This document shows positions 1 to 64,000 of a stretch of 64,000 nucleotides of DNA, one piece after another. The notes under the pieces are model-generated. The model searched no databases, was not told the DNA's origin, and saw only the letters and a program-made list of their open reading frames with translations. This DNA is from a virus, in IMG/VR virus record IMGVR_UViG_3300016471_001035, positions 1-64,000 of that record, one strand, 5' to 3'. Numbering within the stretch: position 1 is the stretch's first letter; each line of letters starts with the position of its first letter. The translations under genes and the position numbers were made by a program.

Positions 1-109
1 GATTATTTAAAGAGAGAGATTATATTTTAGTTTGCGAGAGAAATAGTCAGGACGATTTTTACGTACATAAAAGATTACTTTAACAAATTATTTTCTACTA
101 AATAATCAT

Positions 110-718
110 ATGGCTGACGTAACAATATCTGGATTAACCTTAAATACTCCCAATAAAGATAGCGCAGTAATCCCTTATTCTGATGGCTCTACGACATATA
201 AGACGAGTCCTAGCGGGATAGTAGCGGCAAGTCCAGGTTGTGTGTTACAGGTACAACAAGCAGTTTATAGTGATCAAATAGATTATAATACGGGAGGCTC
301 AGGAATAACAACTTGGACAGATTTTCCTAATCTATCTGTTTCTATTACTCCAAAAGCACTTAATAGTAAGTTCCTCTTGAATGGAGTTGCTCATTTCTGT
401 ATGAACCCTACAACCTCATGTAATTTTAGATTTGTCAGAAATAACTCTCCTATAGGGGTAGGCTCATCCGGTGCAGGAGGACAAGCATCGTTTCGAAATA
501 GTAATGGCAATTCTCAATGGGCAACATGTGCTTCAAACATATTTCTAGACAACACAATTTTAACAAATCTTAATCCTATAGTGTATAAATTACAATTCCA
601 TCCATTTACAGGAGATCCCAGACAAATTAGACTTAATAACTCTTTTTATATTGCAGGTAATAATACTGATGGATTTAGATGTATATCTACTCTAACAGTA
701 CAAGAAATAGCTGGATAA
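110..718 (+). CDS. MADVTI-family short tail fibre/adhesin, tip class 1
   Basis: N-terminus MADVTISGL..P....IPYSDG.TTYK; C-domain G.VLQV...SVSITP...SKFL...STLTVQEIAG, typical of aquatic phage fibre tips; TAAATA 5 nt before ATG. Confidence 0.7.
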   Translation: MADVTISGLTLNTPNKDSAVIPYSDGSTTYKTSPSGIVAASPGCVLQVQQAVYSDQIDYNTGGSGITTWTDFPNLSVSITPKALNSKFLLNGVAHFCMNPTTSCNFRFVRNNSPIGVGSSGAGGQASFRNSNGNSQWATCASNIFLDNTILTNLNPIVYKLQFHPFTGDPRQIRLNNSFYIAGNNTDGFRCISTLTVQEIAG

Positions 719-726
719 ATACTAAT

Positions 727-1281
727 ATGGCCGATGTAACGATTTCTCAATTACAATCCAATACACCGAATAAGAATACAGCCGTAATCCCTTATTCTGA
801 TGGCACTACGACGTATAAAACCAGTCCTTCGGGTATAGTTGCGGCAAGTCCGGGTTGTGTTTTACAGGTAGTATTTGGTACCAACTCAACTGCTATATCA
901 CATACCTCAACATATGTTAATGTCATTTCACAAAGTATTACTACTATAGGTTCTAATAGTAGGATATTGGTATCTATAAATCAGCATTGTGCCACAGGAC
1001 AAGATGCAGGTATAGGCTTTAGAATATTAAGAGATGCTACAACCCTAATAACATATGGAGGTAATTCCACTCAAGGAGGTATACAGCAAGTAGGAGGAAC
1101 AGTCAATGTACAGATTAATAACCTTCTTAATTTTCAATATTTAGACACCGGACCATTAACTACAGGAACATCCTATACATACTATGGCCAAGCCAATAGG
1201 ATAGCTGGGGGTAATTTTGTTACCACAAACGTGGGAGGTAATAGAATTAGCACAATTTCCTTAATGGAAATAGCTGGATAA
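727..1281 (+). CDS. MADVTI-family short tail fibre/adhesin, tip class 1 (start moved from 679 to 727)
   Basis: Paralog of 110..718; MADVTI begins at 727, 5 nt after a TAAATA that overlaps the upstream stop codon; ends LMEIAG. Confidence 0.7.
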   Translation: MADVTISQLQSNTPNKNTAVIPYSDGTTTYKTSPSGIVAASPGCVLQVVFGTNSTAISHTSTYVNVISQSITTIGSNSRILVSINQHCATGQDAGIGFRILRDATTLITYGGNSTQGGIQQVGGTVNVQINNLLNFQYLDTGPLTTGTSYTYYGQANRIAGGNFVTTNVGGNRISTISLMEIAG

Positions 1282-1374
1282 TTTATTTTGTCTAATAACA
1301 AGAAGGGTTATCCTTTAGCTTTAGCGCACGGTTCAGAATCGAATTTTCCCGTACTTAGACATTAAATATTCAAT

Positions 1375-2007
1375 ATGGCTGACGTAACTATAGGTCAATT
1401 AAACTCGGGAATTCCCAGTAAGAATAGCGCGATAATCCCGTTTTCTGATGGCTCTACGACGTATAAAACAGCTCCAAGTGGGATAGTAGCGGCTAGTCCG
1501 GGATCTGTTCTTAAAGTGGTTAACGCTGTATTAACATCTCCCGTGACAACAACATCTTCTTCATATGTAAGTACCGGTTTATCAGTATCCATTACTCCTA
1601 CCTCTCTAAACAGCAAGATATTGGTGATGTTAACAGGAATAGCAACATCCTCAGATATTGGAGGATCACAAAGCTTGTTTAAAATAATAAGAAATAAACC
1701 TACTGCTAATACAGATGTTGACAATCAAAGTACTCAGTCCCTTGGAGGAGATGTGGCTTGTGCAGTTGTTGAGGGCAACTTACCTGGATATCCAGCCTAT
1801 CCATCCAATAACCCTGGAACTAGTAGTAGAAATAGAGGCAGTATAAATTGTACTTTATTAGATTCACCTAATTCAGCATCTCTGGTAACATATACGCTAA
1901 TGTTTAAAAATTATCAAGGAGCAGCTACAGCATTATTAGGAAGATGGAGTTGGGATACAAACTGGTCTACGCCAACAACGTTAACCTTAATGGAAATAGC
2001 TGGATAA
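1375..2007 (+). CDS. MADVTI-family short tail fibre/adhesin, tip class 1
   Basis: Same N-module and SPSGIVAASPG-like linker; GLSVSITPTS.NSKILV; ends LMEIAG. Confidence 0.7.
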   Translation: MADVTIGQLNSGIPSKNSAIIPFSDGSTTYKTAPSGIVAASPGSVLKVVNAVLTSPVTTTSSSYVSTGLSVSITPTSLNSKILVMLTGIATSSDIGGSQSLFKIIRNKPTANTDVDNQSTQSLGGDVACAVVEGNLPGYPAYPSNNPGTSSRNRGSINCTLLDSPNSASLVTYTLMFKNYQGAATALLGRWSWDTNWSTPTTLTLMEIAG

Positions 2008-2146
2008 ATAGACAAAAAACACATAGAATTTCGGGTTTTTTCAGGGAAAATGCAGGATTTTTAATAGGACTGATAGAGCCGGGCCCCTAGAGCTACAATA
2101 GGTTATAGAAGAAATACAGAAATAATGGGGAAATACCATTAAATGC

Positions 2147-2174
2147 TTGACTATAATACGCGAGCATATACAAT
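2147..2174 (+). promoter_or_regulatory. sigma70-type early promoter, leaderless
   Basis: TTGACT-N16-TACAAT-N6-ATG(2181). Confidence 0.75.
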
Positions 2175-2180
2175 AAGAGA

Positions 2181-2471
2181 ATGATAAATGTAACTAAACC
2201 TGACTTCTGGCCTCAGGAAAGAGTAGGGCTTCCTTTTGAGAAGTACGAAAAGCTCTCCGATGACGCCAAGAACATGTATAATAAGATCTATGATTACTGT
2301 ACCTACTCCTCAGACCCACGTTACCAGACCCTCCATAAATTCCGTAAAGAGATTAATAGCTTTAACGGGCGTGATAAAGCTTTCTTAATTGAATATTTTA
2401 ACTCTGATCCGGCTATTAACTGGCCGGGTATTTCTGACTTACCGTGGAAGTACTACGAGAAACCTTATTAA
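2181..2471 (+). CDS. hypothetical early protein
   Basis: ORF directly downstream of the promoter. Confidence 0.6.
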   Translation: MINVTKPDFWPQERVGLPFEKYEKLSDDAKNMYNKIYDYCTYSSDPRYQTLHKFRKEINSFNGRDKAFLIEYFNSDPAINWPGISDLPWKYYEKPY

Positions 2472-2716
2472 ACCTTTTAGCAAATACACACAAGAATATT
2501 ATACTCATTCCGACGGTGGCAGTTAAACCTTTTAATACAACTAAATTATCACCTATATGTATTATGGCTTCGAACATATATAGAAATATTTAATCAAGTA
2601 TTATCCCTTTTTTTCTATTATACTTGGTTATATTTCAAACAAACTTAAACAACGATTATCCCCGCCCGAGGATAATAGACTTGCCTATTATCCTCCCCCC
2701 TCTATAATAATATCTT

Positions 2717-3040
2717 ATGGCTAGATGGAAGAAAGGTCAATCTATATATACCAAGTTTATCGATAACTTGGTCGAACACGTTTCTACCCATTACGATGAT
2801 ATCATTAACCCCCGGTCCTCAGGAGTCATTGCATATGCAAAGGCCTGTGTACCCGATTTTATAGATGGTCTAACGGTTAAAGACCTCGCCCTCATCCACG
2901 AATACCTTATGTATATAACTGAGATGAGATCCGATATCCGCATACCCACCTACGTGTATATGGGCGGGGACCGGATTATGTCTGTTACCCGGCATATCCA
3001 AAAGAATATAGACCTAGAATTGGCCAAACAATATGCATAA
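2717..3040 (+). CDS. hypothetical early protein
   Basis: ORF; TTGCCT-N16-TATAAT at 2681-2708. Confidence 0.6.
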   Translation: MARWKKGQSIYTKFIDNLVEHVSTHYDDIINPRSSGVIAYAKACVPDFIDGLTVKDLALIHEYLMYITEMRSDIRIPTYVYMGGDRIMSVTRHIQKNIDLELAKQYA

Positions 3041-3290
3041 TTACGAAATGGCTTTAGGCTCTACCCTTATTGTAGAACATATAATAGATGCTTCTAACAA
3101 ACACCTCAACCCTCTTCCTATCTGCTATTTTGGGATTCTAACCTTTACTATCTTTCTTATTGCAATTTCTTACTTTCTCTATTCCCAAATTACTAAAAGG
3201 TAAACTCCAAAAAACCCATATAGAATAAGCTTGACTGCCTTTTCATTTTATATTATAATACCACATCCCCTTCTCTATTTTTTTTATAAA

Positions 3291-3424
3291 GGTTCAGAGC
3301 TCCCCCCTCCGGCCGTAATCTTAAGGTGGTACATATAGTATAATGGAACTAGCAATTCTGTCAATAACAAAATAAAGCTTGTTTCAACCCAAAAAGCCCA
3401 TATAATATAGGTATGTTAAATAAA
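3291..3424. repeat. Divergent-promoter element, copy 1 (copy 2 at ~5534-5670)
   Basis: Shared blocks GTTCAG..CTCCCCCCTCC.GCCGTAA.CTTAAGGTGGTA, GTCAATAACAAAATA and TATAATA....TATGTTAAATAAA. Confidence 0.85.
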
Positions 3425-3643
3425 GCAAAAGTCGAACAACTACATAACCAATACCTACAATTTGAAAAAGCTATTAGTAAGGTTAGCTATAATAAGCTTA
3501 CAGAATTGTTGGATGTTAATGAAAGTAATTTAGATAGTTTTGATAAAGTGTATGGGGATAAGGTTTGTGAATTGTTAGAAGTGTATGCTACTATCAAATC
3601 TATAATTAAGGAACGCAATAAGCTTGCCAAACTAGTTGACTAA
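3413..3643 (+). CDS. hypothetical early protein
   Basis: Leaderless after TTGTTT-N16-TATAAT; ends ..LVD* over the next -35 box. Confidence 0.65.
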   Translation: MLNKAKVEQLHNQYLQFEKAISKVSYNKLTELLDVNESNLDSFDKVYGDKVCELLEVYATIKSIIKERNKLAKLVD

Positions 3644-3663
3644 ATTTTAATTTCAGCCATAAT
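3636..3663 (+). promoter_or_regulatory. sigma70-type early promoter overlapping upstream stop
   Basis: TTGACT-N16-CATAAT-N6-ATG(3670). Confidence 0.8.
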
Positions 3664-3669
3664 ATAAAA

Positions 3670-4011
3670 ATGAAAACAAGTTGTAAAGTGTGTAATAATA
3701 AAGTGGTAGGGGCTAAAATTAGAGAGCTCTTTAAAGAGGGTTGTATAAAGAATGGTGCTACAGTTGAAGATGCCTATTATGCTAATATGCATAATTGTAG
3801 CAGATATAATAATAAGCTAGTAGATGGTTATAAGATTGTCTATAAAAGTTTAAATTATGGAGCATTCAAAATGTTTAAAAATGATCGCATTAATGTGCAA
3901 AAGGTATGGAAGTATGTATTAGAGCATATTAATAAGATTGATAGTGGGTGGGTGTATAGGGAGTATAGTGGAGAGCATTATGGGATTAGTAAGGAGTTTA
4001 GGGTTGACTAA
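3670..4011 (+). CDS. hypothetical early protein (N-terminal CxxC)
   Basis: ORF with its own promoter. Confidence 0.65.
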   Translation: MKTSCKVCNNKVVGAKIRELFKEGCIKNGATVEDAYYANMHNCSRYNNKLVDGYKIVYKSLNYGAFKMFKNDRINVQKVWKYVLEHINKIDSGWVYREYSGEHYGISKEFRVD

Positions 4012-4031
4012 ATCCAAACTTCCAATATAAT
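4004..4031 (+). promoter_or_regulatory. sigma70-type early promoter
   Basis: TTGACT-N16-TATAAT-N6-ATG(4038). Confidence 0.8.
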
Positions 4032-4037
4032 AGGAGT

Positions 4038-4328
4038 ATGATGAAAAGCAAAATTGAAAAAGTAGTTAGGGAGTTGAAAGCTGATTGTGAAACTGAATTT
4101 GAGGATAGTAATTATGAGGATGTAGTAACAGACTTATACCCCTATTTGAAGAGGATTAATGAGATTAGTGGGTTAAATGATAATAAGAAGCAAGATAAGA
4201 TTTATGAGGAGTTGAAGGATTTTTGTGGTGAAGCCTATTTCCATGTTGCTGAATGTATGTGGGCAGATTTTAATGATAGTTATATTGAAAAGACTGTTAA
4301 TAAGATTGAAGAGATTTTGGTTGACTAA
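4038..4328 (+). CDS. acidic hypothetical early protein
   Basis: D/E-rich ORF with its own promoter. Confidence 0.65.
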   Translation: MMKSKIEKVVRELKADCETEFEDSNYEDVVTDLYPYLKRINEISGLNDNKKQDKIYEELKDFCGEAYFHVAECMWADFNDSYIEKTVNKIEEILVD

Positions 4329-4348
4329 ATCTAAAATTCAGCCATAAT
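4321..4348 (+). promoter_or_regulatory. sigma70-type early promoter
   Basis: TTGACT-N16-CATAAT-N7-ATG(4356). Confidence 0.8.
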
Positions 4349-4355
4349 AGGAGGT

Positions 4356-4565
4356 ATGATGAAACTAGAAAGAAAGAAACAAATTAGTGAGCTTATTGAA
4401 GAGACATTCAATAATGTCACCAAACTAAATGACCTACTCAAGAAATCAGATTATGTGTGGGCCAGAAAGAATAGTGAATCTGAAAATGATGATGATTATG
4501 AATTGGCTGAATCCATTCTTGGGGTGGGAGAGAATCTTAAAGATTGGGGGAAGATGTTTGAATGA
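4356..4565 (+). CDS. acidic hypothetical early protein
   Basis: ORF with its own promoter. Confidence 0.6.
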   Translation: MMKLERKKQISELIEETFNNVTKLNDLLKKSDYVWARKNSESENDDDYELAESILGVGENLKDWGKMFE

Positions 4566-4765
4566 AAACAAAAAATAAGAAAAAGACATTTGAAGTTGAT
4601 ATTGCAGTCACTCTCTTTATCACAAAAGAAGTAGAAGCAGAAGATGAAGATGAAGCTCAATCTATTGCAGAGCATTCCATCAAGACAGGAACTGTTATGG
4701 ATGCTTGGCAGAGTGGAGATTGTGAGATTGAAAGTCAAGGATGTACTGAAGTGGAGGTAGAGTGA
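4562..4765 (+). CDS. acidic hypothetical protein (VEAEDEDEA motif)
   Basis: ATGA overlap with upstream gene; motif common in small phage proteins. Confidence 0.6.
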   Translation: MKTKNKKKTFEVDIAVTLFITKEVEAEDEDEAQSIAEHSIKTGTVMDAWQSGDCEIESQGCTEVEVE

Positions 4766-4980
4766 ATACATTCAAACCATACAATCAAACTAATGTGGTA
4801 GACTTCTATAAGGAGTTGGTGAAGAGGTGGGCAGATGATCAGTTAGATCAACTTCATGAATACCCCATCACTAATAGGAAAGAGGCATTAGAAAGGCTTC
4901 TAGATAGTTCTCTTGATGTGTTTAGGGATGATATTACTGAAGAGATCAGAAAAAGAAATTTATCTTTTTTGGTTGACTAA
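4762..4980 (+). CDS. hypothetical early protein
   Basis: GTGA overlap; ends ..LVD* over the next -35 box. Confidence 0.6.
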   Translation: MNTFKPYNQTNVVDFYKELVKRWADDQLDQLHEYPITNRKEALERLLDSSLDVFRDDITEEIRKRNLSFLVD

Positions 4981-5000
4981 AATCCCAATTCAGATATAAT
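4973..5000 (+). promoter_or_regulatory. sigma70-type early promoter
   Basis: TTGACT-N16-TATAAT-N6-ATG(5007). Confidence 0.8.
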
Positions 5001-5006
5001 AGGTGT

Positions 5007-5312
5007 ATGATGAAAAACAAACAACAGTATCTATCAATTGACTTGTATAATGGCAAAAGCAAGTGGATCTCTCAAAAAGACTTCCTTGCATTTACTATTG
5101 GAGATGAATATGATGGTAAAGATAGTAAAGGGTACTATTATGAGTATAAGACTGATGTGGGGAAAACTGAAAAAGAGTACTATAATTGGAGGGACAATTT
5201 TGAAGACATTCAAAAGACTCCTACCCATACCATCTATAAAACTGAAGAGTGTATGTTAATTGACTTCACCAATCATGACTTTAAGGGTAGTTGGTTAAAG
5301 GAGAACAAATGA
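5007..5312 (+). CDS. hypothetical early protein
   Basis: ORF with its own promoter. Confidence 0.65.
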   Translation: MMKNKQQYLSIDLYNGKSKWISQKDFLAFTIGDEYDGKDSKGYYYEYKTDVGKTEKEYYNWRDNFEDIQKTPTHTIYKTEECMLIDFTNHDFKGSWLKENK

Positions 5313-5470
5313 AAATCAATAAAGAACAAAAAGAGAAAGTACTAGAAGTACTAGAACAATTAGCTGAAGATGCAGGTTATGAGAGTTATGAGAGTGGTGG
5401 TATGGAGAATATTGATAATGTAAATCCATACTACAAGAAGATTTGTAGGGTTCTTAAACTCAACTCCTAA
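5309..5470 (+). CDS. small acidic protein (53 aa, not in ORF track)
   Basis: ATGA overlap; MKINKEQKEKVLEVLEQLAEDAGYESYESGG... Confidence 0.55.
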   Translation: MKINKEQKEKVLEVLEQLAEDAGYESYESGGMENIDNVNPYYKKICRVLKLNS

Positions 5471-5483
5471 CCCATCATAATGG

Positions 5484-5521
5484 AAAAGGCTTATTGTAAA
5501 AGATAAGTCTTTTCTGTTTTT
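5484..5521 (+). terminator. putative intrinsic terminator
   Basis: AAAAGGCTTAT-loop-ATAAGTCTTTT followed by CTGTTTTT. Confidence 0.5.
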
Positions 5522-5533
5522 ATATAGAAAAAT

Positions 5534-5670
5534 GTTCAGTCCAGTCCTCCCCCCTCCTGCCGTAACTTAAGGTGGTAGGTATATTGTATAGGGATTTAGG
5601 TTTTGGTCAATAACAAAATAGTATTTGACTTAAACCAAAATTCTACTATAATAGTTGTATGTTAAATAAA
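5534..5670. repeat. Divergent-promoter element, copy 2
   Basis: See copy 1; minus-strand TTGACC-N16-TACAAT (5610-5583) and plus-strand TTGACT-N16-TATAAT (5625-5652). Confidence 0.85.
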
Positions 5671-5847
5671 AACGAATTTGATAGTTTTGAGGAAATTGAA
5701 AAGTTTATTTATGAAATTGGGGATAGAGATTTAGAGATATATTTTGATAATTTGAAGGAAAGTTATGGGGTTAGTGAATGGGGGGAGGAAAGGATTATAG
5801 AGGAGTTTAGTAAGTATGTGGTTAAAAGTGGGATTTATTTTGTTTGA
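5659..5847 (+). CDS. acidic hypothetical early protein
   Basis: Leaderless; starts MLNK like 3413. Confidence 0.6.
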   Translation: MLNKNEFDSFEEIEKFIYEIGDRDLEIYFDNLKESYGVSEWGEERIIEEFSKYVVKSGIYFV

Positions 5848-5877
5848 ATAAAAAGTAATTTCCAATATAATATAAAA

Positions 5878-6129
5878 ATGATGAATAAAGAAGTTAAAAA
5901 TATATATGGTGGTGAATTGGTAAGTGAAAAGGATGTAATTTGGGATGATGATAAGGAGGTGTTTATTTGTAAGAAAGAATTGGAGGAGGGTAAGTATTAT
6001 GGTTATTATTGTGATGTAAGTAATGAGGGGTTTGTATTTTGGAAGAAAGATGGGAAGGTAGATTATGATGTAGGAGATGTGGATGAATATGGTGATTGGA
6101 TTTTAGTAGAGAAAGGAATTGTTAAATGA
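5878..6129 (+). CDS. acidic hypothetical early protein
   Basis: TTGAAT-N16-TATAAT (5844-5871) upstream. Confidence 0.6.
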   Translation: MMNKEVKNIYGGELVSEKDVIWDDDKEVFICKKELEEGKYYGYYCDVSNEGFVFWKKDGKVDYDVGDVDEYGDWILVEKGIVK

Positions 6130-6398
6130 ATAAAGGATTGAAAGTTAATAGAGGAGAGGATATGGATAGTTTGTATGAAAGTATGGAATATGATTTTGAG
6201 AATGGAGCGGGTATTATTGATAGTTTGAAGCGTATTAATAAAGTTCCGAAAAAGGATTGGGTAAAAGTATTAGAAGGGTTTAAGGAGTGGGAGTTAAGGG
6301 AGTTGGGAGAGAATAGTGAATGGGATAAAGATGAAATGGATAAAGAGAGTGTTGAGTTTATAGAGAAGAATAAGATTAAATGGAATTGGATGTATTGA
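6126..6398 (+). CDS. acidic hypothetical early protein
   Basis: ORF track; E/D/K/W-rich. Confidence 0.55.
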   Translation: MNKGLKVNRGEDMDSLYESMEYDFENGAGIIDSLKRINKVPKKDWVKVLEGFKEWELRELGENSEWDKDEMDKESVEFIEKNKIKWNWMY

Positions 6399-6440
6399 TT
6401 TTGGAGTTGACAAAAAAGTAAATTCCCGTATAATAGGAGT

Positions 6441-6656
6441 ATGATGAAGAAAATATATTTGAATATTGATTGGATGAGTAGGAGTGTTAGTGTTAGTGAT
6501 AAAGAGGGATTTGAGGATTGGAAAAAGTATTTGGTGGAAGAGAATAAATGTGGGGAGAATAAGGATGGGAATAGTTTGGAGATTTATAATGAGGATGATG
6601 AAGATGAGGGTGATAGTATGGTAGAGTTAGAGATTGAAGAGAAAGATTTGTATTGA
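6441..6656 (+). CDS. highly acidic early protein
   Basis: TTGACA-N16-TATAAT (6407-6434) upstream; EDDEDEGD tract. Confidence 0.65.
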   Translation: MMKKIYLNIDWMSRSVSVSDKEGFEDWKKYLVEENKCGENKDGNSLEIYNEDDEDEGDSMVELEIEEKDLY

Positions 6657-6686
6657 CCCAAATCTAAATTCCCCTATAATATGTGT

Positions 6687-6881
6687 ATGATAAATGATAC
6701 AGAGAAGAGTGAGAGGGAGTTGTTTATAGCTTATACAATTGAGAACATTATAAATGGGCTCAAATATATTGGCAATGAAGTGGATCCAGAGAATACCCCA
6801 GCCTGGAATAGTATTAGAAAGCAGTTAGAAACTATTGATAATCAGGTTGATAGGCTGGTAAACAGGACTAAATGGAAATGA
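6687..6881 (+). CDS. hypothetical early protein (start probably 6687)
   Basis: TTGACC-N16-TATAAT (6653-6680), then 6 nt to ATG 6687. Confidence 0.6.
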   Translation: MINDTEKSERELFIAYTIENIINGLKYIGNEVDPENTPAWNSIRKQLETIDNQVDRLVNRTKWK

Positions 6882-7105
6882 AGTTCTCTTATAAGAAGCT
6901 GATTGATGAGCATACAAAAGCTCTCAAGTTAAGATGGGGGGATGATTGCCTCTCTAAAGGAAGTAAGACTGCTATCAATTATGGATGGGGGCAGACAGAT
7001 AACTCTATCTGCTCTAAAATTTATTTGGAGAGTGGGCATCAAGTTTTAGATACTTGGTTTGATGAAGAGGATATGATTTACAGGTCAGCACAATCAGATT
7101 ATTGA
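6872..7105 (+). CDS. hypothetical early protein
   Basis: ORF track; overlaps the upstream stop. Confidence 0.55.
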   Translation: MEMKFSYKKLIDEHTKALKLRWGDDCLSKGSKTAINYGWGQTDNSICSKIYLESGHQVLDTWFDEEDMIYRSAQSDY

Positions 7106-7140
7106 GTTGACTAAACTTAAAGTTCTTTCATAATAATAGC

Positions 7141-7278
7141 AGTTCCTTCCGCAGTACGGGTTTGACTAGCCCAATTGATGTACTGAAGCCCCAACGCCCA
7201 GAGTCTGAGGCGGGTAAAGGTGGGTATATTGTCCTAACTACTGTCGACGTTACTAGAGTAGGGGAGTCGGAAGGAGCT
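7141..7278 (+). ncRNA. putative structured non-coding RNA (~138 nt), family not recognised
   Basis: Promoter TTGACT-N16-CATAAT (7107-7134) with no ATG at +1; 5' AGTTCCTTCCG pairs with 3' CGGAAGGAGCT; internal stems; U-tract follows. Confidence 0.7.
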
Positions 7279-7322
7279 ACTTTTTTAGTTGACGCAAACA
7301 GAAGTTCAGCCATAATAGTAGT

Positions 7323-7493
7323 ATGATGAAATTCGAAACACAAAGACAGATTGAATATTGGTTGGAAGAAATGAATAACGGACATTTCGATAATATGTAT
7401 GAGAATTGTTGTGATATGTATGATAGTGAGGTGTTGATTGTTGATGAGTTTAATAATCAAATCAATTTCTTCTTGAGTGAGGCTTGTCCATAA
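7323..7493 (+). CDS. small acidic early protein (56 aa, not in ORF track)
   Basis: TTGACG-N16-CATAAT-N6-ATG; MMKFETQRQIEYWLEEM... Confidence 0.6.
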   Translation: MMKFETQRQIEYWLEEMNNGHFDNMYENCCDMYDSEVLIVDEFNNQINFFLSEACP

Positions 7494-7533
7494 TTTGGCT
7501 TGACCCAAACCTACATTCAGCCATAATAGTAGT

Positions 7534-7701
7534 ATGATGACAATGACGATCAGAGAAGCGGTGAAGAAGTATAAGAAGAAGGATACGTGCAGGTACTTCT
7601 TGAAATGTACCAATAAAGCCACCACCACCATCCCCAGTCCTATTCTGGGTGAGGTGCCTGCTTGTAAGAGCTGTTCAGACTTCTATAAGAGACAATCATG
7701 A
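7534..7701 (+). CDS. small Cys-rich early protein (55 aa, not in ORF track)
   Basis: TTGACC-N16-CATAAT-N6-ATG; C-x5-C...CxxC, possible Zn finger. Confidence 0.6.
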   Translation: MMTMTIREAVKKYKKKDTCRYFLKCTNKATTTIPSPILGEVPACKSCSDFYKRQS

Positions 7702-7925
7702 CATACAGAGTTACTTGGTATTCAATGTGGGCCAGACCTCAGATATATGATGGGCTCACCAAGCAAGAAGCAGATACTTTAGTCTGGCAGGGTAGGGAGA
7801 GTCAGTATAAAGTAAAGGTAGAAGAGTTTGAGATAGATGGTGATAATCGAACTACACTCGAATAACGCCCCCCGAGCTTAAACTTTATAGTTGACCAACC
7901 CCCAAGAAGCACCTACAATAGTAGT

Positions 7926-8246
7926 ATGATGAATAAAGAAGTTACTTACGAGATCTACGATACAATGATTGGTGATTGGCGCAAAGTCTCCGAGCCTGCT
8001 ATCGGAGGTATTAAGTGGGAGAAGCGTGAGCAGATCGGGGATGAGGTCCAATCTGCCTATTACGATAACTCCTTCTACAAGGTACCCTTCTATGGCCCTT
8101 ACGATCAGGGTCGTATCCATCGTGCTCTCAACAATTTATATCCCGCACGATTCAATAAGTTCGGTGGTTATACTACCGTTTCAAGCGTAGAGCAGCTTGA
8201 TGATCAACACATTAAGGTAGAGCTCTGCTACCATATCGGAGACTAA
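7926..8246 (+). CDS. hypothetical early protein
   Basis: TTGACC-N17-TACAAT-N6-ATG. Confidence 0.65.
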   Translation: MMNKEVTYEIYDTMIGDWRKVSEPAIGGIKWEKREQIGDEVQSAYYDNSFYKVPFYGPYDQGRIHRALNNLYPARFNKFGGYTTVSSVEQLDDQHIKVELCYHIGD

Positions 8247-8248
8247 CT

Positions 8249-8467
8249 ATGACAAGTAAGCTCAGAGCATTCGAAGACATCATATTAAACATACCAGAAA
8301 CGTGCGAGCTTAAGGGAGCTCTAAGGGGCGCTATCAACGATAGTGATATTCGTACCGAAGATAAGCGTCGGTTACATATGCACATCAATCAATGTAACAC
8401 TATCAACGACTTACAGAGGTTATTCTACAACGCTTTACTCAAGTATGAAGGACATGGAGTTGTATGA
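8249..8467 (+). CDS. hypothetical protein
   Basis: ORF in operon; ends FYNALLKYEGHGVV. Confidence 0.55.
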   Translation: MTSKLRAFEDIILNIPETCELKGALRGAINDSDIRTEDKRRLHMHINQCNTINDLQRLFYNALLKYEGHGVV

Positions 8468-8760
8468 GTTGGGTGGCTCGTAAGATTTGTATGTCAGATG
8501 ATGTTAATCAAGATCAAGTTATCAAAGAGTACTTTGATAAGAAGGAGATGAAACTACTTGAAGAACAAGAGATTAAGAAGTTCTGGGAAGAGTATGGTGA
8601 TGAATACTATACAGGAGGCGAATAATGGATAAGCTTATACACTTCTGTTTGATGGTGTTAGCTAACCTCATTGCTCTGGCCATCTACGCACTTGTGAGTA
8701 TTACTATCTGGAAGAGCATTTGGTAGTTGCCGTTAACCCAAGTTCCATTATAATAGGAGG

Positions 8761-8988
8761 ATGATGAATAACACAGTAACCGTTGAATTGCCTCGGGCTG
8801 AGAAGGCTGAGGATAGTACAGGAGGTAAGGTAGGCTATTGCATCGGCACCCTTCTTAACCTCAAACAAATGATGCATATCAATTCTGGTAGGGGTGGTGA
8901 GGGAGTGTTCTCTCAGTCTGAGATGCTCCAACAGATCGATAAGGTTATCGACAAGCTAGATCAGATCACTTACCCTTACGCGGTTTAA
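8761..8988 (+). CDS. hypothetical early protein
   Basis: TTGCCG-N16-TATAAT-N6-ATG. Confidence 0.6.
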   Translation: MMNNTVTVELPRAEKAEDSTGGKVGYCIGTLLNLKQMMHINSGRGGEGVFSQSEMLQQIDKVIDKLDQITYPYAV

Positions 8989-9142
8989 ATATGGCTAACC
9001 TAAACAAATACGCGGCTATTGAACAGCTCAAGGGATTGAAGTGTTGGGTGGAGAATAACTCTCTGGTAAAAGATCGCGACAAGAGCATTATTACTAACAA
9101 TATCAAAAACGTGATCACATTACTGGAGCCGGTAACTAATAA

Positions 9143-9373
9143 ATGAAAGAACCATATGATGGAAAGAACGAAGGTCTTACTAGTAGTGAATTGGATTGTA
9201 AAAAGATTAAATGGATGGTCGACCACTCTCCTGAGTGGGATTATGAGAACGTTAGCTTGGAAGATTACCTTGAAACCGTTCCTGACTATCCCACGGACGA
9301 ACAGGTGGAAGGCTACAACCATCTCAGCGTGGCCGTTAAGCCTATCGTTAAGAAAGAGGAGTCTGTCTCATGA
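9143..9373 (+). CDS. hypothetical protein
   Basis: ORF track; overlaps next start. Confidence 0.5.
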   Translation: MKEPYDGKNEGLTSSELDCKKIKWMVDHSPEWDYENVSLEDYLETVPDYPTDEQVEGYNHLSVAVKPIVKKEESVS

Positions 9374-9561
9374 GTAACCAGGACGAACTTCGTGACATCT
9401 TCGCCGCTCTAGCCATGCACGCTTTAATCAACCAAGAGGCAGCTACCCCTAAGTGGGTGGCCCATCAAGCATACAAGTATGCAGACGCCATGTTAATTGA
9501 ACGGATGTCTACCCTTGAAGAATATGACCAAGTCAGCCATAATAAGGAGAGTAAGAAATGA
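9370..9561 (+). CDS. small phage protein, LRD.FAA.AM...AY.YADAML..R family
   Basis: Recognisable widespread phage motif. Confidence 0.7.
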   Translation: MSNQDELRDIFAALAMHALINQEAATPKWVAHQAYKYADAMLIERMSTLEEYDQVSHNKESKK

Positions 9562-10244
9562 GTACTAACATTACCGGAGAGGTGACTCAAAAGCTTGTCG
9601 AGGCATTTGAGTTCTTTAATAAAGAGCTCGACACTAACCTGGATACGCCTGTCTTCACGCTCATCCCCAATCGTGGTCGTCAGAGTTATTATGGATGGTA
9701 TTGGGCGGGACGCTGGAAGGATGGTAAGAAGACGTTACCCGAGATTAATATTACCGCTGATACTCTCAAGCGATCTGTTGAAGACGTCTGTGAGACTCTC
9801 ATCCATGAGATGGCCCATTATAAGAACTCGGTTGAAGAGATCGTTGATTGTAATGTCAATCAGTATCATAACAAGGCATTCAAGAAGAGGGCTGAGGCTT
9901 TTGGTCTTAAAGTCGAACGCATGAAGAACAAAGGCTATGCGAAGACTTCTCTTGATGAGAAGGGTAACAACCTGGTCAAGAAGTATAAGAATAAGTTCTG
10001 TAAAGACGATAAGAATCCGTTTCATGTCTATCGGGTAAGTGAAGAGCGCATCAGTACAGTTAAGTCGAACAAGCGCTTCATTGCTGTAGACAAGAACCTA
10101 GCCGAAGAGGTAGAGCAATTGTATGGTGATCAGTCATTGAGGGCTACTGTTGAGAACTTAATGAGGTCAGCCATCAGTGAGCATCACATCTATGAGTCCA
10201 AGGCTAGTGGCAGTAGGTACTCGGAGTTGGAGCAAATGGCATGA
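9558..10244 (+). CDS. SprT-like zinc metalloprotease
   Basis: ETLIHEMAH zincin motif, YHNKAFKKRA second His, upstream EINI strand. Confidence 0.8.
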   Translation: MSTNITGEVTQKLVEAFEFFNKELDTNLDTPVFTLIPNRGRQSYYGWYWAGRWKDGKKTLPEINITADTLKRSVEDVCETLIHEMAHYKNSVEEIVDCNVNQYHNKAFKKRAEAFGLKVERMKNKGYAKTSLDEKGNNLVKKYKNKFCKDDKNPFHVYRVSEERISTVKSNKRFIAVDKNLAEEVEQLYGDQSLRATVENLMRSAISEHHIYESKASGSRYSELEQMA

Positions 10245-10444
10245 GTATCGATATCTTCTTAGCCCTTGGTGTCACCCTGGTGATGTTGACATTCCTCTTG
10301 ACGTATAGGTTCTAATCATATACAATATGGTAAGTAAGATGGTTAATATGTTTATGAGTTATGGGTTCAATGCTTTGGGCCTAGACAACATGGTAGACTT
10401 ACTCTTCATCTTAATCATTCTAACCCCCCTGGTAACACTATCCT

Positions 10445-10744
10445 ATGACACAAACAATTAACGGTATTGAGTATAAAGTAATCCCCACGGAGTTTAACAA
10501 GAAGGGCTTTCACTACAAGCAAGTCCGTAGAGATGGAATGAAGGCTATCTTTGAGCAGACCCGTAATGGTACCGAGCTAAAGAACTATGAGGTGGTAAAG
10601 CTAGGCAGACATAATGGGTATGTGATGGGTGGTGTGAAGATAGAGCCAGCCGAGACCTATCCAGGTAGTTCATTGTGGGGCATTACGGGATGGACTTGTC
10701 AGAGTATTGATAGAGCTCTCAATCGATACAATCAATTAGACTAA
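10445..10744 (+). CDS. hypothetical phage protein
   Basis: YEVV...E.YPGSS.WG..GWT motif seen in conserved phage hypotheticals. Confidence 0.6.
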   Translation: MTQTINGIEYKVIPTEFNKKGFHYKQVRRDGMKAIFEQTRNGTELKNYEVVKLGRHNGYVMGGVKIEPAETYPGSSLWGITGWTCQSIDRALNRYNQLD

Positions 10745-10751
10745 TCCGATT

Positions 10752-10824
10752 GGGCGTATAGCTCAGCGGTCAGAGCAGGAAACTCATAATTTCTTGGTCC
10801 TAGGTTCAAATCCTAGTACGCCCA
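10752..10824 (+). tRNA. tRNA-Ile2 (CAT, lysidine type); Met not excluded; no encoded CCA
   Basis: Cloverleaf GGGCGTA/TACGCCC, D-arm GCTCAGCGGTCAGAGC, anticodon loop CTCATAA, T-loop TTCAAAT; AGCAGG..ACTCATAAT..CTTGGTC core resembles bacterial tRNA-Ile2. Confidence 0.9.
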
Positions 10825-10850
10825 AGCCCTTTCATATACAATAGATCATA

Positions 10851-11039
10851 ATGGACAATACAGACGTAAAGGTACTATCAGCTATGGAGTACTTCTTAAC
10901 TAGAAAGAAGACTATAGAGCGTTACATTGAAGGTGAACATAAATGGTTTGGTGATGTGACTAGTAGTAAGACTATCACGTATGTGGACGAGCCTAGACCG
11001 TGGTACTTAGAAGAGAGTGGTGTGTCTAAAAACAAGTAG
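10851..11039 (+). CDS. hypothetical protein
   Basis: ORF track. Confidence 0.45.
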   Translation: MDNTDVKVLSAMEYFLTRKKTIERYIEGEHKWFGDVTSSKTITYVDEPRPWYLEESGVSKNK

Positions 11040-11091
11040 TGTGTCTAGAACCCCTTAGTGGGTCTAAAACCCCCCACGGGGATATATCCCC
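11016..11091. repeat. three 19-bp-period repeats plus a perfect palindrome
   Basis: TRGTGKGTCTARAA x3 (11016-11069); GGGGATATATCCCC (11078-11091). Confidence 0.7.
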
Positions 11092-11203
11092 AGTACGGGA
11101 ATTTATAGATATAGAAGAAAAGGTTTGTTTTCTATATAGGTGCATGCCAAAAATTTTTTAGCTAAATCTATATATAACTCTTATTAGGTTTTACATTATT
11201 GTG

Positions 11204-11893
11204 TTATTCGTACATAATGTTTACGCTTCCATTATTAAATTGATCTGTTCCATTAGTAGTAGTTACGCTAACACGATCAAGAGCTTGTCCAAGACTTATT
11301 CTTGACACTATATTGTAAAGAGCAGATGGAGAATCTAGATTGCTTCCTAAACCGGTGCCAATCCATGTGTTGTCAGAAAGATTATTAATTACAATTGTAC
11401 CGGTACGCGTATCTGAGGATGAAGCGCCCCCTATTAAGATTCCTGTAGGAGAAGAAATTGGACTGGCACCAGTATGTGAAGTTCCACCAACATAGCCAGA
11501 TGCAACAATACCGCTACTTGTCCCAACTCTTAATATTACACTTGCAGTTCCATTTGTTCTTAAGCTTGTCCACATAACAGTGATTCGTTTTGCTGTAGAA
11601 GGTATACCGGTAAAAAGAATAGCTGTTCCAGAAGCTGTAACCACACTCCGTTGTGTTATGGTTATATACCTACTATCATTAGTTAGTTGACTTACAGCAG
11701 TAGGTATAGTAGGCCTATTAATTAAATCATTATAACTACCTGTTGTAGCTACGGTGGCCAAACCTAGTGCCGTCTTAATCTGCGCTAATGATGCTTTATA
11801 AGTTGAAGGTGTAGCACCTGTTGTACTAAATGGAAATACATCATTATTAGTAGGCGCCTGTCCAGTTAAATTATTAATCGTTACGTCTGCCAT
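11204..11893 (-). CDS. MADVTI-family fibre/adhesin, tip class 3
   Basis: MADVTI module; ATVATTGSYNDL..RP and SQLTND fibre repeats; TASGT...FTGIPS.AKRITV...GSVNIMYE tip. Confidence 0.7.
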   Translation of the reverse strand: MADVTINNLTGQAPTNNDVFPFSTTGATPSTYKASLAQIKTALGLATVATTGSYNDLINRPTIPTAVSQLTNDSRYITITQRSVVTASGTAILFTGIPSTAKRITVMWTSLRTNGTASVILRVGTSSGIVASGYVGGTSHTGASPISSPTGILIGGASSSDTRTGTIVINNLSDNTWIGTGLGSNLDSPSALYNIVSRISLGQALDRVSVTTTNGTDQFNNGSVNIMYE

Positions 11894-11901
11894 ATTAGTA
11901 T

Positions 11902-12321
11902 TTAATTTCCATATATTACAATATATACAGGATTACAATCATAGTATGCACCTCTTACATTATCATAACCTGCACCGATAACAACAGATTCCACAGTAGG
12001 ACTCTGTGCAAAATATACAGATATACCGGACCCTGTATTTGTATTAGCTGTTACATTTACAACATATTTGTTGTCTCTCATTGGTGTACTAAAGTAGATC
12101 GTGTATATACCGGTTCCATTTCTTACAACACTTTGAACATTATAAGAGGAATTAATTGTAGCCGAAGAGCCATTAAAGCTAACCCATGCCTTAGGTATAA
12201 AAGGTAACGAACTTAGCTGTGCCAACGTTGTTGAAAAAGTAACACCGTCTTTACTAATAGGTAGAATACTAGCAGAGGTAGGTACAGTATTGGTTAATTG
12301 GGATATTGTTACATCGGCCAT
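11902..12321 (-). CDS. MADVTI-family fibre/adhesin, tip class 2
   Basis: PKAWV.FNG....I.SSYNV.SV.R.GTG.Y...F...M.D..Y.V tip. Confidence 0.7.
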   Translation of the reverse strand: MADVTISQLTNTVPTSASILPISKDGVTFSTTLAQLSSLPFIPKAWVSFNGSSATINSSYNVQSVVRNGTGIYTIYFSTPMRDNKYVVNVTANTNTGSGISVYFAQSPTVESVVIGAGYDNVRGAYYDCNPVYIVIYGN

Positions 12322-12326
12322 ATCAA

Positions 12327-12368
12327 ATATTTAATAATCTGAACCGTGCTAATTCACTACGTTCGTAA
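12327..12368 (-). repeat. 42-bp inter-cassette repeat, copy A
   Basis: Minus strand TTACGAACGTAGTGAATTAGCACGGTTCAGATTATTAAATAT; 3 differences from copies B/C. Confidence 0.9.
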
Positions 12369-12369
12369 T

Positions 12370-13002
12370 TTATAATGCTAGCTCAACAGCAATAATATTT
12401 GAAGTTGTGGCGTGTCTATAACCTGATTCCCATCTACCAACGTTTTTGACCCACGGTTGACCACCGTTAGTTGTAGGGTTAATTAACCAGATTGAATAGG
12501 TCACCGGTAGTATGGTATTTGGACTATCTACATACATAAACGTATGTGGTATTTGATATGCATAAAACGAGTGTGACATAGCATTGCCCTCTGCATTTGG
12601 CGTATAAGATGTACTGCCTACTGTATACGGTGTAAGACTGGCAGAATATACACGCTGTCTTGTTTGGTTATCAATAGATCTATAGAGACGTGATACTACA
12701 GAGATATTTTCTGTAGCACCCTTTAGATCATACCAAACTAAAATTTGACTTGCTGTATATTTTGGAGTAATAGTTACAGTCATATTTGTTACCTGATATT
12801 CTGTAGTACCGTTTGCAAAATTAATTACTTGATGATCATTATTTGGTGATTGCACTATGTTAAATAGTGCTCCTAGAGGTATACATGAGGCAGTTAAACT
12901 AGATGCAAGCGTTTTAAAAGTATTGGTACCATTGCTGAAAGGTATTACGTTATCACCACTAGGTGTAGATGTATCTAGTTGCGATATTGTTACGTCTGCC
13001 AT
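12370..13002 (-). CDS. MADVTI-family fibre/adhesin, tip class 1 (divergent)
   Basis: VTITPKYTASQILV...DSPNT..PVTY...IIAVELA. Confidence 0.7.
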   Translation of the reverse strand: MADVTISQLDTSTPSGDNVIPFSNGTNTFKTLASSLTASCIPLGALFNIVQSPNNDHQVINFANGTTEYQVTNMTVTITPKYTASQILVWYDLKGATENISVVSRLYRSIDNQTRQRVYSASLTPYTVGSTSYTPNAEGNAMSHSFYAYQIPHTFMYVDSPNTILPVTYSIWLINPTTNGGQPWVKNVGRWESGYRHATTSNIIAVELAL

Positions 13003-13007
13003 ATTAG

Positions 13008-13049
13008 ATATTTAATAATCTGAACCGTGCTAATTCGCTTCGCTCGTAA
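13008..13049 (-). repeat. 42-bp inter-cassette repeat, copy B
   Basis: Minus strand TTACGAGCGAAGCGAATTAGCACGGTTCAGATTATTAAATAT. Confidence 0.9.
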
Positions 13050-13057
13050 GGATAGCC

Positions 13058-13705
13058 CTACCCGGCAATTTCCATTAATGTAAGGGTAGATGCATATCTA
13101 CCTTCAAAATCATTTGAAGAGCGATTAATATACCAGTTTGTAGCATTGCTAGCAAACTGTACTTTATATATATGCGTGCCTCCCCCGGGTGTATCTAAAA
13201 AATTCATTACATGCGCTCTTGCATGATTACCATCTCCAAAAAATGAACTTGGAGTTGATGCTTGTATTTTACCTGATGCCGCGTCACCCACACATATTGG
13301 TGTACTGCCTCTTACAAGCCTAGAAAATAGAGAACCTGCATTTGACCCACCATTACCGGTGAACATAACTAATACTTTATTATTTGACGAACGCATAGTA
13401 ATAGAGGTGCTTAAACCTATATCTGTAAATGTAAGAGCTCCTGTTGTACCTTGAAATACATCTGTTTTAACACTTGATTGTACTTGTACAACAGAGCCAG
13501 AAGGTAGAGAGGATATATAACCATTAGGGTTTGTTGTACCGTTATAGGGAGTATAACCTAATGCAGTAGTAATCTGTGCTGATGTCATTACTCCACATAC
13601 CTGGCTTAATGTTACCTTTCCTGTTGTAGATCCATCGGTAACCGGTAGAAATAAACCAGTAGAAGGTGCTAGAGGACTTAGATTATTAATCGTTACATCG
13701 GCCAT
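13058..13705 (-). CDS. MADVTI-family fibre/adhesin, tip class 1
   Basis: ITTALGYTPYN.TNPNGYIS linker; GSVVQVQS.VKTD...STLTLMEIAG. Confidence 0.7.
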   Translation of the reverse strand: MADVTINNLSPLAPSTGLFLPVTDGSTTGKVTLSQVCGVMTSAQITTALGYTPYNGTTNPNGYISSLPSGSVVQVQSSVKTDVFQGTTGALTFTDIGLSTSITMRSSNNKVLVMFTGNGGSNAGSLFSRLVRGSTPICVGDAASGKIQASTPSSFFGDGNHARAHVMNFLDTPGGGTHIYKVQFASNATNWYINRSSNDFEGRYASTLTLMEIAG

Positions 13706-13710
13706 ATATT

Positions 13711-13752
13711 ATATTTAATAATCTGAACCGTGCTAATTCGCTTCGCTCGTAA
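13711..13752 (-). repeat. 42-bp inter-cassette repeat, copy C
   Basis: Identical to copy B. Confidence 0.9.
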
Positions 13753-13792
13753 ATTATAACTCTTATTAGGTTCTACTTTACAGTAAAGTTAA

Positions 13793-14644
13793 CTATACTC
13801 TAGATATTGTAACTAATGATGTTGTCCAATAACCAGTAAATGCGTAAGTTGGACTAAAATACGAAGTACTCGAAGCATTAAAATCTATTAAATCTCCTGC
13901 AGTAAAAGAGCCTCCATAAACAAATACACCCGGACACCATCCGTCCCCCGTAGGTGCATACGAACGACGCTGACCAATTGAGCTACCATTTTTATTACAC
14001 TGTATAATAACTCTATCACTATTTGTACCGCCATTTCTTATACTAACATTAAAATTAAATTCTATTACATATGTTCCAGTTGTAGGAATTGTATAACGAT
14101 AATTAGTATTATCCCAAGAGCCCTCTCTAACGTATAAAGGGTTGTTTAATGCACATCTATAAAAAGTGCCAGGTGAGTTATTTGAAAATGTTTGATCTGT
14201 ACCGTTTATTAAAGCAAGCGGATTGATATTTTTACCATATATTCCTACAGATGATATTTTTAACCTTTCTGTTAAAGTATGTGGTACATCTTCTGCCGCA
14301 CAGTATATTTTAATTAAACCACCATCATTTGTAGTGTTGTTTGTATTTTCAGCCTGTATTCTTACTGCAGTATATTGGCCTACAGCAGCTTTTACGTCCA
14401 GATCTAAACTCGGACTTGTACCAGAGCTTCCTGTTTCCGGTGCTATTCTTAAGCCTGCAGTAGTATTACTAGCTATATCTAGTGCGTAAGTAGATGAAGT
14501 TGTTTTGTTAACATTTACATTTTTAGTATTTTGAAATATAGCCGATACCGGAACAGCCAAAGTATTTGAACCGGTACTAAATGGAATAGCTGCATTTCCT
14601 GACGGTGTGCCTTTCGGCAAAGAGGATATCGTTACGTCTGCCAT
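13793..14644 (-). CDS. MADVTI-family fibre with C1q-like C-terminal tip
   Basis: ERLKISS fibre motif; WDNTNYRYTIPTTGTYVIEF...KNG...AGDLIDF matches a C1q/TNF-like jelly roll. Confidence 0.65.
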   Translation of the reverse strand: MADVTISSLPKGTPSGNAAIPFSTGSNTLAVPVSAIFQNTKNVNVNKTTSSTYALDIASNTTAGLRIAPETGSSGTSPSLDLDVKAAVGQYTAVRIQAENTNNTTNDGGLIKIYCAAEDVPHTLTERLKISSVGIYGKNINPLALINGTDQTFSNNSPGTFYRCALNNPLYVREGSWDNTNYRYTIPTTGTYVIEFNFNVSIRNGGTNSDRVIIQCNKNGSSIGQRRSYAPTGDGWCPGVFVYGGSFTAGDLIDFNASSTSYFSPTYAFTGYWTTSLVTISRV

Positions 14645-14653
14645 ATCAATTAT

Positions 14654-15103
14654 TTAGGGGTGAAACACAACAAAGCTTCCAAATATATAATCTTGATATG
14701 CTGCATTAAAGCTCATTGTATAAAAATGAAATGCATCTACGGTAGGTGTCGGCATTGCAACATCAAAGCACGTCCCGCTCTGTACAACTATTAAATGATA
14801 CCCATCACCATTACATGTATTTCTACCTTGACCTAGAACAGTATAATGAACAGATGGCATTGGTGTGTTGAATTCAACCCTATATTTACCTTGTCCCAGG
14901 CGTGTTAGTGTCTTTATGTTATAGCTATTGAGTATCACTGCATTTGGATTAACACTATAATTACAAATAGCCTTTGGTATAAAGGGTAGCGAACTGAGCT
15001 GTGCCAACGTCGTTGATTGGGTAACCCCACCTTGGCTAATTGGTATAATACCGCCAGTATTAGGCGTTGCATTGGCTAATTGTGATATTGTTACATCGGC
15101 CAT
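14654..15103 (-). CDS. MADVTI-family fibre/adhesin, tip class 2
   Basis: STTLAQLSSLPFIPKA linker shared with 11902 and 15109. Confidence 0.7.
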   Translation of the reverse strand: MADVTISQLANATPNTGGIIPISQGGVTQSTTLAQLSSLPFIPKAICNYSVNPNAVILNSYNIKTLTRLGQGKYRVEFNTPMPSVHYTVLGQGRNTCNGDGYHLIVVQSGTCFDVAMPTPTVDAFHFYTMSFNAAYQDYIFGSFVVFHP

Positions 15104-15108
15104 AATCT

Positions 15109-15516
15109 TTACCTATAAATAACTACGTAAACTGAATTTGCATTATAAGCTACTGTCCACGGTAGCCCCGTCGTTATAGTTAAACTGCCTGCTGTTTGGC
15201 CTACTACGGAAGCTACATACTGACTATCACATGAACATGAAACAACATATTTGTTATCTAACATTGATTCACTAAAAAATACTGTATAGCTTCCTTGACT
15301 GTTTTTTGTAACACTAGAAACATTAAAAGAGGAATTTATTGGCGCGCTCCCTACCGCACCAGAACCATTAAAGTTAACCCATGCCTTAGGTATAAAAGGT
15401 AACGAACTTAGCTGTGCCAACGTAGTTGATAGGGTAACACCGTCTTTACTGATAGGCAAAATACTATTAGTAGTAGGTGTTGTGTTAGTTAATTGAGATA
15501 TCGTTACATCGGCCAT
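15109..15516 (-). CDS. MADVTI-family fibre/adhesin, tip class 2
   Basis: PKAWVNFNG...SSFNVSSVT...G.YTV.F; ~48 bp identical to the 11902 gene. Confidence 0.7.
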   Translation of the reverse strand: MADVTISQLTNTTPTTNSILPISKDGVTLSTTLAQLSSLPFIPKAWVNFNGSGAVGSAPINSSFNVSSVTKNSQGSYTVFFSESMLDNKYVVSCSCDSQYVASVVGQTAGSLTITTGLPWTVAYNANSVYVVIYR

Positions 15517-15517
15517 A

Positions 15518-16252
15518 TTACCACCTCAATATTACTACTCCATTTTTACCGGGACCTGATCCCGACGTACCTCCTGATGCACCGCCGGTGCCTACGTTTA
15601 TTGTCAGCACTTGTCCTGGTGTAACTGTTAAAAATCCCATTGCATAACCCCCGCCGGCACCAGCCCATCCTGTATTGCCTCCCGGATTGCCGGGAGTTCC
15701 AATACCGCCCCCTCCATAATATTTGAACCCCAATGGCCTATGTCCTTGACCTCCATATTGATACCAACCTCTACCATCAGTGTTAGACCCGGCCATGATC
15801 CAGCTATTATCCTGATTGCCTGCATTGTATCCAGTATCATTACCATTAATACTTAAAGATACTAAAGCACCGGTGCAGGTACCGCCTATTCCTGGTACGT
15901 TATCTCCGTTGCCTCTACCTCCATTTGCAACTATATCATAGCCGGTTATAGATGATGCGGTACCCGCGACACCTCTATTAAATCTTGCACCCCCGCCCCC
16001 TCCACCTCCTACAAGATGTGCTTCAATGCGAGTTGTATCAGCAGGTACTGTAAATGTACCTGAGGTCTCGAAAATCTGTATACCTCTCATACCGGCATTT
16101 AAAGGTATAGACGGCTTATTTGTCAGGCTATTATAATCTACTTGCAAAGCTGATAATTGTGCTTTACCGGTTGTACTTCCATTTGATATAGGGACATACA
16201 AAGGCCCGGTTGGGCTAAGATCACTTAACTCTGTTATAGATACATCGGCCAT
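15518..16252 (-). CDS. MADV(S)I-family protein with glycine-rich tail domain
   Basis: FETSGTFTVP...VGGGGGGG...GAGGGYA...VTPGQ...VGTGG...GVVILRW. Confidence 0.7.
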   Translation of the reverse strand: MADVSITELSDLSPTGPLYVPISNGSTTGKAQLSALQVDYNSLTNKPSIPLNAGMRGIQIFETSGTFTVPADTTRIEAHLVGGGGGGGARFNRGVAGTASSITGYDIVANGGRGNGDNVPGIGGTCTGALVSLSINGNDTGYNAGNQDNSWIMAGSNTDGRGWYQYGGQGHRPLGFKYYGGGGIGTPGNPGGNTGWAGAGGGYAMGFLTVTPGQVLTINVGTGGASGGTSGSGPGKNGVVILRW

Positions 16253-16289
16253 TTAAATATTTAATATATTGTTACTATAAATATTAATA

Positions 16290-16637
16290 GTGAATAAGGA
16301 CTGTCATTTAATATATGAGGCATATACTAGCCCGGGTACTCCTACAGTACCTACTTCACCGACAACAACTAATATACCTTTAGCACAGGCTGTTAATAAA
16401 CCTACCGGACCGGCTTCACCCTCTACGAAAGCAGAGGAGGCAGAAAAGAAGACAAAAGAAAAATCAATTACTCTAACAGATATAGATTCAGATAGAAAAG
16501 CAATACATGCTGCATACGATATTGTCGAAGCAATTTATAAGACGGTTGACAACTTTGATCGCGCTACTCAAGTTATTGCTGCAATAGCTTCTGTACACCG
16601 TAACGAACGTAAGAGGCAATCTACTCTCAAAAAATGA
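16290..16637 (+). CDS. late hypothetical protein, putative head-internal
   Basis: TATAAATA upstream; N-terminus MNKDCHLIYEAY. Confidence 0.55.
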   Translation: MNKDCHLIYEAYTSPGTPTVPTSPTTTNIPLAQAVNKPTGPASPSTKAEEAEKKTKEKSITLTDIDSDRKAIHAAYDIVEAIYKTVDNFDRATQVIAAIASVHRNERKRQSTLKK

Positions 16638-16810
16638 AATCTTTTAAAGAATATTTTTTGTTAGAAAAAAAGAGTAAACGTAAAAAAAGAAGACGTTATA
16701 AGTTTAAGCCATTGAGGCAATACTATGGATATCCGTTTTGGGGACCCGGTTATTATGCTGATACCCTAGGCGGGTTAGGTGGTGGTGATGGTGGTTCGGG
16801 GGGAGAATAA
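16634..16810 (+). CDS. small basic/Gly-tailed protein (58 aa, not in ORF track)
   Basis: MKSFKEYFLLEKKSKRKKRRRY...GGGDGGSGGE; T4 CTS-like N-terminus. Confidence 0.6.
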   Translation: MKSFKEYFLLEKKSKRKKRRRYKFKPLRQYYGYPFWGPGYYADTLGGLGGGDGGSGGE

Positions 16811-16969
16811 TTAAAAAAACTTCTTACGACGCTTTGTATTTTTATCTGATCGAGTTGCTCTAAAACTTTTATATCCGTGGTCTTCTCTCATTTGCCGGGC
16901 ATGTTCTTTTGAATAACTAACCCAAGGATTGCGACGGTCAAAAGTTTGTCTTGGCTTACTAGTATTCAT
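16811..16969 (-). CDS. basic microprotein with RATRSDK motif (52 aa, not in ORF track)
   Basis: MNTSKPRQTFDRRNPWVSYSKEHARQMREDHGYKSFRATRSDKNTKRRKKFF. Confidence 0.65.
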   Translation of the reverse strand: MNTSKPRQTFDRRNPWVSYSKEHARQMREDHGYKSFRATRSDKNTKRRKKFF

Positions 16970-17160
16970 TTAATGTAAGTGTTCTTTATTTTTACATCTG
17001 TTACTAGCTTATAGATTAGACTTTCGGTAATATTAAACCGGCTATAACCTATATCGCTTGTATTTTGCTCTCTACAAATACGTCTATGCTCACCTAACGC
17101 CTGCCAAAGCTCTTCAAATTCTTCTTTTGTAAGAACTGCATCCTTAACGTGGTATGTCAT
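16966..17160 (-). CDS. hypothetical protein
   Basis: ORF between the two RATRSDK paralogs, with overlapping start/stop. Confidence 0.55.
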   Translation of the reverse strand: MTYHVKDAVLTKEEFEELWQALGEHRRICREQNTSDIGYSRFNITESLIYKLVTDVKIKNTYIK

Positions 17161-17306
17161 TAGTATTTGCTTCTCTTCTTACCTTTATCAGAGCGGGTTG
17201 CACGAATACTTGTACCACACCACTTTCTTGCATATGCAGCATAACTTTTTGTTACGCGGTAGGAAGGATTAGATCTGTTAAAAGATGATTTAACTTTGTA
17301 TGCCAT
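17160..17306 (-). CDS. basic microprotein with RATRSDK motif (48 aa, not in ORF track)
   Basis: MAYKVKSSFNRSNPSYRVTKSYAAYARKWCGTSIRATRSDKGKKRSKY. Confidence 0.65.
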   Translation of the reverse strand: MAYKVKSSFNRSNPSYRVTKSYAAYARKWCGTSIRATRSDKGKKRSKY

Positions 17307-17326
17307 TTAATTATTATAAAGGCAAA

Positions 17327-17491
17327 TTATTCTTTATCAAACTGTTTTTTAACTACTAACTGTTTTTGACGCTCTAACACCTGCTGTACGTATTGACACT
17401 GCAATTGACCGCCTAATTTTGCAATAATATCTTCACACTCTTTTAGAGTGAGTTGATTAACTTTACGACATTTCTTCTTTTTTCCGGCCAT
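17327..17491 (-). CDS. small basic protein (54 aa, not in ORF track)
   Basis: MAGKKKKCRKVNQLTLKECEDII...; TAAATA upstream. Confidence 0.5.
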   Translation of the reverse strand: MAGKKKKCRKVNQLTLKECEDIIAKLGGQLQCQYVQQVLERQKQLVVKKQFDKE

Positions 17492-17499
17492 GTAATTAT

Positions 17500-17832
17500 T
17501 TAGGCAACAGCGTAAATAACTCTATTTAAAACTTTACCGTCTGCAAAATAAATTATTACTTCTGCGTACCCCTCGTTTAATTTAATGAGTTTTTCATCAA
17601 CTTTTATACCTTGTGAAAGGCTGTCGACATAAAGATTAGTAACTAAATCGTTAGCTTGCTCTTGTGTTAAATCAGTTCCATGGGTAACAGTAAATCCGGA
17701 TGCAGAGTGTACTAGGGTATAGCGGGAAGTATCTAGCGTTTCTTTATAAAAAAGAATAACTTCTGTTAGCGCATTATTATTTTGATTGTCTGAATATATA
17801 TTGCTATATTGGTCGTATATATCTACTCTCAT
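17500..17832 (-). CDS. hypothetical late protein
   Basis: ORF with TAAATA upstream. Confidence 0.55.
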   Translation of the reverse strand: MRVDIYDQYSNIYSDNQNNNALTEVILFYKETLDTSRYTLVHSASGFTVTHGTDLTQEQANDLVTNLYVDSLSQGIKVDEKLIKLNEGYAEVIIYFADGKVLNRVIYAVA

Positions 17833-17843
17833 ATTATTATTTA

Positions 17844-20645
17844 TTAATACTTATATATTCTCAAACTATTAAATCTCATATTTTGCAAGTCACCTCCAGA
17901 GGACCCCACGTTCTCAGTATATATTCTAAATTCTTTTAATACTCCTGACTTATTAACTGTGCTTGTTTCAGCACCTCGGGTAACTGTAATCTCTACATTA
18001 TTGGATGAAGTTTGCTTTGCAACTATATCAAACACACTAGTCTGACTGTATCCCCACCCTAGAAGTGATCCATTAAAGTAATAATCATTACTGGTTACAG
18101 AGAAATTAACTAAAAAGTTTCCATTACTATCAAATAAGTTAACACCTTTACCACCATCTCTATATGCTAAGGCTACTTTAATAGATGCAGCATATCCAAC
18201 AGCAAGATTACTACTAAATGGTCTATTAAAGTAACCAGTCCCCGGGTTACTAGACCATATACCGAACGCCTCACCATTGGTGTTAATATCACCAAACCCT
18301 TGTGTAGTAGAACTACCTATATAGCTACCTGCATTTGATGTTGTCACACTCCATGAGTTAAATCCTGTTCCTCCATTATCACCACCACTTATAGCATCGT
18401 CATCATAAGGGGAATTTGAAGCCACGTCCTCACCACCCGGAGACGTTGTTGGTGTGGGTGAGGGTGTCGCTGTTATTGTTACACTAGGGGTAACTGTTGT
18501 AGTTATCGTGGGTGTTTGGGTTACTGTAGGTGTAGGCGTTTCTGAGGCTGTATTTGAAGGTGTAGGTGTATTTGTTGGCGTATTAGTCGGTGTTAAAGAT
18601 TGAGTAGGTGTTTGTGAAGGTACAAATGGTTCATTGGACGGTGTTTGTGTAATCGTGGGTGTTACTGTTGGTGTTATTGTAGGTGTTGGCGTTTCTGAGG
18701 ATGTATTAGATGGTGTTAACGTTGGTGTAGGTGTCTCTGTTTCTGTAGGTGTAACTGTGGGTGTGGGTGTCTCTGTTTCTGTGGGTGTGTATGTAGGCGT
18801 TTCCGTTGGAGTAATAGTAGGTGTAGGTGTTGGTGTTTCTGTCTCAGATGATGTAATAGTAGGCGTAGGTGTTGGTGTATTTGTCGAAGTTACGGTTATT
18901 GAAGGTGTTGGTGTAGGGGTAGGTTGTATAAAAGGATATACCTTAAAGCTATTAAAGTATAAGTTATTCCTATCATCCCCTGCATTGGTATCAGATACAT
19001 AAAGCTTGTGACCGCGAAGAACATTACTAATCGTTGTTATATTATAATCACCATTAGGCCTGCTCACTGTTATTTGCAGTGTATTTGAACCGGTTTGTGC
19101 TACTACTATTTCAAATACAGACGTTTGACTATAAGTCCACCCTTGGTCAACACCGTTAACCTGATATTGATTACTACCTACATTAAAGTTCCAAACTTCA
19201 TTACTATACCCGGTATCACTAAACAGCGAAATACCCTTATTACCATTTCTAAATGCAATTGCAAGGATAGCTGAAAAAGCATAGCCAACAGTTAAATTAG
19301 AGGAGAGATTTCTCCTTAAGTCAATAAAGTTACTACCAGCTGGATTTGCATATGCGCCGAATGCTTTACTATTAGTTGTTATATCTCCAAAGCCTTGTGT
19401 AACGCTATCTGAGCCTATAAATGCACCGGCAGTACCGTTTAAAGCAAAACTCCAATCATCAAATCCCGGCCCTGCGTCAATACCGTTATTAAATCCAGAA
19501 TTATAAACAGAGTTATTTGCATTATCTTCAAATATGGTTTGTGTGGAAGAAGGTGTAACTGTCGGTGTAGGTGTACCGGTTGGGGTTTCCGTAGGTGTAG
19601 GCGATTCAGTAGGTGTAAATGTAGGTGTTTCTGTAGGTGTAGGTGTTACCGTTGGAGTAGAAGTCTCTGTTTCTGTGGGTGTGTATGTAGGTGTTTCCGT
19701 TGGAGTAATAGTAGGCGTAGGTGTTGGTGTTTCTGTCTCAGATGATGTAATAGTAGGCGTAGGTGTTGGTGTTTCTGTCTCAGATGATGTAATAGTTGGT
19801 GTCACTGAAGACGTATTTGTTGGAGTAATAGAAGGTGTATTAGATGGCGTTACTGTTGATGTATTTGTTACAGTCGGCGATGGTGTAGATGTTTGTGTTG
19901 TAGTAGAAGTAGGCGTTGCAGTAGGTGAGCTTGTAGGTGTATTGGATATAGTTGGCGTTGTTGTGGGGGTTTTAGTCACCGTTGGCGTACTCGTTCTGGT
20001 TACTGTAGGTGTAATAGTTTGTGAAGGCGTTATTGACGGGGTAGGTGATGTTGTTGGTGTTACTGAAGGTGTAACTGCAGGCGCTTCTGTTTTTGTTAAA
20101 GTAAATATTGCTGACCCCGTGCTAGAATAAAACCAAGTATAATAAACATTTTGTGATGTTATTAAAGTAGTAGATTCTGAAATAAAGATTTTATCATCAT
20201 TAGTAATTACATTTACTAAATTATATGCAGAAAGATAGCAGCTATTAAAATCATTTATATCAAAATTATTTTCTACCTCAAATGAGAACCCATCACCTTG
20301 AATAGTAAAATATGTTGTAGTGTTTGAAACCGTTACGTTTATAATGTTAGCTGTAGGTAGGATGTTTATTGTTTGACCGGTTGTATTGACATCAAAGCTT
20401 TGTACCGCACCAGCTACATCTCCCGCACAATAACTACCTGCAGATTCTTCTTCTAATTTTGTAAGCTCTACGGCTCTTTGCTCAAACAATATTCTTCTTT
20501 CGAGTTCAGTTTCTGCCATCGAATCAAACAACATTTTCTTTTGAATATTGTTTGGAACCGGTTTATCCCAAGTTGGTTTATCTGGAGGGAAGGTATAGCT
20601 TCTTCCATCCGATAAAGCATCTAAATATTCATCAAACCAGTCCAT
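17844..20645 (-). CDS. large virion-surface protein with two mucin-like Thr/Pro tracts and two related beta-rich domains
   Basis: (TPT/ETPTP)n tracts; duplicated domain D.A.NS.Y...G...G.GF..WS....AG..IG....QGFGDI.TN..AFG...GW.YSQTSVF. Confidence 0.75.
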
Positions 20646-20687
20646 AGGATATATATTATTTATAACTATTTAGATTAAATATTTTAA

Positions 20688-21251
20688 ATGCCCGATATTA
20701 CAATAACAGGATTAGGGGACTTAGCTCCTGCAGCAAATACGTATATACCTATTTCTAACGGAACAGTTACCGGAAAAGTACTATATACTGGAAATGCTAA
20801 CCCTACCGGTTCTATTATAATGTGGCCTACAGAAACCCCGCCAAGCGGGTATTTAGAATGCAATGGTGTTGCTGTCAGCAGAACAACTTATGCTAGCTTA
20901 TTCACCGCTCTAGGTACAAGATACGGCATAGGGGATGGGTCTACAACTTTCAATTTACCTGATTTAAGAGGAGAATTTATTAGAGGGTTTGATAATGGTA
21001 GAGGTATAGATACAGGAAGAGCCTTAGGATCATCACAATTAGATCAATTCCAAGGTCATTACCATGCTAAATCTACAGCTGGATTGCAAGGTGGAACTGC
21101 TACTTTAGGTGCAAACTCCGGAGGAAACATTTACGCGGGGTCAAATGCTGAGATAAGGCAACCCACTACAGACGGAGTCAACGGCGCGCCGAGAACTGGT
21201 ACAGAGACCCGTCCACGTAATATTGCTTTAATGTACTGTATTAAGACTTAG
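20688..21251 (+). CDS. tail-collar domain fibre protein with MADVTI-like N-module (MPDITI)
   Basis: PTGSII.W....PPSGYLECNG.AVSRTTYA.LF..LGT.YG.GDGSTTFNLPDLRGEFIRG...ETRPRNIALMYCIK. Confidence 0.9.
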   Translation: MPDITITGLGDLAPAANTYIPISNGTVTGKVLYTGNANPTGSIIMWPTETPPSGYLECNGVAVSRTTYASLFTALGTRYGIGDGSTTFNLPDLRGEFIRGFDNGRGIDTGRALGSSQLDQFQGHYHAKSTAGLQGGTATLGANSGGNIYAGSNAEIRQPTTDGVNGAPRTGTETRPRNIALMYCIKT

Positions 21252-21435
21252 AAGCCTTACGAGCATTCTTTTCTTCCTGAACGCTCTTACGGGCCTCGCG
21301 AGCAAACTTAATTACTTCCTGAAGTGCCTTTCGAGCACGAGTTCCTGCGGCGTTATTGCCACCGGAGAACTTTTCGTATTCGGCAGTAAAAGTTGCAACA
21401 TGTTCTTGTAATGTAAGAGGATTAATGTTTGACAT
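21241..21435 (-). CDS. histone H1-like (Hc1 family) small DNA-binding protein
   Basis: EKF..GNNAAGTRARKALQE...A.E.RK.VQE.KN. Confidence 0.75.
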   Translation of the reverse strand: MSNINPLTLQEHVATFTAEYEKFSGGNNAAGTRARKALQEVIKFAREARKSVQEEKNARKASKS

Positions 21436-21492
21436 ATACAGATTTTATTATACTTGATTAAGAATGCAACTATATTAAGATTAAATATTAAT

Positions 21493-21654
21493 ATGAAAGC
21501 GGAAAGAAAAAAAATTACCGCCGATCAAATATTAGACCTATACGCTGAGGCTAAGAAAAGTAAAGGTACAAAAAAAGAAGAAATAATGAGAAAGGTAATT
21601 CTTCTCTCTCACTATTTAAATGATTATGTACCTTTAGATAAGATCAGAAGGTAG
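21493..21654 (+). CDS. hypothetical protein (start probably 21493)
   Basis: TAAATA then ATG at 21493. Confidence 0.45.
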   Translation: MKAERKKITADQILDLYAEAKKSKGTKKEEIMRKVILLSHYLNDYVPLDKIRR

Positions 21655-21870
21655 TACTGCAGTTCTTTCTCTTGTTGCAAGCGCGTTAACTGTTTTTTTT
21701 ATTCTTTCAATATTAGTGTCGAATCTATACGCATCACATACCGGGCAAAATATACTTTCTACTAGTACAACTGACTCGCATCCTTCGCATACTTTGTAAT
21801 AATCTGCATTTTCACAGATTCTTTTTGCGGCAGCTTTACGCTTTTTTATAGCATCTGACTCCTCTGCCAT
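21634..21870 (-). CDS. small Zn-ribbon protein
   Basis: CEGC...CPVC. Confidence 0.6.
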   Translation of the reverse strand: MAEESDAIKKRKAAAKRICENADYYKVCEGCESVVLVESIFCPVCDAYRFDTNIERIKKTVNALATRERTAVLPSDLI

Positions 21871-21882
21871 ATAAATATTTAG

Positions 21883-22155
21883 GTGAATAGAGATATAAAA
21901 GCTTTATGTGAGTCATACAATCAAGGTATTAATCATACTACTAGAAATAGTGATTCATATAGTTATAAAGTTAAAGAGTATAGCCAGGTACGTAGCGAGA
22001 GTGAAGAAGAGCATACTCTTAAAAAAAGAATTGCACTTGAATTAAACAACATGACGCAAAGAGCTTCTAGAGGGTTAAAAGATGATCTACACTACATACT
22101 TACCAATCTTAATAAAATAAAAGAGGATGTTACTTCACTTTTAACTAAAATTTGA
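21883..22155 (+). CDS. hypothetical protein, putative head-internal
   Basis: N-terminus MNRDIKALCESY. Confidence 0.5.
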   Translation: MNRDIKALCESYNQGINHTTRNSDSYSYKVKEYSQVRSESEEEHTLKKRIALELNNMTQRASRGLKDDLHYILTNLNKIKEDVTSLLTKI

Positions 22156-22185
22156 ATTTTTTTATTTTTTATTTATAATATAAAA

Positions 22186-22641
22186 ATGAGGCGTGTATCG
22201 CTATCGTGGGCGGATATAGAGCAAGACTGTGCATTATTAGCAGATCAAATAAAATTTTGTGATGTAATATTAGCTCTTGGCCGCGGTGGGCTTGTGCCAA
22301 GTGTTATGTTGTCTCATTTTTTGGATTGCAAAGTAGTTAATTTTGGCTTGAAGAGCTATTTAAATGAGCAGGCAGGCAATATTGCTGTTACTCAGCCACC
22401 AGGAATACATTTTAACTCAAAATTTAGAGACAAAAAAGTATTAGTTGTAGATGATTTATCAGATAAAGGAACTACTCTTGCCTATGTAAGAGAATATTTA
22501 GTTACCCATGAATTTGATTTTTATAGATTTGCAACACTTTACATTAAATCATCTACAAAATTTACTCCTACGTATTATGTTAAAGAATTTGATGACAATA
22601 TTTGGCTTGACTTTCCTTGGGAAATATCTAAAATAGAATAA
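22186..22641 (+). CDS. gpt: purine (xanthine/guanine-type) phosphoribosyltransferase
   Basis: LSW...ALGRGGLVP; PRPP loop VLVVDDLSDKGTTL; C-terminal WLDFPWE. Confidence 0.8.
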   Translation: MRRVSLSWADIEQDCALLADQIKFCDVILALGRGGLVPSVMLSHFLDCKVVNFGLKSYLNEQAGNIAVTQPPGIHFNSKFRDKKVLVVDDLSDKGTTLAYVREYLVTHEFDFYRFATLYIKSSTKFTPTYYVKEFDDNIWLDFPWEISKIE

Positions 22642-22701
22642 ATATAAGAACAATATTTTATTGACCTAAATTAGGTCTTCGCCTTTAAGGCATTTATTTT
22701 T

Positions 22702-23268
22702 ATGAAAACAAACAAACGAATACACAAGCTAGGAATAATAATCACAACACTTCTACTTTCATCAGCATCTATTTGCTTGACAGATTATGCTGATAAAAAG
22801 CTAACTATTAAAGATGTAAAGACAGAGCTTAAAGCTTTGCCTTATTTAGATGAAAAAGCAGCTGCTAAAAAATTAAAAATTAGAGCAGATGGCATAGTAT
22901 ATAAAGATGAATTTATTCCAAAAACTAATAATAGCGGATTTAAAATATTAACAGTCCGATTAACTGTATACTGGGCAAAAGGTGGAGGTACAGACTATTA
23001 TAGTTCTAAGAAAAAGAGCTCTACAGGGTATACATTAAAGCAAGGTGAATCGATAGCAGTTGACCCTAAGATTATACCTTATAAAAAAGAAGTAATTATA
23101 CCTAATATTGGTGTAGTGAAAGCTGTAGATACAGGATCTGCTGTAGTAGCAAAGAGTGCTTCTAGAGGTAAGTTACCCGTTATAGATGTCTTTTTTGAGC
23201 ATAAGAAAGATGCTATAACATTTGCAAATAGATACCCTAAGGTTGTTAAAGTTGCAGTATTAAACTAA
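22702..23268 (+). CDS. 3D-domain (MltA-like) cell-wall protein with N-terminal signal/TM
   Basis: IAVDPKIIP...AVDTGSAV...IDVFF three-Asp motif. Confidence 0.8.
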   Translation: MKTNKRIHKLGIIITTLLLSSASICLTDYADKKLTIKDVKTELKALPYLDEKAAAKKLKIRADGIVYKDEFIPKTNNSGFKILTVRLTVYWAKGGGTDYYSSKKKSSTGYTLKQGESIAVDPKIIPYKKEVIIPNIGVVKAVDTGSAVVAKSASRGKLPVIDVFFEHKKDAITFANRYPKVVKVAVLN

Positions 23269-23283
23269 GGAATAAGTAGAATT

Positions 23284-23946
23284 ATGGATTCTAAGACGTT
23301 AACTAAAAATCTCGAAACTGCGCTTGAGCTAGCAAATGATGATACAAAAAATACGCTTCCTTGGCAAATATTTGCCTTAGAAGGGATGAGCGGTAATAGA
23401 TTTAGACAATTTTTAAACCACTTGCTCAGAATTAACGGTAAAGAGACAAGATATCTTGAGATAGGGATTTGCGGTGGATCAACATCTGTTTCTGCTCTTC
23501 ATAATAATATTAATAATATAGATAAACACTGGCTTATTGATAATTGGGTTTGGTCTAATTTTAATTTGAATTTAATGGATTTGTTTTTACAGAATTTTAG
23601 AACAAACGTTAAACAAGAACCTAATTTTATACAAGCTGATTGTTTTGATCTAGATCTTACTAAAACGGACATAAGCAACGTAAACCTTTATTTTTACGAC
23701 GGCGGTCATAGAAAAGACGAGCAGTTTAGAGCTTTAACTTATTATTATAATGTATTAGCAGATAATTTTATATTTATAGTTGACGATTGGATTGATGCTA
23801 ATGCGAGGGAAGGTACAGATGAAGCTATTAAACAGCTTAATTTAAATGTAGATTATAAGCTTGAAATACATAAACATGATTACGGTAATCAAAGGTTAGA
23901 ATGGTGGGAAGGTGTTGGGTTATTTGTTCTTAGTAAAAATAAATAA
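23284..23946 (+). CDS. class I SAM-dependent methyltransferase (Methyltransf_24-like)
   Basis: YLEIG..GGS; YFYDGGH; FIVDDW. Confidence 0.75.
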   Translation: MDSKTLTKNLETALELANDDTKNTLPWQIFALEGMSGNRFRQFLNHLLRINGKETRYLEIGICGGSTSVSALHNNINNIDKHWLIDNWVWSNFNLNLMDLFLQNFRTNVKQEPNFIQADCFDLDLTKTDISNVNLYFYDGGHRKDEQFRALTYYYNVLADNFIFIVDDWIDANAREGTDEAIKQLNLNVDYKLEIHKHDYGNQRLEWWEGVGLFVLSKNK

Positions 23947-23950
23947 TTTA

Positions 23951-24517
23951 GTGCGCTTTAATAAGCTTGTTAACTATATATTAGAGGTTGTAGCAGATAT
24001 ACCTCCTCCTGCTATTATTCATAAAGCAGAGGACACAAAGCTTACTTTTAATGAAATTTTTGAATTTGTAAAAAATCATGAAGGGTATAAAAATTTAGTT
24101 TATAAGGATAGTCTAGGTATTCCTACTATAGGAATAGGGTTTAACTTAACTAGGCCTGATGCAAAAAATATTATTAGTAGTGTAGGTGCTAACTATTTAA
24201 GTGTTTTAAAAGGTGAGCAAAAATTAACAGACGAACAGATAAGAGAAATATTTAAAATTACTATTCAAATTGCGTACAAAGATGCAAAGAAATGGATTTC
24301 TAATTTTGATGGGCTTCCCAAAAATATAAAATTAGCAATATTAGATTTATCTTTTAACATGGGATATCCTAGATTGAGTAAATTTATAAAGACAAAAGAA
24401 GCAATTATAGTTGGTGATTACAGTAAGGCAGCCGAAGAATTGACAAAGAGCAAGTGGGCCACGCAAGTAGGTAACAGGGCTAAAAGTATTATCGGGCTTT
24501 TTTTAGCTTCTTCTTAA
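23951..24517 (+). CDS. GH24 phage lysozyme (start probably GTG 23951)
   Basis: HEG....YKDSLG.PTIGIGFNL (E-x8-D-x5-T); DLSFNMG; SKWATQVG.RA. Confidence 0.85.
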   Translation: MRFNKLVNYILEVVADIPPPAIIHKAEDTKLTFNEIFEFVKNHEGYKNLVYKDSLGIPTIGIGFNLTRPDAKNIISSVGANYLSVLKGEQKLTDEQIREIFKITIQIAYKDAKKWISNFDGLPKNIKLAILDLSFNMGYPRLSKFIKTKEAIIVGDYSKAAEELTKSKWATQVGNRAKSIIGLFLASS

Positions 24518-24683
24518 TTTTTTTAGGCAGTCTTAATGTTACTGTTTTCTGTTTACTAGGAAATGTATTTTGCTGATCACCGCTAGTTAAACCAATGTCA
24601 GGACCAGTTGACGGAGCTGCTTGCTGTTGAGGGTAAATATTAAAATCTTCTAGGATTTTTTTAAAGCAATCGTCAAATTTCAT
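24489..24683 (-). CDS. small hypothetical protein, putative head-internal
   Basis: MKFDDCFKKILE N-terminus. Confidence 0.5.
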   Translation of the reverse strand: MKFDDCFKKILEDFNIYPQQQAAPSTGPDIGLTSGDQQNTFPSKQKTVTLRLPKKIKKKLKKAR

Positions 24684-25888
24684 CCTTTTAATCGATTATG
24701 TTGCTTTAAAAAATCTACTTCTCTTTTTAATTCTTTAATACTTTCAATTAAAAACGGAATAATTTTAATATAGTTTAATCCCATAAACCCGTCTTCTCTT
24801 GTTTCCACTGCTTCCGGTATTACTAAATTTACTTCTTGTGCAATTAAGCCGTAATCACTTCCCTGTAAATGTGAATACTGAGGATAGTCAGATGCAACAT
24901 TTTTCCAATCGAAAGAATATCCTGTCAACTTAACTATAGTGTCAAGACCTCCTCTTATTGGTTTAATATTTTCCTTTAAATCTTTATCTGAACTAAAAAA
25001 CGCAATAACGTCACCGGTGCTTCTAACAGTGCCCGTTACTGTAGTGTTACCCTGTACATTTAATGTGCCTTGAATAATCGTTGGCGTTTTTAGTGTTATG
25101 GTTGTACCAACGGTAAATTTTGTTGTATCAAGTGCAAATACAGGTGGATTAACTGTCTGATTAATAGTAATACCGTTTTGAGCAGCAAATGTAGCTTCCT
25201 GTAGAATGGTAGAAAAGGAGAAGCATGTTAAATTAGAAGTAGCAGTTCTCCCTAATACCGTGCTTGGTAATACAGCCAGGTCTTGAGGATTATTAGTAAC
25301 GTTTAAAAAATTACATTTAAACGTGTTAGCCGGTACTTCTTGAAGAAATCGATTTTCAACAGAATCTTCTATTAACCCTATTGGTGCATTTAGAGAAGGC
25401 TTGCCGATGGTGTAATTATCGACAACAGCAAAACTTAATTGCCTCGGGCCTACACCTTGATCTTTAATTTGCAGTTGGTCTAAAGTATTATATTCAAGCT
25501 GGGTATCGTTTATTAAAGTAACAAAATCATATTTTACGAATTCTGATGACAAAGGAGGAAATGTATTAACGCTAGTTAAAGAATATAATCCTCTTGTTTC
25601 TTCATCGTAAACAATATCACCGGTAGCCGCTCCTTTATTAAGAATAGCGGTTATAGCTTCAAAGGAAAGTCCGTTTTGATAATTACCAAAAAGGTTATCA
25701 AGTGTTCCTAAATTTTGAATCCCAATAGCATTGCCTCCAGATGTACTGCCATCACCTATATAAAGTCTTTTTGTATCGACACAATAGCCTGGCTCACCAC
25801 TACTAAATACTATACCAGTAAGATTAGCAGTACGTCTTTGAATATCGGTGCCCTGACGAATTAGAATTTTTGTTATTGTATCTGCCAT
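24680..25888 (-). CDS. tail fibre with Mtd-N-like N-terminus and C-terminal S74 intramolecular chaperone
   Basis: KILIRQG...GEPGY..DTKRLYIGDG; SSDKDLKENIKPI...GLIAQEV..V.PEAV...NYIKIIP.LIESIKELK. Confidence 0.85.
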   Translation of the reverse strand: MADTITKILIRQGTDIQRRTANLTGIVFSSGEPGYCVDTKRLYIGDGSTSGGNAIGIQNLGTLDNLFGNYQNGLSFEAITAILNKGAATGDIVYDEETRGLYSLTSVNTFPPLSSEFVKYDFVTLINDTQLEYNTLDQLQIKDQGVGPRQLSFAVVDNYTIGKPSLNAPIGLIEDSVENRFLQEVPANTFKCNFLNVTNNPQDLAVLPSTVLGRTATSNLTCFSFSTILQEATFAAQNGITINQTVNPPVFALDTTKFTVGTTITLKTPTIIQGTLNVQGNTTVTGTVRSTGDVIAFFSSDKDLKENIKPIRGGLDTIVKLTGYSFDWKNVASDYPQYSHLQGSDYGLIAQEVNLVIPEAVETREDGFMGLNYIKIIPFLIESIKELKREVDFLKQHNRLKG

Positions 25889-25939
25889 ATTTTATTATAT
25901 TTATTCTAAAATTATAAATACCAACGATAAATACTTAAT

Positions 25940-26173
25940 ATGGATAAGCTTTATTCTGCTGTTTTAGCGGGAAAAAATACTATAAATGTTTTTGACGTAA
26001 GGAAGGGTATAAAAACCTATTCATTAAATTTAGGCTCTGTTGAAATCGTTAATGGACCAGTGGTTACAAAAGATAAGATGACTATTGTAACAAAAGAAGC
26101 GTCAGGTAAAATGAGGGGGAAAGTTTATAGCTTACCTAAAGGTATTCTATCATATTCTTTTCAAGTAAACTAA
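25940..26173 (+). CDS. hypothetical protein
   Basis: ORF with TAAATA upstream. Confidence 0.55.
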   Translation: MDKLYSAVLAGKNTINVFDVRKGIKTYSLNLGSVEIVNGPVVTKDKMTIVTKEASGKMRGKVYSLPKGILSYSFQVN

Positions 26174-26571
26174 TGGCTAAAAAAAGTTCAACATCTACTC
26201 ATCATTTAAGAAAACTTCAACAGGATGTTGATACAGTTTTTAAGACTGTATATCATGGCAATGGTAAGCCCTCTATTGTAACTCAATTGTCAGGTTTAGA
26301 TCAAAGAATAAAATCACTAGAAAATAATTTTGATACAAAAATTAATTCTTTAGAAAAAGAAATGGAGCTAAAATTTAAGCATATTGCCGACGTAGTAACA
26401 GAGAAATTTAATAATATTTCAACCCAAATTACACATGAATTTGGAAAGAAAAAAATAGATGCAGAAGGTCTCTGGAATTTTAAAACAGCTATTACTACCT
26501 CATTACTAGCTGCATTAACATCCATTTTTATATTATTAGTTAAAGAATTAGTTACGCGTCTAGCTAGTTGA
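26173..26571 (+). CDS. coiled-coil protein with C-terminal TM helix (holin-like?)
   Basis: Heptad region then AITTSLLAALTSIFILLV. Confidence 0.45.
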   Translation: MAKKSSTSTHHLRKLQQDVDTVFKTVYHGNGKPSIVTQLSGLDQRIKSLENNFDTKINSLEKEMELKFKHIADVVTEKFNNISTQITHEFGKKKIDAEGLWNFKTAITTSLLAALTSIFILLVKELVTRLAS

Positions 26572-26601
26572 TATAGATATACTTGTTTATATAATGGGGG
26601 T

Positions 26602-27186
26602 ATGACGATGTTAGATATTAATCTAATAGATGAACCACTAGATATAGATTCTTTTTCTTATCTTAGCGACTTAGATTATCCTTATTGTTTATTAGGATTT
26701 CAATTGAAAAATCTATATGATCAAAAGCGATTAGTAATAAACAAAGATTATTCTCCTAAAGATATTATACATTTAATTCCTGGAGAAACAGTTATGCCTA
26801 AATTTTTTAGAGGTATCAAGCTTTCAGTAAATCCGAGGTTTAATTATTTAATTACAAAGCTAGAATCATTAGGGTCCATACCTTCCAATGAAATAGATAA
26901 AAAATTTTATGTTGAAACATTAAACGAATATGAGTTAAGCTGTAATAATTGTTTTGCGTATTTACGTAAAGGTATTTACCCCATTGATAGTGAACATTTA
27001 GAATATTTTACAGATCTAAAAATTTCGCAAGAAGAATTATATTCAAAAGTTTTAGATTCGAGCAATTTAAATGCTTTTCAATCTTTAGGATATTTTGTTA
27101 TTTATGTTCTAAGTAATAAAAATATATTCAAAAGTACAACAAATAATTTTCTTCATGCAGTGGTAAAAAAATATTCAAAAAGTTAG
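26602..27186 (+). CDS. hypothetical protein
   Basis: ORF with TTGATA..TATAAT upstream. Confidence 0.55.
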   Translation: MTMLDINLIDEPLDIDSFSYLSDLDYPYCLLGFQLKNLYDQKRLVINKDYSPKDIIHLIPGETVMPKFFRGIKLSVNPRFNYLITKLESLGSIPSNEIDKKFYVETLNEYELSCNNCFAYLRKGIYPIDSEHLEYFTDLKISQEELYSKVLDSSNLNAFQSLGYFVIYVLSNKNIFKSTTNNFLHAVVKKYSKS

Positions 27187-27234
27187 TTTTTTTATAAAAA
27201 ATCTTTATAAATATTTTTTTATTTTTTACAAACA

Positions 27235-29490
27235 ATGAGTGCAATTATGGTTAAAAAGAGGGATGGGGAATTAGAGAAATTTAATATAGACAAGATTCAT
27301 AAAGTAATTAACTGGGCCATAGATAGTATTTCAGAGGTAAGTTTGTCCGAAATAGAAATAAATGCCAAGCTTAATATTATAGAAAATATTTCTACAAGAG
27401 AAATACATCAGGTATTAATTGAATCTGCAGCTAATTTAATATCCATAGACAAGCCTAACTATCAATTTGTAGCTAGTAGACTTCTTAATTATCAACTTCG
27501 GAAAGATGTATGGGGTGGAAAGCATGCTCCGAGATTAATTGATGTTATATATCACGGTATTCGTAATAAGGTTTATGACGATCAAATTTTAACAAAATAC
27601 TCAGAAGATGAAATTAATAAGATAGGGGAATTTATTGATCACGATAGGGATTTTAACTTTACTTATGCGGGTATAAAGCAGCTATGCGACAAGTATTTAA
27701 TTAAAAACAGAATAACAAATAAAATTTTTGAAACTCCACAGTTTGCTTATATTTTAATTTCAGCTTACGCTTTTATAAATTATCCAAAAGAAAATAGGCT
27801 TGAGTATGTAAGAAGGTTTTATAATGCTATTTCTAGACATAAAATAAATCTACCTACCCCCATAATGGCAGGTGTAAGGACAAATTCTAAGAGCTATGCA
27901 AGCTGTTGCTTAATTGGAGTTGATGATAATAAGGAATCAATCACCGCATCTGGCACTGCAGTATCGATAGCTACAGCTAGTAGGTGTGGAATAGGCATTG
28001 ACATCTCAAAGATACGTGCAATAGGCTCTTCAGTGAATAACGGTGAAGTCGTGCATACAGGTGTCATACCATTTTTAAAAATATTCGAAGCTTCTGTTAA
28101 AGCTTGGCAGCAAAATGGCCTTAGAGGTGGATCTGCTACAACAAATATTCAGTGGTGGCACTATGAGATAGACGATGTTGTTGTTTTAAAAAATAATGCT
28201 GGTACAGACGACAATAGAGTCAGAAAGCTAGATTATACAGTAGGTATGTCTAAGCTTTTTTATGATAGAGTTATAAAAAATGAGAATGTTACATTGTTTA
28301 GTCCACATGAAGTCCCCCATCTTTATGATGCATGGGGTACGTCTAAATTTAATAAAATATATGAAGAATGTGAAGAAGATAGGAAAATAAAAATAAAGAA
28401 AAAAATTTCTGCAAGAAAATTATTTTCTTTGATAGTAAAAGAAAGAGTAGAAACAGGAAGAATTTATATTCTTAATGTTGATACCGCTAACGAACATACA
28501 TCATGGCAAGATAAAGTTACAATGAGTAATTTATGTACAGAAGTTATACATCCCACTATCCCATTAAAGGATTACCATGATCATGAAGCTGAGATCGGTA
28601 TGTGTATTTTGTCAGCTATTAATATGCTGGAGATTAAAGATTGGAAAGACCTGGAAAAAACTACTGATCTTGCAGTAAGATTTTTAGAGGAAATAATAGA
28701 TATTCAAACTTATTTCAATAAAGCAGCAGAAAATTTTGCTAAAAAAAGACGCAGTTTAGGTATCGGTATTACAAATTTAGCAGCATTTTTAGCAAAAAAT
28801 AATGCTTCTTATAGTTCAAAGCAGGCTTTAAATTTGGTTGATGAGTACATGGAGCATTTTCAATATTACTTACTTTTATCAAGTGTTAATCTTTCAAGAG
28901 AAAAAGGTAAGTGCGAAAAGTTTGATAGAACAAAATATTCTAAAGGAATATTACCTATAGACACCTACAAGAAAAAGGTTGATGAAATAGTAAAAAGAAA
29001 ACTTTCTCTTGATTGGGAGCATTTAAGAGATGAAATTAAAAAACATGGATTAAGACATTCTACACTTTCTTGCTGTATGCCTTGTGAGAGTAGTTCTGTT
29101 ATTCAGAGCTCAACTAACGGTATTGAACCTGTAAGATCACTTATAACTTTTAAAACCTCTAAGATGGGTAAACTACCGGTACTAGTGCCTGGGGTTGGTA
29201 AATACCATGAAAATTATGAATTTGCTTTTGATTTTGAAGATAACGTCGGGATAATAAATCTTAACGCTGTTATTCAAAAGTATATAGACATGGCTATTTC
29301 TACAAATATCTATTACAATTATAATCATTATCAAAGCAATGTTCTGCCCGACTCAAAAGTAATGAAAGAAATTATGTATGCGTATAGCATGGGATTAATC
29401 AGTCTTTATTACAATAATACAGATGATGGAGATAAGGAACAATTAAAAGAAAAAGAACCTGATTGCTCTAGCGGAGCTTGTAAGCTATAA
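27235..29490 (+). CDS. nrdA: ribonucleotide reductase class Ia alpha subunit
   Basis: ATP cone VKKRDG; PTPIMAG; SCCL; SNLCTE; SSTNGIEP; C-terminal CSSGACKL. Confidence 0.97.
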   Translation: MSAIMVKKRDGELEKFNIDKIHKVINWAIDSISEVSLSEIEINAKLNIIENISTREIHQVLIESAANLISIDKPNYQFVASRLLNYQLRKDVWGGKHAPRLIDVIYHGIRNKVYDDQILTKYSEDEINKIGEFIDHDRDFNFTYAGIKQLCDKYLIKNRITNKIFETPQFAYILISAYAFINYPKENRLEYVRRFYNAISRHKINLPTPIMAGVRTNSKSYASCCLIGVDDNKESITASGTAVSIATASRCGIGIDISKIRAIGSSVNNGEVVHTGVIPFLKIFEASVKAWQQNGLRGGSATTNIQWWHYEIDDVVVLKNNAGTDDNRVRKLDYTVGMSKLFYDRVIKNENVTLFSPHEVPHLYDAWGTSKFNKIYEECEEDRKIKIKKKISARKLFSLIVKERVETGRIYILNVDTANEHTSWQDKVTMSNLCTEVIHPTIPLKDYHDHEAEIGMCILSAINMLEIKDWKDLEKTTDLAVRFLEEIIDIQTYFNKAAENFAKKRRSLGIGITNLAAFLAKNNASYSSKQALNLVDEYMEHFQYYLLLSSVNLSREKGKCEKFDRTKYSKGILPIDTYKKKVDEIVKRKLSLDWEHLRDEIKKHGLRHSTLSCCMPCESSSVIQSSTNGIEPVRSLITFKTSKMGKLPVLVPGVGKYHENYEFAFDFEDNVGIINLNAVIQKYIDMAISTNIYYNYNHYQSNVLPDSKVMKEIMYAYSMGLISLYYNNTDDGDKEQLKEKEPDCSSGACKL

Positions 29491-29499
29491 TCACTAGCT

Positions 29500-30564
29500 A
29501 TGAAATCTGTTTTAAATTTAAAATTAGTAGACCATACAAAACAGCCTTTGTTTTTTGGCGAAGATTTAAATTTACAACGATACGATAAATTTAAATACCC
29601 TGTATTTTTTGAATTGTTTAAAAAGCAAGAAGAGTTTTTTTGGTGGCCTCACGAAATAGCTTTAGGGAAAGATAGAAGTGATTATAAAGATCTTTCTAAA
29701 GAAGAAAGATTTGTTTTTGATCAAAATTTAAGATTTCAAACGTTGGGTGATAGTATGTTATCGAGATCAATACATTCATTAAAGGATTATGTTTCTAATC
29801 CGGAATTAGAGATATGTATGAATACTTGGCAGCGATTTGAAGGTATACACAGTTATAGTTATTCATACCTTTTAAATAATGTGCACCCTGATGCGTCCGC
29901 ATTCTTTGATAGCATAATGGAAGACAGGGAAATTGTTAGGAGAGCCGAATTAATACGTGAAAATTATGATAAAATTTTAGGTGATGATGAGAAGAAAGAT
30001 TTGAAGCAAAAAATATTTGACTGCATACTTTCGGTTAATGTTATGGAAGGGTTAGTTTTTTATGTTAGCTTTGCATGTAGCTTTTATTTTGGGTACAGAG
30101 GTAAAATGGAAGGTAATGCAAAGATTATAAAATTTATTCAACGAGATGAGGCTCAACATTTTGCTATTACACAAAATTTAATAAAAATTTTACGTGAAGA
30201 GGAAAAAGAAGGTTTTGTTACAATAGCAAAGAAGAGTGAAGATAAAATATATGCTATATATGAGCAAGCAGTAAAGAATGAAATTGAATGGGCAGAATAT
30301 CTTTTTAGTAAAGGCTCATTGCTCGGTCTTAACGTTGATGTACTTGGAGGCTATGCTAAATGGTTATGTGATAATAGATTAAGATCTCTCGGTTATAAGA
30401 AAATTTATAATCAAAAAACTAATCCAATTTCAGGATGGCTTGACAGTTATTTAGATAGTAGTAAAGTGCAGGTCGCTCCTCAAGAAACAGAGATATCATC
30501 TTATAAAATTGGAGCACGAGATACAAATATCGACGACGAAGCTTTTAGTGATATAAAATTATGA
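29500..30564 (+). CDS. nrdB: ribonucleotide reductase class Ia beta subunit
   Basis: FFWWPHE; EGIHSYSY; EGLVFYVSF; RDEAQH; VAPQETEISSY. Confidence 0.97.
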   Translation: MKSVLNLKLVDHTKQPLFFGEDLNLQRYDKFKYPVFFELFKKQEEFFWWPHEIALGKDRSDYKDLSKEERFVFDQNLRFQTLGDSMLSRSIHSLKDYVSNPELEICMNTWQRFEGIHSYSYSYLLNNVHPDASAFFDSIMEDREIVRRAELIRENYDKILGDDEKKDLKQKIFDCILSVNVMEGLVFYVSFACSFYFGYRGKMEGNAKIIKFIQRDEAQHFAITQNLIKILREEEKEGFVTIAKKSEDKIYAIYEQAVKNEIEWAEYLFSKGSLLGLNVDVLGGYAKWLCDNRLRSLGYKKIYNQKTNPISGWLDSYLDSSKVQVAPQETEISSYKIGARDTNIDDEAFSDIKL

Positions 30565-30785
30565 TATATGAGCAAACATTACGCTCTTTAAGTGAAGAGG
30601 AGCTTTCTATTCTTTTTTTAATATGTGATAAAATGCTAGAGCCTTTAAGTATACGCGCAAAATTTCAATATTTAAAAATGCTAAGATTAAATGTTGTAGG
30701 TAAAATTATAGATGTACTACAAGCTCAAGCTTTAGAAGAAAAAAAAGAAATATTTAATTCACTTAAAAAAAAGCTGTCTGAATAA
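30561..30785 (+). CDS. hypothetical protein
   Basis: ATGA overlap with nrdB. Confidence 0.5.
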   Translation: MIYEQTLRSLSEEELSILFLICDKMLEPLSIRAKFQYLKMLRLNVVGKIIDVLQAQALEEKKEIFNSLKKKLSE

Positions 30786-30820
30786 TATAAATAAATTTTA
30801 GAAGGAGCAAAGCATATTAT

Positions 30821-30868
30821 GCACTAGGGGCGGGACGGTGGGCGCCTTTTGAGGCGACTAGTGTTTTT
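30821..30868 (+). other. GC-rich structured intergenic element (sRNA or terminator)
   Basis: GCACTAG...CTAGTGT outer stem, CGCCT-TTTG-AGGCG inner stem, T-tract; TATAAATA at 30786-30793. Confidence 0.5.
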
Positions 30869-30892
30869 TATAAAAAAAGAATAAATAATAAT

Positions 30893-31090
30893 ATGACGAA
30901 CTCTTTGTCGTCAGCAGATATTGTTTTAAGAAATTCATCTTTATACAGAGATTTCTTAAAAGAGCGTGATGAGATTTTGAGGCATAAATGGTTTATGTCT
31001 GAAAAAGAAGGAAGAGATGTAGGTTTTGAGAGAGCATTGATAGATTGGAACATACACCACAGAACGAAGTGGCGAGGCTATGGTTTTTAA
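30893..31090 (+). CDS. DUF4032-like small protein
   Basis: SSLYRDFLKERDEILRHKWFMSEKEGRDVGFERALIDW. Confidence 0.7.
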   Translation: MTNSLSSADIVLRNSSLYRDFLKERDEILRHKWFMSEKEGRDVGFERALIDWNIHHRTKWRGYGF

Positions 31091-33936
31091 GCTTCTATTG
31101 AGTTAATACTATTCATCTTACCGCCATGTGGTCCGTTGAGTTGAGGATCAGCAGGCATACGTGCAGGGCCAGTTTGTATTACCTTTTCACGCACTTCGCT
31201 TTGTGTATCTTTTTGATCTGTAGCAATCCCGTAATACGTATGCGTATGGGGATAAGATAATATAGAGTTAGGATCTGCGCCAGATCCATATACAATAATA
31301 GGCATTTTTTCTGGATTTTTACCGTCTTTACCAGTATCTGAGCCTTTTACGCTGCCTCTAACAGTACCATTTCTAAGATCATTATCATCCCCAGGTCCTG
31401 ATCCATACACCGGAATATCTTTTGCATCGCTTTGCTCGCCAACGTCAGATGCGTAAACTGTAACATCTCCAACGTTATTTGGATTTTTAGATGCGTAAAT
31501 AGGAATTCTCTCAGAACCTGAACATGGACCGCCTGTGTCAGGCGCAAATATTTTACTGTAATCAGAAGGATTAATATATCCTATAATGTCATTTTGTTTT
31601 AAATATCCTATTTTAGAATTTTTCTTTATTCTACCCCCCACAACAGATGCATCTGTAAACCCTAAATATGGTTCGCCTGTATCCTTAGCTTCACCTTCTT
31701 TAAAGGTTTTATCTTTTGCATCCTTTATAGCAGCATAGTTAGACATTGGAACTGCAAAACCTATTACATAACCATTTTTATTTTGTTCATCAGTATTTGG
31801 TGATGCATAGACGTTTGCCTCTCCTGTTTCATAAGCATCCATTGGTGCAGTTATATGGTTACACGTAAGTTCTCCTTCTACATGAAGCCCGCCTTCTACC
31901 CTGACGTTATGTGTAATGCCTAGCGATCCTTCAACTACAACTTGTTCTTGTTCTCTTTGATTAATTCTAACAACATCACCAGTAATATTAACCACTTTAC
32001 CGCCATCAATATTTACTTCATGCTGACTACCAATATTAACCTGCAGTCCAGTAATGTTTGTCATTGCTCCAGAAATATTAACTACACCAAAGCTTTTCAT
32101 GTTTAACCCCCCAGCTCCTACTAGTATATTGAATTTATTACAAACGTTTAGTGAATATGTTCCTCCAGGTAAATCGTCGACCTGAACTTGCTCGATATAA
32201 GGTGTAGGTTTTCTTGCACTGTAGGCTCCGTATTTTGATACAGCTACTTCTGATATCAACAATCTACCCTCTAGGTCAACTCTTAATGGTGAAAAATCAT
32301 TCATCACTGTACCAATAGTTTCAGTTTTATTTTTTGTAATGTCTATTATCTCGCTTCCTCCTAGTCCCATTTGTCTTTCAAGTTCAGTTAATTCTCCTAT
32401 TTTCGATCGAATTAAATCCGGGATTTGTGATTTTTCAGGTGTTTGTGAGAAATTGCCTCCAGCAGAACTAGGACTCGAGCCACTACCACCGCATGTTTCA
32501 CATGGACTGCCAAATGCATCACCTGGACCTGATATATATGTACTTCCGTCTGCTGTACCGCCAATTGTATCCATCGGGCTTATATAAACTGGTTCTCCCT
32601 GATGTCCTATGCCATTTTCAATATTTGGTGTTAAGCCCCCGGGGCCTGGGCTTTTTAGCCAAGAAGTATTTCCTCTATTAAATGCAGTAGTCCAATTCAT
32701 AACTTGCTTAAAGGCCTGACCGTTACCGCCGCTACCAACTGAAGAATTAACAGTAAATCTTTTTTCAAATGGCTTGTTACAAGATGGACATGTGTCTCTA
32801 CCTGCTCCTGATGCCCTATCAATATTAAACAAAGTTTTTATTTGATTTATAAGAGAAACCTTTTCTTTCCATTGCTGATGTACTTCTGTATCTAGTTTTC
32901 CTATTTTTTTATAAAAATCACCAATTACTATATTATCATAGTCAAAAGCAGTAAATTCATTTCTGTATCCTCTTACTGTTAAATATTGATCTTTTAAAAC
33001 TAATTTCTGATCGTTTCCTGTAGCTAGCTCTATACTTACGCTATTATTAAATTCTTTAAATGACCCCGAATAATGAGTAAATTTTAATACTTCCTTGTTA
33101 TCTGTATTAACAAAAGCTATTGTGCCGCCTTTTTGATTTATAACATACTTATTTCTATATGTTTCGGTATTAATATCTTCTGTTTCATTTTCTTTCTTGG
33201 AAACATTTTCGTAAGTACCTGGATAATCTATACCCTCGTCTAGTTCGCTATTGTCAATAGAATCTTCATCAACTATATCATGTATTCCTTTCCAATCTTC
33301 ACTTCCAAAAGATGCAGCAAATACTACCGGTTTTAAAGGGTCTCCATCATTAAAGAATACCCATACATGCGCTCCAACTCTTATAAGAGGAAATGCTCCC
33401 TTAGCACAATTGCTATAAGCCTCAGGCTTATACATAAATGAAAACTCGTTAGCAGAATTTGCATTTATTTCTGCAGGGTCGCTAAAAGCATCTTTTAATT
33501 TGTAGTAACTTATATCGTAAAGATTGGCAGGCTTTTCCCCTATTCCATCAACATTTTGTGAATCCTCTGTTACTTCGTCTTGATTAGGCTCACATGAGCT
33601 TAGATTAACAAAAGCTGTTTTTATATCATTACTGTCGCTTATTGTTGATGCGTTTTTAGAAGCGTTGAATCTACCACTAGCGCTCTCACCAGCAAGAGGA
33701 GCAGCAAGTTCTGCCCAAGGTAAAATTAATTTTAAATCTTCTAATATTTCAGTAATATCGCTACAAACATTAGCTCCTATAAATTTAAATTTTTTATCCT
33801 TAGATACCTCATTCCATTTATTATAAACTGTTGGTGATATATGGGGTACAAAAACTTTAACTCTACCTCTTTTTGCCGGGTCATTATTTTGAACGACAAT
33901 ACCTAGATAATTCCCGTAATATTTTGGATGATTCAT
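31087..33936 (-). CDS. gp5/VgrG-like baseplate hub-spike protein
   Basis: OB-fold YLGIVVQNNDP.KRGRVKV..P...PWA...VGAHVWVFF.DGDP..PV; beta-helix repeats; C-terminal HTH metal site. Confidence 0.8.
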   Translation of the reverse strand: MNHPKYYGNYLGIVVQNNDPAKRGRVKVFVPHISPTVYNKWNEVSKDKKFKFIGANVCSDITEILEDLKLILPWAELAAPLAGESASGRFNASKNASTISDSNDIKTAFVNLSSCEPNQDEVTEDSQNVDGIGEKPANLYDISYYKLKDAFSDPAEINANSANEFSFMYKPEAYSNCAKGAFPLIRVGAHVWVFFNDGDPLKPVVFAASFGSEDWKGIHDIVDEDSIDNSELDEGIDYPGTYENVSKKENETEDINTETYRNKYVINQKGGTIAFVNTDNKEVLKFTHYSGSFKEFNNSVSIELATGNDQKLVLKDQYLTVRGYRNEFTAFDYDNIVIGDFYKKIGKLDTEVHQQWKEKVSLINQIKTLFNIDRASGAGRDTCPSCNKPFEKRFTVNSSVGSGGNGQAFKQVMNWTTAFNRGNTSWLKSPGPGGLTPNIENGIGHQGEPVYISPMDTIGGTADGSTYISGPGDAFGSPCETCGGSGSSPSSAGGNFSQTPEKSQIPDLIRSKIGELTELERQMGLGGSEIIDITKNKTETIGTVMNDFSPLRVDLEGRLLISEVAVSKYGAYSARKPTPYIEQVQVDDLPGGTYSLNVCNKFNILVGAGGLNMKSFGVVNISGAMTNITGLQVNIGSQHEVNIDGGKVVNITGDVVRINQREQEQVVVEGSLGITHNVRVEGGLHVEGELTCNHITAPMDAYETGEANVYASPNTDEQNKNGYVIGFAVPMSNYAAIKDAKDKTFKEGEAKDTGEPYLGFTDASVVGGRIKKNSKIGYLKQNDIIGYINPSDYSKIFAPDTGGPCSGSERIPIYASKNPNNVGDVTVYASDVGEQSDAKDIPVYGSGPGDDNDLRNGTVRGSVKGSDTGKDGKNPEKMPIIVYGSGADPNSILSYPHTHTYYGIATDQKDTQSEVREKVIQTGPARMPADPQLNGPHGGKMNSINSIEA

Positions 33937-33972
33937 GTTGATCTTATTATTATTTACATTTATAATAGTATT

Positions 33973-34803
33973 ATGCTAATGAAAGTATCCCATGAATCTC
34001 CTGTGTCTATTCTAGAATATTCAAAGGAATATAATGATTTTGACTACTGCTTAGTACATCTATTACATCAAAACGCAGGTTCTCCGCAACAATTAGCATA
34101 TAATAATTATTATTCCCATGCCAGATCACTCTATAATAGAGAGGTATTATTAGATAACTCTATTTTCGAGCTCGGAAAAGCTTTCGATCCAGAACAATTT
34201 TATAAATCTGCAATGCTCATCAAACCGAATATGTTTATTGTTCCCGATGTTTTAGAGGATGCAGACGGTACTGTTGAGAGTTGGAACAATTTTGAAGCTA
34301 AGACCGATGATTTAAAGAAAAGTTTTTATACAAAATCGATAGGAGCTGTGCAAGGTAAAACATGGAAAGACTTAGTAGATTGTTATAAGTTTATGTCAGA
34401 TAACGCTGATATGATTGCTATTAGCTTTGATTTTAGTTATTATCAAGCTATAGGGTATGGTAAAACGGAGCTTGAAAGATTCTGCTCAGGTCGTCAGCGC
34501 TTTATTGCGGATTTAATAAATAGTAATGTATGGGATTGGAATAAGCCTCATCATCTTTTAGGATGTTCCCTAGCTAAAGAATTTAGATATTATGTCGATA
34601 GAAACGTTTACAATATTGTCTCTTGTGATACTAGTAATCCTATTGTATGTGCAATATTCGGATTAAAGTATGATGCAGATTACGGTTTAAGTAATAAACC
34701 GAAAGTTAAGTTAGCTGATCTTATTTCTCACGAATTTACTGATGAGCAACTTGATTTAGTAAAATACAATACATCGATGTTTAAAAAAATTATTAGAAGA
34801 TGA
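33973..34803 (+). CDS. dpdA: DpdA/TGT-like TIM-barrel deazaguanine transglycosylase (start probably 33973)
   Basis: LLDNSIFE, VPDVL, GAVQG, HHLLG and SCDTS mirror the TGT-fold motifs; same operon as queF; promoter TTGATC-N17-TATAAT-N6-ATG. Confidence 0.7.
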   Translation: MLMKVSHESPVSILEYSKEYNDFDYCLVHLLHQNAGSPQQLAYNNYYSHARSLYNREVLLDNSIFELGKAFDPEQFYKSAMLIKPNMFIVPDVLEDADGTVESWNNFEAKTDDLKKSFYTKSIGAVQGKTWKDLVDCYKFMSDNADMIAISFDFSYYQAIGYGKTELERFCSGRQRFIADLINSNVWDWNKPHHLLGCSLAKEFRYYVDRNVYNIVSCDTSNPIVCAIFGLKYDADYGLSNKPKVKLADLISHEFTDEQLDLVKYNTSMFKKIIRR

Positions 34804-35369
34804 GACCCTGGGTAACATTTTTTTCGCAAACTGGTACAGAGATTAATAATTTATGTAATGCTTTAGGTATATATCCGGACGCAATTATTACAAACAAACA
34901 GACTACTGATGATATTAATAAGGATTTTTTAACCATTACAACCTTTAGAACACAAAAGCTTAATAGAACAATTTTGTTCACTCTCCCTCACAAACCTAGC
35001 TTAGAGAATTATTTTGAGGTTTTAAGTAAATTTAATAACCCAGTTATAACGTTACATGGCTATTTGAGAATAATACCTAAAGAGATTTGTGAGAAGTATG
35101 AAATCTATAACCTACATCCCGGTTTAATTGACAAATACCCGTCTTTAAAAGGATTTAATCCTCAAGAGAGAGCTTTTATTGGTGGCTATAAGCATGCAGG
35201 ATGTGTTATTCACAAAGTAGTACCTGAAGTTGATGCGGGTGAAATTCTCTTAAGCCAGGGAACAAGTATAGAGGGGTTGACACTTCCACAAGTATACAGC
35301 AAATTACATAATGTTGCATTTGACTTGTGGAAAAGCTTATTTCAAGGGTATAAAATTTTAGGAAAATAA
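34800..35369 (+). CDS. PurN-like formyltransferase, probable preQ1 formyltransferase (DpdN-like)
   Basis: LHGYLRII; YNLHPGL..KYP.LKG; GCVIHKV..EVDAGEIL; between dpdA and queF. Confidence 0.75.
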   Translation: MRPWVTFFSQTGTEINNLCNALGIYPDAIITNKQTTDDINKDFLTITTFRTQKLNRTILFTLPHKPSLENYFEVLSKFNNPVITLHGYLRIIPKEICEKYEIYNLHPGLIDKYPSLKGFNPQERAFIGGYKHAGCVIHKVVPEVDAGEILLSQGTSIEGLTLPQVYSKLHNVAFDLWKSLFQGYKILGK

Positions 35370-36340
35370 TGGATATATCTTTACATTACGAAAACGTTTT
35401 TTTAAAACCTAATTTTAATAATGTTAAAACTAGGGCAGAGATAAACACTGAAGTAAATTTTTTAGGTAAAGTTTTTCGCTTGCCTGTAATTCCTGCAAAT
35501 ATGAAATGCTGTGTTGATTTTGATATTTGTAACATTTTAGACTCTAGAAATTATTTTTACGTGATGCATCGGTTTGATCATGATATCTTTGGTTTTGTAA
35601 AAGATGCTAATGAAGTGTCATTTAACAATGTTTCAATAAGTGTAGGAATACAAAATAAAGATAAAGCATTAATAACTAATTTAGCTAATAGTAAGTTTAG
35701 AGTAGATTTTATTACTATTGATGTTGCGCACGGTCATCATTCAAAAGTTGCTGATCAAGTAAAATTTATTAAAGATACTCTTCCTAAGACAAGAGTTATT
35801 GCAGGTAATGTTGCTACGCGAAATGGTGTTGAATATTTAGCTGTTGCAGGAGCTGATGCTGTTAAGGTGGGTATTGGTGGGGGGTATGCCTGCACTACAA
35901 AGGATAAAACAGGATTTACCTATCCCATGTTTAGTTGTGTTATGGAATGCGCTAGCACTGAGGCGTCAAATTTTGACATACCTGTTATAGCAGATGGCGG
36001 TGTAAGATGTAACGGAGATATAGCTAAAGCTTTAGTAGCCGGTGCTAAGATGGTTATGTGTGGCTCTATATTTGCAGCCTGCTCTGATAGCCCTGCACCG
36101 GTTGTTAAGGATGTTTCTGGAAGGCGCTTTAAGCAGTACTATGGTTCTGCTAGCGTACATAATAAGATGGATAAAAAGAATATAGAAGGTACAATGAAGC
36201 TTATGGAAACAGATTCATTTACTTATGAAGAAAAAATATTAGAAATAACTCAAGACCTGCAAAGCGCTATAAGTTACGCCGGAGGTTGCAATCTTAATGT
36301 TCTTAATTTAAGTAAAGTTGGTTACGGGGTAAGATTATGA
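35369..36340 (+). CDS. guaC: GMP reductase
   Basis: PVIPANM; YVMHRF; ITIDVAHGH; IAGNVAT; [18 protein letters not shown]; IADGGVR..GDIAKAL; [11 protein letters not shown]. Confidence 0.92.
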
Positions 36341-36684
36341 ATCCAGACGATGTAGTTAAAGCAGTTGAATCAGCTTACCCTGAGACTTGCGAAGAGTTTA
36401 AAAAGATTCAACAAGAGCAATATGAAGTATTTTGTAAAAAACAATTTGACTACGGTCCTCATAATATTAGCTTGGGGTCAGATTTACATAAAAAAGAGGA
36501 CATTAATGCCTCTATTTCAGCAATAGTCGTACGTCTTAATGATAAGATACAGAGATTGATTAACTTAGTTTTGCGCAAAAAAACTTTTGAATCTGCAAAT
36601 GAACCGATTTTTGACGCTTTTGGTGACACATCAGTTTATTGTATTATAGCAGAAATTGTTAAGAGAAAGAAATGGTGTAAGTAA
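36337..36684 (+). CDS. DUF1599 / nucleotide-modification-associated domain 1 (Nmad1)
   Basis: F.KKQ.DYG..NI...VRLNDKI.RL.NL...E...D...D...Y.II. Confidence 0.75.
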   Translation: MNPDDVVKAVESAYPETCEEFKKIQQEQYEVFCKKQFDYGPHNISLGSDLHKKEDINASISAIVVRLNDKIQRLINLVLRKKTFESANEPIFDAFGDTSVYCIIAEIVKRKKWCK

Positions 36685-36830
36685 TGTCGTTATTAGATAT
36701 TTTTAGAAATAAAGTAGATAAAATACGTGAGTTAGAAGAAGAAAATGAAATATTGAGACATGAAGTTTATGTCTTGAAAAACTTACTTTTTAATATAGAA
36801 TTAGATGAGCTAGTTAAGAAGAAAAAATGA
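36684..36830 (+). CDS. small coiled-coil protein (48 aa, not in ORF track)
   Basis: Fills the operon gap, with overlapping start/stop codons. Confidence 0.5.
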   Translation: MSLLDIFRNKVDKIRELEEENEILRHEVYVLKNLLFNIELDELVKKKK

Positions 36831-37411
36831 ATATAACATTTACTGGGCCGCAATGTTCAGGCAAGACTACTTTACTTAAATTAATGAGAAGTAGTGGAGG
36901 TATATTTGATAAGTTTTTTTATATTGACGAAGTTACTAGAAAGATAAGAGATGAATGTAATATACCTATTAATGAAGAGGGTGCAAACGATGTAACCCAA
37001 TTACTAATTATAAACGAGGAACTAAAGAATTTGTTTAATAATAGTAGTATGGATAGTTGGTGTAAAGGTACAGTGCATGATAGGTGTCTGCTAGACGGTT
37101 TAGTTTATACAGAATACTTTTATAGCAAGAAGCTAGTCAGTTATCAGGTTTGGACACAAGCGCACTGGTATTGGCAGAGATTTTTTAGTAAGTATGATAT
37201 AATTTTCTATCCATGTCCTCATGATGTTCAACTAATAGATGATGGTGAAAGAAGTGTTGATACAGAATTTAGAAATTCAATAATTAAACTATATGAGGAT
37301 CACTGGTTAAAACAATTTGAGTGGAAAGATAGGATAACTATTTTAAAGGGAACAGTTGAAGAACGCTTAGAACAGATTAAAATTAAACTACATGAACAAG
37401 GTATTAGATAA
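36827..37411 (+). CDS. P-loop nucleotide kinase-like protein (AAA_28)
   Basis: ITFTGPQCSGKTTL; HDRCLLDGLVY; DDGERS...FR. Confidence 0.8.
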   Translation: MNITFTGPQCSGKTTLLKLMRSSGGIFDKFFYIDEVTRKIRDECNIPINEEGANDVTQLLIINEELKNLFNNSSMDSWCKGTVHDRCLLDGLVYTEYFYSKKLVSYQVWTQAHWYWQRFFSKYDIIFYPCPHDVQLIDDGERSVDTEFRNSIIKLYEDHWLKQFEWKDRITILKGTVEERLEQIKIKLHEQGIR

Positions 37412-38306
37412 CAGTAATATTTCGAAACACTTAGGTAAAGTAACCGGTTATAAGTCAACTTACGACCCTTCTCTTTTAGTCAGAGAACCGAGAATTAATA
37501 ATCGTAAGCATTTAGGTATTACTGATGAAGATGCACCTTTTGGTGGTTATGATATTTGGAACGCATATGAGGTGTCTTGTTTAACAGCTGAAGGTATGCC
37601 TATTGCTGCTATTGCTAAGATTGTATATCCATGCAAAAACCATTATATTGTTGAGTCAAAATCAATTAAACTGTATATGAATTCTTTTAATATGCAAATA
37701 TTTAAAGGTAATATGATTCAAGTATTAAACGAATTACAAAATACTATTGCAAATGACTTATCTAATTTACTTGAAGCTACTGTTAAGGTATATGTAAGGT
37801 CAGCTGCAGCGGTATCAGATGACATATATTATCCTCCAGTCTTTAATAATAAAGACTACCCTACCCTTGAAAATAATATTGATGTTACGATGATACAATC
37901 AAAATCTTACGTAGAGGATCCATCTATTTTATCCGCAATAGAGATCCCTGAAGCTAGGATACAAAGATTTCATTCTGCTTTACTAAAAAGCAATTGTAGA
38001 GTTACATCGCAACCAGATTGGGGCGACGTTTATATACATTATAAAGGTAAGTACGAAATCAATCAAACATCGCTACTACAATATATCGTTTCCTTCAGAG
38101 ACGAATGCCATTTTCATGAAGAGATATGTGAGACCATTTATATGCGCTTATTTAGATTATTTAAGCCTGAAGAGCTTGTTGTAAGTTGTTTATATGTAAG
38201 GCGTGGTGGTATTGATATTAATCCTACTAGAGCTAGTAATTATAGCTTATTAGACAAAGCTCTAATAGATGAGTTTAAATATTTTACTAAGACGGTAAGG
38301 CAGTAA
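37392..38306 (+). CDS. queF: NADPH-dependent preQ0 reductase QueF (two-domain type)
   Basis: YDPSLL..PR..NR; D.WNAYEVS; ESKSIKLYMNSFN; LLKSNCRVTSQPDWG; FHEEICE; Y.RRGGIDINP.R. Confidence 0.95.
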   Translation: MNKVLDNSNISKHLGKVTGYKSTYDPSLLVREPRINNRKHLGITDEDAPFGGYDIWNAYEVSCLTAEGMPIAAIAKIVYPCKNHYIVESKSIKLYMNSFNMQIFKGNMIQVLNELQNTIANDLSNLLEATVKVYVRSAAAVSDDIYYPPVFNNKDYPTLENNIDVTMIQSKSYVEDPSILSAIEIPEARIQRFHSALLKSNCRVTSQPDWGDVYIHYKGKYEINQTSLLQYIVSFRDECHFHEEICETIYMRLFRLFKPEELVVSCLYVRRGGIDINPTRASNYSLLDKALIDEFKYFTKTVRQ

Positions 38307-38672
38307 TTAACCGTTTAAATTCCAGAGTCTCTGTTTTTCAGGGCCTACTGATTCGTAACCATTGAGAGTTAATGTTTGCGCAGTTGTACCGGTATCTACC
38401 GTGAACGTATAGGATGTACCGTCATTTAATAATAATGCCATTACTGTACCATCATAATTATCGGCAACATTTAAATTTGCAGTATTTCCGCCTACTGATA
38501 ATGTAATATTAACATCAGCTAATGTAGGGGTGACAGCATTGAAAAGAACACCCTTTACATTGGTGCTTAATGAATTAGCTGTAACACCGTTATTAACCGT
38601 TGACAGGTTAAATGATGTCGGAAATGTATCAGCCGGATCGGCTACTATATTTGAAAATACTTGTAAAGGCAT
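38307..38672 (-). CDS. putative structural (head decoration-like) protein; start probably 38672
   Basis: Thr/Asn/Val-rich beta protein directly after the MCP; TAAATA upstream of ATG. Confidence 0.45.
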   Translation of the reverse strand: MPLQVFSNIVADPADTFPTSFNLSTVNNGVTANSLSTNVKGVLFNAVTPTLADVNITLSVGGNTANLNVADNYDGTVMALLLNDGTSYTFTVDTGTTAQTLTLNGYESVGPEKQRLWNLNG

Positions 38673-38717
38673 ATAATTATTTATTCTTTGCAGGCAATTT
38701 TTTTGTATGAGAACAAT

Positions 38718-38747
38718 AAAAAAGGGCACCGCAAGATGCCCTTTTTT
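38718..38747 (-). terminator. intrinsic terminator after the major capsid gene (bidirectional form)
   Basis: AAAAAAGGGCA-ccgcaaga-TGCCCTTTTTT. Confidence 0.8.
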
Positions 38748-38806
38748 AAAGATCCTGGGACTTACCAGGTGAAAATTGACTTTCTTTTTGTCATCCGATG
38801 TACTTC

Positions 38807-40330
38807 TTAGAAGTAAACCGACTGTGTTCCAGGAACGAACGGAGTACCGAGGTTCTTGAGAATAATGACGTGGTAGTAAAGATTTGCACCAAAGATGTTG
38901 TCTACTACACCATAACGTGTTAGTAAGCCAACGCGAGGAGCAAAATCATTAGGACCAATTGTTCTCTGAACCATTACCGGGATGTACGGACAATAGATGA
39001 TACCAGTGTCGTAGAATTCCGGGCCCTTGTAACCAAGGAGTGCATACTCGAGGCGTACTTGACGCGAGAAGTTCTGGGTGCCATAAGCTGTTGGCCAGCC
39101 CTGACCCTGGAAATTACCAGGAGGGATGCCACCAGTATTATAAGCTTCAGCCTGAGCTTCTGTGCGAGTATCACGGTAAACGTTGAACCTGCCACCCAGC
39201 GAACCTACTTTTGCAACACCGACGGGCTGTGTATTAACATTACCCTGTACTGGTACCCACTGGAATTCAGGGAGCATTTCTAGGATAGCGCAAACGCGAG
39301 GTGTAGCAACAACGAAGTTGGCAGAACCACGGCGATTACGTACTGCAATACGATTAGCTTCGACGATTAGTCTCTGATAGAAGTCACGATTACGTTCAAC
39401 GAGCCAGCGACCGTCTGCTGATACGGGCGACCAGATTGAATAACCTGTGCCGTAGCCAGCATTGAGTGCTGTCTGGATCATGCGAATGATCATTTCACGG
39501 TCGATTTCGGCCTGTAGCTCATACGACATAGCGTTTGTGAGCTCAGTATCGATATCGATACCGTTCATGTTCTTAAGATCCTGCTCGAGCTCAACTGACC
39601 AGCGAGCGGCGAGACGGCGTGTGCCGGCCTCGACTGCTGTCTTCTCAAAGCTTACAACGACCTGAGGAATGTTTGCATTCAACTCAAACTGGCTGAGTAG
39701 CTGTGCAACACCCTGATCCTGTGTTAGCATTGTGAAGTCGGAATTACCCGACAATTGTGGCTGCTGCGTTCCGGTAAAGCCGGAAGCGAGGAACTGATAC
39801 CCTAGCTCAGGGTTTGTCGACAATGACTGTAAGAACGAGCTAGCATACTTTGTTGTAGAGTTGCTTGCGTCGATCTTGCCATCGGGATTGTAACCTAAGC
39901 TGGTGGGTTCGTACTTATAACGGAGGGCAAAAGCAAGACCTACTGGACCGCTCATGGGCTGAACACCAACGATTTCGTTAGTGATCAACTCAGGGAACGT
40001 ACGGCGAATCATCGGGATGAGGATCTTCGGTAGACGCGCATCGCCTTGGGCGTAAGCAGCATCATTCTGTGAAGGGAACTGGTTACCGTAAGCGCCATTA
40101 TTAATAGAGCCTCCGAATACGCCAGTGTTTCCACCGACTGTGTTGCTAGCCTCAAAGCACCACTTCTCTTGGTTTTCCAAAAGGATAGCGGTGTTTAAGC
40201 GTGTGTGATCGTCTTCGATAGCGCGGACGTTATCGGAAGAGTAATCCAGAACTGGACCCCACTTCTCGAGAAGTACCTTAGCGCGTGACTCATCAATGTA
40301 AGCCTGTGTAGGACGAATTTGTTTAGCCAT
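38807..40330 (-). CDS. g23: T4-like major capsid protein gp23
   Basis: LLEKWGPVL; LIPMIRRTFP.LI.NEIVGVQPMSGPVGLAFALRY; RRLAARWS.EL.QDL; YCPYIP; F.PRVGLLTRYG. Confidence 0.97.
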   Translation of the reverse strand: MAKQIRPTQAYIDESRAKVLLEKWGPVLDYSSDNVRAIEDDHTRLNTAILLENQEKWCFEASNTVGGNTGVFGGSINNGAYGNQFPSQNDAAYAQGDARLPKILIPMIRRTFPELITNEIVGVQPMSGPVGLAFALRYKYEPTSLGYNPDGKIDASNSTTKYASSFLQSLSTNPELGYQFLASGFTGTQQPQLSGNSDFTMLTQDQGVAQLLSQFELNANIPQVVVSFEKTAVEAGTRRLAARWSVELEQDLKNMNGIDIDTELTNAMSYELQAEIDREMIIRMIQTALNAGYGTGYSIWSPVSADGRWLVERNRDFYQRLIVEANRIAVRNRRGSANFVVATPRVCAILEMLPEFQWVPVQGNVNTQPVGVAKVGSLGGRFNVYRDTRTEAQAEAYNTGGIPPGNFQGQGWPTAYGTQNFSRQVRLEYALLGYKGPEFYDTGIIYCPYIPVMVQRTIGPNDFAPRVGLLTRYGVVDNIFGANLYYHVIILKNLGTPFVPGTQSVYF

Positions 40331-40407
40331 ATAAATTATATTTCTCCAATATAATATGTCGACCTTTTATAAACTATTCAGGGGTTAAACCCTCAACAAA
40401 AGCAAAA

Positions 40408-41292
40408 TTAATATTTCGAAAGCTCGCCCATGTAAGTATTAAACATTGGATCTGTTTCATTTACTTCTTGGGGCTGTACAGCTTCTTCAATTACTGGTCT
40501 ATCAACTTGTGCAGATACAGTTTCAGAAACCGCTTCCGTTTTTAATGCTTTTAGCCGCTCTTCTTCTGTCTTTTCAAACAGCTTTAAAGTGTAGTCAAAG
40601 TTCTCTTTAATGAACTCTGCAGACTTACCATTAAGCATTTTCTTCATGTAAGTCTTTTTAGCCTCATCGAGATCAGAAACTTTCTCTTCAAGCATTGCTT
40701 TAGCGGAGAGCTTCTTATTTTCATCGGCGAGTCTTGCTACTTCTTTGGTAGCGGCTTCAAGCTGGCTAGCAGCTTCATCTAGTCTTGTCTTCCCGTCTAC
40801 TACAGCTTCGCGAATATTATCTTTCGCTAAAGCCATATCAACAGAAAGAACTTGGCGTAAATTCTCTAATAGAGAAATAGCCTTTTTATTTTGTACAGCT
40901 TCATTTACAGAAGCTGTTGGTAGTTTTTCTTCTAGATATATATCTAGATATTTACTAATTTCATCAACTAGTGTATTTTTGAAAGATGCTGCTTCGTTAT
41001 TCAACTCTGCTTCATACTTTTCAACTACCGTTTTTAATTTAGCAGCGCGATCAGTATCAATTGCTTCAACAACCTTTTTGAGCTTGTTGGTATGATCTGT
41101 ATCGATTGCTTCAATTAAAGTCTCTAATTTCTTGGAATAATCTGCATCTTGTTCAGCAAGAGCTTTTTCAACATGAATCTGTACCTTTTCATTTACAGAT
41201 GATTCAAATGCTGATTCTAATTCCTTAAGAACGTCCTCAGTTAGGATATCCTTTGTTGCTTCCTTAAGGGTCTTGCTTATGTTTGTTTCCAT
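40408..41292 (-). CDS. g22: prohead core scaffold gp22
   Basis: Acidic coiled coil; AFES.V.EKV; LVDEISKYLD; position before g23. Confidence 0.85.
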   Translation of the reverse strand: METNISKTLKEATKDILTEDVLKELESAFESSVNEKVQIHVEKALAEQDADYSKKLETLIEAIDTDHTNKLKKVVEAIDTDRAAKLKTVVEKYEAELNNEAASFKNTLVDEISKYLDIYLEEKLPTASVNEAVQNKKAISLLENLRQVLSVDMALAKDNIREAVVDGKTRLDEAASQLEAATKEVARLADENKKLSAKAMLEEKVSDLDEAKKTYMKKMLNGKSAEFIKENFDYTLKLFEKTEEERLKALKTEAVSETVSAQVDRPVIEEAVQPQEVNETDPMFNTYMGELSKY

Positions 41293-41295
41293 AAA

Positions 41296-41466
41296 TTAAA
41301 AAATTTTTTCTTTTAGAGAATCATTGATCTTTGATTTAATCTTAGAGTCAATGACGCTCTGTAAGTATTTATTAGCTTCAGAATAATTTTTCTGAGAAAT
41401 TGACTTTAAAAACCCAATAATTTCTTTATTTTCATTTATTTTTGAGTTTTTGTTAGCCTTTGTCAT
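41296..41466 (-). CDS. small prohead core protein (gp67/68-like); start probably 41466
   Basis: FLKSI..KNYSEA...L; position within the head module. Confidence 0.45.
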   Translation of the reverse strand: MTKANKNSKINENKEIIGFLKSISQKNYSEANKYLQSVIDSKIKSKINDSLKEKIF

Positions 41467-41513
41467 AGAATTATTTATTTTGCTCTTGTTATTTTTTTTA
41501 ATACTTTTCATAA

Positions 41514-42185
41514 TTAAGCACTTCTTAGAAACTTAAAAAACGACAAAATTTGCTCTTTGAGATAGGATTGAACGTCCTTTCTAGGAAGATTTTTAATTGA
41601 GTTTTCGAATGCATCAAATATTTCTTCAAGCTCACCCCTAGTATTAAGAATAAATTGCTTGCTCTCAAGAATTCCATTTACAAAAGCCTTTGGACACGAC
41701 GGATCAGCTACACAATCAATAGCTATTAATCTCATATCTGTTACTCTATTAACACCATTATTCTCTTCATTTAACTTACCTAAAGCTCTGCTTGACATAC
41801 CAACCTTTACACCGTCATTGATAAGATTGCGAACTATTTGACCCATGGGGGTCGAGAGAACTTGTGATTTACCAAATACGTGGTTACCTTCGAATTTAAG
41901 ATTTGTTACTAAATGGCATGCTCTTTCGAGATTAACTTCTGCTGATGTAGGATGATTTAACTCTCCCATAGCTCTATTTGTTGTGACCATTTCTTTTACA
42001 TATCTATCGACTTCACGGTGCATATCTTCTTTTTCATAGATGCGTTGATTTTTATTAACTTCATTACAAACCATATACGGGCCTTGAATAAAAAGCTTTG
42101 CAGGTTCTTTAGGGTTTTTTTCCTCTAAAATATATTCAAACTGCTCCTCAGAAGCAGGTGTTTCGACTAAAAGACGAAGCGCCAT
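41514..42185 (-). CDS. g21: prohead protease gp21
   Basis: IQGPYM....NKNQRIY; RAMGELNHP; GMSSRALG; D.VADPS...AFVNGILE. Confidence 0.95.
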   Translation of the reverse strand: MALRLLVETPASEEQFEYILEEKNPKEPAKLFIQGPYMVCNEVNKNQRIYEKEDMHREVDRYVKEMVTTNRAMGELNHPTSAEVNLERACHLVTNLKFEGNHVFGKSQVLSTPMGQIVRNLINDGVKVGMSSRALGKLNEENNGVNRVTDMRLIAIDCVADPSCPKAFVNGILESKQFILNTRGELEEIFDAFENSIKNLPRKDVQSYLKEQILSFFKFLRSA

Positions 42186-42186
42186 A

Positions 42187-42648
42187 TTAATATTTATTTA
42201 GACCAAGTTCTTTTTCTGTTAATATTAAGAACTTATAATTCCTTTGGTCGCACCATTTTTTAGCAGCAGCCCACTTAGCCATATTTTGTATATATCTCTT
42301 GTTTTCGTAAATTAAAGTACTATTTTTCTTTTTTCCTGGAACCGGTGCAACTACTTGTGTTGATGGTTTAATTTCTATTATATATTTGTTTATATTATTA
42401 TTTTCTTTAATTGCAATAATACCATCTGTATAGTATCTATGAACTTTGCTATCAAGAGGGTTTAAATACGGGATTACCACAGCTTCGCTTGCCCATTCAA
42501 CTACATTTTCATTTTCATCGCACCATCTAAAAAATCTCAGCTCCCACCCAGATCTATAAACCGGTGGAGTTCTCCCAACATATTTGTTACTATTTCTTGG
42601 ACGAAACAACCCTTGTCTAAATTTATCGTTTTTATTGAGAGGTATCAT
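42187..42648 (-). CDS. g4: head completion nuclease gp4 (TnsA-like)
   Basis: QG.F.P.N..KY.G....YRSGWE..F..WCD.N..V..WASE...IPY..P.D...HRYY.D; EIKP; N.AKW.AA. Confidence 0.9.
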   Translation of the reverse strand: MIPLNKNDKFRQGLFRPRNSNKYVGRTPPVYRSGWELRFFRWCDENENVVEWASEAVVIPYLNPLDSKVHRYYTDGIIAIKENNNINKYIIEIKPSTQVVAPVPGKKKNSTLIYENKRYIQNMAKWAAAKKWCDQRNYKFLILTEKELGLNKY

Positions 42649-43724
42649 TATCCAACAAAGAACTGTGGAGGGGCAGCATCACCGAACCCAGGTGCACTTT
42701 CGTATAATTTTTTTTCTAGTTCTTCTTTTTCTCTCAATCCTTGGGAGAGCAAATCATTATAGTTTATAGAACCACCACCAAACATTGTTGTCCCCGTATA
42801 TTTACCTCTAACGTTACCTATAGCTATTTTACTTAAAGCTAAAGCATATTGATAGACCCAAGGCTCTTTAATAATATCTTTAAGTCGTTTTTCTACGTAA
42901 CAGCCAATGATACCATAAAATCTTGATCCTGAACCCGGAGTGCGGGGTTGGGGGTAAAAGGTTAGGTATTGAGTTCTATCGTCGAACGTAAAGTATCTTC
43001 TAATAGCTAAAAGCTTTTCTCTTGTTTCTAGCCAATCTTTAAGCACATACCAGCTTATTAAATCAAACCCATAATTACCCATTGCATAGCTAAAATATGT
43101 TTGTTGAGCTAATGTTTGCTCGATAGTGAATAGCGTGTTAACACCGGTAGAGGAGCCTTCTTCAAAATCAATTATGTCTACTACTTTTCTATAATCCATT
43201 ACATCGTAATCAAAACTATTATTAAATTTTACCTGTGAATTAGAAGATGGTTTAAAATAATCACCTAAAACACCATTAAAATTAATAACTGAAAGATAAT
43301 TTGTTTGTGTTAATATTTGATTTTCAAAAATACCATCTTTATATGTTGATGACAGGGTTGTCGATGTTGTAAAGTAGCTAGAGGGTATAGATGATGTTGC
43401 AACAAAAACGGTTGGTGAAGGTTCAATTGTTTTATTAAAATACGGTGTAATAGTATAAAGCAGATCTAATTTTAAGCCTTTGTTAGATTCATACAAATCA
43501 GAATCAAATACAAGATATTCTTCTGTATACCCTGCAAATTTAGCAAACATTTCACAGGCTATAGAAATATTTTCAAATAGTTGATCATGATGAATTTCTA
43601 AATTCACCATTGGTGCACCTAGTGCTCTAGAAATTCTATCACCTAATCTATTGAATGAATCTATTTTACTGTTAAGATTAGTGCTTTGAAAAGCTGTAAT
43701 TGGTGTTATAGCAGAGCAATCCAT
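42648..43724 (-). CDS. g13: neck protein gp13
   Basis: RALGAPMVNLEI...Q; WVYQYALAL.K...G..RGKY.G....GG..INY. Confidence 0.85.
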   Translation of the reverse strand: MDCSAITPITAFQSTNLNSKIDSFNRLGDRISRALGAPMVNLEIHHDQLFENISIACEMFAKFAGYTEEYLVFDSDLYESNKGLKLDLLYTITPYFNKTIEPSPTVFVATSSIPSSYFTTSTTLSSTYKDGIFENQILTQTNYLSVINFNGVLGDYFKPSSNSQVKFNNSFDYDVMDYRKVVDIIDFEEGSSTGVNTLFTIEQTLAQQTYFSYAMGNYGFDLISWYVLKDWLETREKLLAIRRYFTFDDRTQYLTFYPQPRTPGSGSRFYGIIGCYVEKRLKDIIKEPWVYQYALALSKIAIGNVRGKYTGTTMFGGGSINYNDLLSQGLREKEELEKKLYESAPGFGDAAPPQFFVG

Positions 43725-43749
43725 AATAATATTTATGTTATGCTGCTAA

Positions 43750-45552
43750 TTAAGCTGCAGGTGCAGCTCCGGCGGCACCTCCTTGAGCTGGCGTACCGCC
43801 TGCGGTGGCTTCACCGCCCCCGGCGGCAGGGGCTTCAGCAGCACCACCTCCAGCCGCAGCAGGGCCTGGGCCAAACTCCGGAGGAGTTCTAGTAGCAGAA
43901 GCACCACCACCCATACCACCTCCGCCCCCAGCTTCTTGACCGGCTGCTCCTGGTGTTGTCGCGCCAAGCTCTCTCCAATTTGGCCCATTATTAGTAATTT
44001 GATCTAATTCCCATAAAAATTCTCTATCTTTTCTTAAAAATTGTCTATTAGCCATAATATCTACCTCTGACCAGCCAAGATATTTCTTCTGTGCGAACGT
44101 TTTTGAAACTAAATCACTCTGAGTAATGTTATTAAAGTTCTCTGCTTTAAGCTGGAATTTTTGATTTTCTCTTAATTCATAGAAATTAGTAGGTACATTA
44201 AACATTAAATCAATGTCTGTTTCGCGGAGCTTATATTCTTCCCAAATTTTTCTTAATTTAAGATGAGTAATAAATCCATTTTTTAATCCAGCCGCAAAAC
44301 GTTGCTGCTGGCGAATTATAAATCTTGCAAATTTAAGCTCTTCTCTAAGAATATCTGCACCATCTTTAAATACGTCTTCAACATTTAATCGGGTAACTGG
44401 AACTTTTAAAGACTTATAAAGCTTTTGTACAAAGTACATAAGGTCGGTTAGCTCGCCCAAATTTTGACCTCCAGGTAATTGAACCACTTCAGTACCGGTA
44501 GAGCCGGTGCGCTTTGCAAACCAAAAACTATCTAACATACTTTGAGGATTAAATTTTTGTACAGAAGCACCTTGGTCTGCATCATAAGTTCTTCGTGACC
44601 AATAATTTTGCATTAGCTTACGGAGGTATGCTTCTGCTTTAGGAGGAGCCATATTACCAACATCAACATTGAATACAAGTCTTTCTGGGGCTCTTACAAG
44701 CCTATAAATAACAATTGCATCTTCTATTAGAGATAGTTGTCTGTAAGCTCTACGAGCGTTTTCAATAAAAGGTAATCTGACTGTTTTTGTTTCATTCCAA
44801 ATACCAGAGTTAATATAAGTAACTTGATTTATATCCATCGGAACTAATTCAACCTTAGCAATTTTTCCAGGATTCTTAGCATCATAAATATTTTTTCTTA
44901 AAAGATAACCTCTTACAATTTGATTTTGTACATTTTCAAAAACAGGGTCTATAACATCTGAAGGAACAGTTACCACACCTAAAATACCTTCTTCAGGATA
45001 TTTTTTATGAATAATATGTTCCCAATATAGCTCAGCATCAACTAATAATTGTCTAAGATATTCCCACCCTTTGTTTTCTAAATCAAAAAAGCCAATATAT
45101 TTTTGAAATTCTTTTTTTAATTTCTCTTTTTGATCTTCTGATATTGTAGCGGTTTTAAAAAATATTTTTACTATATCACCATTATCATCTTTATTAATAA
45201 ATTCATCGCAAATCTCATCCAACGCATCAGCTACTTCAGCAAACGCAGCCATTACTCTATAGTCCATTAACCTACGGCCTTTATCAGGCTGAAGATTAGC
45301 GTACATAAAGTTGTGGTAATCTTTATTTTGCACTACATTAGCATAAAGATCATCAGTAAAGCTTAAAGATGAAGAAACCGACTGACGAGCAAGGGCCTCT
45401 TCTCTTTGTGTTCCTTTATTAAAGAATTCAGCGTACTTAGGATTAAGCTTGTTTATTTGATCTTCAATACCAAGAGACTGGTAAGGCAGTTTTGAAGATA
45501 TAAACTTTACCAGCTCTCTTCCGAACGTACTCTCTCTATTTGGGTCTGCCAT
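43750..45552 (-). CDS. g20: portal protein gp20
   Basis: YR.MA...EV..ALDEI; QL.LIEDAIVIYRLVRAPERLVFNVDVGNM...KAEAYL; LPGGQNLGE; LREELKF.RFI.R. Confidence 0.97.
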   Translation of the reverse strand: MADPNRESTFGRELVKFISSKLPYQSLGIEDQINKLNPKYAEFFNKGTQREEALARQSVSSSLSFTDDLYANVVQNKDYHNFMYANLQPDKGRRLMDYRVMAAFAEVADALDEICDEFINKDDNGDIVKIFFKTATISEDQKEKLKKEFQKYIGFFDLENKGWEYLRQLLVDAELYWEHIIHKKYPEEGILGVVTVPSDVIDPVFENVQNQIVRGYLLRKNIYDAKNPGKIAKVELVPMDINQVTYINSGIWNETKTVRLPFIENARRAYRQLSLIEDAIVIYRLVRAPERLVFNVDVGNMAPPKAEAYLRKLMQNYWSRRTYDADQGASVQKFNPQSMLDSFWFAKRTGSTGTEVVQLPGGQNLGELTDLMYFVQKLYKSLKVPVTRLNVEDVFKDGADILREELKFARFIIRQQQRFAAGLKNGFITHLKLRKIWEEYKLRETDIDLMFNVPTNFYELRENQKFQLKAENFNNITQSDLVSKTFAQKKYLGWSEVDIMANRQFLRKDREFLWELDQITNNGPNWRELGATTPGAAGQEAGGGGGMGGGASATRTPPEFGPGPAAAGGGAAEAPAAGGGEATAGGTPAQGGAAGAAPAA

Positions 45553-45566
45553 AAATTAATAATTAT

Positions 45567-46379
45567 TTACAAATCACTATTAGTATAATCTACATTAGTT
45601 ATTTGAGGATTGCCTGAAAGTGATATTGTCTCTATTTCTGTAATTAACCCAGTACTGACAGGCCAAGAGTACGTGTTGTCAGAAAGTGAATCGTAAGTTG
45701 TTATTAACGAAGATGCAATAAAGTTTGCATCTATATAATAGATATTACCAGCAGGGTTTTGAACATATGGAAATAACCATCCCTTAATAACAAAGCTAGT
45801 ATCTCCTACTATTCTGTATTTTTCAGTCGCCCCTATATCAGTTGGATAGCTTAGCGCGATATTGCCATCCCATAATACTTCGCTCCTTATTTCTTGTAAA
45901 GGCGAAAATGGGCCAGAAGCGAGATCTTCAGGAATTTTCCATGAAATAATTATATATGGGTTAGTATAAGGTACAAAATTAGAAATAATTTGATCCATGT
46001 CTGTTTGAAATTTTGTTAAAATAGACATAGATACATTGATGTTAACGGGAACAGGAGTTCTATAAAAATCTGAATAAAGTCTATAATTATTTTCCTTACC
46101 CCCTCTTGTTATATAAAATCCTGCGTTTTTATTAAAAACTCTTGTCTCGTCTCTGCCTACACCCGTTATGTTAACGGCTACGCAAGGTACTGTTAAGTTC
46201 TGCGCTTTATTAACCAAATCATATATGACCCTTTGTTTTGGGGCATAAACATACCTAACTTGTACTCTATTTTGCGGTACTCTATTTTTATCATATCTTT
46301 TAATAATAATATTATCAAACGCTGCTACAAATTGCGTTAGAACATCTTTTATTTCAAAGTGAAACGTTTGATTCTTCAC
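45567..46379 (-). CDS. g15: tail sheath stabiliser/terminator gp15 (start probably GTG 46379)
   Basis: F.AAFDNI.I.R; V...YAPKQR; PVPVNI...MSI.TK...D..QI...F.PY. Confidence 0.8.
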   Translation of the reverse strand: MKNQTFHFEIKDVLTQFVAAFDNIIIKRYDKNRVPQNRVQVRYVYAPKQRVIYDLVNKAQNLTVPCVAVNITGVGRDETRVFNKNAGFYITRGGKENNYRLYSDFYRTPVPVNINVSMSILTKFQTDMDQIISNFVPYTNPYIIISWKIPEDLASGPFSPLQEIRSEVLWDGNIALSYPTDIGATEKYRIVGDTSFVIKGWLFPYVQNPAGNIYYIDANFIASSLITTYDSLSDNTYSWPVSTGLITEIETISLSGNPQITNVDYTNSDL

Positions 46380-46390
46380 TATATTATTTA

Positions 46391-48019
46391 TTAGCAAATA
46401 CGCTCAATAAAAGATTTTGGAAGCTTATCTTTTGTTCTCTTTAAAACGCTAACTACATTGCCATCAAGAATGTAGGTTGTAGAAAAGTCATTCTTACTTC
46501 TAGTTGCTCTACCGCATGCTTGTACTAAAGCATTTAACATTTTATTTTCATACCAATTTTTATCATTCTCAAACATTTTTTTAACCCGCTTATTAGATAA
46601 AGATGGGTAAGGAAGCTTTACAATAACTTGAAATCTTGCTAGGTGATCTTTTAAATCAACACCGAATGCAAGAGAAGGTGATACTAAGACACTTGGTGCA
46701 TCGGTATCATAATGCTCTTTTAATATATCTTCATTATTGAATAATTCGTCTCTAAATAAAAACCTACTATCTGATAGTTTATTTTTTAAAAATTTTGTAA
46801 TTTCGTTTGAATGGGTATGAATAATTCCCTTTTCAGTTTTATGATGTTCAGCAATAGTTTTTATTTGTTCACAAATATAAGGCAGCACATTAGTTTGGTT
46901 TTTATAGTTTAACTTATTTTTTGATGAGACGTAGATGGGTGACTTTTGTGGGTCGAAATCGCTATCTACTTCAACATATTCATAATCTTTAATACCTAAA
47001 GTCTTTGCAAAGTTTTTATGATCAATAATCGTTGCAGACATCAATAATACGTTATCTGCGTAATCAAAAATAAATTTTGTTAATTTTTCAGCTTTAAGAG
47101 GTGTAAGGATTACTTTTTTAGAGTCTTTATCAGTTACATACTCCACATCTCTCCACAAACCATCAACAGACGTTAGTGAGTTGTGCATTGTCTTAAGATA
47201 CTGCATCTTTATCTTTTCAGGCTGTGATAACGTTCTATGTTTTTTATTTGCTCTGTTTATTAGAGTGTTTATTTGCTCGCTTATATTAAACAATAATTCA
47301 TACATCCATGCACGAATTTTCGTACGATCCTCCGTTAGTAATGTCTTACACTCTACCCCGTAATTACGGAGTTTATCGTATGTAATTTCTGCAGAAAATC
47401 TTTTAATCAGTTCATCTTCTAATTCTGACGCCTCGTCACAAATGATAAAATTCTTACGCTTGACATGGCTTGGTAACGACATAAACATCTTATAATTTAA
47501 AACTGCAAATTTTGAAAGCAGTGATTTGTTACGCGCATTATAGTATGGACATCTATTTTTCTCCCAACAATCATCTTTTATTTTTGAAACTAAAACACAA
47601 GGAGCCGTTTCAACATCAAAATTATTGTCTATGTCGCACAAATAATTTGTTTTGCCTTTAAGAATATCTGTGTCTGGAAAGAGATTTAAGTATTGATCTT
47701 GTAATGATTTTGTTATAGTTAGAGCAAAGGTACCAAACGGCGGCTGTGATAAACAATCAACTTCATTTATATAGTTGCCAGCGAAATCTTGCTTATAAGC
47801 AGCATACGTATCAATATTATGTTTAAATCGTTCAGTAGGCCCAGAGCTTAAACCAGATAGTGTTTTTGCAAGAAAACTTTTACCGGTACCGGTAGGCGCG
47901 CAGCAAATAACAAATTTCTTTCCATTATTAAATGCTCTCTCGACACCCTTTATAAGTTTAACTTGCTGATTACTAGGATTATATTCTTTTGGAAAATGCG
48001 ATAAATATCTACTAAACAC
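46391..48019 (-). CDS. DinG/XPD-like SF2 helicase
   Basis: APTGTGKS; KGKTNYLC..C..C..CPYY (Fe-S-like); ICDEA; MSATI; GVDL; K.PYP; QACGRATR. Confidence 0.85.
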   Translation of the reverse strand: MFSRYLSHFPKEYNPSNQQVKLIKGVERAFNNGKKFVICCAPTGTGKSFLAKTLSGLSSGPTERFKHNIDTYAAYKQDFAGNYINEVDCLSQPPFGTFALTITKSLQDQYLNLFPDTDILKGKTNYLCDIDNNFDVETAPCVLVSKIKDDCWEKNRCPYYNARNKSLLSKFAVLNYKMFMSLPSHVKRKNFIICDEASELEDELIKRFSAEITYDKLRNYGVECKTLLTEDRTKIRAWMYELLFNISEQINTLINRANKKHRTLSQPEKIKMQYLKTMHNSLTSVDGLWRDVEYVTDKDSKKVILTPLKAEKLTKFIFDYADNVLLMSATIIDHKNFAKTLGIKDYEYVEVDSDFDPQKSPIYVSSKNKLNYKNQTNVLPYICEQIKTIAEHHKTEKGIIHTHSNEITKFLKNKLSDSRFLFRDELFNNEDILKEHYDTDAPSVLVSPSLAFGVDLKDHLARFQVIVKLPYPSLSNKRVKKMFENDKNWYENKMLNALVQACGRATRSKNDFSTTYILDGNVVSVLKRTKDKLPKSFIERIC

Positions 48020-48048
48020 AGCTATATTATAATATCTTTTTTGTAAAT

Positions 48049-48396
48049 TTAAAGCGGTGTCAGTGTTATTTTTTTATTAAAAATTTTGGCCGGTTTTTTA
48101 AGCGCTAATTTGTTTATTGGTTTGCTCAATTCGTTGTTTAATTTACAAAATGTGTTTATTGTGTAGTCAAAAATCAGTTTGTCGTTGTTTATATGTAAGT
48201 CAAACGGGTAAGGTATTTCATAAACTATTTTTTTATTTTTCTTTTCTTCACAGAGAAGAGTAAAAACGCAAAAAAAGTCTTTTATACAAAACAAAATTAG
48301 CTTACCTTTCTTTAAAATTTTTGCTTCAATAGAAAAAGTAATCGTTTTTTGAAGATGAGCACTTATAGCCTTTTCTATCTCTAATGGTGATGTCAT
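48049..48396 (-). CDS. hypothetical protein
   Basis: ORF in operon. Confidence 0.55.
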   Translation of the reverse strand: MTSPLEIEKAISAHLQKTITFSIEAKILKKGKLILFCIKDFFCVFTLLCEEKKNKKIVYEIPYPFDLHINNDKLIFDYTINTFCKLNNELSKPINKLALKKPAKIFNKKITLTPL

Positions 48397-48767
48397 GAAT
48401 TCATAAACCTCGTTTTTTCATTAGCTGACATAAGAGCTAAACGTTGATTAAAAAAATTCCAAAACTGCTTTACAGGAATTACGCTTATTAAATCACACGC
48501 AGCCATATTAATACACCTGTAATCTTGCATTAATATATCCCAAGTAATTAAAACGTTTTTTGCCTCAGGATTAAATTTAGGTCTATTAATAGCTCTCTTG
48601 TAATTTAATGCTATTCTCCCTTCCGGGCTATTTAGCAGCGGTAAAGAGTTTGTACATAGCATTCGTCTGGTAGGAGGCAGCCCAGGCTTGGGTCTTTTCC
48701 TAATAAACTTAATTTCCGCCACGTTGTTTAGAAGAAGATTTTTTAATGTGGCTAGCGACGCTTTCAT
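48393..48767 (-). CDS. SH3/WYL_2-like (DUF2693-type) protein
   Basis: L...VAEIKF.....R.M.CT...V..WDI....YR.I. Confidence 0.6.
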   Translation of the reverse strand: MKASLATLKNLLLNNVAEIKFIRKRPKPGLPPTRRMLCTNSLPLLNSPEGRIALNYKRAINRPKFNPEAKNVLITWDILMQDYRCINMAACDLISVIPVKQFWNFFNQRLALMSANEKTRFMNS

Positions 48768-49170
48768 TATCTTTTCTTAATGAGCAAATACCAAAAATAC
48801 GCTGCTCATTTAAAAATAATCCCTTTTTAAGTGTTCCATAACCATCTATATCTAAATTTGCTACCGGCACGCCTAAATTATTTGGAAAGCAAACATAATC
48901 GCCTTTTTTAACATGCTTAGCTGTTGGTCCGCATAAAATTACCTCTCCTATTCTCCAAGCACGTGTATCTGCATTAATAGGTACTACTATACCATTTCTT
49001 ACTATAGAAGAGCCATCCTCCGTTTCATCAACATACTTTACTAACAAAACATCATCTAATACTGTTTTTAAATTATAACCAAAAAAAACAGAATTAAATG
49101 AGTTTTTTGGTAGTTCTGATAAATCAATTAAGCTTTTTTGTGTCGGCAGAGTATCTATATCTAGAGGCAT
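48709..49170 (-). CDS. GroES-like co-chaperonin (gp31-like)
   Basis: DDVLLVK...GIVVP...GEVILCGP....VKKGDYV.F...LNEQRIFG. Confidence 0.75.
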   Translation of the reverse strand: MPLDIDTLPTQKSLIDLSELPKNSFNSVFFGYNLKTVLDDVLLVKYVDETEDGSSIVRNGIVVPINADTRAWRIGEVILCGPTAKHVKKGDYVCFPNNLGVPVANLDIDGYGTLKKGLFLNEQRIFGICSLRKDNESVASHIKKSSSKQRGGN

Positions 49171-49182
49171 GTAGTAATTTAA

Positions 49183-49551
49183 TTACCTGTTTAACGTTTT
49201 CAATGTCTCTATATTCTCTAATATTTCACGCTTAGATATTTCTTTAGATTTTGCTAGAAGATCAATGTTTGATTCATTCTCCTTTTCATCTACTTTTTTG
49301 CGTTTGAAATATGTTATTTTTTTATTTGGCACTTTCGGAAAAACAGCTACAAATAAATTATAAAGATCTTTTTTTGATTCAAAAACCGATAGGTATTTGT
49401 TTATTGTGTTACATGCTTGAATTAAAGAGGGTGAGTACATACTTGCCCATCTATTAACTAGATAAGGAGAGAACTCAGATTCCTCCTCTACAGTATTAAG
49501 AGTCTTTTTTTTTGTGTATAAAATACTGCCTATAAAATCAAATATTGTCAT
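49183..49551 (-). CDS. g62: clamp loader small subunit gp62
   Basis: IFDFI.SI...KK...FSPYLVNRW.S...N. Confidence 0.75.
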   Translation of the reverse strand: MTIFDFIGSILYTKKKTLNTVEEESEFSPYLVNRWASMYSPSLIQACNTINKYLSVFESKKDLYNLFVAVFPKVPNKKITYFKRKKVDEKENESNIDLLAKSKEISKREILENIETLKTLNR

Positions 49552-50138
49552 TTACAAATTACTTTTGATGTAGCAATAAAAATATTATCATTCATTGCAT
49601 AGAATAAATTAATTACATCCTTCATAAATTCTTCTGCATCCTTATCAGAGAGATTTGTAGAATATGCAAAAGCAGGAGCTTTTTTACCTGCGATGATATT
49701 AATACCGGTATGGCCTAAAGCAATACCGTTATTCGTATATGTAATGCTAACAGAACATTTACCTTTTGTTTGAGTAATACCCCCCTGATTATGTTCCTTA
49801 TGAACAATGAGATCATCGCCATCAACCTCAATAGGAGACTTTAAATATTTTGAACTTAAAATATTGGCAATTTGTGTATTAAAAAGCCTTTGCCAGGCTA
49901 CTGCTCCAAATGGATCAAGATAAGGTATTTCCCAGCAAAAATTAATTGCATCCTCGCTATATATAAAGTCGTTGTTTATAATATCTTCACTGTCTATCAT
50001 GCCTGCTGCCTCCACTTTCATAGGGGCGCGAAAAGCAACAATATTGCCAATAGGAAGTGTTCTTTCTTTAAAAAATTTGTATGCAAAGCGTGAATGAATT
50101 AGATCGCCGTCATAAACTTTAATATCTTTTAAAATCAT
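49548..50138 (-). CDS. DUF366 family protein (BPL/LplA ligase-like fold)
   Basis: YDG..I...FAY...G..IVAFR.P..V...M.D.ED...I.S.D..NF..E; QRLF; DGDDL; K.SVSI; H.GINI. Confidence 0.7.
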   Translation of the reverse strand: MILKDIKVYDGDLIHSRFAYKFFKERTLPIGNIVAFRAPMKVEAAGMIDSEDIINNDFIYSEDAINFCWEIPYLDPFGAVAWQRLFNTQIANILSSKYLKSPIEVDGDDLIVHKEHNQGGITQTKGKCSVSITYTNNGIALGHTGINIIAGKKAPAFAYSTNLSDKDAEEFMKDVINLFYAMNDNIFIATSKVICK

Positions 50139-50156
50139 TAAGTAATTATATATTAA

Positions 50157-51041
50157 CTAAATATTAGTTCCAGAGATTATTCTAAGCAAATATTTACATC
50201 TCTCATCATACGTATGCTTACTCAAAGCTGTTTTATGCCCGTGCTCCTCAATTTCTTTTCGTTTGACGGGGTTGTCTAAATAATATTTTATTTTTTCTTT
50301 TAATTCCGGAATGCTATCCCACGTAACCAAGTCTTTATCTATCTCAAATAATTTTTCTAAGCCTGGTGTGTTGCTGGTAATTAAAAATGTCTTACATCCT
50401 AATGTTTCGAAATTTCTATAGTTAATATCTTTGTTTACATCGCTCCAACTTCTATTAAAATGAATTTTATATGAATTTATAGCCTTGACCATATCATTAC
50501 CCAAAACAAAACTATCTATTTTTGGATTAAATTCTTTAAGGTGATTTGTTAATATGTCTACTCTTTCTGGATGCATATTACCGCAAAACCCTAAATCGTA
50601 TTTTTTCTCAACATTATCTATCGGCTGAATAAGGTCTTTTGGATATGCGTTTGGAAACCAATATAAATATTTCGAAAATTCATTAAAATAAGGAAGATAA
50701 AATTCTGTAGAATTTAAATGAATATGAGGCTTAATAGATTTGTTTAGTCCAATATGGTGTGGTAAAGTGCAGTGACTGTCTATACTCCAATATATTTTAA
50801 TTTTTTTACTGTTTAATATTTTTTCTACTGGCAACCAATTAAATGAATAGTTTTCTAGAACAAAAATGACATCGGCCCATTTTTCTAATTCATCGAACTC
50901 ATCAAATAAAGGATAATTTAATCCCCACACTTCTGCAGAATGACCGTCAATTCTGTTCATTGCATTTTTTAGACAAAGATTTTCTCTAAATAACCTATTT
51001 TCGCCATGCGCACCAGCTTCTTGAATAAACAAAAAATTCAT
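50157..51041 (-). CDS. glycosyltransferase, CgeB/GT-B type
   Basis: YDLGFCG; YKIHFNRS...INYRNFETLGC..FL; EL.EKI.YYL....R..I...G....HTY..R. Confidence 0.8.
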   Translation of the reverse strand: MNFLFIQEAGAHGENRLFRENLCLKNAMNRIDGHSAEVWGLNYPLFDEFDELEKWADVIFVLENYSFNWLPVEKILNSKKIKIYWSIDSHCTLPHHIGLNKSIKPHIHLNSTEFYLPYFNEFSKYLYWFPNAYPKDLIQPIDNVEKKYDLGFCGNMHPERVDILTNHLKEFNPKIDSFVLGNDMVKAINSYKIHFNRSWSDVNKDINYRNFETLGCKTFLITSNTPGLEKLFEIDKDLVTWDSIPELKEKIKYYLDNPVKRKEIEEHGHKTALSKHTYDERCKYLLRIISGTNI

Positions 51042-51077
51042 TTAGAAACTATTTATTGTGTTTAAATTATTTTCAAC

Positions 51078-51878
51078 TTATGCTAACCAATAGCTTTTAG
51101 TATCATCATAGTCATTGAAATTTCTAAGATATTGGTATACACCGTTATTATTTCCACGGTAGTAGACCGCCCAAATACCACAATTACCTGAATGTGTTAA
51201 AATAGAATTTGTTTTGCTAATAATATTACTTACAGCTAAAATATTAATACCCAATTCTTCGCGTTGACTTGGATCAATACAGTGATGAATAACTTTACTT
51301 CTATCATCATTTACTGTAGGTAATTCCTCAAAATAAAAGGAATTTTTAAATGTTGAAGAAAAAATGTCTCGAAATTCACGAGTATCAGTTTGTATAAAGA
51401 ACTTTTTATCCTTTATGGTATCTGCTTTTCTTAAAAAATCTTCATAGCTTCCTATACGCGTTTCTCTTATTTTATCTAACCCACGGTAGTAGATTGATAC
51501 AGTATTTTCAAAGTCTATCTTGTATGTATCATTAAAAAAAGCTATCTTTTCCATAACTCTATCACTAGGAGAAAAATATTTTTTTATAAAAGGTGCTACG
51601 CCCTCAAAATCTAAAGTTTTATAGTCATGTACTTGATACTCATGACAAGCTCGTACGTCACGCACATAAGGTATGTCACCATCAAGAGTTTTAAAAAAAA
51701 TAGAGGTAACATCTGTATGTGTAGTCTTATACCCCCAAAACTGTGATGTAGCGTCTATACTTTTAGGTAAGCGCTTGTACGTATTAAAGAAGCTAACAAT
51801 GTTATCTAGCTTTACGGAGCAGCAAGAAAAAAAGCCCGCATCATGCTCTATTATTAAGTTATCTTCTACAACTTGCAT
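51078..51878 (-). CDS. fucosyltransferase-like (NodZ/GT23-like) glycosyltransferase
   Basis: AGFFS; SIYYRGLDK..E; FFIQTD; ..SGN. Confidence 0.6.
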   Translation of the reverse strand: MQVVEDNLIIEHDAGFFSCCSVKLDNIVSFFNTYKRLPKSIDATSQFWGYKTTHTDVTSIFFKTLDGDIPYVRDVRACHEYQVHDYKTLDFEGVAPFIKKYFSPSDRVMEKIAFFNDTYKIDFENTVSIYYRGLDKIRETRIGSYEDFLRKADTIKDKKFFIQTDTREFRDIFSSTFKNSFYFEELPTVNDDRSKVIHHCIDPSQREELGINILAVSNIISKTNSILTHSGNCGIWAVYYRGNNNGVYQYLRNFNDYDDTKSYWLA

Positions 51879-51879
51879 T

Positions 51880-52560
51880 TTAATATTTATTTTTCTTGAG
51901 ATGATCGTTTAAAATTTTTAAATGATCAGCATGAATAGGCTTATCATTCTCATCATACTGACACCCTACAAATTTTAATCCGTCTCTCTTGACAGGAAAA
52001 GGTTTCATCTCAAAAAATTCATCATGAACGAACATATCATTTAAAAATAGAGGATAGATTTGTTGTGTTATTATAACTTGATCTGTTCCCCATTTATCGT
52101 ATTTTGGATATTTAAAAATAATATCTTGTATATTTCTTAACTTAGATGCCTTTATACCCCACATTCCGCCTAGCATCATTGCATAAGGGCTAGGACCATG
52201 CCAAGGATGATCTCTCATTATATGAAGACTCTTGCCACTTTTTACCCATTCGTTCACCGCAGCAGCTTCGCGTACATCTACTCGCGAATCAGTATCTCTA
52301 AATATGGCGTATTCAACCTCACTATCTGCGCAAGGAAAATAACGATAATTCATAAAAAAAGCGGAATCATTATCATCAACGTACATTACTTTTGCTCCTA
52401 AGTTTTTTAATTCACGAGCTATATCTTTTTCTATAGAAGGTGAAAGATAAAACCAAGGCTTCCAATCAGGATAAACAGTTTTACAAAGCTCTGCATTTTT
52501 AAGTGCACCGACCTTATAAAAGTTTTTAGTACCGTATAGGCAAAAGCTTATTACTTTCAT
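51880..52560 (-). CDS. putative glycosyltransferase (GT-A-like)
   Basis: KVISFCLYG; FRDTDSR...RE..AV.EW; HIMRDHPWH; GGMWG; DQ. Confidence 0.65.
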   Translation of the reverse strand: MKVISFCLYGTKNFYKVGALKNAELCKTVYPDWKPWFYLSPSIEKDIARELKNLGAKVMYVDDNDSAFFMNYRYFPCADSEVEYAIFRDTDSRVDVREAAAVNEWVKSGKSLHIMRDHPWHGPSPYAMMLGGMWGIKASKLRNIQDIIFKYPKYDKWGTDQVIITQQIYPLFLNDMFVHDEFFEMKPFPVKRDGLKFVGCQYDENDKPIHADHLKILNDHLKKNKY

Positions 52561-53294
52561 GAAGTTATTTTAGTTCTATCACATTTTATTCCTAAGATAT
52601 TTTCCCACATGTCTGCTTCTTTTAAGCGCTCGTCTTTAAGCTTAGGCCACAGCAAATCAGAATTTTCTTTATCTTTACCTTCGTGTTCGCGTAGTTGGCT
52701 GGCTACTCTATCGAATTTACTAGCACCAAATACCCAGTGATTATGTGTTATAGTAATATCTTCTCTATAAACTTTTCTATTAAATGCAGAGTACATATTA
52801 TCAAGCCATTGATCAATCCAATTTCTAGAAAATTCTTCTCTCATAAAATATCCAGTCTTTTCCATGTAAAACCTATGAATAAATAACCAAGACGCGAATT
52901 TATCTTGCCTATGCCCATCAAAGCCACAGACAAGCTTAAATTTATCCGAACAGTTTTTAAACTCTTCAATAATCTTTTCATCCCAATTATCTGTAGTAAA
53001 TACCATATCGTCGCCTAGCATTGAAATAATCTCTTCACTACTATTTCTAGCTAAAGTATTCCAAAAATATCCTAAGCTAAATTTACCAGTCGGATTAGGA
53101 GGTATGATTGTAATTTTTAAATTATTAAAACCTTTAGCAATAGTTTCACATCTTGCGAGAGTAGGATCATCAGGATCTAAACCTAAATACAGGGTATAGT
53201 TTTTAGGATCCTTACATCTCGCAAGTGCTGACATTATAAAACTAATTTTATTATTTAACCGTTCACGGGTAGGTAAAAGTAGGGCTATTTTCAT
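52557..53294 (-). CDS. GT2-family glycosyltransferase
   Basis: IALLLPTR.R; D.DD; WN.LA; LGDDM; W.D.W. Confidence 0.75.
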   Translation of the reverse strand: MKIALLLPTRERLNNKISFIMSALARCKDPKNYTLYLGLDPDDPTLARCETIAKGFNNLKITIIPPNPTGKFSLGYFWNTLARNSSEEIISMLGDDMVFTTDNWDEKIIEEFKNCSDKFKLVCGFDGHRQDKFASWLFIHRFYMEKTGYFMREEFSRNWIDQWLDNMYSAFNRKVYREDITITHNHWVFGASKFDRVASQLREHEGKDKENSDLLWPKLKDERLKEADMWENILGIKCDRTKITS

Positions 53295-54088
53295 GGTTTA
53301 ATTTCTTTTAAAAAGCTTATTATATCTTCTTGCTTCGTATCAGGCACGGCACCTTGCCATGCTGGTGAATAAACATGCTTCTTTTTAAATAATTCAGCGC
53401 CTTTAATAATATTATCTCGCCAGTCCTCTCTAGGTCTAATAGAACTACTGTTTTCTGAGCATTCTATTTCTTCTAAAAGCTCGTAGCTGTTAGCTAAATC
53501 CGGCCAATTCCAGTAAGGAGTACAAAGTTTGGCTTTTGAAATTCTATAGCTGTGTTCAACATGCTCAAATGCATTAAGAAAATCTTCATCTATTAAGCCT
53601 ACTTTTTGTAGTGCGTTTTTTGAATAGTAACAAAAAGCCCCAACACTATTGGCATTAAAAGCAATTTTTAGTTTTTTGTAATCAATAATAAACCTAGGTG
53701 TTGGCTCGCCTTTGGAAATGCCTCCTCTATTTGCAGGCCCGTGATAACCAAAACAAAAATGCTCTAAACCGGTTAACTTGCTTGCTTCAATATATTTTTT
53801 AAAAACATTCTTATCTTTTACTATAATATCATCCTCTATAATAAAAATATGATCACAATTATTATCTAGCAAATACCTAAACAAAATGTTTTTTGATTTG
53901 CCGACACCTAAATTCATTTTATTGTGAAAATATTGAAACTCTCTTTTTGACTTAAGCTTATCTATATCTTCAAAATCCGAACCATCATTAACAACAACCA
54001 ATAGATAATCTTCAGGTATTGAGTCAAAACACTTTAAAAAGAATTTAGGTCTATTACATGTAACTATACCTATGCCTATTTTATCCAT
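53291..54088 (-). CDS. GT2-family glycosyltransferase
   Basis: IGIVTCNR; VVNDGS; N.GVGKSKN; IEDD; VG..DE.F..A.EH.E.SYR. Confidence 0.85.
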   Translation of the reverse strand: MDKIGIGIVTCNRPKFFLKCFDSIPEDYLLVVVNDGSDFEDIDKLKSKREFQYFHNKMNLGVGKSKNILFRYLLDNNCDHIFIIEDDIIVKDKNVFKKYIEASKLTGLEHFCFGYHGPANRGGISKGEPTPRFIIDYKKLKIAFNANSVGAFCYYSKNALQKVGLIDEDFLNAFEHVEHSYRISKAKLCTPYWNWPDLANSYELLEEIECSENSSSIRPREDWRDNIIKGAELFKKKHVYSPAWQGAVPDTKQEDIISFLKEIKP

Positions 54089-54120
54089 ATAATTTTAATA
54101 TTTTAATATAAATAATAACG

Positions 54121-54822
54121 ATGGCAATTAATACATCCAATAGCAACTACGTAAATATTAGCAATTTACCTCAAATTCAGCAAGTTTTTGAGGAAGATTT
54201 ACTTTTAGTACAAACAGAAAACGGTACAACCACTATTACTTTTGATAATTTTAATGTTGTTAAAACTGATGCTGCGGGTAATGCAACTGTTGTAGGTAAT
54301 ATTTCAGGAGCAGGTACATCACAATTTACTACACTATCTGCATCAGATGATGTAAGAGCTGTAAATTATTTTGCAAACGGTGTAAAGGGTTATTATGGTG
54401 CAAATAATTTTTATAATAAGTTTACTCTTAATGGCGGATTAGTTACTACAGCGTCTTATGTTTTAGGTTCGCCTGAATATGTTAATATTACACAAACGCT
54501 TCTACCGAACTTAACATCATGGCAAAATACACAATACAAGAGAATTTTTGATATTGATGGTACTAGTACTATTGATTTAGGAACTCCTTATAAGGTTGTT
54601 ATTTTTAGTAATTTTTATCAAACAAATACGCAATTTAACTCATCATCATTAAGACCTATACATTTCCTTTGCACCGCTACATCACGCGTTTCTTCCGCTC
54701 CATTTGTTTCAGATATTAATGTAGATAGAACTTCAAGCAATGATCTTTCATTTAGAGTAAATTTAGGATATAATGTGCCGGTAGCTACTATTATTAACTG
54801 GCGAATACTTTATACGTATTAA
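54121..54822 (+). CDS. putative tail/baseplate structural protein
   Basis: TATAAATA upstream; VNISNLP...DLLLV...GT..ITF resembles the MADVTI module; T/S/N-rich. Confidence 0.5.
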   Translation: MAINTSNSNYVNISNLPQIQQVFEEDLLLVQTENGTTTITFDNFNVVKTDAAGNATVVGNISGAGTSQFTTLSASDDVRAVNYFANGVKGYYGANNFYNKFTLNGGLVTTASYVLGSPEYVNITQTLLPNLTSWQNTQYKRIFDIDGTSTIDLGTPYKVVIFSNFYQTNTQFNSSSLRPIHFLCTATSRVSSAPFVSDINVDRTSSNDLSFRVNLGYNVPVATIINWRILYTY

Positions 54823-55028
54823 CGTACGTGAAACATTAAAGCTTTATTAATTCTTGCTAAAGCTAATTTAGGGTGTAACCCTTCACCAACTAATCTCTTA
54901 TATTCTGATTTAAATGATTTTACAAACTCTTCAGATAGTTTAAAATTTTTAGGATAAAATTCCTTTTTAACAGTTCTTAAATAACCAAAGCTTTCTAAAA
55001 CTTTGTCGTATTCGTTATTAAATCTCAT
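54819..55028 (-). CDS. small hypothetical protein, putative head-internal
   Basis: MRFNNEYDKVLES N-terminus. Confidence 0.5.
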   Translation of the reverse strand: MRFNNEYDKVLESFGYLRTVKKEFYPKNFKLSEEFVKSFKSEYKRLVGEGLHPKLALARINKALMFHVR

Positions 55029-55039
55029 TACATTATTAT

Positions 55040-55777
55040 TTATTTGCCTGTAATGATTTTTTTACGTATACGATCCTCCTGTTTTTCTTCAAACAATGCA
55101 CTTTTCTGTGCTTTTAAAAGTCTTTCCATATCATCTAGATTTTCTTGATCTAAAACACTAGTCTCATCTTCGATTAATTCACCTTTATCATTTAAGTAAA
55201 ATTTTATCATTTCAATTCTTTGCTCGGGATTACCAAAAATTTCTATAATAGGAGGTCTATCATCTTTAGCTAGAAAAGGGCATATACCATTTCTCATAAG
55301 ATTTTTTTCTATTACTTTAAAAATGTTATCTATTTCTTGAATAAACAATATGTCTATTTCACGGCTTTTCTTTTCTTCTATTTTAACAGGTGCAACTTTT
55401 GTAATAGGTAAGAAAAAAACAATATCAATCGATTTCATACTTTCCTGAACTAAAGGAATGCATTTTTCTATAAATTTTTTATCAATATCTGAAGAACCTT
55501 TTTCTTCAGCCCAAAGAGAATATACCAGGTTATCTAGGGGACATCTATCAAAAATAATTTTATCTCCTTTTTGTGTGCTTTGAATATCATCAATAAGGCA
55601 GTTTAAAATCTTCCATTGACTTTCTTGATCAACCTCCTTATTAATTTTTATATTTTCTTCTTTAATAAGCTTTCTATATGATTCATTTGATCTGCTATAT
55701 GTAGGCCAGTATTTTAAAAAATCTTTTACTAGAGTGGTTTTACCTTGACAAGCACTACCAGAAATAGCTATTCTCAT
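55040..55777 (-). CDS. P-loop nucleotide kinase-like protein (AAA_28); start probably 55777
   Basis: MRIAISGSACQGKTTL; FDRCPLDNLVY; directly downstream of queE. Confidence 0.8.
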   Translation of the reverse strand: MRIAISGSACQGKTTLVKDFLKYWPTYSRSNESYRKLIKEENIKINKEVDQESQWKILNCLIDDIQSTQKGDKIIFDRCPLDNLVYSLWAEEKGSSDIDKKFIEKCIPLVQESMKSIDIVFFLPITKVAPVKIEEKKSREIDILFIQEIDNIFKVIEKNLMRNGICPFLAKDDRPPIIEIFGNPEQRIEMIKFYLNDKGELIEDETSVLDQENLDDMERLLKAQKSALFEEKQEDRIRKKIITGK

Positions 55778-55778
55778 A

Positions 55779-56522
55779 TTATACTTTAAGCGCTTTATCC
55801 CAAATAACAAGCTGTAACCTAGGGCTAAACTTTAAACAATGTTTTTTAGCTAACTCTGCTACAAACGATGCTTTTTCAACATGCTCGGCTCTACTACCAC
55901 AGCATGGCATAAGCCATACTCTTTCACGAGGTACTTGTATATCTTTATTATTAATATACTTTGTAAAAACTTCTTCTAAGTCACGCTCTTCATTTATGAC
56001 AAATTTAAATCCAGAATTGTTTTTAACATGCCATTTTAAAACTTCTGGCTTATATCTTTTTTCTTCCGGGTCACCATTATTAGAAAGTTTAGGTGACGTT
56101 GTAAAAGTTGCTTTCCAGTCTAACCACTGAAAATCAGGAATAATAGTAGCGTTGGTTTCGAAGTCTATCCTCGGAACAAAGCCAAATCTAAAAATAAATT
56201 GATCAACAAGCTCGAGTAGCGCTTTTTGCTGTATTAGCGGTTCACCGCCTGTAATTTTCCATATTGCTCCGTCCTTTAGATTACAGTTAAAACTATTTTG
56301 CGCCATATATTCAAAAATCTGTTCATATGTCATTCTATTTTTAACCGACCAGCTGATAAAGCTATCACAACCATGAGGTGAATCTGATGAAGCAAAACCT
56401 TTACATGTTAAATTACACATAGAAAGACGCATAAAAACAGAGGGGCAGCCAACGTATTCCCCTTCGCCTTCGATTGTATAAAAAATCTTATCATCACTAA
56501 GAAATATAGTTTTTTCACTCAT
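55779..56522 (-). CDS. queE: 7-carboxy-7-deazaguanine synthase (radical SAM); start probably 56522
   Basis: FYTIEGEG...G.PSVFMRL..CNLTC...CDS; ITGGEP; ETN; SPKL; KFVI; V.LMP; FSPRLQ. Confidence 0.93.
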   Translation of the reverse strand: MSEKTIFLSDDKIFYTIEGEGEYVGCPSVFMRLSMCNLTCKGFASSDSPHGCDSFISWSVKNRMTYEQIFEYMAQNSFNCNLKDGAIWKITGGEPLIQQKALLELVDQFIFRFGFVPRIDFETNATIIPDFQWLDWKATFTTSPKLSNNGDPEEKRYKPEVLKWHVKNNSGFKFVINEERDLEEVFTKYINNKDIQVPRERVWLMPCCGSRAEHVEKASFVAELAKKHCLKFSPRLQLVIWDKALKV

Positions 56523-56575
56523 AAAAGTATTATTATATGACATAATTTAGTATATTCAAGAATAAATATTAATAG

Positions 56576-57313
56576 ATGTCTAAGAAAGACAGACAGCTAA
56601 AAAAGGCTGCCAGAGACAATAAAGAGCTAATTAAATCTGATATTTTTCTCAATTTTAAAGTAGAGCAGAAATTTCATTTTAACGAGCATCATAAAGCTTT
56701 TGTCGATAAAGCATTTGAAGATAATTCCCATATAATATTTTGTGACGGCCCTGCAGGTTCATCAAAAACCTACTGCGCAACATATGTTGCTCTGTCCATG
56801 TTAAGAGATAAAAAAATAGATGAAATAATCTATATAAGAAGTATTGTAGAGTCTGCTACGCGTAAGCTGGGAAGCCTTCCCGGTGAAGTAGATGATAAAT
56901 TTAAGCCTTGGAGTATCCCATTAATAGAAAAATGTGATGAGTTAGTTGGTAAACAAATAACAAATATGTTATTTGAGAATGAATATCTAAAATGCACACC
57001 TGTCAATTTTCTTAGAGGCGCAACTTTTTCAAATAGCGTTGTAATAGTAGATGAAGCTCAAAACCTAGAGCATAGTGAATTAGTTACTATTTTAACCAGA
57101 TTTGGAAGAAACTGTAAGCTGTTTGTAATAGGTGATTCTTTGCAATCTGACATTCAAAAATCCGGGTTTAAAAATATAATGGGTGGTTTTGATTCACAAG
57201 ACAGTAAAGATCACGGAATAAGCGTTTTTCATTTTACTGAAGATGATATTACGAGAAGTAAGTTACTTAAGTTTATCGTTAAGGTTATTGCTACTATTAA
57301 GCCTAAGCTTTGA
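56576..57313 (+). CDS. phoH: PhoH-like ATPase
   Basis: GPAGSSKT; LG.LPG...DK; FLRGATF; VDEAQN; LTRFG; GD..QSD; DITRS. Confidence 0.92.
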   Translation: MSKKDRQLKKAARDNKELIKSDIFLNFKVEQKFHFNEHHKAFVDKAFEDNSHIIFCDGPAGSSKTYCATYVALSMLRDKKIDEIIYIRSIVESATRKLGSLPGEVDDKFKPWSIPLIEKCDELVGKQITNMLFENEYLKCTPVNFLRGATFSNSVVIVDEAQNLEHSELVTILTRFGRNCKLFVIGDSLQSDIQKSGFKNIMGGFDSQDSKDHGISVFHFTEDDITRSKLLKFIVKVIATIKPKL

Positions 57314-57436
57314 CTTTAAAATGCGGTCGTAAATATCACCTAACGAAGGTCTGTTTTCTTTTTTTATTTCCTTGTAATAGTCAGAAATTTCACCACCATA
57401 AAGCTGCTGCCTTATTTCTGGATGATTTTTGTCCAA

Positions 57437-58090
57437 TTATGACCCCCAGCTTGTACCGCCAAACAAATTCGAATAGCCTTCAGACTTCGGGCTCTTTAGG
57501 GGTGCGGGCCTCGCACCAGCTTGTGTATTACTCACTGGTATTTGTTTTAAAACATTTGATATAGGTATACCTGTTTCCTTTTCAATTTCATTTATTGTTT
57601 CTCTTATTGGGTTAACCGGTGGTTGAAAAGAAGGGCCTGGTGTTGAGGATGTCTCTACAGTTACTATGCCAGAATTCTTTTCATGCTCCCATACTTCAAC
57701 TCTTTCTACCCAACATCTCTCATTTGTAAGTTTTCTAATGTAAGAGTCTGCTGCATTAAAACACCACTCTGCAGTTTTCTCAATACCCACACCTTCTGGC
57801 ATTATTCTTAAATCACAACCACCGGCTGTATGTAGCGTTTTAAACCCTTCTAGTAAAGGGTCATCACCTGCAACACATAATGTATGATCAAACTGTTTTT
57901 CTAATATATTCTTTAAATCTTTTAAACCACCGAAATCAACAACCCAATTACGCTCGTCTAATGAATGACATGCAAACCAGAATTTAGCTATTAATCTATA
58001 ACCGTGAATAAATTTGCAATGGCTATCAGCTTTCCATTGTCTAAATGCACAAGAACCTAATTCAATAATTTTAGTACTTTTATACGTCAT
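57437..58090 (-). CDS. queD: 6-carboxy-tetrahydropterin synthase QueD with C-terminal extension
   Basis: AFRQWKA.SHC.FIHGY; WVVDFGGLK; FDHT; E.TAE; VEVWEH..NS. Confidence 0.9.
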   Translation of the reverse strand: MTYKSTKIIELGSCAFRQWKADSHCKFIHGYRLIAKFWFACHSLDERNWVVDFGGLKDLKNILEKQFDHTLCVAGDDPLLEGFKTLHTAGGCDLRIMPEGVGIEKTAEWCFNAADSYIRKLTNERCWVERVEVWEHEKNSGIVTVETSSTPGPSFQPPVNPIRETINEIEKETGIPISNVLKQIPVSNTQAGARPAPLKSPKSEGYSNLFGGTSWGS

Positions 58091-58314
58091 ATTTCTGGTA
58101 GTAATCTTTTCTATTACCTAAAATATTATAAGGTTTAATTTTTAAAAATCAACTAGTTATTTTACTATTCCGTCAATTTTTTCTTTTTTAATATATTTTT
58201 CTGCTTCTTCTTTTGATTTAAAAAATATGATATTGCCTGATGAATCGGTATAAGCAGTATTATTCTCTAATAAAATATAGTTAAGCGGTTTTTTTATTTT
58301 GTCGATTGCTGACA

Positions 58315-58515
58315 TTATTCAGAAGGCTTAAAGTATTCAGAAAGTATACTATTTACCGTGTCATTAAAAGATTCTTTTTTAAGAAACTTTTTAATTTCTT
58401 TTTTAGGCATCTCTTTGGCGGCTTTTTTTGCTGCGCCAGTTACACTTTTTTGACCTTTTTTAGCGCCCATTACTGCGCCAAAGAATCTTTTCTGTTTTTC
58501 GGATTTTGCAGGCAT
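58315..58515 (-). CDS. DUF3008-like small basic protein; start probably 58515
   Basis: MPAKSEKQKRFFGAV...A.EM...IK.F. Confidence 0.65.
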   Translation of the reverse strand: MPAKSEKQKRFFGAVMGAKKGQKSVTGAAKKAAKEMPKKEIKKFLKKESFNDTVNSILSEYFKPSE

Positions 58516-58543
58516 ATAGTTATTTATTAAACTGTTATTGTTT

Positions 58544-59737
58544 TTAAACCTGAAACGCGTAAACTGTATCATTATCTACAGCAGATATCTTATATTTTTT
58601 AATTTTGCCATACCTATCTTCAATATTAAATACATCATTTACCTTAGGTGCAACATTAGCAGCGGAGGGTTGTGAAGGAGTAGGTGCACCTGCTGTTGTA
58701 GGAGCAGTTGTAGCAGCTGATGCCGTACCTGAAGCACTAGCCGGGGTTGCGGTGCCACCGGTAACAGCACCTGGAGCTGAAACCGTACCTGAAGCTGGGG
58801 TACCCGGAGCAGGAGGTGCTGTAGGTGTAACTGTGGTTTGTTGTGCTTGTTGTTGCTGTGCTGCCATTTTTTGCATAGCTTGCTTAACCTTAGCAAGACT
58901 AAACTCTTCAATACCAGGTGGTTCTTTATCAGTAATTTTCCATCCATTTACTTTATTACTATAGTTTAAAACTGCAGCTGAAGGTAATCCTAGAGCTCTA
59001 CCATCAACTTTTTGATTATTTTGATCAAAATAATAAAGCTGTACATTAGGATCCTTAGGATCACCAACACCTACTTTTATTAAACCTATATTTCTATTAT
59101 TATTAATTTGTACATCATATATTGTCATGTTCTGGAATTTTGATGTTTTACCAAATTTAGTTCCCACATTACCGGAAACAGGTATTTTTATACCTACCCC
59201 TGCAGTAGGGTTGCGACCTATTTCAATAGAAAGATTATCACCAGACTTTGGATTTTCTGTTCTTAGCCCTAAAGACTTAGCTGTTCTATCTTGCATTTTT
59301 TTATCAATACCTGCTTGTAACTTACCCAATGCACCAGCAATTTGCTGACTCGGCCTGTCGCCGGTGAAGAAATCTGTTACACCGCGTATTGCCCCCGGTG
59401 CTGCTGCAAGGGCCCCTGGTATTTTTGTAGCTGCTTTACCTATGCCTCTAGCTGCAGCTCCTGCAGCTCCTAAAGCAGCACCTCCCAGTACATCTGCGCC
59501 TTTAGCAACTCCTTTTGCTGCTCCGGTAACTGCAGCTTTAGCAACTTTTTCAGGATCATTAATAATATCCCTTCCAAGCTTTCGGGCTCCAATTCTCGCT
59601 TTTTGTACAGCTCTTTTTAAGGGTTTACCCGCTTTTTGTTTAGCTGTTTGTGCTAGTTTCATAGCATCTTTCATATAATCAGAAAACAGCTTTTCGTTTA
59701 AAGCAAGGTTAGCTAAATTATCAAAATTATTCATCAT
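58544..59737 (-). CDS. low-complexity Ala/Gly/Thr/Pro-rich protein, putative head-internal/ejected
   Basis: NNFDNLANLALNE N-terminus; GA-rich amphipathic repeats; PAT-rich tail. Confidence 0.55.
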   Translation of the reverse strand: MMNNFDNLANLALNEKLFSDYMKDAMKLAQTAKQKAGKPLKRAVQKARIGARKLGRDIINDPEKVAKAAVTGAAKGVAKGADVLGGAALGAAGAAARGIGKAATKIPGALAAAPGAIRGVTDFFTGDRPSQQIAGALGKLQAGIDKKMQDRTAKSLGLRTENPKSGDNLSIEIGRNPTAGVGIKIPVSGNVGTKFGKTSKFQNMTIYDVQINNNRNIGLIKVGVGDPKDPNVQLYYFDQNNQKVDGRALGLPSAAVLNYSNKVNGWKITDKEPPGIEEFSLAKVKQAMQKMAAQQQQAQQTTVTPTAPPAPGTPASGTVSAPGAVTGGTATPASASGTASAATTAPTTAGAPTPSQPSAANVAPKVNDVFNIEDRYGKIKKYKISAVDNDTVYAFQV

Positions 59738-60161
59738 TAGTAATAAAGTTTTTATACAGATCTGCCAGTCTATCCCCTGTATATCCTTTTTGATTAATTA
59801 TTCTCTCAATATCGTTTAAACAATTACTGTTAGATATTTGAAATAAAATAGGATCATTTTCGACAACACCATCTTTTAAGAGAGTTTTAACAACATATTC
59901 TTTTAAACTACAAAATGAATCATAATCTGCTTCATCTGCTATAGCTTCAATAAATTCAATAGGTATATCCTCTATACCCAATTCAGGGTTTATAACTAAA
60001 ATCTTTAAATGACCTTTACCCTCTTCTAGAACATAACCTTCATAACCATCACACTTTGAAAAATCAGCCTCTTTAGTCACTAGAGCAGGATCGACCTTTA
60101 TTCTAATACGCTTTAAAGCTGTTTTTTTTAAGCTTTCTAGAACTAAGTCATTATACTTCAC
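59727..60161 (-). CDS. hypothetical protein; start probably GTG 60161
   Basis: TAAATA upstream of GTG; VKYNDLVLES; RIKVDP...YEGYVLEE. Confidence 0.55.
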   Translation of the reverse strand: MKYNDLVLESLKKTALKRIRIKVDPALVTKEADFSKCDGYEGYVLEEGKGHLKILVINPELGIEDIPIEFIEAIADEADYDSFCSLKEYVVKTLLKDGVVENDPILFQISNSNCLNDIERIINQKGYTGDRLADLYKNFITNDE

Positions 60162-60209
60162 ACTATTATTTATGTTGATCTCGTTACATCTTATCATATA
60201 ATAGTTAAT

Positions 60210-60863
60210 ATGTTTAAGAAGAAGTTAGCTTTTGCAAATCATAATCACCCTCATACTCAAGAAGAAAGAGAACAAATAATTGAACGGGCAGCTAAAGCAT
60301 ATGAAGCTTACATGGATGCTTTAGGATATGATTGGAGAAACGATCCTAATAGTGATAATACCCCGCATAGAGTTGCTAAGGCGTTTGTAGAGGATTTTGC
60401 TTGGGGCTGCTATAGTAATCCACCTAAAGTAACAGCTTTTGATAATGTAGATAAGTATGATGGAATTGTAGCGCAGACTAATATTAAAGTTACTTCACTT
60501 TGCTCGCATCACCATGCTCCATTTATGGGGTTTGCTCATGTCGCATATATACCTTCTAAGGATGGAAAGGTCATTGGTCTAAGTAAGCTCAATCGAATTG
60601 TTGATTGGTTTGCTCGCCGTCCGCAGGTTCAAGAAAACCTTACAATGCAGATTCACAAGTATATTGATGAGGTCTGTGAAAAGAATAAGGGTGTTGCCGT
60701 AATGATTGAAGCCGCACATACTTGTTGTTCAAATCGTGGTATTAGACATGATTCAACAATGCGTACCGCTAGAATGTCCGGTGCATTTTTAGATGATAAA
60801 GATAATTCTAGAAACGAGTTTTATAAGTTCATTGAGTTTGCGCAAAATAGAAAACTTATTTAA
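60210..60863 (+). CDS. folE: GTP cyclohydrolase I
   Basis: TPHRVAK; SLCSHHHAPF.G.AHVAYIP; GLSKLNRIV..FARRPQVQE.LT; A.H.C...RG. Confidence 0.97.
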   Translation: MFKKKLAFANHNHPHTQEEREQIIERAAKAYEAYMDALGYDWRNDPNSDNTPHRVAKAFVEDFAWGCYSNPPKVTAFDNVDKYDGIVAQTNIKVTSLCSHHHAPFMGFAHVAYIPSKDGKVIGLSKLNRIVDWFARRPQVQENLTMQIHKYIDEVCEKNKGVAVMIEAAHTCCSNRGIRHDSTMRTARMSGAFLDDKDNSRNEFYKFIEFAQNRKLI

Positions 60864-60881
60864 AAACGACTAAATATTTAT

Positions 60882-61205
60882 GTGAGTCGGTCGCTATTAA
60901 TAAATGGCGATTTAATTAACCCTCCGTCATCAATATCGTGCGTGAGGGATATAACTTTTATTGCACATGAATATCTTGATTTAGACGTAATAATTGAATG
61001 TATAGCTGAGAAAGATTTTTATCATCGTTATCTTAAAAACTTCGGTGCTATGGATTACATAGATGAGTTAACAGCATTCGGTGAAGAGGAAGGTATGAGA
61101 ATTGATAACGACTTTCATTATGACCCAACAATCTATGTTACCGATATAATTGATGCAAGAAACGTACAGTTAATTTTGAGGTGTATTGGGTTCAGAGGAT
61201 TCTGA
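60882..61205 (+). CDS. hypothetical protein
   Basis: ORF track. Confidence 0.5.
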   Translation: MSRSLLINGDLINPPSSISCVRDITFIAHEYLDLDVIIECIAEKDFYHRYLKNFGAMDYIDELTAFGEEEGMRIDNDFHYDPTIYVTDIIDARNVQLILRCIGFRGF

Positions 61206-61604
61206 GTTTTTATTAACATCGATAACTGCATTTAATTTCTTAAGAAACGGCTCTCCAACTAAAATAGGATCTTCATTCTCTGTTCTATCTGCTATACTAA
61301 AAGTGACACCGCTATATTGTTTACCATCAACTTTAATATCAAATTCAACAGTTGGCCTTTCTTCTTTTACACCACTTCCAATATGTATCGTAATTGAACC
61401 AGTCTTTGGTTTTGTTATTCTCTTATCGTTAACAGTCGTAAAAGTAACATTTTCACCTTCCTCAGATATATTTACCCCATGTAAAACATTGTAAGCCTCA
61501 TTACCACTATCTACCTTTGCCTTTATTTTGCCAATACCATCTATTTCGATGAGTTCATTTACTCCGAATACTGGTTTATTATAAAAATCTTTGAACGATT
61601 GCAC
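61170..61604 (-). CDS. retropepsin-like protease (RimK/LysX-associated 'ATP-dependent Zn protease' family)
   Basis: AKVDSG...LH; ERPTV...; FSIADR.....PILVG..FL. Confidence 0.8.
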   Translation of the reverse strand: MQSFKDFYNKPVFGVNELIEIDGIGKIKAKVDSGNEAYNVLHGVNISEEGENVTFTTVNDKRITKPKTGSITIHIGSGVKEERPTVEFDIKVDGKQYSGVTFSIADRTENEDPILVGEPFLKKLNAVIDVNKNSESSEPNTPQN

Positions 61605-61649
61605 AAAGATATTTATTGATTAATAAGAGGTTTTCATGATAATAGTATT

Positions 61650-62057
61650 ATGGATAACCTATTTAGAAAGTGTACCGAAATTTCTTATGCTTTACTAAAA
61701 AAGCATGGTAATTATCGTTGTAAGCATTTCTCTTTTATTTTTCATAAAAATCGGCTTATTTCTATAGGTATTAATAATCCGAATAAAACACATCCAAAAA
61801 ATTTAGAAATAGGGTTTTATAATAGGCGCGGTGAAGACATATCTCATACAATAGGTGTTCATTCTGAGCTTTCAGCAATACTAAAACTCGGAGAAGAAGA
61901 TTGTTCTAAATTTACACTAGTCAATACACGTATTAACCGTAATCACCAATTAGATTTATCTAAGCCTTGTGACGGCTGTACTTCGTTGTTAGAACAGCTT
62001 AATTTTAAAAAAGTTTACTATTCAACAATTAAAGGTTACCAGTTCTTACAGCTATAA
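61650..62057 (+). CDS. zinc-dependent cytidine/dCMP deaminase-like protein
   Basis: HSE...PCDGC; KH......K...ISIG.N; KKVYYS. Confidence 0.8.
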   Translation: MDNLFRKCTEISYALLKKHGNYRCKHFSFIFHKNRLISIGINNPNKTHPKNLEIGFYNRRGEDISHTIGVHSELSAILKLGEEDCSKFTLVNTRINRNHQLDLSKPCDGCTSLLEQLNFKKVYYSTIKGYQFLQL

Positions 62058-62323
62058 TATTTTGCAGTACCGGGTTTTGCAGAAGAGCATTTATGGCGGG
62101 CTCTAAACGATTTACGTTTTTTAGGGTTAGATTTTTTTATTCTTAAATTTGGATCTCCGTAATGTACACGTTTTAACTTACCATCAACTTTAGCACAACG
62201 CATATATTTTTTATCTGATCTAGTAGAGGCTTGCTGCCCGGTAACTTTAGTACAGCGAGAACCTTTCTTTTCTTCAATTATATCTTGTTCTAATGCATTT
62301 AAAAACGCTTGTTCGAATAACAT
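62036..62323 (-). CDS. conserved basic protein of T4-like phages
   Basis: KKY....GK.K.VHYGDPNL.IK..NP..RKSFRARHKC.......YYSCKNW. Confidence 0.7.
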   Translation of the reverse strand: MLFEQAFLNALEQDIIEEKKGSRCTKVTGQQASTRSDKKYMRCAKVDGKLKRVHYGDPNLRIKKSNPKKRKSFRARHKCSSAKPGTAKYYSCKNW

Positions 62324-62354
62324 AAAATTATTTATATTTTGAATAAATATTTAT

Positions 62355-62924
62355 ATGTTCGCTAAGGACTATCATTTACTAAATGAAATTTATTCTCAAA
62401 AAATAAATGAGATGAATATAGGTCCAAAAGGTGATAATGAAGGAGTTACACCTACACCAAATCAAATTACAAGAGTTCAATTACCTCCTAAAAGAAAGTG
62501 CGGTGAACAAGCAGAAGAGCCTTCTGAAGATTGTGAAGGACATAACCCCGAAACTTATGACAGTAACGGTACTATGTCTAGACAGCTACTGTTTAGAATT
62601 TTTAAACTTTCAGCAATGCTACATGATATTTTAAATGGTAAAGACAATGTTGAAGCTTGGGTTTTGAGTAAAATAACCAATGCACATGATCAATTAGAAT
62701 CTGTTTTCGGTTATGAAGATTATGAAGCTGCAAAAAACCCTGCACATGGAGCTTGCGGTGCTAATAACTTCGAAGAAAGCAATGAGGAAGACATTTATTC
62801 AGCTATTGCAAAGGGTGGGGATGATATTTTACATCATATTCAAAAAATATTACGTAGAGAATCAAAAGACACTTTAGAAAAAGTTCTGCTTGAAACTATT
62901 TCTTTATTAGAGAAGAAAAATTAA
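62355..62924 (+). CDS. hypothetical protein, putative head-internal
   Basis: MFAKDYHLLNEIY; M...L......L..IL.....EAWV.SKIT.A.D.L..V motif. Confidence 0.55.
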   Translation: MFAKDYHLLNEIYSQKINEMNIGPKGDNEGVTPTPNQITRVQLPPKRKCGEQAEEPSEDCEGHNPETYDSNGTMSRQLLFRIFKLSAMLHDILNGKDNVEAWVLSKITNAHDQLESVFGYEDYEAAKNPAHGACGANNFEESNEEDIYSAIAKGGDDILHHIQKILRRESKDTLEKVLLETISLLEKKN

Positions 62925-63577
62925 CCTAATTTTTTATTAAACAAATTATAGATACTCTCGTCATATTTACCTAACACCTGTGTAATAATTTGTTTTCTTT
63001 TTTCTGGAGTACTAGTTTTGTACAAATTTCTAAGTTCAGATGCACTAGTAATGTTTTTACCCCCTACACTAAATTTAATAGTACCAGGAGAATAAATGTA
63101 GCCGTGACCTCCTTCTTCTTTGAAAGGCTGCAATTCATTTAAACTCTTAAATGGTTGAAAATATGTTGGTGTACCTTTTTTTGTCATACCAAAAGCAAAT
63201 CTTGGATCATCTTTCATATCTTTTTCACCGACAATATAAATTACCTTTGCAACGTTTTGATCGTAATTTTGTAAAATTTCTACAGGTTTGTACGGCTGCC
63301 TTACCAAAGCAATCTCTTTTTCTGGTATACCCGCAGCTAGCATAATTTGTTTTTTCTCATTATAATTAAAAGGATATCTTTCCGGTTCTTTTAAAGATGC
63401 TTTTTCAGGTATATCGGATGTTGCTATAAAAAAATCTGCACCTGGAAATTTTCTTTTAGCTAAATCGAAAAACTCTTTATGACCTTTATGAAACGGTTGA
63501 AACCGTCCTGGAAAAATAACAATTAAGTTATTTTTTTGCGGCATTAAAATTTCATTTACTAGATCGTCAAATCTCAT
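62921..63577 (-). CDS. cytidylyltransferase-like nucleotidyltransferase (HxGH)
   Basis: FPGRFQPFHKGH; IVGEKD; SASELR. Confidence 0.8.
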   Translation of the reverse strand: MRFDDLVNEILMPQKNNLIVIFPGRFQPFHKGHKEFFDLAKRKFPGADFFIATSDIPEKASLKEPERYPFNYNEKKQIMLAAGIPEKEIALVRQPYKPVEILQNYDQNVAKVIYIVGEKDMKDDPRFAFGMTKKGTPTYFQPFKSLNELQPFKEEGGHGYIYSPGTIKFSVGGKNITSASELRNLYKTSTPEKRKQIITQVLGKYDESIYNLFNKKLG

Positions 63578-64000
63578 AACTGTACTCCAGGAGTTTGCAT
63601 TAATTTAGCACCTTCCTTACCATAGGGAGGGTTCGTCTCATAATTATTTGTATTATTAACACGGTTGACATTATTTAAAAATCCCTTAATACCCTCTTCG
63701 TTTTCTTGTTTTCTGAACTTACTTGCCTCTTTACCAGTTATAAAACTACCAGTTATTTTAACAGGATTGCTAGATAAAGAAGGATCTCTTATAACAATAC
63801 CTTCTTGTGTAGTAAGAGACCCTAAAACAGACGATGCTACGTTTTTAATTGCATCACCCATTAAAATTGTAGCTTGATAAAAAACAGCTCCATTGATTGC
63901 TTTTTCTATATCTTTTTTATTATTACCTAAATAATGATCCATAGGAACACCTGCAGAAATATTTTTAAAATTTTCTAGACTCATAGCGCTTATAGTTTTT
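63574..64000 (-). CDS. C-terminal part of a protein with a ligase-like EG.V.R motif (runs off the window)
   Basis: LG......EGIVIRD....PVKITGSF; frame stays open to the window end. Confidence 0.5.
   Translation of the reverse strand, partial: KTISAMSLENFKNISAGVPMDHYLGNNKKDIEKAINGAVFYQATILMGDAIKNVASSVLGSLTTQEGIVIRDPSLSSNPVKITGSFITGKEASKFRKQENEEGIKGFLNNVNRVNNTNNYETNPPYGKEGAKLMQTPGVQL

Follow-up and report, generated by a model that had tools for sequence, protein, structure and literature searches.

The MADVTI proteins of an uncultured T4-like phage represent a known arrangement, the N-terminal plugging of host-recognition proteins, in a form that is unusually large, changes fast and has so far not been described. 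They are probably late homotrimeric knobs and short fibres that share a docking module of about 40 residues, carry interchangeable tips of glycan-binding type, and are re-dealt as cassettes. The source contig is 139,594 bp long, with a completeness of 66% (CheckV); the window comprises its first 64,000 nucleotides.

The MADVTI gene family

Twelve genes with MADV(T/S)I or MPDITI starts had been listed by the first-pass annotation, and all 12 open reading frames are present at the coordinates given there. The real total is 15. An HMM of module residues 1-45 was searched against the six-frame translation of the whole contig; the 12 window copies were recovered with E-values of 1e-18 to 3e-21, together with three further copies outside the window, all 15 at E <= 2e-9. 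The next match had an E-value of 0.09, so a 15-copy family is not a chance result. Fifteen is also a minimum, because the contig begins 109 nt upstream of the first copy. The features are as follows.

110..718, + strand: g110, class A tip (TNF-like), 202 aa; TAAATA at 99-104
727..1281, + strand: g727, class A tip, 184 aa; TAAATA at 716-721
1375..2007, + strand: g1375, class A tip, 210 aa; AF2-modelled
11204..11893, - strand: g11204, 'ATVATTGSYNDL' fibre linker and singleton tip, 229 aa
11902..12321, - strand: g11902, class B tip, 139 aa; TAAATA at 12328-12333
12180..12228, - strand: 49-nt tract at the module/tip junction, codons 32-47; identical to 15375-15423
12322..12369, - strand: conserved inter-cassette spacer and putative late promoter; copies at 13003-13057 and 13706-13752
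12370..13002, - strand: g12370, divergent class A tip (ends AVELAL), 210 aa
13058..13705, - strand: g13058, 'CGVMTSAQITTALGYTP' linker and class A tip, 215 aa
13793..14644, - strand: g13793, C1q-like tip, 283 aa
14654..15103, - strand: g14654, class B tip, 149 aa; without its own TAAATA, coupled to 15109
15109..15516, - strand: g15109, class B tip, 135 aa; AF2 pLDDT 92
15375..15423, - strand: 49-nt tract; identical to 12180-12228
15518..16252, - strand: g15518, MADVSI start, glycine-rich tip, 244 aa; TAAATA at 16258-16263
16290..16637, + strand: conserved 115-aa gene marking the edge of the array hot spot; 11 related loci
20688..21251, + strand: g20688, MPDITI start, T4 gp12-type collar tip (PF07484), 187 aa
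80618-80839, - strand: extra MADVTI copy outside the window (module HMM)
93060-93791, - strand: extra MADVTI copy outside the window (module HMM)
94526-95377, - strand: extra MADVTI copy outside the window (module HMM)

The two arrays are convergent, the minus-strand array opening with g15518, and about 9 kb of small early genes lies between them. Two module copies flank the gp14 neck gene.

The N-terminal module

Residues M1, D3, I6, L9, P14, P21 and T28 of the module are invariant, and conservation stops at approximately residue 36-40. Two rare codons, GCC and ACG, are shared at codons 2 and 5. Family proteins are 73-283 aa long, the 73-aa mini-member being scarcely more than the module alone. 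The module was also found in 427 metagenomic protein clusters; among the best 150 of these it begins at residue 1 in 149, and the sole exception looks like a mis-called start. AF2 monomer models of two different tip classes predict one and the same secondary structure for the N-module, in agreement with the earlier expectation that these modules converge on a common fold. The module would comprise a strand-like MADVTI..L start, a beta-hairpin at the I-P-x-S-x-G turn and a short helix.

The first-pass annotation had described module and tip as a two-part architecture. About 40 conserved N-terminal residues are indeed followed by unrelated tips, but the division into strictly two parts did not hold, as several interchangeable types of linker intervene and many members are therefore three-part proteins. 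The N-part of g13058 with its 'CGVMTSAQITTALGYTP' linker, for example, bears class B tips in relatives.

The module profile had no match among PDB sequences at E <= 10, and the array had no DNA match in cultured phages, where protein searches gave tip-only matches for g15109 and none for g13793. A word-based search with region 1-45 of the 729-aa L039 protein turned up no long module-bearing fibre protein in the 400-1276-aa length band, a coverage too narrow to be informative. No Pfam family, functional PHROG name, cultured-phage member or describing paper was found for the module, which makes the family invisible to current annotation.

Late promoters

A TAAATA box, beginning 11-12 nt and ending 5-6 nt before the ATG, precedes 10 of the 12 window genes and is missing at the two tightly coupled genes 14654 and 15109. 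The proposal that most members have a late promoter of their own was borne out, with a spacing of 5-6 nt. TAAATA-N5/6-ATG sites number 43 in the genome, compared with approximately 12 in shuffles, and neither sigma-70 promoters nor intrinsic terminators are enriched within the array. These sequence patterns support expression of the cassettes from individual late promoters. The box of g727 overlaps the stop codon of the preceding gene, and a core related to the inter-cassette spacer also precedes 1375. Moulding of the N-terminus by leaderless translation was rejected as an origin of the module, since N-termini are unrelated in the other late genes whose promoters have this geometry.

Tip classes and predicted folds

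Tip classes were assigned by BLASTP and local HMMs, and the distinct classes reported earlier were recovered: five class A ('EIAG' type) tips (g110, g727, g1375, g13058 and g12370), three class B ('PKAW..FNG') tips (g11902, g15109 and g14654, the last reading PKAICNY), and the glycine-rich (g15518), collar (g20688), C1q-like (g13793) and singleton (g11204) tips.

Residues 44-210 of g1375 were modelled by AF2 as a TNF-like jelly-roll. This class A tip matched the Pgp3 C-domain and the PLTL TNF-like lectin (Z 14.0-14.3, rmsd 2.2-2.4 Å over 126-130 residues), the BC2L-C lectin (Z 12.9), and the Bdellovibrio MAT fibre tip, C1q and the binding domain of the cyanophage A-1(L) short tail fibre (Z 8.8-10.5). 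It also matched the spore anchors ExsFA/BxpB (PDB 9h3d and 8d02), at the level of fold only. Residues 43-135 of g15109 were modelled as a C-terminal beta-sandwich of tailspike type; the match of this class B tip to Pam1 tailspike residues 661-758 (Z 8.7, rmsd 1.7 Å, 70 residues, 23% identity) stands clear of the next-ranked rows, with weaker matches to phiAB6, LKA1, AP22, R-pyocin fibre tips and an H-type lectin. PHROG tail-fibre families matched class B tips, the tail-fibre family PHROG 11355 at 3e-16.

The g20688 tip matched PF07484 in Pfam (1.4e-25; 89.4 bits against a cut-off of 24) and T4 gp12 in phmmer (3e-11). For g13793, a C1q-class profile matched at 1.4e-12 and the closest Atlas clusters are C1q, while an Atlas structure search showed that the g11204 tip resembles that of uncultured T7-tail-type fibres. 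Tips in relatives include C1q (P0021, Pfam, 9.4e-6), Gly_rich_2 and Peptidase_S74, the chaperone of trimeric fibres. Models and profile matches together support receptor-binding-type folds for the tips. By analogy with TNF and C1q lectins, class A and C1q-class tips may be homotrimers with a sugar site at the interface. The same tip folds occur in lectins outside phages, which counts against the receptor-binding reading.

Tip exchange at conserved hot spots

Across relatives, 153 discordant protein pairs were found in which the N-parts are at least 80% identical and the tips unrelated. Nor is array content fixed across relatives: at a conserved hot spot, which adjoins conserved genes in 11 loci, the number of copies ranges from 1 to 9 among related contigs and the mix of tips differs, and five larger relatives have 3-9 copies each. 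Together, the discordant pairs and the differing arrays imply that, over evolutionary time, the N-part stayed constant while its tips were exchanged, a conclusion that is well supported and upholds the recombinational tip swapping suggested by the first-pass annotation. Backbone genes are 80-98% identical to those of relatives, the best tip matches 40-68%, and more than 60 tip types occur in a small sample. The junction identity of about 48 bp that had been seen between the 11902 and 15109 genes is an exact 49-nt run (gene nt 94-142) within surroundings of approximately 67-97% identity per 30-nt block. Reverse transcriptase (PF00078) and serine invertase (PF00239) had no match in the contig, so that the reported lack of a DGR or invertase holds for the available DNA of an incomplete genome.

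A self-contained cassette runs from a late promoter directly before the start codon through the module and, in some members, a linker to the tip, and such cassettes occupy a few hot spots in a conserved T4-like backbone. The repertoire would change as cassettes duplicate in tandem and as they recombine within their conserved 5' DNA (promoter, spacer, module and linker), so that an old anchor gains new tips.

Proposed docking site and alternative explanations

The members would be small, late-made adhesin or receptor-binding knobs and short fibres, most likely homotrimeric, in which everything beyond the module is an exchangeable tip of glycan-binding type. The module would dock every trimer at the same kind of particle site, with the baseplate or another fibre as the most likely location. 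We infer the trimeric state, incorporation into the virion, a shared socket, and mixed or variable virions. A T4-type baseplate offers six-fold sites, too few for 15 different trimers, and a single type of socket would therefore imply competition, many sites or branching. Queries with T4 gp6-gp15 in phmmer found gp4, gp5 lysozyme, gp6, the gp12 tip, gp13, gp14 and gp15, and no homologues of gp9, gp10, gp11 or Wac in this 66%-complete contig. The middle part of the gp13 homologue, the domain III region, does not align to T4. A PHROG and Pfam search of the tail and baseplate region, covering 20 large late proteins, matched sheath, tube, tape measure, hub, gp6, PKD, NHL and glycosyltransferases only; the baseplate proteins of the contig are otherwise too diverged for either collection.

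It is unlikely that the proteins are instead decoration fibres on the neck, capsid or sheath that mediate general adhesion to glycans of the host or the environment rather than infection-triggering receptor binding. The position of gp14 between two copies, the copy after gp14 in four relatives and the shortness of the members (135-283 aa) would suit such a role, and the particle has room for it: the T4 neck holds 12 fibritin trimers on gp13 domain III (PMC12929629), and sites on capsid or sheath would be numerous enough to solve the stoichiometry problem. However, profile tests do not relate the module to the fibritin N-domain, the tips match distal domains of tail fibres and tailspikes, and relatives also carry copies behind the large terminase gene. 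As gp14 borders a hypervariable host-recognition cluster in marine T4-like phages (PMC7029224), adjacency to gp14 is expected without a neck function. The case that synteny makes for a neck socket is weakened by this border, by the terminase-side copies and by the relatives that have no copy before gp14.

A module that serves as a folding, trimerisation or chaperone-recognition tag, or that docks members to one another in chains or branches with class A tips as sockets, is highly unlikely. Its constant position at a free N-terminus, the mini-member, the conserved 115-aa gene flanking the arrays and the resemblance of class A tips to ExsFA/BxpB, whose ligands are N-terminal peptides from other proteins, could be read in this way. 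Nevertheless, that resemblance is confined to fold, TNF-like, C1q and collar domains trimerise by themselves, relatives bearing S74 have a chaperone of their own, and the cassettes come without an accompanying chaperone-like partner gene. Non-structural functions, whether as soluble or host-surface late lectins (receptor masking, phage exclusion) or as head-internal proteins sharing a leader, are extremely improbable. The internal-protein locus of T4 does combine a shared N-terminal leader, a promoter per gene and variable bodies, and the contig encodes a gp21-type prohead protease; but 12 of the 15 modules have no L/I-x-E cleavage motif, on which grounds a T4-type capsid-targeting leader was rejected, signal peptides are absent, and the tips have their matches among tail-fibre families and trimeric fibre chaperones.

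A bolder version of the docking hypothesis, in which many equivalent sockets (a fibre network, sheath or capsid, or ExsFA-like class A acceptors) would give each virion a stochastic, combinatorial coat of 15 or more lectin-type trimers, is distinctly unlikely. If true, it would amount to bet-hedging of host range without a DGR or invertase, and recombination of cassettes at leaderless late-promoter junctions would reshuffle the repertoire from relative to relative.

To return to docking through a shared module, a module that acts as a generic plug would provide natural plug-and-play mounting of small binding domains on a T4-type particle; with 15 members per genome and over 60 tip types in a small sample, its scale would be one described for no phage. 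It would also offer a handle on how abundant uncultured aquatic myoviruses follow diverse host surfaces. The tips, being short and probably self-folding lectin-type domains, are suited to expression and glycan arrays, and the constant module could be used as bait for the socket.

Comparison with known systems

T4 fibritin is docked in 12 copies on gp13 domain III through an N-terminal domain of about 50 residues (PMC12929629). T4 Wac begins MTDIVLNDL, similar to the module, but this start is not kept among nine fibritins, and homology was rejected: the module HMM gave no N-terminal match in T4 Wac, and hhalign of 265 modules against the nine fibritin N-termini gave a probability of 0.65%. Fibritin also has a long coiled-coil shaft ending in a foldon, whereas members here have neither, the AF2 models being beta-sandwiches with no long helix.

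In the Klebsiella phages KP32, K11 and KP34, RBP2 carries a conserved N-terminal docking peptide and RBP1 a T4gp10-like branching domain (PMC6872550, PMC13352976). In KP32 the first 29 residues of RBP2 are both needed for incorporation and enough, on their own, to mount an enzymatic or binding body that is otherwise unrelated (PMC13352976), a precedent for the proposed mechanism. Here, too, proteins of receptor-binding type with otherwise unrelated, exchangeable bodies begin with a short conserved peptide. The module HMM gave no match to the KP32 gp38 docking peptide, and homology to it was rejected; T4 gp10 was unmatched by phmmer in a 66%-complete contig whose baseplate has diverged beyond PHROG and Pfam. 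The KP32-type phages are podoviruses with one secondary protein per phage and large depolymerase bodies, whereas the T4-like myovirus described here has at least 15 members with lectin-type knobs of 100-250 aa.

Multi-tailspike phages, such as the Ackermannviridae with TSP1-4 (PMC11414711) and the Alcyoneusviruses RaK2 and phiK64-1 with 10-11 depolymerases (PMC10253068), likewise have many adjacent genes, whose products assemble into one branched complex through conserved N-parts. Their branching order is fixed, with a separate place for every protein, and their N-domains are large and differ from each other, while here one 40-residue module serves all members and copy number ranges from 1 to 15 between relatives.

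The MAT fibres of Bdellovibrio bacteriovorus comprise 21 paralogues with an invariant N-domain and trimeric tips that can be exchanged, TNF-like lectin and S74 types among them (PMC10769870). They too are paralogues of one genome with an invariant N-domain, and the Bd2734 tip matches the class A tip (Z 10.5), but they are cellular proteins of about 1000 aa with long beta-prism shafts and an unrelated N-domain, whereas the present family is viral.

Uncultured aquatic phages offer two further parallels. The 'metaviromic islands' of marine phages contain recognition genes, those for C1q-domain proteins among them (PMC3909814), and pelagi- and cyanomyophages have a hypervariable host-recognition cluster next to gp14 (PMC7029224). 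A conserved N-end, a hypervariable C1q tip and variable fibre genes bordering gp14 are common to these and to the arrays; however, what the two papers report is genes taken singly or islands without order, not a large paralogue family with a common N-module.

The gene family and its source phage

The contig, an IMG/VR sequence of 139,594 bp that is 66% complete by CheckV, comes from a distant T4-type myovirus; the window covers its first 64 kb. Its major capsid protein (38807-40330) has ~32% identity to cyanophage gp23, and portal, prohead protease, NrdA, sheath, tube, large terminase and tape measure were recognised. T4-protein queries in phmmer matched gp4, gp5 lysozyme, gp6, gp13, gp14 and gp15, and a DNA-level search of cultured phages gave no match to the contig. 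The homologue of gp4, the head completion protein (42187-42648, - strand), matches T4 gp4 at 6e-23 by phmmer, and the same gene also hits the TnsA-like endonuclease N-terminal domain of Pfam (1.1e-19).

The twelve family ORFs listed by the first-pass annotation were all found as described. An HMM of the N-terminal module was built from residues 1-45 of the twelve and searched against the full contig translated in all six frames. E values for the twelve were 1e-18 to 3e-21; their number was an underestimate, as the HMM added three copies outside the window, for a total of 15:

80618-80839, - strand: 73 aa, start MGDVTI; identical with L043:16618-16839
93060-93791, - strand: start MADITI, glycine-rich tip
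94526-95377, - strand: 283 aa

The next-best match in the contig had an E value of 0.09. Only 109 nt of the contig precede the first copy, which makes 15 a minimum count. The 73-aa mini-member consists of the module and a short end (…GDIYYQVT), and counterparts of 57-83 aa are kept in several relatives; it could serve as a cap or competitor for the socket.

The N-terminal module

Seven positions of the module are invariant (M1, D3, I6, L9, P14, P21 and T28), and conservation tails off at about residue 36-40. The AF2 models of two family proteins, g1375 and g15109 (named by gene start), share the secondary structure of the module (pLDDT 67-90): residues 6-8 make a turn, ~19-24/27-32 a hairpin and 33-38 a short helix. 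The module is joined to the tip through one of several recurring linkers (ALGYTP, SYNDL..NKP, NIGIGT) or through none, and many members therefore have three parts.

Searched with the module profile, a set of 1.84 billion representative proteins gave 427 clusters at E <= 1e-3, 105 of them at E <= 1e-10. Among the best 150 of the 427, lengths were 42-400 aa and the module lay at residue 1 in all but one (149/150). None of ten sampled clusters was named, Pfam and PDB searches with the module returned nothing, and its motif was not found in the literature searched.

The tips

The tip classes originally proposed were recovered when the C-terminal parts were compared by BLASTP and with class HMMs. 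The class A tip, of the 'EIAG' type, was modelled by AF2 from g1375 with 40 homologues (pLDDT 78), and forms a TNF-like jelly-roll from residue 44. The model aligned with the Chlamydia Pgp3 C-domain and the Photorhabdus PLTL lectin (Z 14.0-14.3, rmsd 2.2-2.4 Å), with the BC2L-C lectin (Z 12.9), and, at Z 8.8-10.5, with BxpB/ExsFA, a Bdellovibrio MAT fibre tip, C1q domains and the binding domain of the cyanophage A-1(L) short tail fibre. The class B tip ('PKAW..FNG') is predicted to be a beta-sandwich from residue 43 (AF2 of g15109, pLDDT 92). It aligned with residues 661-758 of the Pam1 tailspike (Z 8.7, rmsd 1.7 Å over 70 residues, 23% identity), ahead of the distal domains of other tailspikes and fibres and of an H-type lectin.

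As for the remaining tips, g20688 has a Pfam tail collar domain and matches T4 gp12, g13793 matches the C1q-class profile and C1q clusters, and those of g15518 and g93060 are glycine-rich. The g11204 protein carries the SYNDL fibre motif, and in an Atlas structure search its tip resembled that of uncultured T7-tail-type fibres. Relatives add tips with Peptidase_S74, a self-cleaving chaperone of trimeric fibres. Because all the tip folds found here are trimeric in their known examples, we infer that the family proteins are trimers.

Related loci and tip exchange

A pattern scan of IMG/VR yielded 35 related loci with 1-9 module genes each. Fourteen copies occur in a 25.6-kb contig that shows synteny to window 1-21 kb, and five larger related contigs have 3-9. 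The array occupies the same position in 11 loci, adjoining homologues of the 16290 (a conserved 115-aa gene), 21241 and 24680 genes, and both the number of genes and the mix of tips vary among these loci. Array content is thus not fixed, in keeping with the interchangeable tips that had been proposed. Module genes are also inserted at other points: after gp14; between gp14 and a 106-aa gene, a site used in this genome alone (L035 has a 57-aa remnant); and directly after the large terminase gene, where L015, L021, L023, L024 and L040 carry a module gene of 233-367 aa and this genome has none.

Backbone genes in these loci are 80-98% identical, whereas the best tip matches reach 40-68%. The tips of ~250 family proteins fall into 63 BLAST-level clusters, and in 153 protein pairs the first 48 residues are >=80% identical while the tips belong to different clusters. 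The g13058 protein, with a class A tip, has the same N-part and linker as P0052 and P0053 from relatives, which have class B tips.

Two neighbours of the array were also noted. The 402-aa fibre at 24680-25888 (- strand; Mtd_N and Peptidase_S74) is kept beside the hot spot in 11 loci; despite its MADTITKI start it has no module-HMM match. The 933-aa protein at 17844-20645 (- strand) has long Thr/Pro tracts and two copies of a ~200-aa domain, and matches neither Pfam nor PHROG. This gene and 17500-17832 make up an inserted segment, lying between the 16290 and 21241 genes, that 11 related loci lack.

Promoters and shared DNA

The individual TAAATA late promoters reported for most of the genes were located in 10 of the 12, 5-6 nt upstream of the ATG; genome-wide, TAAATA-N5/6-ATG sites number 43, compared with ~12 in shuffles. 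The near-identity reported at the module/tip junction of the 11902 and 15109 genes is an exact shared run of 49 nt. The last codons and stop of class A genes (…GCTGGATAAATA) double as the TAAATA box of the next gene (window 696-721 and 1982-2010), so the DNA sequence itself may constrain part of the 'EIAG' end. Positions 1259-1281 and 1985-2007 are identical over 23 nt. A conserved spacer of ~42 nt with GCGAAGC lies between cassettes, directly 5' of the late promoter:

12322-12369: conserved spacer between cassettes
13003-13057: conserved spacer between cassettes
13706-13752: conserved spacer between cassettes

A core related to this spacer precedes the 1375 gene.

Rare codons are also held in common: GCC (Ala) at codon 2 in 6/15 copies and ACG (Thr) at codon 5 in 5/15, each accounting for 8-9% of its own codon family in the genome. 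Val4 is encoded by GTA in 11 copies. The rare codons at positions 2 and 5, like the conservation of promoter and spacer DNA, suggest that the 5' DNA of these genes shares a common ancestor or has undergone gene conversion. Separately, ~10 near-identical sigma-70-type cassettes (TTGAC, 17 nt, TATAAT, and an ATG a few bases later) were observed at window 3636-8780, 5' of the small early genes that divide the two arrays.

Mechanism and candidate sockets

The family is best read as a library of cassettes for trimeric adhesins or receptor-binding proteins of lectin type, all built on a common putative N-terminal docking module. Each trimer would be docked by the module, with the tips differing. Fifteen trimers exceed the sites of a six-fold baseplate, so members would compete, occupy many sites, or branch from one another. 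Neither reverse transcriptase nor invertase was found in the available (66% complete) contig, which agrees with the suggestion of a toolkit that lacks a DGR or invertase.

A capsid-targeting leader is an unlikely role for the module, because most copies are without the protease motif. As to its relatives, T4 fibritin was ruled out by profile comparison, and the docking peptide of KP32 RBP2 has no similarity to it. Adjacency to gp14 was considered as a clue to the socket and is accounted for by a published border, gp14 flanking the host-recognition cluster in marine T4-like phages (PMC7029224). Homologues of gp9, gp10 and gp11 were not detected in the contig by phmmer, but its baseplate proteins are too diverged to annotate. 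Candidate partners for the module are gp13 (window 42648-43724), gp14 (contig 93791-94519), the sheath (99071-101368), the 24680 fibre, the 54121 protein, the 933-aa Thr/Pro-rich protein, three baseplate-region proteins of 1143, 1047 and 1195 aa, and the class A trimers.

Comparison with known systems

Tail fibres of modular build and host recognition by several proteins are familiar, and marine viromes had already shown proteins whose N-end is conserved and whose C1q tip is hypervariable (PMC3909814). What is new here is that no fewer than 15 small paralogues of a single T4-like genome have one ~40-residue module in common; that this module occurs in hundreds of unnamed metagenomic clusters, at residue 1 in 149 of the best 150; that the genes are laid out as cassettes at hot spots, with late promoters of their own directly against the start codon; and that the small lectin-type tips are so varied. 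In KP32 RBP2, a 29-residue peptide is required and sufficient for incorporation (PMC13352976), the same docking principle as is proposed for the module, and the 21 MAT fibres of Bdellovibrio mirror that principle at library scale (PMC10769870).

Follow-up and report, generated by a model that had tools for sequence, protein, structure and literature searches.

What use could a phage have for two strong promoters that point away from the early genes beside them? The question is raised by a pair of cassettes in an uncultured T4-like lake phage (IMG/VR record IMGVR_UViG_3300016471_001035) and its relatives; positions 1 to 64,000 of its 139.6-kb record are the stretch of DNA analysed here, referred to below as the window. 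The cassette is real and is conserved among T4-like lake phages. As to its function, our best reading, to which we give a probability of about 0.4 overall, is that its minus-strand promoter would be read by the host RNA polymerase, away from the early genes, and would yield an early, trans-acting, single-stranded small RNA that serves as a decoy or sponge.

Layout of the cassette pair

Two repeat copies of ~133 bp lie in the window (3292-3424 and 5525-5670), matching each other at 70% over one segment (3320-3424 against 5566-5670) and at 85% over another (3292-3318 against 5539-5565). Their core motif is found at these two places only, both in the window and in the whole 139.6-kb record, for a chance expectation of 0.01. 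In both copies a near-consensus minus-strand sigma70 promoter is followed by ACCACCUU, a purine stretch, UUACGGC, GGAGGGGGGAG and CUGRAC, and each of these minus-strand units stands back-to-back with a leaderless early promoter on the plus strand. The repeat, the two minus-strand promoters and the transcript starts 6 nt past their -10 boxes had all been put forward in an initial annotation of this DNA, and they are borne out here, the starts as predicted positions (3330 and 5576).

Copy 1 carries the minus-strand promoter TTGACA-16-TATACT at 3337..3364 (11/12 to consensus), followed from the predicted start at 3330 by the conserved transcribed block (ACCACCUUAAGAUUACGGCCGGAGGGGGGAGCUCUGAAC, minus strand, 3292..3330), which folds worse than shuffled sequences. 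An A/T-rich stretch common to nearly all copies separates the back-to-back -35 boxes (3365..3378, with ATTTTGTTA upstream of the minus -35). The plus-strand early promoter of copy 1, TTGTTT-16-TATAAT with its ATG at 3413 (3379..3415), was read directly, its -35 box being too weak for listing by the promoter scan; as the ATG lies only six bases past the -10 box, the mRNA should be leaderless. An additional plus-strand promoter, TTGACT-17-TATAAT (3231..3259, 11/12), converges on the copy 1 minus promoter, and a transcript from it would be complementary to the copy 1 element; no more than about one copy-1 context in three has such an extra promoter.

Copy 2 has the minus-strand promoter TTGACC-16-TACAAT at 5583..5610 (10/12 to consensus), the TACAAT form being common to the whole copy-2 lineage, and, from its predicted start at 5576, a transcribed block extended to CUGGACUGAACAUUUUUCUA (minus strand, 5525..5576). 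Its plus-strand early promoter, TTGACT-16-TATAAT with a leaderless ATG at 5659 (5625..5661), was recognized both by reading the sequence and by the promoter scan. Each copy heads one of two C-depleted early gene clusters on the plus strand (3413..7105; 10.3% and 4.8% C). The first of these clusters is closed by a hairpin terminator at 5479..5518, at which, on the minus strand, the copy 2 RNA probably ends, giving it a length of about 95-100 nt. The terminator is weaker in the minus direction here and is a perfect bidirectional one in relatives; across the copy-2 lineage a bidirectional hairpin with a U-tract is found at about +60..+100. No recognisable terminator was found in the copy-1 lineage.

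The scores of the minus-strand promoters are as good as those of the plus-strand early promoters. Each predicted start is the seventh base past the -10 box, namely the A of ACCACC, and the minus-strand -10 variants (TATACT, TACAAT and CAAACT) all retain A-11 and T-7.

Conservation and autonomy of the element

The initial annotation had made its proposals depend on conservation in relatives, and about 46 distinct copies were found, from lake metagenomes and four IMG/VR genomes. Order, orientation and spacing (1.85-2.63 kb) are identical in 16/16 contigs with two copies. This fixed arrangement hints at a position-dependent role in cis, against an RNA acting in trans. In a phage whose proteins are only 45-65% identical to those of this one, 38/40 element bases are kept, although the search pattern that found it fixes 20 of those 40; an HMM search and a neighbour-gene search, both independent of that pattern, recovered the same blocks. 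In a more distant clade the blocks have diverged (block I reads ACCAUCUU) and are preceded by an extra 18-nt leader, which, in our own reading of the sequence, holds a partial tandem duplicate of the unit.

Mean pairwise identity over 33 copies reaches 0.91 in the minus-strand -10 box, 0.80 in the -35 box, 0.53 in the freely varying 16-nt spacer, 0.83 in the 14 nt past GGAGG and 0.47 in the following 20 nt; the three blocks that the search pattern fixed are necessarily invariant. A transcribed part better conserved than the promoter spacers had been noted from the two copies. GGAG and a run of five to seven G are kept in every copy, the distant clade included, and AGGAGG or GAGGAG is retained in every copy, mostly unpaired in the predicted fold. 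The length of the conserved G-run exceeds the needs of a Shine-Dalgarno (SD) mimic, a point against an anti-SD decoy.

Beyond +40 the DNA is unrelated between copies, the downstream contexts number at least 19, and the first gene after the cassette is one of at least eight unrelated ones. Since the neighbours differ on both sides, the promoter and the 40 nt behind it form an autonomous unit; a link to one particular downstream gene is ruled out by the unrelated first genes. Linker indels of 3-5 nt are tolerated, as is an insertion of 18 nt that separates block I from the promoter, which fits a linear motif borne by a transcript better than a promoter-escape signal or a rigid site in double-stranded DNA.

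The element is non-coding. As the initial annotation had it, the copies share no ORF (a 1-nt indel distinguishes them, and they contain stops), and no ORF lies downstream of the minus promoter. It also falls outside all catalogued RNA families, the Rfam 15 covariance models giving no match on it even at E values up to 10. In 94-98% of shuffles there is more structure than in the predicted RNA; no stable fold was found on either strand (z-scores +0.1 to +2.1, alifold only -4.6 kcal/mol), and no pseudoknot or repeat-stem is predicted. A second hairpin, between the G-run and a pyrimidine stretch past GAC, was rejected as not above random genomic 14-mers in 19 contexts. The element may also resemble lambda nut/boxA, a likeness on which we do not rely.

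A proposed small RNA and the alternatives to it

If the small-RNA reading is correct, the host RNA polymerase would fire at the strong sigma70-type promoter directed away from the early genes, and the product would be an RNA poor in C and rich in G, conserved and single-stranded over its first 40-50 nt. In the copy-2 lineage this RNA would stop at the bidirectional terminator about 100 nt out, an arrangement typical of small RNAs, with the recognition region at the 5' end and a hairpin at the 3' end. The exposed blocks ACCAYCUU, UUAMGR and GGAGRGGGG would then probably act in trans, the decoy or sponge titrating a host factor that reads purine-rich, SD-like RNA. From these features of the sequence we infer the synthesis of the RNA, its action in trans and its target, for which the anti-SD of the 30S subunit is the leading, unproven candidate: with the anti-SD tail occupied, SD-led host messages would be disfavoured while leaderless phage messages could still start.

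An anti-SD decoy of this kind had already been proposed in the initial annotation. The GGAG core present in all copies, the unstructured RNA and the leaderless starts of early phage genes (judged by promoter-to-ATG spacing) are consistent with it, as is the ribosomal protein bS21 encoded by the phage, bS21 being known to contact the 16S 3' tail (PMC7797042). Hybridisation gave it no support: in 9/9 tests (three element variants with three 16S 3' ends), the duplexes were no more favourable than those of shuffled RNA, 20-97% of shuffles being equal or better, and the 16S 3' minor domain was rejected as an antisense target, pairing being no better than in shuffles. Block I resembles the 16S tail itself at 8/9 positions in the main clade (p about 0.005), but a copy of the 16S 3' tail was rejected because the likeness is not kept in the distant clade, which downgrades it to a lead.

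A CsrA sponge was rejected on the GGA motifs, of which there are one to three per RNA, at most one of them conserved and just one in copy 1. A BLAST scan of the phage genomes for complementary words gave only chance 10-12-mers, the best of which sits in a promoter spacer (2691-2702). Pfam searches gave no match for T4 RegB (a GGAG-cutting RNase), AsiA or gp59, and GMP reductase look-alikes gave no host assignment. A more specific form of the small-RNA reading is decidedly unlikely: the RNA, abundant and early, would occupy the 30S platform as well as the anti-SD tail, or titrate a factor that reads the tail (bS21 or IF3, for example), and together with the phage bS21 would retune initiation, moving ribosomes from SD-led host messages to leaderless phage messages and to the AUU-started phage gene. 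Were this true, the RNA would represent an RNA-based host shut-off of a previously undescribed kind.

The alternative that survives best, although we consider it unlikely, is a transcription-primed replication origin, also suggested in the initial annotation. The G-run of the nascent RNA would seed a persistent RNA-DNA hybrid on the C-run template, the A/T-rich DNA next to it would open, and the RNA 3' end would prime the leading strand, on the model of T4 oriF/oriG and with a G-run like that of ColE1 RNA II or mitochondrial CSB II. Several features fit: a strong promoter is followed by a run of five to seven G conserved in all copies, distant clade included, the unstructured RNA would be free to stay annealed, there are few fixed copies per genome, and the element ranks among the 2% most stable 40-mers with the next 40 bp among the least stable 5-16%. 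T4 origins likewise consist of a promoter and an unwinding element, and oriE uses an early promoter (PMC3016281). The unwinding region (+40..+80) is nevertheless not extreme, at the 84th-95th percentile of instability, and is unrelated between copies; the DNA further on is poor in G, in contrast to known zones of R-loop extension, and the copy 2 transcript would meet a terminator about 100 nt downstream. The near-invariant ACCAYCUU and UUAMG blocks are left unexplained as well, because T4 origins share no motif and their R-loops need no specific sequence (PMC3016281). Finally, no gp59-type loader was detected by Pfam in the complete relative: PF08993 (gp59) matched neither in G000 nor in the complete genome G002, a search in which the control likewise matched nowhere. 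The gp59 helicase loader is an accessory factor, not strictly required in T4.

Base composition, which had been read as a GC-skew switch at the element, gives the origin no support. The local change is real: skew is -0.18 at 2181-3203, +0.37 at 3413-5470 and +0.71 at 5659-7105 (4.8% C, with zero C in 6001-6200), dropping to +0.13 past 7.1 kb. An inflection on the genome scale is absent, and skew as an origin signal was rejected, since skew follows the coding strand both in the 139.6-kb record and in a complete 229.7-kb relative, the extreme values being confined to the C-depleted early clusters at 3.4-7.1 kb. The switch marks extremely C-poor early transcription units, not a replication inflection. 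Avoidance of GGAGG or of G-runs in the genome was not found, counts being near expectation.

A recombination or boundary module of the hyperplastic early region, akin to the PeSL (promoter-early stem-loop) linkers, is quite unlikely. The element would mainly be a homology patch for the exchange of early-gene cassettes, its outward promoter would shield the cluster from incoming transcription by collision, and its conservation would stem from frequent exchange and promoter function, not from an RNA product. Homology does end sharply on both sides against many different neighbours, contigs often break at the element, the copies head the two early clusters in fixed order, and in plus-strand RNA the element stands out as the one C-rich patch of a C-starved region; PeSLs, moreover, are early promoters with G-tract/C-tract motifs that mediate shuffling in T4-type phages (PMC2839356). 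PeSL stem-loops are stable, however, whereas on either strand the fold of the element is poorer than that of shuffled sequence; conservation of the 40-nt block far exceeds that of the ordinary early promoters in this DNA, and copy 2 is already insulated by its bidirectional terminator. That the block is still recognisable, if diverged, in the distant clade also speaks for purifying selection acting on its sequence as such.

We regard it as very unlikely that the RNA is a decoy for an RNA-binding defence protein of the host, for example a single-unit pseudo-ToxI type or a CRISPR-repeat mimic. In favour are the small size of the unit (about 40 nt), a strong early promoter of its own, its position among tiny acidic early genes, the partial tandem duplicate that we read in the distant clade leader, and a 9-nt run, ACCTTAAGT, with CGG 2-3 bases on, that the unit shares with the annotated pseudo-ToxI of phage phiTE. 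Against this, the units are single with no tandem array, no pseudoknot or repeat-stem is predicted, and the phiTE likeness is one short word found after several resemblances were tried. Neither element nor array was seen in any of 185,579 bacterial species representatives among the matches listed, and a CRISPR-repeat or host-array mimic was rejected after three pattern scans of these genomes, the matches listed being chance ones only. Least probable of all is that the element works as double-stranded DNA bound by a protein of phage or host (a divergent-promoter regulator or initiator), with the minus promoter secondary, for although about 40 bp are strongly conserved beside two promoters and inverted CCTT...AAGG words are kept as YCTT...AAGR in the distant clade, block spacing varies by 0-7 bp and promoter distance by 18 bp, which rigid DNA sites rarely tolerate, there are no iterons, and the minus promoter is conserved in the pattern of a working promoter.

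Lake T4-like jumbo phages, a widespread group in which protein identity has fallen to about 50%, have kept this non-coding element as a fixed pair with its nucleotide sequence conserved. The same phages have leaderless messages, cytosine-stripped early transcripts, guanine replaced in their DNA and their own bS21. An SD-bearing RNA, if strongly expressed there, would offer a concrete handle on phage takeover of translation; if it is an origin, the element would instead offer one on the start of replication in distant T4 relatives.

Comparison with known systems

Promoter-proximal G-runs are known from the primer-forming hybrids of mitochondrial CSB II and ColE1 RNA II. The element resembles these in having 5-7 G in the nascent RNA close to the promoter, over a C-run template and within a conserved block, but it has no second G-tract for a quadruplex and no folded domain like that of RNA II. 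The pseudo-ToxI of Pectobacterium phage phiTE (JQ015307, 106714-106772) likewise belongs to a phage, is non-coding and has a similarly small size. It is a tandem array of 1.5 repeats that mimics a known host antitoxin (PMC3475682), whereas the units described here are single, lie 2 kb apart and have no host counterpart among the matches listed.

Like the element, PeSLs combine a strong early promoter of sigma70-like type, A/T-rich in its upstream part, with a G-tract motif, and they recur at mosaic junctions where small orphan genes make up a hyperplastic region (Arbiol et al. 2010, PMC2839356). They face their own gene and carry a stable stem-loop terminator of the G...C type (PMC2839356); our unit faces away from genes, with no downstream ORF and no stable stem, and is present in exactly two copies in a fixed order. 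The T4 origins oriF and oriG (and oriE) also combine a host-polymerase promoter with easily melted A/T-rich DNA, in few copies per genome of a T4-type phage. Those origins use MotA middle promoters (an early one in oriE) and neither have a sequence motif in common nor depend on a specific transcribed sequence (PMC3016281), in contrast to the near-invariant 40-nt block found here, with its modest unwinding region, no gp59 or AsiA detected and no support from skew.

Small RNAs of the RybB/OmrA type and the CsrB/RsmY sponges differ from the element in that its copy-1 lineage lacks a terminator and no Rfam family matches it, and its one to three GGA motifs per RNA are too few for a sponge of the CsrB kind. 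With these RNAs it nevertheless shares a promoter of its own, a conserved unstructured 5' part, paralogous copies and, in the copy-2 lineage, a variable 3' part closed by a terminator hairpin.

A duplicated early cassette in a T4-like phage

Both copies of the element proposed in the initial annotation are real, as repeat comparison and alignment confirm. Each carries a minus-strand promoter matching sigma70 (TTGACA-16-TATACT at 3364-3337 in copy 1, TTGACC-16-TACAAT at 5610-5583 in copy 2), and both rank among the best sigma70 matches within 2.5-6.0 kb. The common start just past the -10 box also holds: read from the sequence, the conserved block begins in both copies with an A at the seventh base beyond that box (3330 and 5576, minus strand), and no ORF is shared by the two transcribed blocks, as had been claimed. 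The further part of each copy is a short A/T-rich stretch. Facing the other way is a plus-strand early promoter with an ATG six bases past its -10 box (3413 for copy 1, 5659 for copy 2), so the messages it starts should be leaderless. The core motif has exactly two occurrences in the record and two in its complete relative G002 (229,717 bp), and an nhmmer profile search found no further element in either genome. At 3231-3259 there is a near-consensus plus-strand promoter (TTGACT-17-TATAAT) that no ORF follows. Over about 63 nt its transcript (ACCACAUCCCCUUCUCU-U8-...) would be perfectly antisense to the copy 1 RNA, and such a converging promoter faces the element in roughly one in three first-copy contexts.

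The window covers the opening 64 kb of an IMG/VR virus record of 139.6 kb, whose completeness is estimated at 66%. Among its products are a major capsid protein (Gp23) and a portal (Gp20) of T4 type, a baseplate hub and the two subunits of ribonucleotide reductase. Its nearest cultured relatives by capsid protein are cyanomyophages, at only ~32% identity, and the phage is therefore a distant, uncultured T4-like one. Three paralogous tail-fibre-like genes at 99-1518 have a common 155-nt repeat (72-80% identical), which is probably why the contig starts at this point.

Conservation among relatives

Pattern scans, which hold three blocks fixed by construction, recovered it from a further three IMG/VR genomes and from about 40 lake-metagenome contigs. 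Because of this constraint the retrieved contigs were also searched with a profile, which added 12 copies whose linker differs and in which block II has one altered base (ACCACCTT-CAA/GAAA/GAAAA-TTAAGGC). More distant relatives were obtained via the neighbouring SprT-like gene; two, at 69-74% protein identity, each have a single diverged copy, in which the promoter (TGGMCM-16-TATACT) is followed by an extra 18-19-nt leader and then by ACCATCTT-RAAAA-TTAAGAG-AGGAGRGGGGG-ACTCTGGAC. The core is therefore ACCAYCUU (block I), a purine-rich linker of 3-5 nt, UUAMGR (block II), GGAGR with a G-run, and CUSUGGAC. The leader (L488:411-519 and L493:4584-4691, minus strand of these loci) resembles a partial tandem duplicate, being identical by eye at ~11 of 15 positions to the linker, block II and GGAG part.

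The minus promoter behaves like one that works: its hexamers are conserved, all -10 variants (TATACT, TACAAT, CAAACT) retaining A-11 and T-7, and identity between copies is only 53% over the 16-nt spacer. Homology ends ~40 nt past the start (~50 nt in the second-copy lineage), beyond which at least 19 unrelated sequences follow, and at least 8 unrelated genes lie behind the plus promoter. The promoter and 40 nt thus form an autonomous cassette. All 16 two-copy contigs have the copies in the same orientation, TATACT type first, with the second 1.85-2.63 kb further along the early genes; this second copy is of the TACAAT type in 13, and in the three contigs that make up the G002 group it is a TATACT form whose downstream sequence is unchanged. 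The cassette is real, widespread, strongly constrained and non-coding.

Contigs of related phages (G001, G003 and several loci) often end within or beside the element or the array of early promoters; G001 (121 kb), for one, stops at the equivalent of 5549. Assemblies of this phage group therefore tend to break there. A palindrome, CTTTAC-(2-3 nt)-GTAAAG, recurs just past the element in several unrelated contexts (e.g. L072, L064, L088, L493) and does not occur in this window.

Ribosome decoy, replication origin and other readings

Two mechanisms are at issue: the RNA may be free and bind the ribosome or some different factor, or it may serve as the primer in an R-loop. The first had been put forward as a GGAGG-bearing decoy for the 16S anti-SD. 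The GGAG core is indeed retained in every copy, distant clade included, and is predicted to be accessible. The phage also encodes the ribosomal protein bS21 (84843-85055 of the record, outside the window; 70 aa; PF01165, 40 bits; no SD precedes its start), as does G002 (67 aa, at ~39.3 kb), and bS21 contacts the 16S 3' tail (PMC7797042). Against this, hybridisation to real 16S 3' ends gave no gain over shuffled RNA, and the conserved G-run and other blocks exceed the needs of an SD mimic. Block I resembles the 16S 3' end itself (ACCACCUUA versus ACCUCCUUA), a match of a quality expected in ~0.5% of 38-mers from this genome, and the distant clade carries ACCAUCUU at this position, so such mimicry is not maintained. 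With the GGAG core, leaderless genes and bS21 on one side and these results on the other, the decoy idea is alive but unproven, and a ribosomal target, which takes about half of the weight given to a trans-acting RNA, seems rather unlikely by itself. At least 10 early promoter cassettes (TTGAC-16-TATAAT, ATGATG six or seven bases past the -10 box) lie at 3636-8780 on the plus strand; AGGAG occupies the gap before the start in 4 of 10, where it might act as an SD on transcripts that read through from upstream, each gene's own transcript being leaderless.

A transcription-primed R-loop origin is likewise doubtful. A promoter followed by easier-melting DNA recalls T4 origins, and a promoter-proximal G-run is present, as in ColE1 RNA II and mitochondrial CSB II, which rely on one. 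However, the downstream DNA reaches only the 84th-95th percentile of instability and is unrelated between copies, and gp59 was not detected by Pfam match in the record or in G002. The element is also near-invariant, whereas T4 origins have no common motif and their R-loops no specific sequence requirement (PMC3016281). Nor does GC skew give an origin signal. The switch described in the initial annotation exists locally (-0.18 directly upstream, +0.37 in the first early cluster), the skew reaching +0.71 in the second cluster and returning to +0.13 past 7.1 kb, but in both genomes it tracks the coding strand, with no genome-scale inflection. It marks the onset of C-starved early transcription units: C stands at 7-8% at all three codon positions in the early clusters, and the second (5659-7105) has 4.8% C on its coding strand and none over 6001-6200 (200 nt). 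The short predicted minus-strand transcript is likewise G-rich and C-poor, a makeup that is a property of early transcripts and not evidence of an origin. C depletion of the coding strand is also seen over 3413-5470; Rho evasion, restriction-site avoidance or a template strand nearly free of modified guanine might be its cause.

A PeSL-like boundary and recombination module (PMC2839356) would account for the mosaic junctions and the location at cluster heads, but leaves the missing stem and the depth of conservation unexplained. A defence decoy RNA is suggested only by the small size, the tiny acidic early genes nearby and a 9-nt word that the element has in common with the phage phiTE pseudo-ToxI. 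Mimicry of a CRISPR repeat or of a host array is unsupported, since pattern scans of 185,579 species representatives gave no bacterial element among the matches listed.

A probable early small RNA

Rfam gave no match to the element with E values allowed up to 10, and the element was not found among cultured phages. Neither strand has a stable fold (z +0.1 to +2.1 versus shuffles); for the minus RNA, 188-196 of 200 shuffles fold equally well or better. Pairing is hinted at only by a YCUU/AAGR mini-helix of 4 bp, in which the distant clade shows one compensatory change (C-G to U-A) but the whole first-copy lineage has a U-C mismatch; this helix is not established. RNAfold repeatedly drew a hairpin that pairs the G-run with the pyrimidines following GAC, and it was rejected as no better than chance. 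Complementary sites in the phage genomes did not exceed chance. The best match to the G-run arises from a C6 run in the spacer of a plus-strand promoter (TTGCCT-16-TATAAT, 2681-2708, ahead of ATG 2717), and this site was rejected as a transcript target on account of that location. An RNA product is favoured by the linker between the blocks, whose length varies by two bases, and by the toleration of 18 extra nt ahead of block I, after the promoter; the latter speaks against both a promoter-escape signal and a rigid binding site in double-stranded DNA.

In our view the cassette is most likely a gene for a predicted early small RNA, maintained as a fixed pair; for a trans-acting RNA, all targets together, we put the probability at about 0.4. 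In elements of the second-copy lineage a U5 tract ends the conserved part, and a hairpin flanked by A- and U-tracts follows ~60-100 nt from the start, with the form ACAAGCA...UGCUUGU-UUUUU in 9 of 16 contexts. Judged by its sequence, this hairpin is a bidirectional terminator that also serves the converging early cluster, and it shows that antisense transcription is kept out of the first early cluster; a comparable terminator is missing from the first-copy lineage. Termination at the hairpin would yield a discrete RNA of ~100 nt with its conserved 5' half single-stranded, and trans-acting small RNAs are usually built in this way, with such a 5' half and then a terminator.

Follow-up and report, generated by a model that had tools for sequence, protein, structure and literature searches.

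The window analysed here, by which we mean the whole stretch of 64,000 nucleotides, covers the first 64 kb of an IMG/VR record, which has 139.6 kb in all and a completeness of about 66%. The genome carries gp23-type capsid, portal, ribonucleotide reductase and tail-fibre genes, and its capsid protein shares only about 32% identity with the capsid proteins of T4-like cyanophages in culture; from this gene set and this level of capsid identity, we take it to be an uncultured far-T4-like myovirus. Its host is likewise uncultured. The promoter pattern TTGAC-N16-19-CATAATA occurs five times in the window against 0.08 expected, and a consensus scan called neighbouring promoters at 6653, 7289 and 7500.

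At 7107–7134 on the plus strand, both the sequence and the promoter scan give a sigma70-type promoter, consisting of a −35 box TTGACT (7107–7112), a 16-nt spacer and a −10 box CATAAT (7129–7134). Downstream of it lies a candidate RNA gene of about 140 nt (7141–7280), whose two ends come together, since AGTTCCTTCCG (7141–7151) can pair with CGGAAGGAGCT (7268–7278) over 11 bp, including one U-G pair. The helix so formed, P1, has AGUUCCUUCCG as its 5′ strand, with A7141 as the predicted +1, and CGGAAGGAGCU as its 3′ strand, and five to six of its 11 pairs covary among the homologs described below. Directly 3′ of CGGAAGGAGCT follows ACTTTTTT, which runs to 7286 and consists of AC and a U6 tract (7279–7286), a candidate termination signal; the next −35 box, TTGACG, begins at 7289.

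Between the two strands of P1, three arms can be drawn, all on the plus strand. Arm P2 (7152–7185) is closed by a lower helix of CAGUAC (7152–7157) with GUACUG (7180–7185), three pairs of which show changes on both sides; it is topped by the P2b hairpin GGGUU-UGACU-AGCCC (7158–7172, loop UGACU at 7163–7167), in which four of the five pairs have changed on both sides, and it carries a 3′ bulge, AAUUGAU (7173–7179). A junction strand together with the 5′ strand of P3, AAG-CCCC-AA (7186–7194), is part of a near-invariant core, which most of the search patterns forced, and leads into the P3 hairpin CGCC-CAG-AGU-CUG-A-GGCG (7195–7212), which has a variable basal pair and the loop region AGAGUCU (7200–7206). 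The return strand (7213–7230) comprises the internal-loop strand GGUAAAG, the P3 3′ strand G-U-GGG (7220–7224), predicted to pair with CCCC, and the junction UAUAUU (7225–7230); its pattern UA.A.G.GGG.AUAU is kept family-wide. Arm P4 (7231–7267) pairs UCCU with GGGA and CUACU with AGUAG around a 14-nt loop, with both-side changes in six of eight modelled pairs, and its loop holds two palindromes, GUCGAC (7243–7248) and CUAG (7253–7256).

A sequence-only reading of this DNA had described the promoter (TTGACT-N16-CATAAT), the 11-bp end-to-end helix with one G-U pair, the inner arms (CAGTAC/GTACTG, GGGTT-TGACT-AGCCC, CGCC-CAG..CTG-A-GGCG, and CTAC/GTAG with TCC/GGA) and a GC-rich stretch in AT-rich surroundings. 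All of these were found at the coordinates given above, and the G+C content is 52% for the RNA versus 37% for 6001–8000. The same reading saw no plus-strand ORF. A mechanical ORF with a TTG start does run through 7162–7326 (54 aa), and a second one lies on the minus strand (7128–7631), but homologs preserve neither frame. Coding on either strand was rejected because frames are not kept between the three groups of homologs and the length differences are not multiples of three.

Homologs were collected with sequence patterns. A metagenome scan with a core 19-mer gave 45 loci, 43 of them true and two GC-rich chance matches, and later IMG/VR scans that left other parts free added 17, two and three loci; a first IMG/VR scan with a 15-mer gave 34 loci, of which 33 were chance matches. 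The family found by these scans of IMG/VR and of JGI/ENA metagenomes comprises about 65 loci with about 50 distinct sequences. Its members are about 130–155 nt long and can be sorted into three groups: the window type, called group A (139–140 nt), which sits in early-promoter cassettes; group B (about 131–134 nt); and group C (about 155 nt), whose P2 has an additional hairpin.

The energy of a single folded sequence says little. The minimum free energy of −49.2 kcal/mol corresponds to z = −1.62, with 17 of 200 shuffles folding as well, and the opposite strand gives z = −0.70; being significant on neither strand, fold energy was set aside as evidence, and the structure is judged real because the homologs covary. 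RNAalifold run on a MAFFT alignment (A3) returned a partly wrong structure, the alignment being off in P4 and in the 3′ strand of P1. In its place, the structure was written by hand on an alignment of 14 group-B sequences, and a covariance model (R1) was built from these and used for realignment. Although R1 consists of these 14 tRNA-array members only, group-A sequences having been excluded, it scores the window RNA (7141–7280) at 91.2 bits (E = 1e-24) and recovers every true locus. In the model-made alignments, 95–96% of the paired cells hold standard pairs, versus 38–53% when the partners are slid by one to three columns. Both-side changes occur in 19 of 42 pairs, a count reached by none of 500 shuffles, and double-change cells number 150 against 48 expected.

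Individual members show the same behaviour. In L203, from a scan in which P1 was left free, the usually conserved part of P1 is rewritten through compensatory changes, and the basal pair of the P3 hairpin is C-G in 20 sequences and U-A in 13. The inner four pairs of P3 (CCCC with G-GGG) show zero variation, and since they never vary, this inner helix is put forward as a prediction. It is the plus-strand RNA that folds, because many of its G-U pairs would become A-C mismatches on the other strand. Homolog collection with a test for covariation had been proposed as the check on the sequence-only reading, and it comes out in that reading's favour, with about 50 distinct homologs and covariation in all four drawn helices. 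From this comparative evidence, the window RNA is almost certainly a genuine structured non-coding RNA gene.

The resulting fold is a four-way junction in which P1 joins the 5′ and 3′ ends, and in which the arms end in the UGACU loop (P2/P2b), the AGAGUCU loop (P3) and the CUAG-containing loop (P4). The stems covary, while the sequence itself is conserved in the junction, in the P3 arm and in all three loops. No unpaired bases separate P1 from P2 or P4 from P1, except in group A, where G7266-U7267 lie between P4 and P1; the P2–P3 linker is GAA(G) and the P3–P4 linker an A/U-rich heptamer. Most search patterns contained GAAGCCCC, so that its invariance is largely forced, and a scan leaving it free showed that G7188 can be A. 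The P3 loop AGAGUCU, on the other hand, is invariant even where the search pattern left it free, the UA.A.G.GGG.AUAU segment is constant where unforced by the patterns, and a P3 hairpin variant UGCC...GGCA is present in IMG/VR. The P2b loop is UGACU in all members but group C, which has AGACU. Readings of such motifs by eye as a K-turn, C/D box, Shine-Dalgarno mimic or CsrA site were rejected, as the motifs are not kept across the groups.

The P2b and P3 loops sit on neighbouring arms at a similar distance from the junction, and GACU of the former is complementary to AGUC of the latter over 4 bp, extended to 5 bp in group C (AGACU with AGUCU). A loop-loop kiss between them could therefore form, an unproven contact to which covariation lends no support, since the bases concerned are invariant. 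In the P4 loop, nearly all members have CUAG as the tetranucleotide; two (L052 and L182) have CCGG and one (L073) has CUGG, with a wobble, and the second palindrome of group A, GUCGAC, becomes GUGCAC in L066 and L073.

In all 36 distinct upstream regions, exactly 6 nt lie between the end of the −10 box and the first base of the RNA, with a promoter spacer of 16 nt in 32 cases and 17 nt in four, which bears out the proposal of the sequence-only reading that the RNA has a promoter of its own. The −35 boxes are TTGACA, TTGACT, TTGACG, TTGCAC, TTGCAA, TTGCCA or TTTACA, and the −10 hexamers vary as well. Because the promoters thus differ in sequence and not in position, the first A of AGUUC (window 7141) is taken as the start of transcription. 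The same position relative to the promoter is occupied by the A of ATG in the other cassettes of the window.

The 3′ end is less certain. A scan of 6600–7800 found no canonical short-loop terminator, and the only helix ahead of the U6 tract is the long-range P1, which makes it the sole terminator candidate. In 20 of 30 distinct homolog tails, four or more consecutive U occur within the 12 nt 3′ of P1; a few members lack a U run and have the next promoter immediately after P1. The 3′ end may arise through P1-dependent termination, through cleavage of a following tRNA by RNase P, or through trimming back to P1.

The sequence-only reading had not recognised the family, and this too stands: cmscan of the window and 20 homolog loci against Rfam 15 at the gathering threshold reported only tRNAs elsewhere, and at E ≤ 10 the RNA itself drew chance-level matches alone (csRNA with 20 bits, its threshold being 57, and archaeal C/D sRNAs with 8–11 bits). 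No Rfam 15 model for 6S RNA, the known riboswitches, GOLLD or ROOL matches. The tRNA-like or Y-like RNA suggested by that reading found no backing, since no Rfam model for Y RNA or YrlA matches, neither ARAGORN nor the tRNA model RF00005 reports anything at the site, and P1 has 11–12 bp, where an acceptor stem has 7, and there is no T loop of the UUCRA type. In its four-arm topology the RNA does resemble a tRNA, but its complementary loops lie on neighbouring arms. No description of an RNA of this family was found in the literature searched. The family is absent from Rfam 15 and is new within a known kind, the orphan structured RNAs of phage tRNA and early islands. What sets it apart is that it is small, has a four-way junction and carries a promoter of its own at a precise position.

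The gene is found in two quite different settings. In the window, it fills one unit of a series of early cassettes with one promoter per gene, as in the PeSL cassettes of T4-type phages, and relatives differ in which cassette adjoins the RNA. PeSL cassettes differ in that their cargo is a small ORF, whereas here it is an RNA gene, and this RNA is not confined to such cassettes, being found also in the tRNA arrays of a different lineage. The window's only tRNA is a tRNA-Met at 10751–10825 (ARAGORN, RF00005), 3.5 kb downstream of the RNA. The group-B and group-C RNAs are embedded in dense arrays of tRNA genes (L057 and L049, for example), at some loci with the 3′ end 5–9 nt upstream of the next tRNA, and genes for ArdC-like anti-restriction, GP88 and DUF932 proteins are found nearby. 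No gp23-type capsid gene was found on four large group-B carrier contigs, the window genome serving as positive control, and for this reason these carriers are assigned to another phage lineage. At L048, an RNA of group-B type lies between promoters of far-T4 type, an arrangement that points to exchange of the RNA between lineages. The RNA gene evidently moves as a unit between unrelated phages.

A partner protein did not emerge from comparing neighbourhoods. The genome of the window holds no homolog of the 86-aa ORF that lies upstream of the group-B and group-C RNAs. A DUF4032-like ORF of 65 aa, convergent on the group-B RNA, does have one, 60–65% identical, at window 30893–31090; it was rejected as a specific partner, since relatives without the RNA carry it too.

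Selection on the RNA can be followed in group A. At its 14 loci, the RNA is mostly 98–99% identical to that of the window (138–139 of 140), while the upstream ORF is 87–92% identical or has been swapped for an unrelated gene (Fisher tests give p between 1e-2 and 1e-22). Because its identity exceeds that of the upstream ORF, we regard the RNA as a travelling cassette of its own, more constrained than its neighbours. In one 97.7-kb contig (L034), which is 72–88% identical to the window across the early region, the RNA has two differences only, both at unpaired positions within 7213–7230. A more distant copy, 82% identical (L036), differs in a compensatory manner, CAGUAC/GUACUG having become CAGUGC/GCACUG and CUACU/AGUAG having become CUAUU/AAUAG. 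Yet the RNA is dispensable: it is absent from 16 relatives with 70–83% capsid identity, including two complete genomes (217 and 230 kb), as judged with the same tool that recovers the single copy in the window's own record.

Beyond these metagenomic phages, the RNA was not met with. Distant blastn and megablast searches of 50,697 phage records gave no match among cultured phages, with a sensitivity at which the invariant 31-nt core would have shown up, and two core patterns found no prokaryotic or prophage copy in 185,579 species genomes, which therefore provide no clue to the host.

Taken together, we consider it probable that the locus encodes, as a gene in its own right, a small structured RNA of an uncatalogued phage family, acting in the following manner. 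Host sigma70 RNA polymerase would start at A7141 immediately upon entry of the DNA into the cell, and the transcript would end at P1 and the U tract or be trimmed back to that point. The P2 and P3 arms would be clamped by the 4–5 bp kiss of GACU with AGUC, and the self-complementary P4 loop might join two copies. The folded RNA would act in trans by its shape, and not by antisense pairing or cis regulation; it would bind some conserved partner, of host or phage origin, and serve as decoy, sponge or scaffold in host take-over or counter-defence. Separately graded, action in trans through the fold is held with moderate confidence, and a decoy, counter-defence or host take-over role, argued from the genomic context, is a tentative suggestion.

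The alternative that survives best, though we find it doubtful, makes assembly itself the functional form: copies would be joined by the P4 palindrome, and possibly by UGACU/AGUCU acting in trans, as a miniature counterpart of GOLLD and ROOL. GOLLD (RF02032) and ROOL (RF03087) are likewise orphan structured RNAs of phages and prophages, and ROOL is found in tRNA arrays. Both are several-fold larger, at hundreds of nucleotides, and they form cages of 8 to 14 copies, whereas oligomerization of the present RNA is only putative. Like GOLLD, which is located in tRNA arrays in the account of Morgado et al. 2020 referenced in PMC12286853, our RNA occurs in phage tRNA arrays. Loop changes from palindrome to palindrome in OLE and GOLLD have been read as intermolecular kissing loops (Kretsch et al. 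2025, PMC12286853), and the same argument can be made here, since adjacent bases of a palindrome cannot pair with each other within one chain: the four bases at the centre of the P4 loop remain self-complementary, whether CUAG, CCGG or, with a wobble, CUGG, and the change of GUCGAC to GUGCAC preserves the second palindrome. These changes amount to only about three independent events, each with about a 1 in 5 chance of retaining the palindrome, and are suggestive only. In addition, the palindromes could be protein-binding sites instead, the RNA has only 130–155 nt, and the GOLLD and ROOL models of Rfam do not match. Dimerization or oligomerization of the RNA is a tentative suggestion.

A phage precedent for pairing between copies is the phi29 pRNA, which has a multi-helix junction and complementary 4-nt loops that pair between copies to give a ring. 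The two are alike in being phage RNAs of about 120–170 nt with two mutually complementary 4-nt loops, here GACU with AGUC. They differ in that the present RNA is dispensable in close relatives and its promoter is of early type; because of this dispensability, it cannot be an essential packaging part.

A small RNA of the Hfq or ProQ type, with a conserved single-stranded seed directed against host mRNAs, is a rather improbable alternative to an RNA acting through its fold. The unit does run, self-contained, from promoter to U tract, with a strongly conserved core, an A/U-rich single strand (UAUAUAU) adjoining a hairpin, and a 3′ tail rich in U, all of which would suit such an RNA. The conserved bases, however, are mostly held in a closed and compact multi-helix fold and not in an open seed. 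A search of the 139.6-kb record for antisense pairing found no above-chance complementarity to the phage's own genes, and hence no target there, and the two core patterns met nothing identical or complementary in the 185,579 species genomes.

Still less likely is a cis-acting riboswitch or attenuator, in which P1, stabilized by a ligand, and the U tract would terminate transcription ahead of a downstream gene or tRNA. The U run directly after P1, the aptamer-like combination of conserved junctions with variable stems, and the tRNA lying within 5–9 nt downstream in some members would all fit. The downstream neighbour, though, is not conserved, being a promoter with an ORF, a convergent ORF or a tRNA; the next gene of the window has its own promoter 8 nt past the U tract, the next gene is convergent in many group-B loci, and no riboswitch model matches.

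A self-cleaving ribozyme or RNA-processing element, the former also suggested by the sequence-only reading, is highly improbable. A four-way junction with conserved internal loops would be in keeping with it, as would short resemblances of GUAUAUU and CAGAG / GUC to hairpin-ribozyme loops; the Rfam 15 ribozyme models, among them hairpin, hammerhead, twister, twister-sister, pistol, hatchet and HDV, give no match at E ≤ 10. Finally, the view that there is no RNA gene here, and that the locus is instead the remnant of an ORF, a fold arising by chance or an element acting as DNA (such as an origin or protein-binding site), can draw on the single-sequence z of −1.62, on minus-strand stop-free stretches of 40–60 codons and on the DNA palindromes, but has next to no likelihood in the face of compensatory changes in four helices, G-U pairs that are A-C mismatches on the other strand, frames lost between groups differing in length by other than multiples of three, and a conserved promoter aimed at base 1.

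The family is nearest in kind, though it belongs to none of them, to GOLLD and ROOL and to RNAC and RNAD of T4, of which the latter two are also small (119–139 nt), stable, non-coding RNAs among phage tRNA genes, a location shared by the group-B and group-C members. RNAC and RNAD are cut from a tRNA precursor. They adjoin tRNA-Arg in the annotation, whereas members of the present family are preceded by their own sigma70 promoter, directed at base 1, and RNAC ends in a tRNA-like T arm, whereas the present family has none. A cmsearch of the T4 tRNA region 69000–74000 (L087) with R1 gave no match at E ≤ 1. T4 RNAC and RNAD are classed as late RNAs (PMC9697503), and as of a 2010 review their roles were unknown and no trans-acting small RNA of T4 had been characterized (PMC3014915).

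The present family could help to explain such orphan structured RNAs kept beside the tRNA genes of large phages. To our knowledge, phage-encoded non-coding RNAs that are functionally understood are very few, and this family is a good entry point, given its covarying fold, a promoter that fixes the 5′ end, its horizontal spread and its location in early or tRNA/anti-restriction islands. A length of about 130–155 nt suits probing, crystallography, cryo-EM, pull-downs and ligand screens, and R1 together with alignment A8 makes a model that can be proposed for Rfam. An unlikely but specific version of its biology is a miniature self-assembling RNA, whose copies would join through the P4 palindrome, perhaps with the UGACU/AGUCU loops, into a sponge that, in the opening minutes of infection, captures a conserved host factor, for example a sensor of a defence system, a nucleotide used in immune signalling or an enzyme of tRNA/RNA processing. 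If true, this would be a counter-defence sponge made of RNA only, and a small and tractable relative in kind of the GOLLD and ROOL cages.

In the window, the early region (3636-7528 and beyond) is organized into cassettes sharing a common promoter, TTGAC-N16-19-CATAATA, for which five exact matches were found against 0.08 expected. In these early cassettes, the ATG is placed at the expected transcription start, which implies that the early mRNAs are leaderless. No canonical terminators were found between the cassettes in the 6600-7800 interval.

Between the early cassettes and the tRNA-Met gene (10751-10825) lies a plus-strand gene (9558-10244) for a 228-aa protein with an SprT-like zinc metallopeptidase domain (PF10263, E = 2e-6; phrog_6361). 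The zincin near the RNA in group-B loci differs from this one, being ArdC-like. In four group-B/C loci (L049, L053, L057 and L069), genes for an ArdC-like anti-restriction protein (279 aa, ArdcN plus MPTase-PolyVal) and a GP88-family protein (211 aa) follow the RNA at a distance of 0.4-2.4 kb and in its orientation (L049, 5218-6805; L053, 2407-3993), and a conserved 86-aa ORF without a family is found directly upstream of the RNA.

Two further small ORFs of the window, both on the plus strand, have counterparts in the group-B/C loci. For the 65-aa ORF at 30893-31090, the domain match is to DUF4032, in its C-terminal portion (E = 4e-6); this ORF is 60-65% identical to the convergent small ORFs that face the RNA 3' end in 24 group-B/C loci of an unrelated phage lineage. 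It is also found in far-T4 relatives without the RNA; its product is a widely shared small phage protein. The other ORF, of 99 aa, lies at 10445-10744, directly upstream of tRNA-Met, and has no Pfam family; 15 group-B/C loci carry homologs of it within their tRNA arrays (at most 46% identity over 74 aa), and it could belong to an old tRNA-island module common to both lineages.

In L066, the usual next promoter is absent downstream of the RNA. L064, at a contig end, diverges abruptly inside arm P4 of the RNA; possible explanations are a chimeric assembly and a truncated RNA copy. L048, a 1,077-bp metagenome contig, carries an RNA sequence of group-B type between promoters of the far-T4 cassette type (TTGACA-N16-CATAAT upstream; TTGACC...CATAAT-ATG downstream), and looks like a recombinant showing RNA exchange between the lineages.

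Follow-up and report, generated by a model that had tools for sequence, protein, structure and literature searches.

A candidate boundary module combining a DNA mini-hairpin motif with a T4-type late box between tail-fibre cassettes of an uncultured T4-like phage lineage

The junctions between tail-fibre cassettes in an uncultured T4-like phage carry a short composite module, which on the sense strand would consist of an 11-nt mini-hairpin (GA-GC-GNA-GC-GA; the stem would have two Watson-Crick pairs, and the loop would be closed by G..A and contain one or two unconstrained bases), a GCACGG box and, at a distance of 5-6 nt from the ATG, the hexamer TAAATA as a putative T4-type late promoter box. 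With about even confidence, we propose that this is a boundary module between fibre cassettes that serves as a homology patch without a dedicated recombinase and whose hairpin and box would together form a cis signal on the sense strand. Tail-fibre cassettes set host range, and the module marks the seams of their exchange in a large, uncultured lake phage lineage. In addition, dozens of natural copies, with double changes that preserve pairing, a loop base that varies freely and an indel restricted to the loop, indicate that selection retains a DNA mini-hairpin motif in the genome of a double-stranded phage. Evolutionary evidence of this kind is rare for a motif known mainly from chemistry. 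Provided that the hairpin is recognized in its folded DNA form at the late promoter boundary, it would represent a new kind of cis signal for the model of T4 late transcription and recombination.

The window analyzed here corresponds to positions 1 to 64,000 of an IMG/VR virus record that is 139.6 kb long and estimated to be 66% complete. Its genes include those for a major capsid protein of the T4 type (38807-40330), a portal protein (43750-45552) and a ribonucleotide reductase. The matches to gp23 and gp20 identify the phage as T4-like and, since its capsid protein shares at most about 33% identity with that of any cultured phage, it is a member of a deep-branching, uncultured lineage of T4-like myoviruses. 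No cultured relatives of this lineage were found, and no occurrence of the module was found in cultured phages.

Two arrays of small genes are present in the window, one on the plus strand (110-2007) and one on the minus strand (16252-11204). Their products have a common N-terminus (MADVTI..L..P..P.S.G..T) and unrelated C-terminal parts, and several of them match PHROG tail-fibre families. A tRNA gene (10752-10824, plus strand, 72.9 bits), which was the only feature detected in an Rfam search, is located just beyond the fibre array. The first-pass annotation of this DNA had described three copies of a 42-nt spacer on the minus strand, and all three were recovered at the positions it gave. Copy C (13711-13752; GCGAAGC mini-hairpin at 13740-13746, GCACGG box 12-mer at 13722-13733, TAAATA at 13712-13717) follows the stop codon of a fibre-like gene for 283 amino acids (13793-14644) and serves a fibre-like gene for 215 amino acids (13058-13705). 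The stop codon of the latter precedes copy B (13008-13049; GCGAAGC at 13037-13043, box at 13019-13030, TAAATA at 13009-13014), which serves a gene for 210 amino acids with a PHROG tail fibre match (12370-13002). This gene in turn ends 1 nt before copy A (12327-12368; ACGTAGT at 12356-12362, box at 12338-12349, TAAATA at 12328-12333), and copy A serves another gene with a PHROG tail fibre match (11902-12321, 139 amino acids). All of these minus-strand genes encode the MADVTI N-terminus.

Closer examination of the three copies revealed that B and C are identical, while copy A matches them at 39 of 42 positions. As previously noted, all three differences fall inside the 7-mer and convert GCGAAGC to ACGTAGT, which replaces the outer G-C pair with A-T and gives a GTA loop. 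The 12-mer GCACGGTTCAGA that contains the GCACGG box occurs four times in the window compared to an expectation of 0.12, and no further occurrence is present in the whole 139.6-kb record. The fourth occurrence (1326-1337, plus strand) is oriented with respect to its gene in the same way as the other three, in agreement with the earlier description. It belongs to a long-form, or class 2, module (1282-1374, plus strand; the three 42-nt copies represent the short form, class 1) that consists of the mini-palindrome GCTTTAGC (1318-1325), the GCACGG box (1326-1337), about 21 extra nucleotides and TAAATA (1363-1368), followed by the ATG at 1375. This module is situated between two plus-strand MADVTI fibre-like genes, the upstream one at 727-1281 and the one it serves at 1375-2007. 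The impression of a near-identical spacer between divergent genes held as well: identity between copies is 93-100% within the element, 15-40% in the 60 nt upstream, 53-63% in the first 60 nt of coding sequence and 34-39% in the next 120 nt.

Junctions between MADVTI genes in the window are of two kinds only, either tight (up to 9 nt) or module-bearing, and the head-of-array gene at 16252 is without a module. Tight junctions of 1-9 nt were observed at 718/727, 11893/11902, 14644/14654, 15103/15109 and 15516/15518, with the one at 15516 lacking a late box. Genes at these tight junctions probably depend on coupling to the gene upstream, and the modules would thus delimit units of one to four genes.

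In copies A to C, the 3' end of the spacer is formed by TAAATA, 6 nt before the ATG. Across the genome, 34 ORFs are preceded by this hexamer at a distance of 3-9 nt, which clusters sharply at 5-6 nt (28 ORFs), and none of the 34 has a Shine-Dalgarno motif. The ORFs concerned include fibre genes as well as other genes of the structural region, with starts at window positions 110, 1375, 11893, 14644, 16252, 20688, 43724 and 54121 as examples. In T4, the late box TATAAATA is located around -10 before late and structural genes, and TAAATA appears to be this lineage's version of it. Because TAAATA lies 5-6 nt before starts that are devoid of a Shine-Dalgarno motif, the late messages look leaderless, and with this spacing transcription of a late message should begin at the start codon or immediately beside it. 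The hairpin had been described as being fused to a late promoter, which is borne out by a T4-type late box at a fixed distance from it. Two other promoter assignments were discarded. A sigma70 promoter was matched in copy C only and by chance, and the long form looked similar to a MotA box only by eye, without a matching spacing to a -10 element.

To survey related junctions, viral and metagenome contigs were scanned with a pattern that is blind to the hairpin (GCACGG, 8-38 nt, TAAATA, 3-9 nt, ATGGCNGAYGT). These scans returned 85 distinct sites: 47 copies of the short form (class 1), which come from 32 loci, 25 of the long form (class 2) and a few unrelated chance matches. All 47 short and 25 long copies are located upstream of MADVTI fibre genes. 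When viral contigs were instead searched for the hairpin and box without requiring a fibre gene, every match was an already known fibre junction. A hairpin-anchored search added five further copies with an intact hairpin and single box substitutions, and the hairpin is therefore at least as constrained as the box. In 69 of the 70 copies with enough flanking sequence, a co-oriented ORF, nearly always another MADV gene, ends 1-103 nt upstream. The distance of the module is fixed to the downstream ATG and variable to the upstream stop. Its placement between co-oriented fibre genes characterizes the module as an internal junction rather than a general fibre promoter element. The block is conserved in at least 32 contigs with flanking genes that cannot be aligned, and the module is under purifying selection there. 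A different conserved junction precedes MADV genes in related phages (L054:3350-3444, L058:11250-11346, L060:11610-11701 and L068:1740-1833), where a late TAAATA box comes directly after a canonical terminator hairpin that has an 11-bp stem, a 4-nt loop and a T-run. The presence of a canonical terminator before the late box at equivalent junctions of relatives suggests that this position calls for a boundary signal. A 76-kb relative contig (L030; record G001, 76074-76130) ends just past the junction module and the first MADV codons. Assemblies thus seem to break at the module repeat, in which case the array lengths in metagenome contigs are underestimates.

The proposal that the spacer contains a covarying GNA mini-hairpin under selection could be examined with these copies and was supported. 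All 47 short copies can be parsed as GA-[RC]-[loop]-[GY]-GA, with stems that are either GC/GC (43 copies) or AC/GT (four copies) and never half-changed. Accordingly, the inner C-G pair is present in 47/47 copies, and the outer pair is G-C in 43, A-T in four and unpaired in none. Stem pairing of 100% was reached by 0/500 shuffles in the pair-counting tool, whose type count was inflated by two misaligned rows. Loops comprise GTA (16 copies), GAA (15), GCA (10), GGA (2), GTTA (2) and AAA (2), and hence the loop-end G is found in 45 copies and the loop-end A in all 47, while the middle position is A in 17, T in 16, C in 10, G in two and TT in two. The middle loop base, with an entropy of 1.92 bits, is the sole freely varying site, whereas the ten positions around it have 0-0.42 bits. 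The single indel in the block also falls within the loop (GTTA), where the G..A closure is kept. G-U intermediates were encountered in none of the 52 short copies.

The copies closest to each of the four with the A-T pair carry G-C, whether judged by the remainder of the element or by the N-terminal coding sequence, and the paired state has therefore been kept on four different backgrounds. The covariation could nevertheless stem from a single ancestral double change that was spread by conversion. The same 7-mer is shared by 47% of the within-contig pairs versus 20% of the between-contig pairs (permutation p=0.015), and identity of the element is 83% within versus 70% between contigs, which fits short-patch conversion or co-adaptation to a genome-specific reader. 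Taken as a pattern of sequence variation, these data support selection for a strand-specific GNA mini-hairpin. An extended stem beyond the GA flanks was consistent only in the TATTGA subgroup (five copies), and the invariant GA on both sides would, we assume, allow the stem to be extended by tandem sheared G.A pairs. In the long form, the position next to the box is occupied by GC-TNNA-GC with the loops TTTA (21 copies), TATA (2), TCTA (1) and TTCA (1) and one G-T. This form may be a deletion derivative without the homologous hairpin.

DNA mini-hairpins of the types GCGNAGC and GCGNNAGC fold with any N, and melting temperatures of 76.5 C for GCGAAGC and 69.5 C for GCGTTAGC have been reported, while no melting was seen for GCAAAAGC (PMC13037366). 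GTTA is likewise a published mini-hairpin loop and a variant at the origins of St-1 and alpha3 (PMC13037366). Judged by these rules, the motif matches the stable DNA mini-hairpins exactly, GTTA included. The AAA loop of two of the 47 copies is of the type without hairpin melting in vitro. The DNA fold calculated with ViennaRNA amounts to 0 kcal/mol for the motif, because there is no bonus term for special triloops, and spacers as well as bare 13-mers folded no better than shuffles. RNAalifold detected no supported larger structure in the 47 short and 25 long copies, with a value of only -2.7 kcal/mol. It also detected no pairing between the module and the start-codon region in either class, and translational gating in the style of T4 e and soc is therefore unlikely. 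An alternative stem between the loop GAA and a TTC that follows the box was rejected on account of the independent variation of the loop base. No intrinsic terminator was found in the window spacers, where the stem of the mini-hairpin comprises 2 bp and is not followed by a T-run.

All junction pairs were compared by BLAST. Seven pairs have a common upstream gene, identical at 88% or more of positions over more than 340 nt, followed by unrelated downstream gene bodies, two pairs have a common downstream gene preceded by unrelated upstream genes, and no pair shares both flanks. One flank is thus common and the other unrelated in 9/9 junction pairs, and the genes flanking the module are reassorted among relatives. 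In the two pairs with a common downstream gene, the 5' edge of the module is where homology starts. Among the seven pairs with a common upstream gene, five were aligned, and here homology ends either just past ATGGCNGAYGT (two pairs) or after about 45-70 N-terminal adaptor codons (three pairs). Break points are consequently spread over approximately 50-250 nt of module and conserved N-terminal coding sequence and extend beyond the hairpin, a distribution expected of homologous recombination. The suggestion that the spacer marks a cassette recombination site was therefore upheld in part: the module is a seam for cassette reassortment, while break points do not map to one point in the hairpin.

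The first-pass annotation had further envisaged an integron-like adhesin array in which the repeat may mark a shuffling, recombination or priming site, by analogy with integron attC and HUH/primosome sites that are recognized as folded single-stranded DNA. Like integron attC, the module is a structured, strand-specific repeat between gene cassettes in an array; the cassettes do reassort, and similar mini-hairpins exist at the primase or ssi sites of G4, St-1 and RSF1010. Sites of the attC type are imperfect palindromes of 57-141 nt with extrahelical bases that need IntI and are associated with promoterless cassettes. In contrast, the module has no such palindrome or extrahelical bases, its sole pairing is a hairpin of 7-11 nt, and each cassette carries its own late box. 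The recommended search for a tyrosine recombinase or HUH gene was negative throughout the 139.6-kb, approximately 66% complete record, with no match for tyrosine recombinases, including the IntI type (PF00589, with positive controls), or the Y1 HUH enzyme (PF01797). Serine recombinases and reverse transcriptases (PF00078) were also not found in this record, and none of the repeat families contained a TR/VR-like repeat. We therefore rejected the readings that invoke a serine recombinase, a Y1 HUH enzyme or a diversity-generating retroelement (DGR), for which no enzyme was found in the record. Break points that are distributed over roughly 50-250 nt rather than at one phosphodiester bond also argue against a site-specific process. 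The integron-like, HUH and priming readings are thus without support from gene content or architecture, and we consider a site of this kind extremely improbable. At the other extreme, the repeats could be nothing but a duplicated promoter region, inherited with tandem fibre duplications and subject to gene conversion, with a coincidental hairpin. The greater likeness of copies within contigs is in line with such a history, and by a rough estimate a 7-mer that fits the hairpin rule would arise by chance in a 31-nt block in about 2-10% of cases. However, flanking genes too divergent to be aligned accompany the conserved block in at least 32 contigs, and its variation follows hairpin rules in the free N, the loop-confined indel and the paired double change. 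This explanation, already disfavoured, appears very unlikely to us.

Two further explanations accept selection on the motif and differ in the molecule that would be read. An RNA-level element in read-through or upstream transcripts could provide a 3'-end, processing or protein-binding signal for the mRNA of the preceding cassette, at the usual position of a terminator. This is compatible with the location of the module, which is always 1-103 nt past a co-oriented gene and always in gene orientation, with the canonical terminator and T-run directly before the late box at equivalent junctions of relatives, and with window spacers that lack an intrinsic terminator which could otherwise stop read-through. 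On the other hand, an RNA stem of 2 bp is unstable, the RNAalifold result speaks against a supported structure, there is no U-tract, and the distance is fixed to the downstream promoter and not to the upstream stop. Together with the exact agreement with DNA mini-hairpin rules, including GTTA, and the lack of G-U intermediates among the 52 short copies, this renders an RNA element unlikely. Alternatively, the conserved bases could contact a phage regulator of fibre late promoters as a double-stranded operator, in which case the hairpin would never form. The fixed phase of the motif with the late box, the shift of the long-form GCACGG box, which amounts to two helical turns (about 21 nt), and the homogenized copies within genomes, as if the factor of each phage read its own version, are features expected for an operator. 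Protein contacts do not, however, predict a complementary double change from G-C to A-T without single-change copies, and in the A-T copies a reading as tandem AGCG-N-AGCG would be disrupted at two places. There is also asymmetry in the G and A at the loop ends, which are conserved and non-complementary, and the module is absent from head-of-array fibre promoters, and we accordingly regard an operator as rather improbable.

The preferred reading, a boundary module with a sense-strand DNA signal, combines two roles. The module and the conserved MADVTI N-terminal coding sequence would act as a homology patch at which the general recombination machinery of the phage swaps cassettes, without a dedicated recombinase, as has been proposed for promoter-early stem-loop (PeSL) cassettes. 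Homology-driven homogenization alone does not explain the site-specific pattern of variation, which implies that hairpin and box have a function of their own, presumably as a cis-acting signal on the sense (non-template) strand. A signal at the DNA level is favoured because the motif exactly matches the DNA mini-hairpin rules, because G-U intermediates are lacking, because a 2-bp RNA stem is unstable and because the late transcript should start downstream of the motif. Most likely, unwinding of the region would allow the signal to be read in the form of folded single-stranded DNA, and it probably constitutes a boundary or regulatory element for the adjacent late promoter. A bolder and distinctly doubtful extension is that GNA mini-hairpins are a general strand-specific boundary signal of late transcription units in T4-like phages. 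Their small size would permit folding in the single-stranded non-template strand of a transcription bubble or at a fork, where they could stop or insulate against read-through polymerase or position the sliding-clamp activator. Their exonuclease resistance could focus recombination at cassette edges.

PeSL cassettes of T4-type phages are composite stem-loop and promoter motifs for which a role as patches of homology in recombinase-free modular shuffling was proposed (Arbiol et al. 2010, PMC2839356; Comeau et al. 2014, PMC4122927). The module described here appears to be their late-promoter counterpart. Similar to PeSLs, it is a short composite intergenic motif repeated between variable cassettes (three short and one long copy in the window, 72 distinct copies in relatives), the motif coincides with the borders of replacements between related phages, and exchange would use general homologous recombination of the phage rather than a dedicated recombinase. 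In contrast to PeSLs, which consist of a sigma70 early promoter and a G/C-rich terminator and separate ORFans, the module has a T4-type late box and a 2-bp GNA mini-hairpin without a T-run, and its cassettes are tail-fibre genes with a common N-terminal adaptor. A layout resembling that of PeSLs was noted in another part of the window (3372-8775), where at least 11 near-consensus sigma70-type promoters (TTGAC.. N17 TATAAT) are each followed within a few nucleotides by an ATG and a small ORF. This segment is probably an early hyperplastic region.

The hairpin itself resembles the d(GCGNAGC)/d(GCGNNAGC) mini-hairpins of Hirao and colleagues in its two pairs, the G..A closure, the tolerance of any middle base, the GTTA variant and its strand specificity, while four module copies differ from the d(GCGNAGC) stem by their A-T outer pair. 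Early promoters of phage N4 contain hairpins with 5-7 bp stems centred near -11 that are read by a T7-like virion polymerase. The module shares with these a DNA hairpin with a GNA-type triloop in a phage promoter region, and it differs in its 2-bp stem, its location about 35-40 nt upstream of the start and its attachment to a gp55-type box. Natural mini-hairpins have been described at origins of single-stranded DNA phages, plasmid ssi sites and N4 virion-polymerase promoters (PMC13037366). Unlike these cases, the module with its putative hairpin is located in a double-stranded T4-like genome upstream of a late promoter.

Several additional features of the window were apparent. A 402-aa MADTITK protein (24680-25888, minus strand) combines an Mtd N-terminal domain with an endosialidase-chaperone domain and is probably a fibre with a self-cleaving chaperone. 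A protein of 933 amino acids (17844-20645, minus strand) contains two long tracts of degenerate 6-12-nt periodic repeats, including a 51-nt family with 31 copies. Genes encoding a formyltransferase and QueF (7-cyano-7-deazaguanine reductase) are located at 34800-35369 and 37392-38306, adjoining a GMP-reductase-like gene. As formyltransferase and QueF represent genes of the 7-deazaguanine pathway, the G residues of the phage may be modified.
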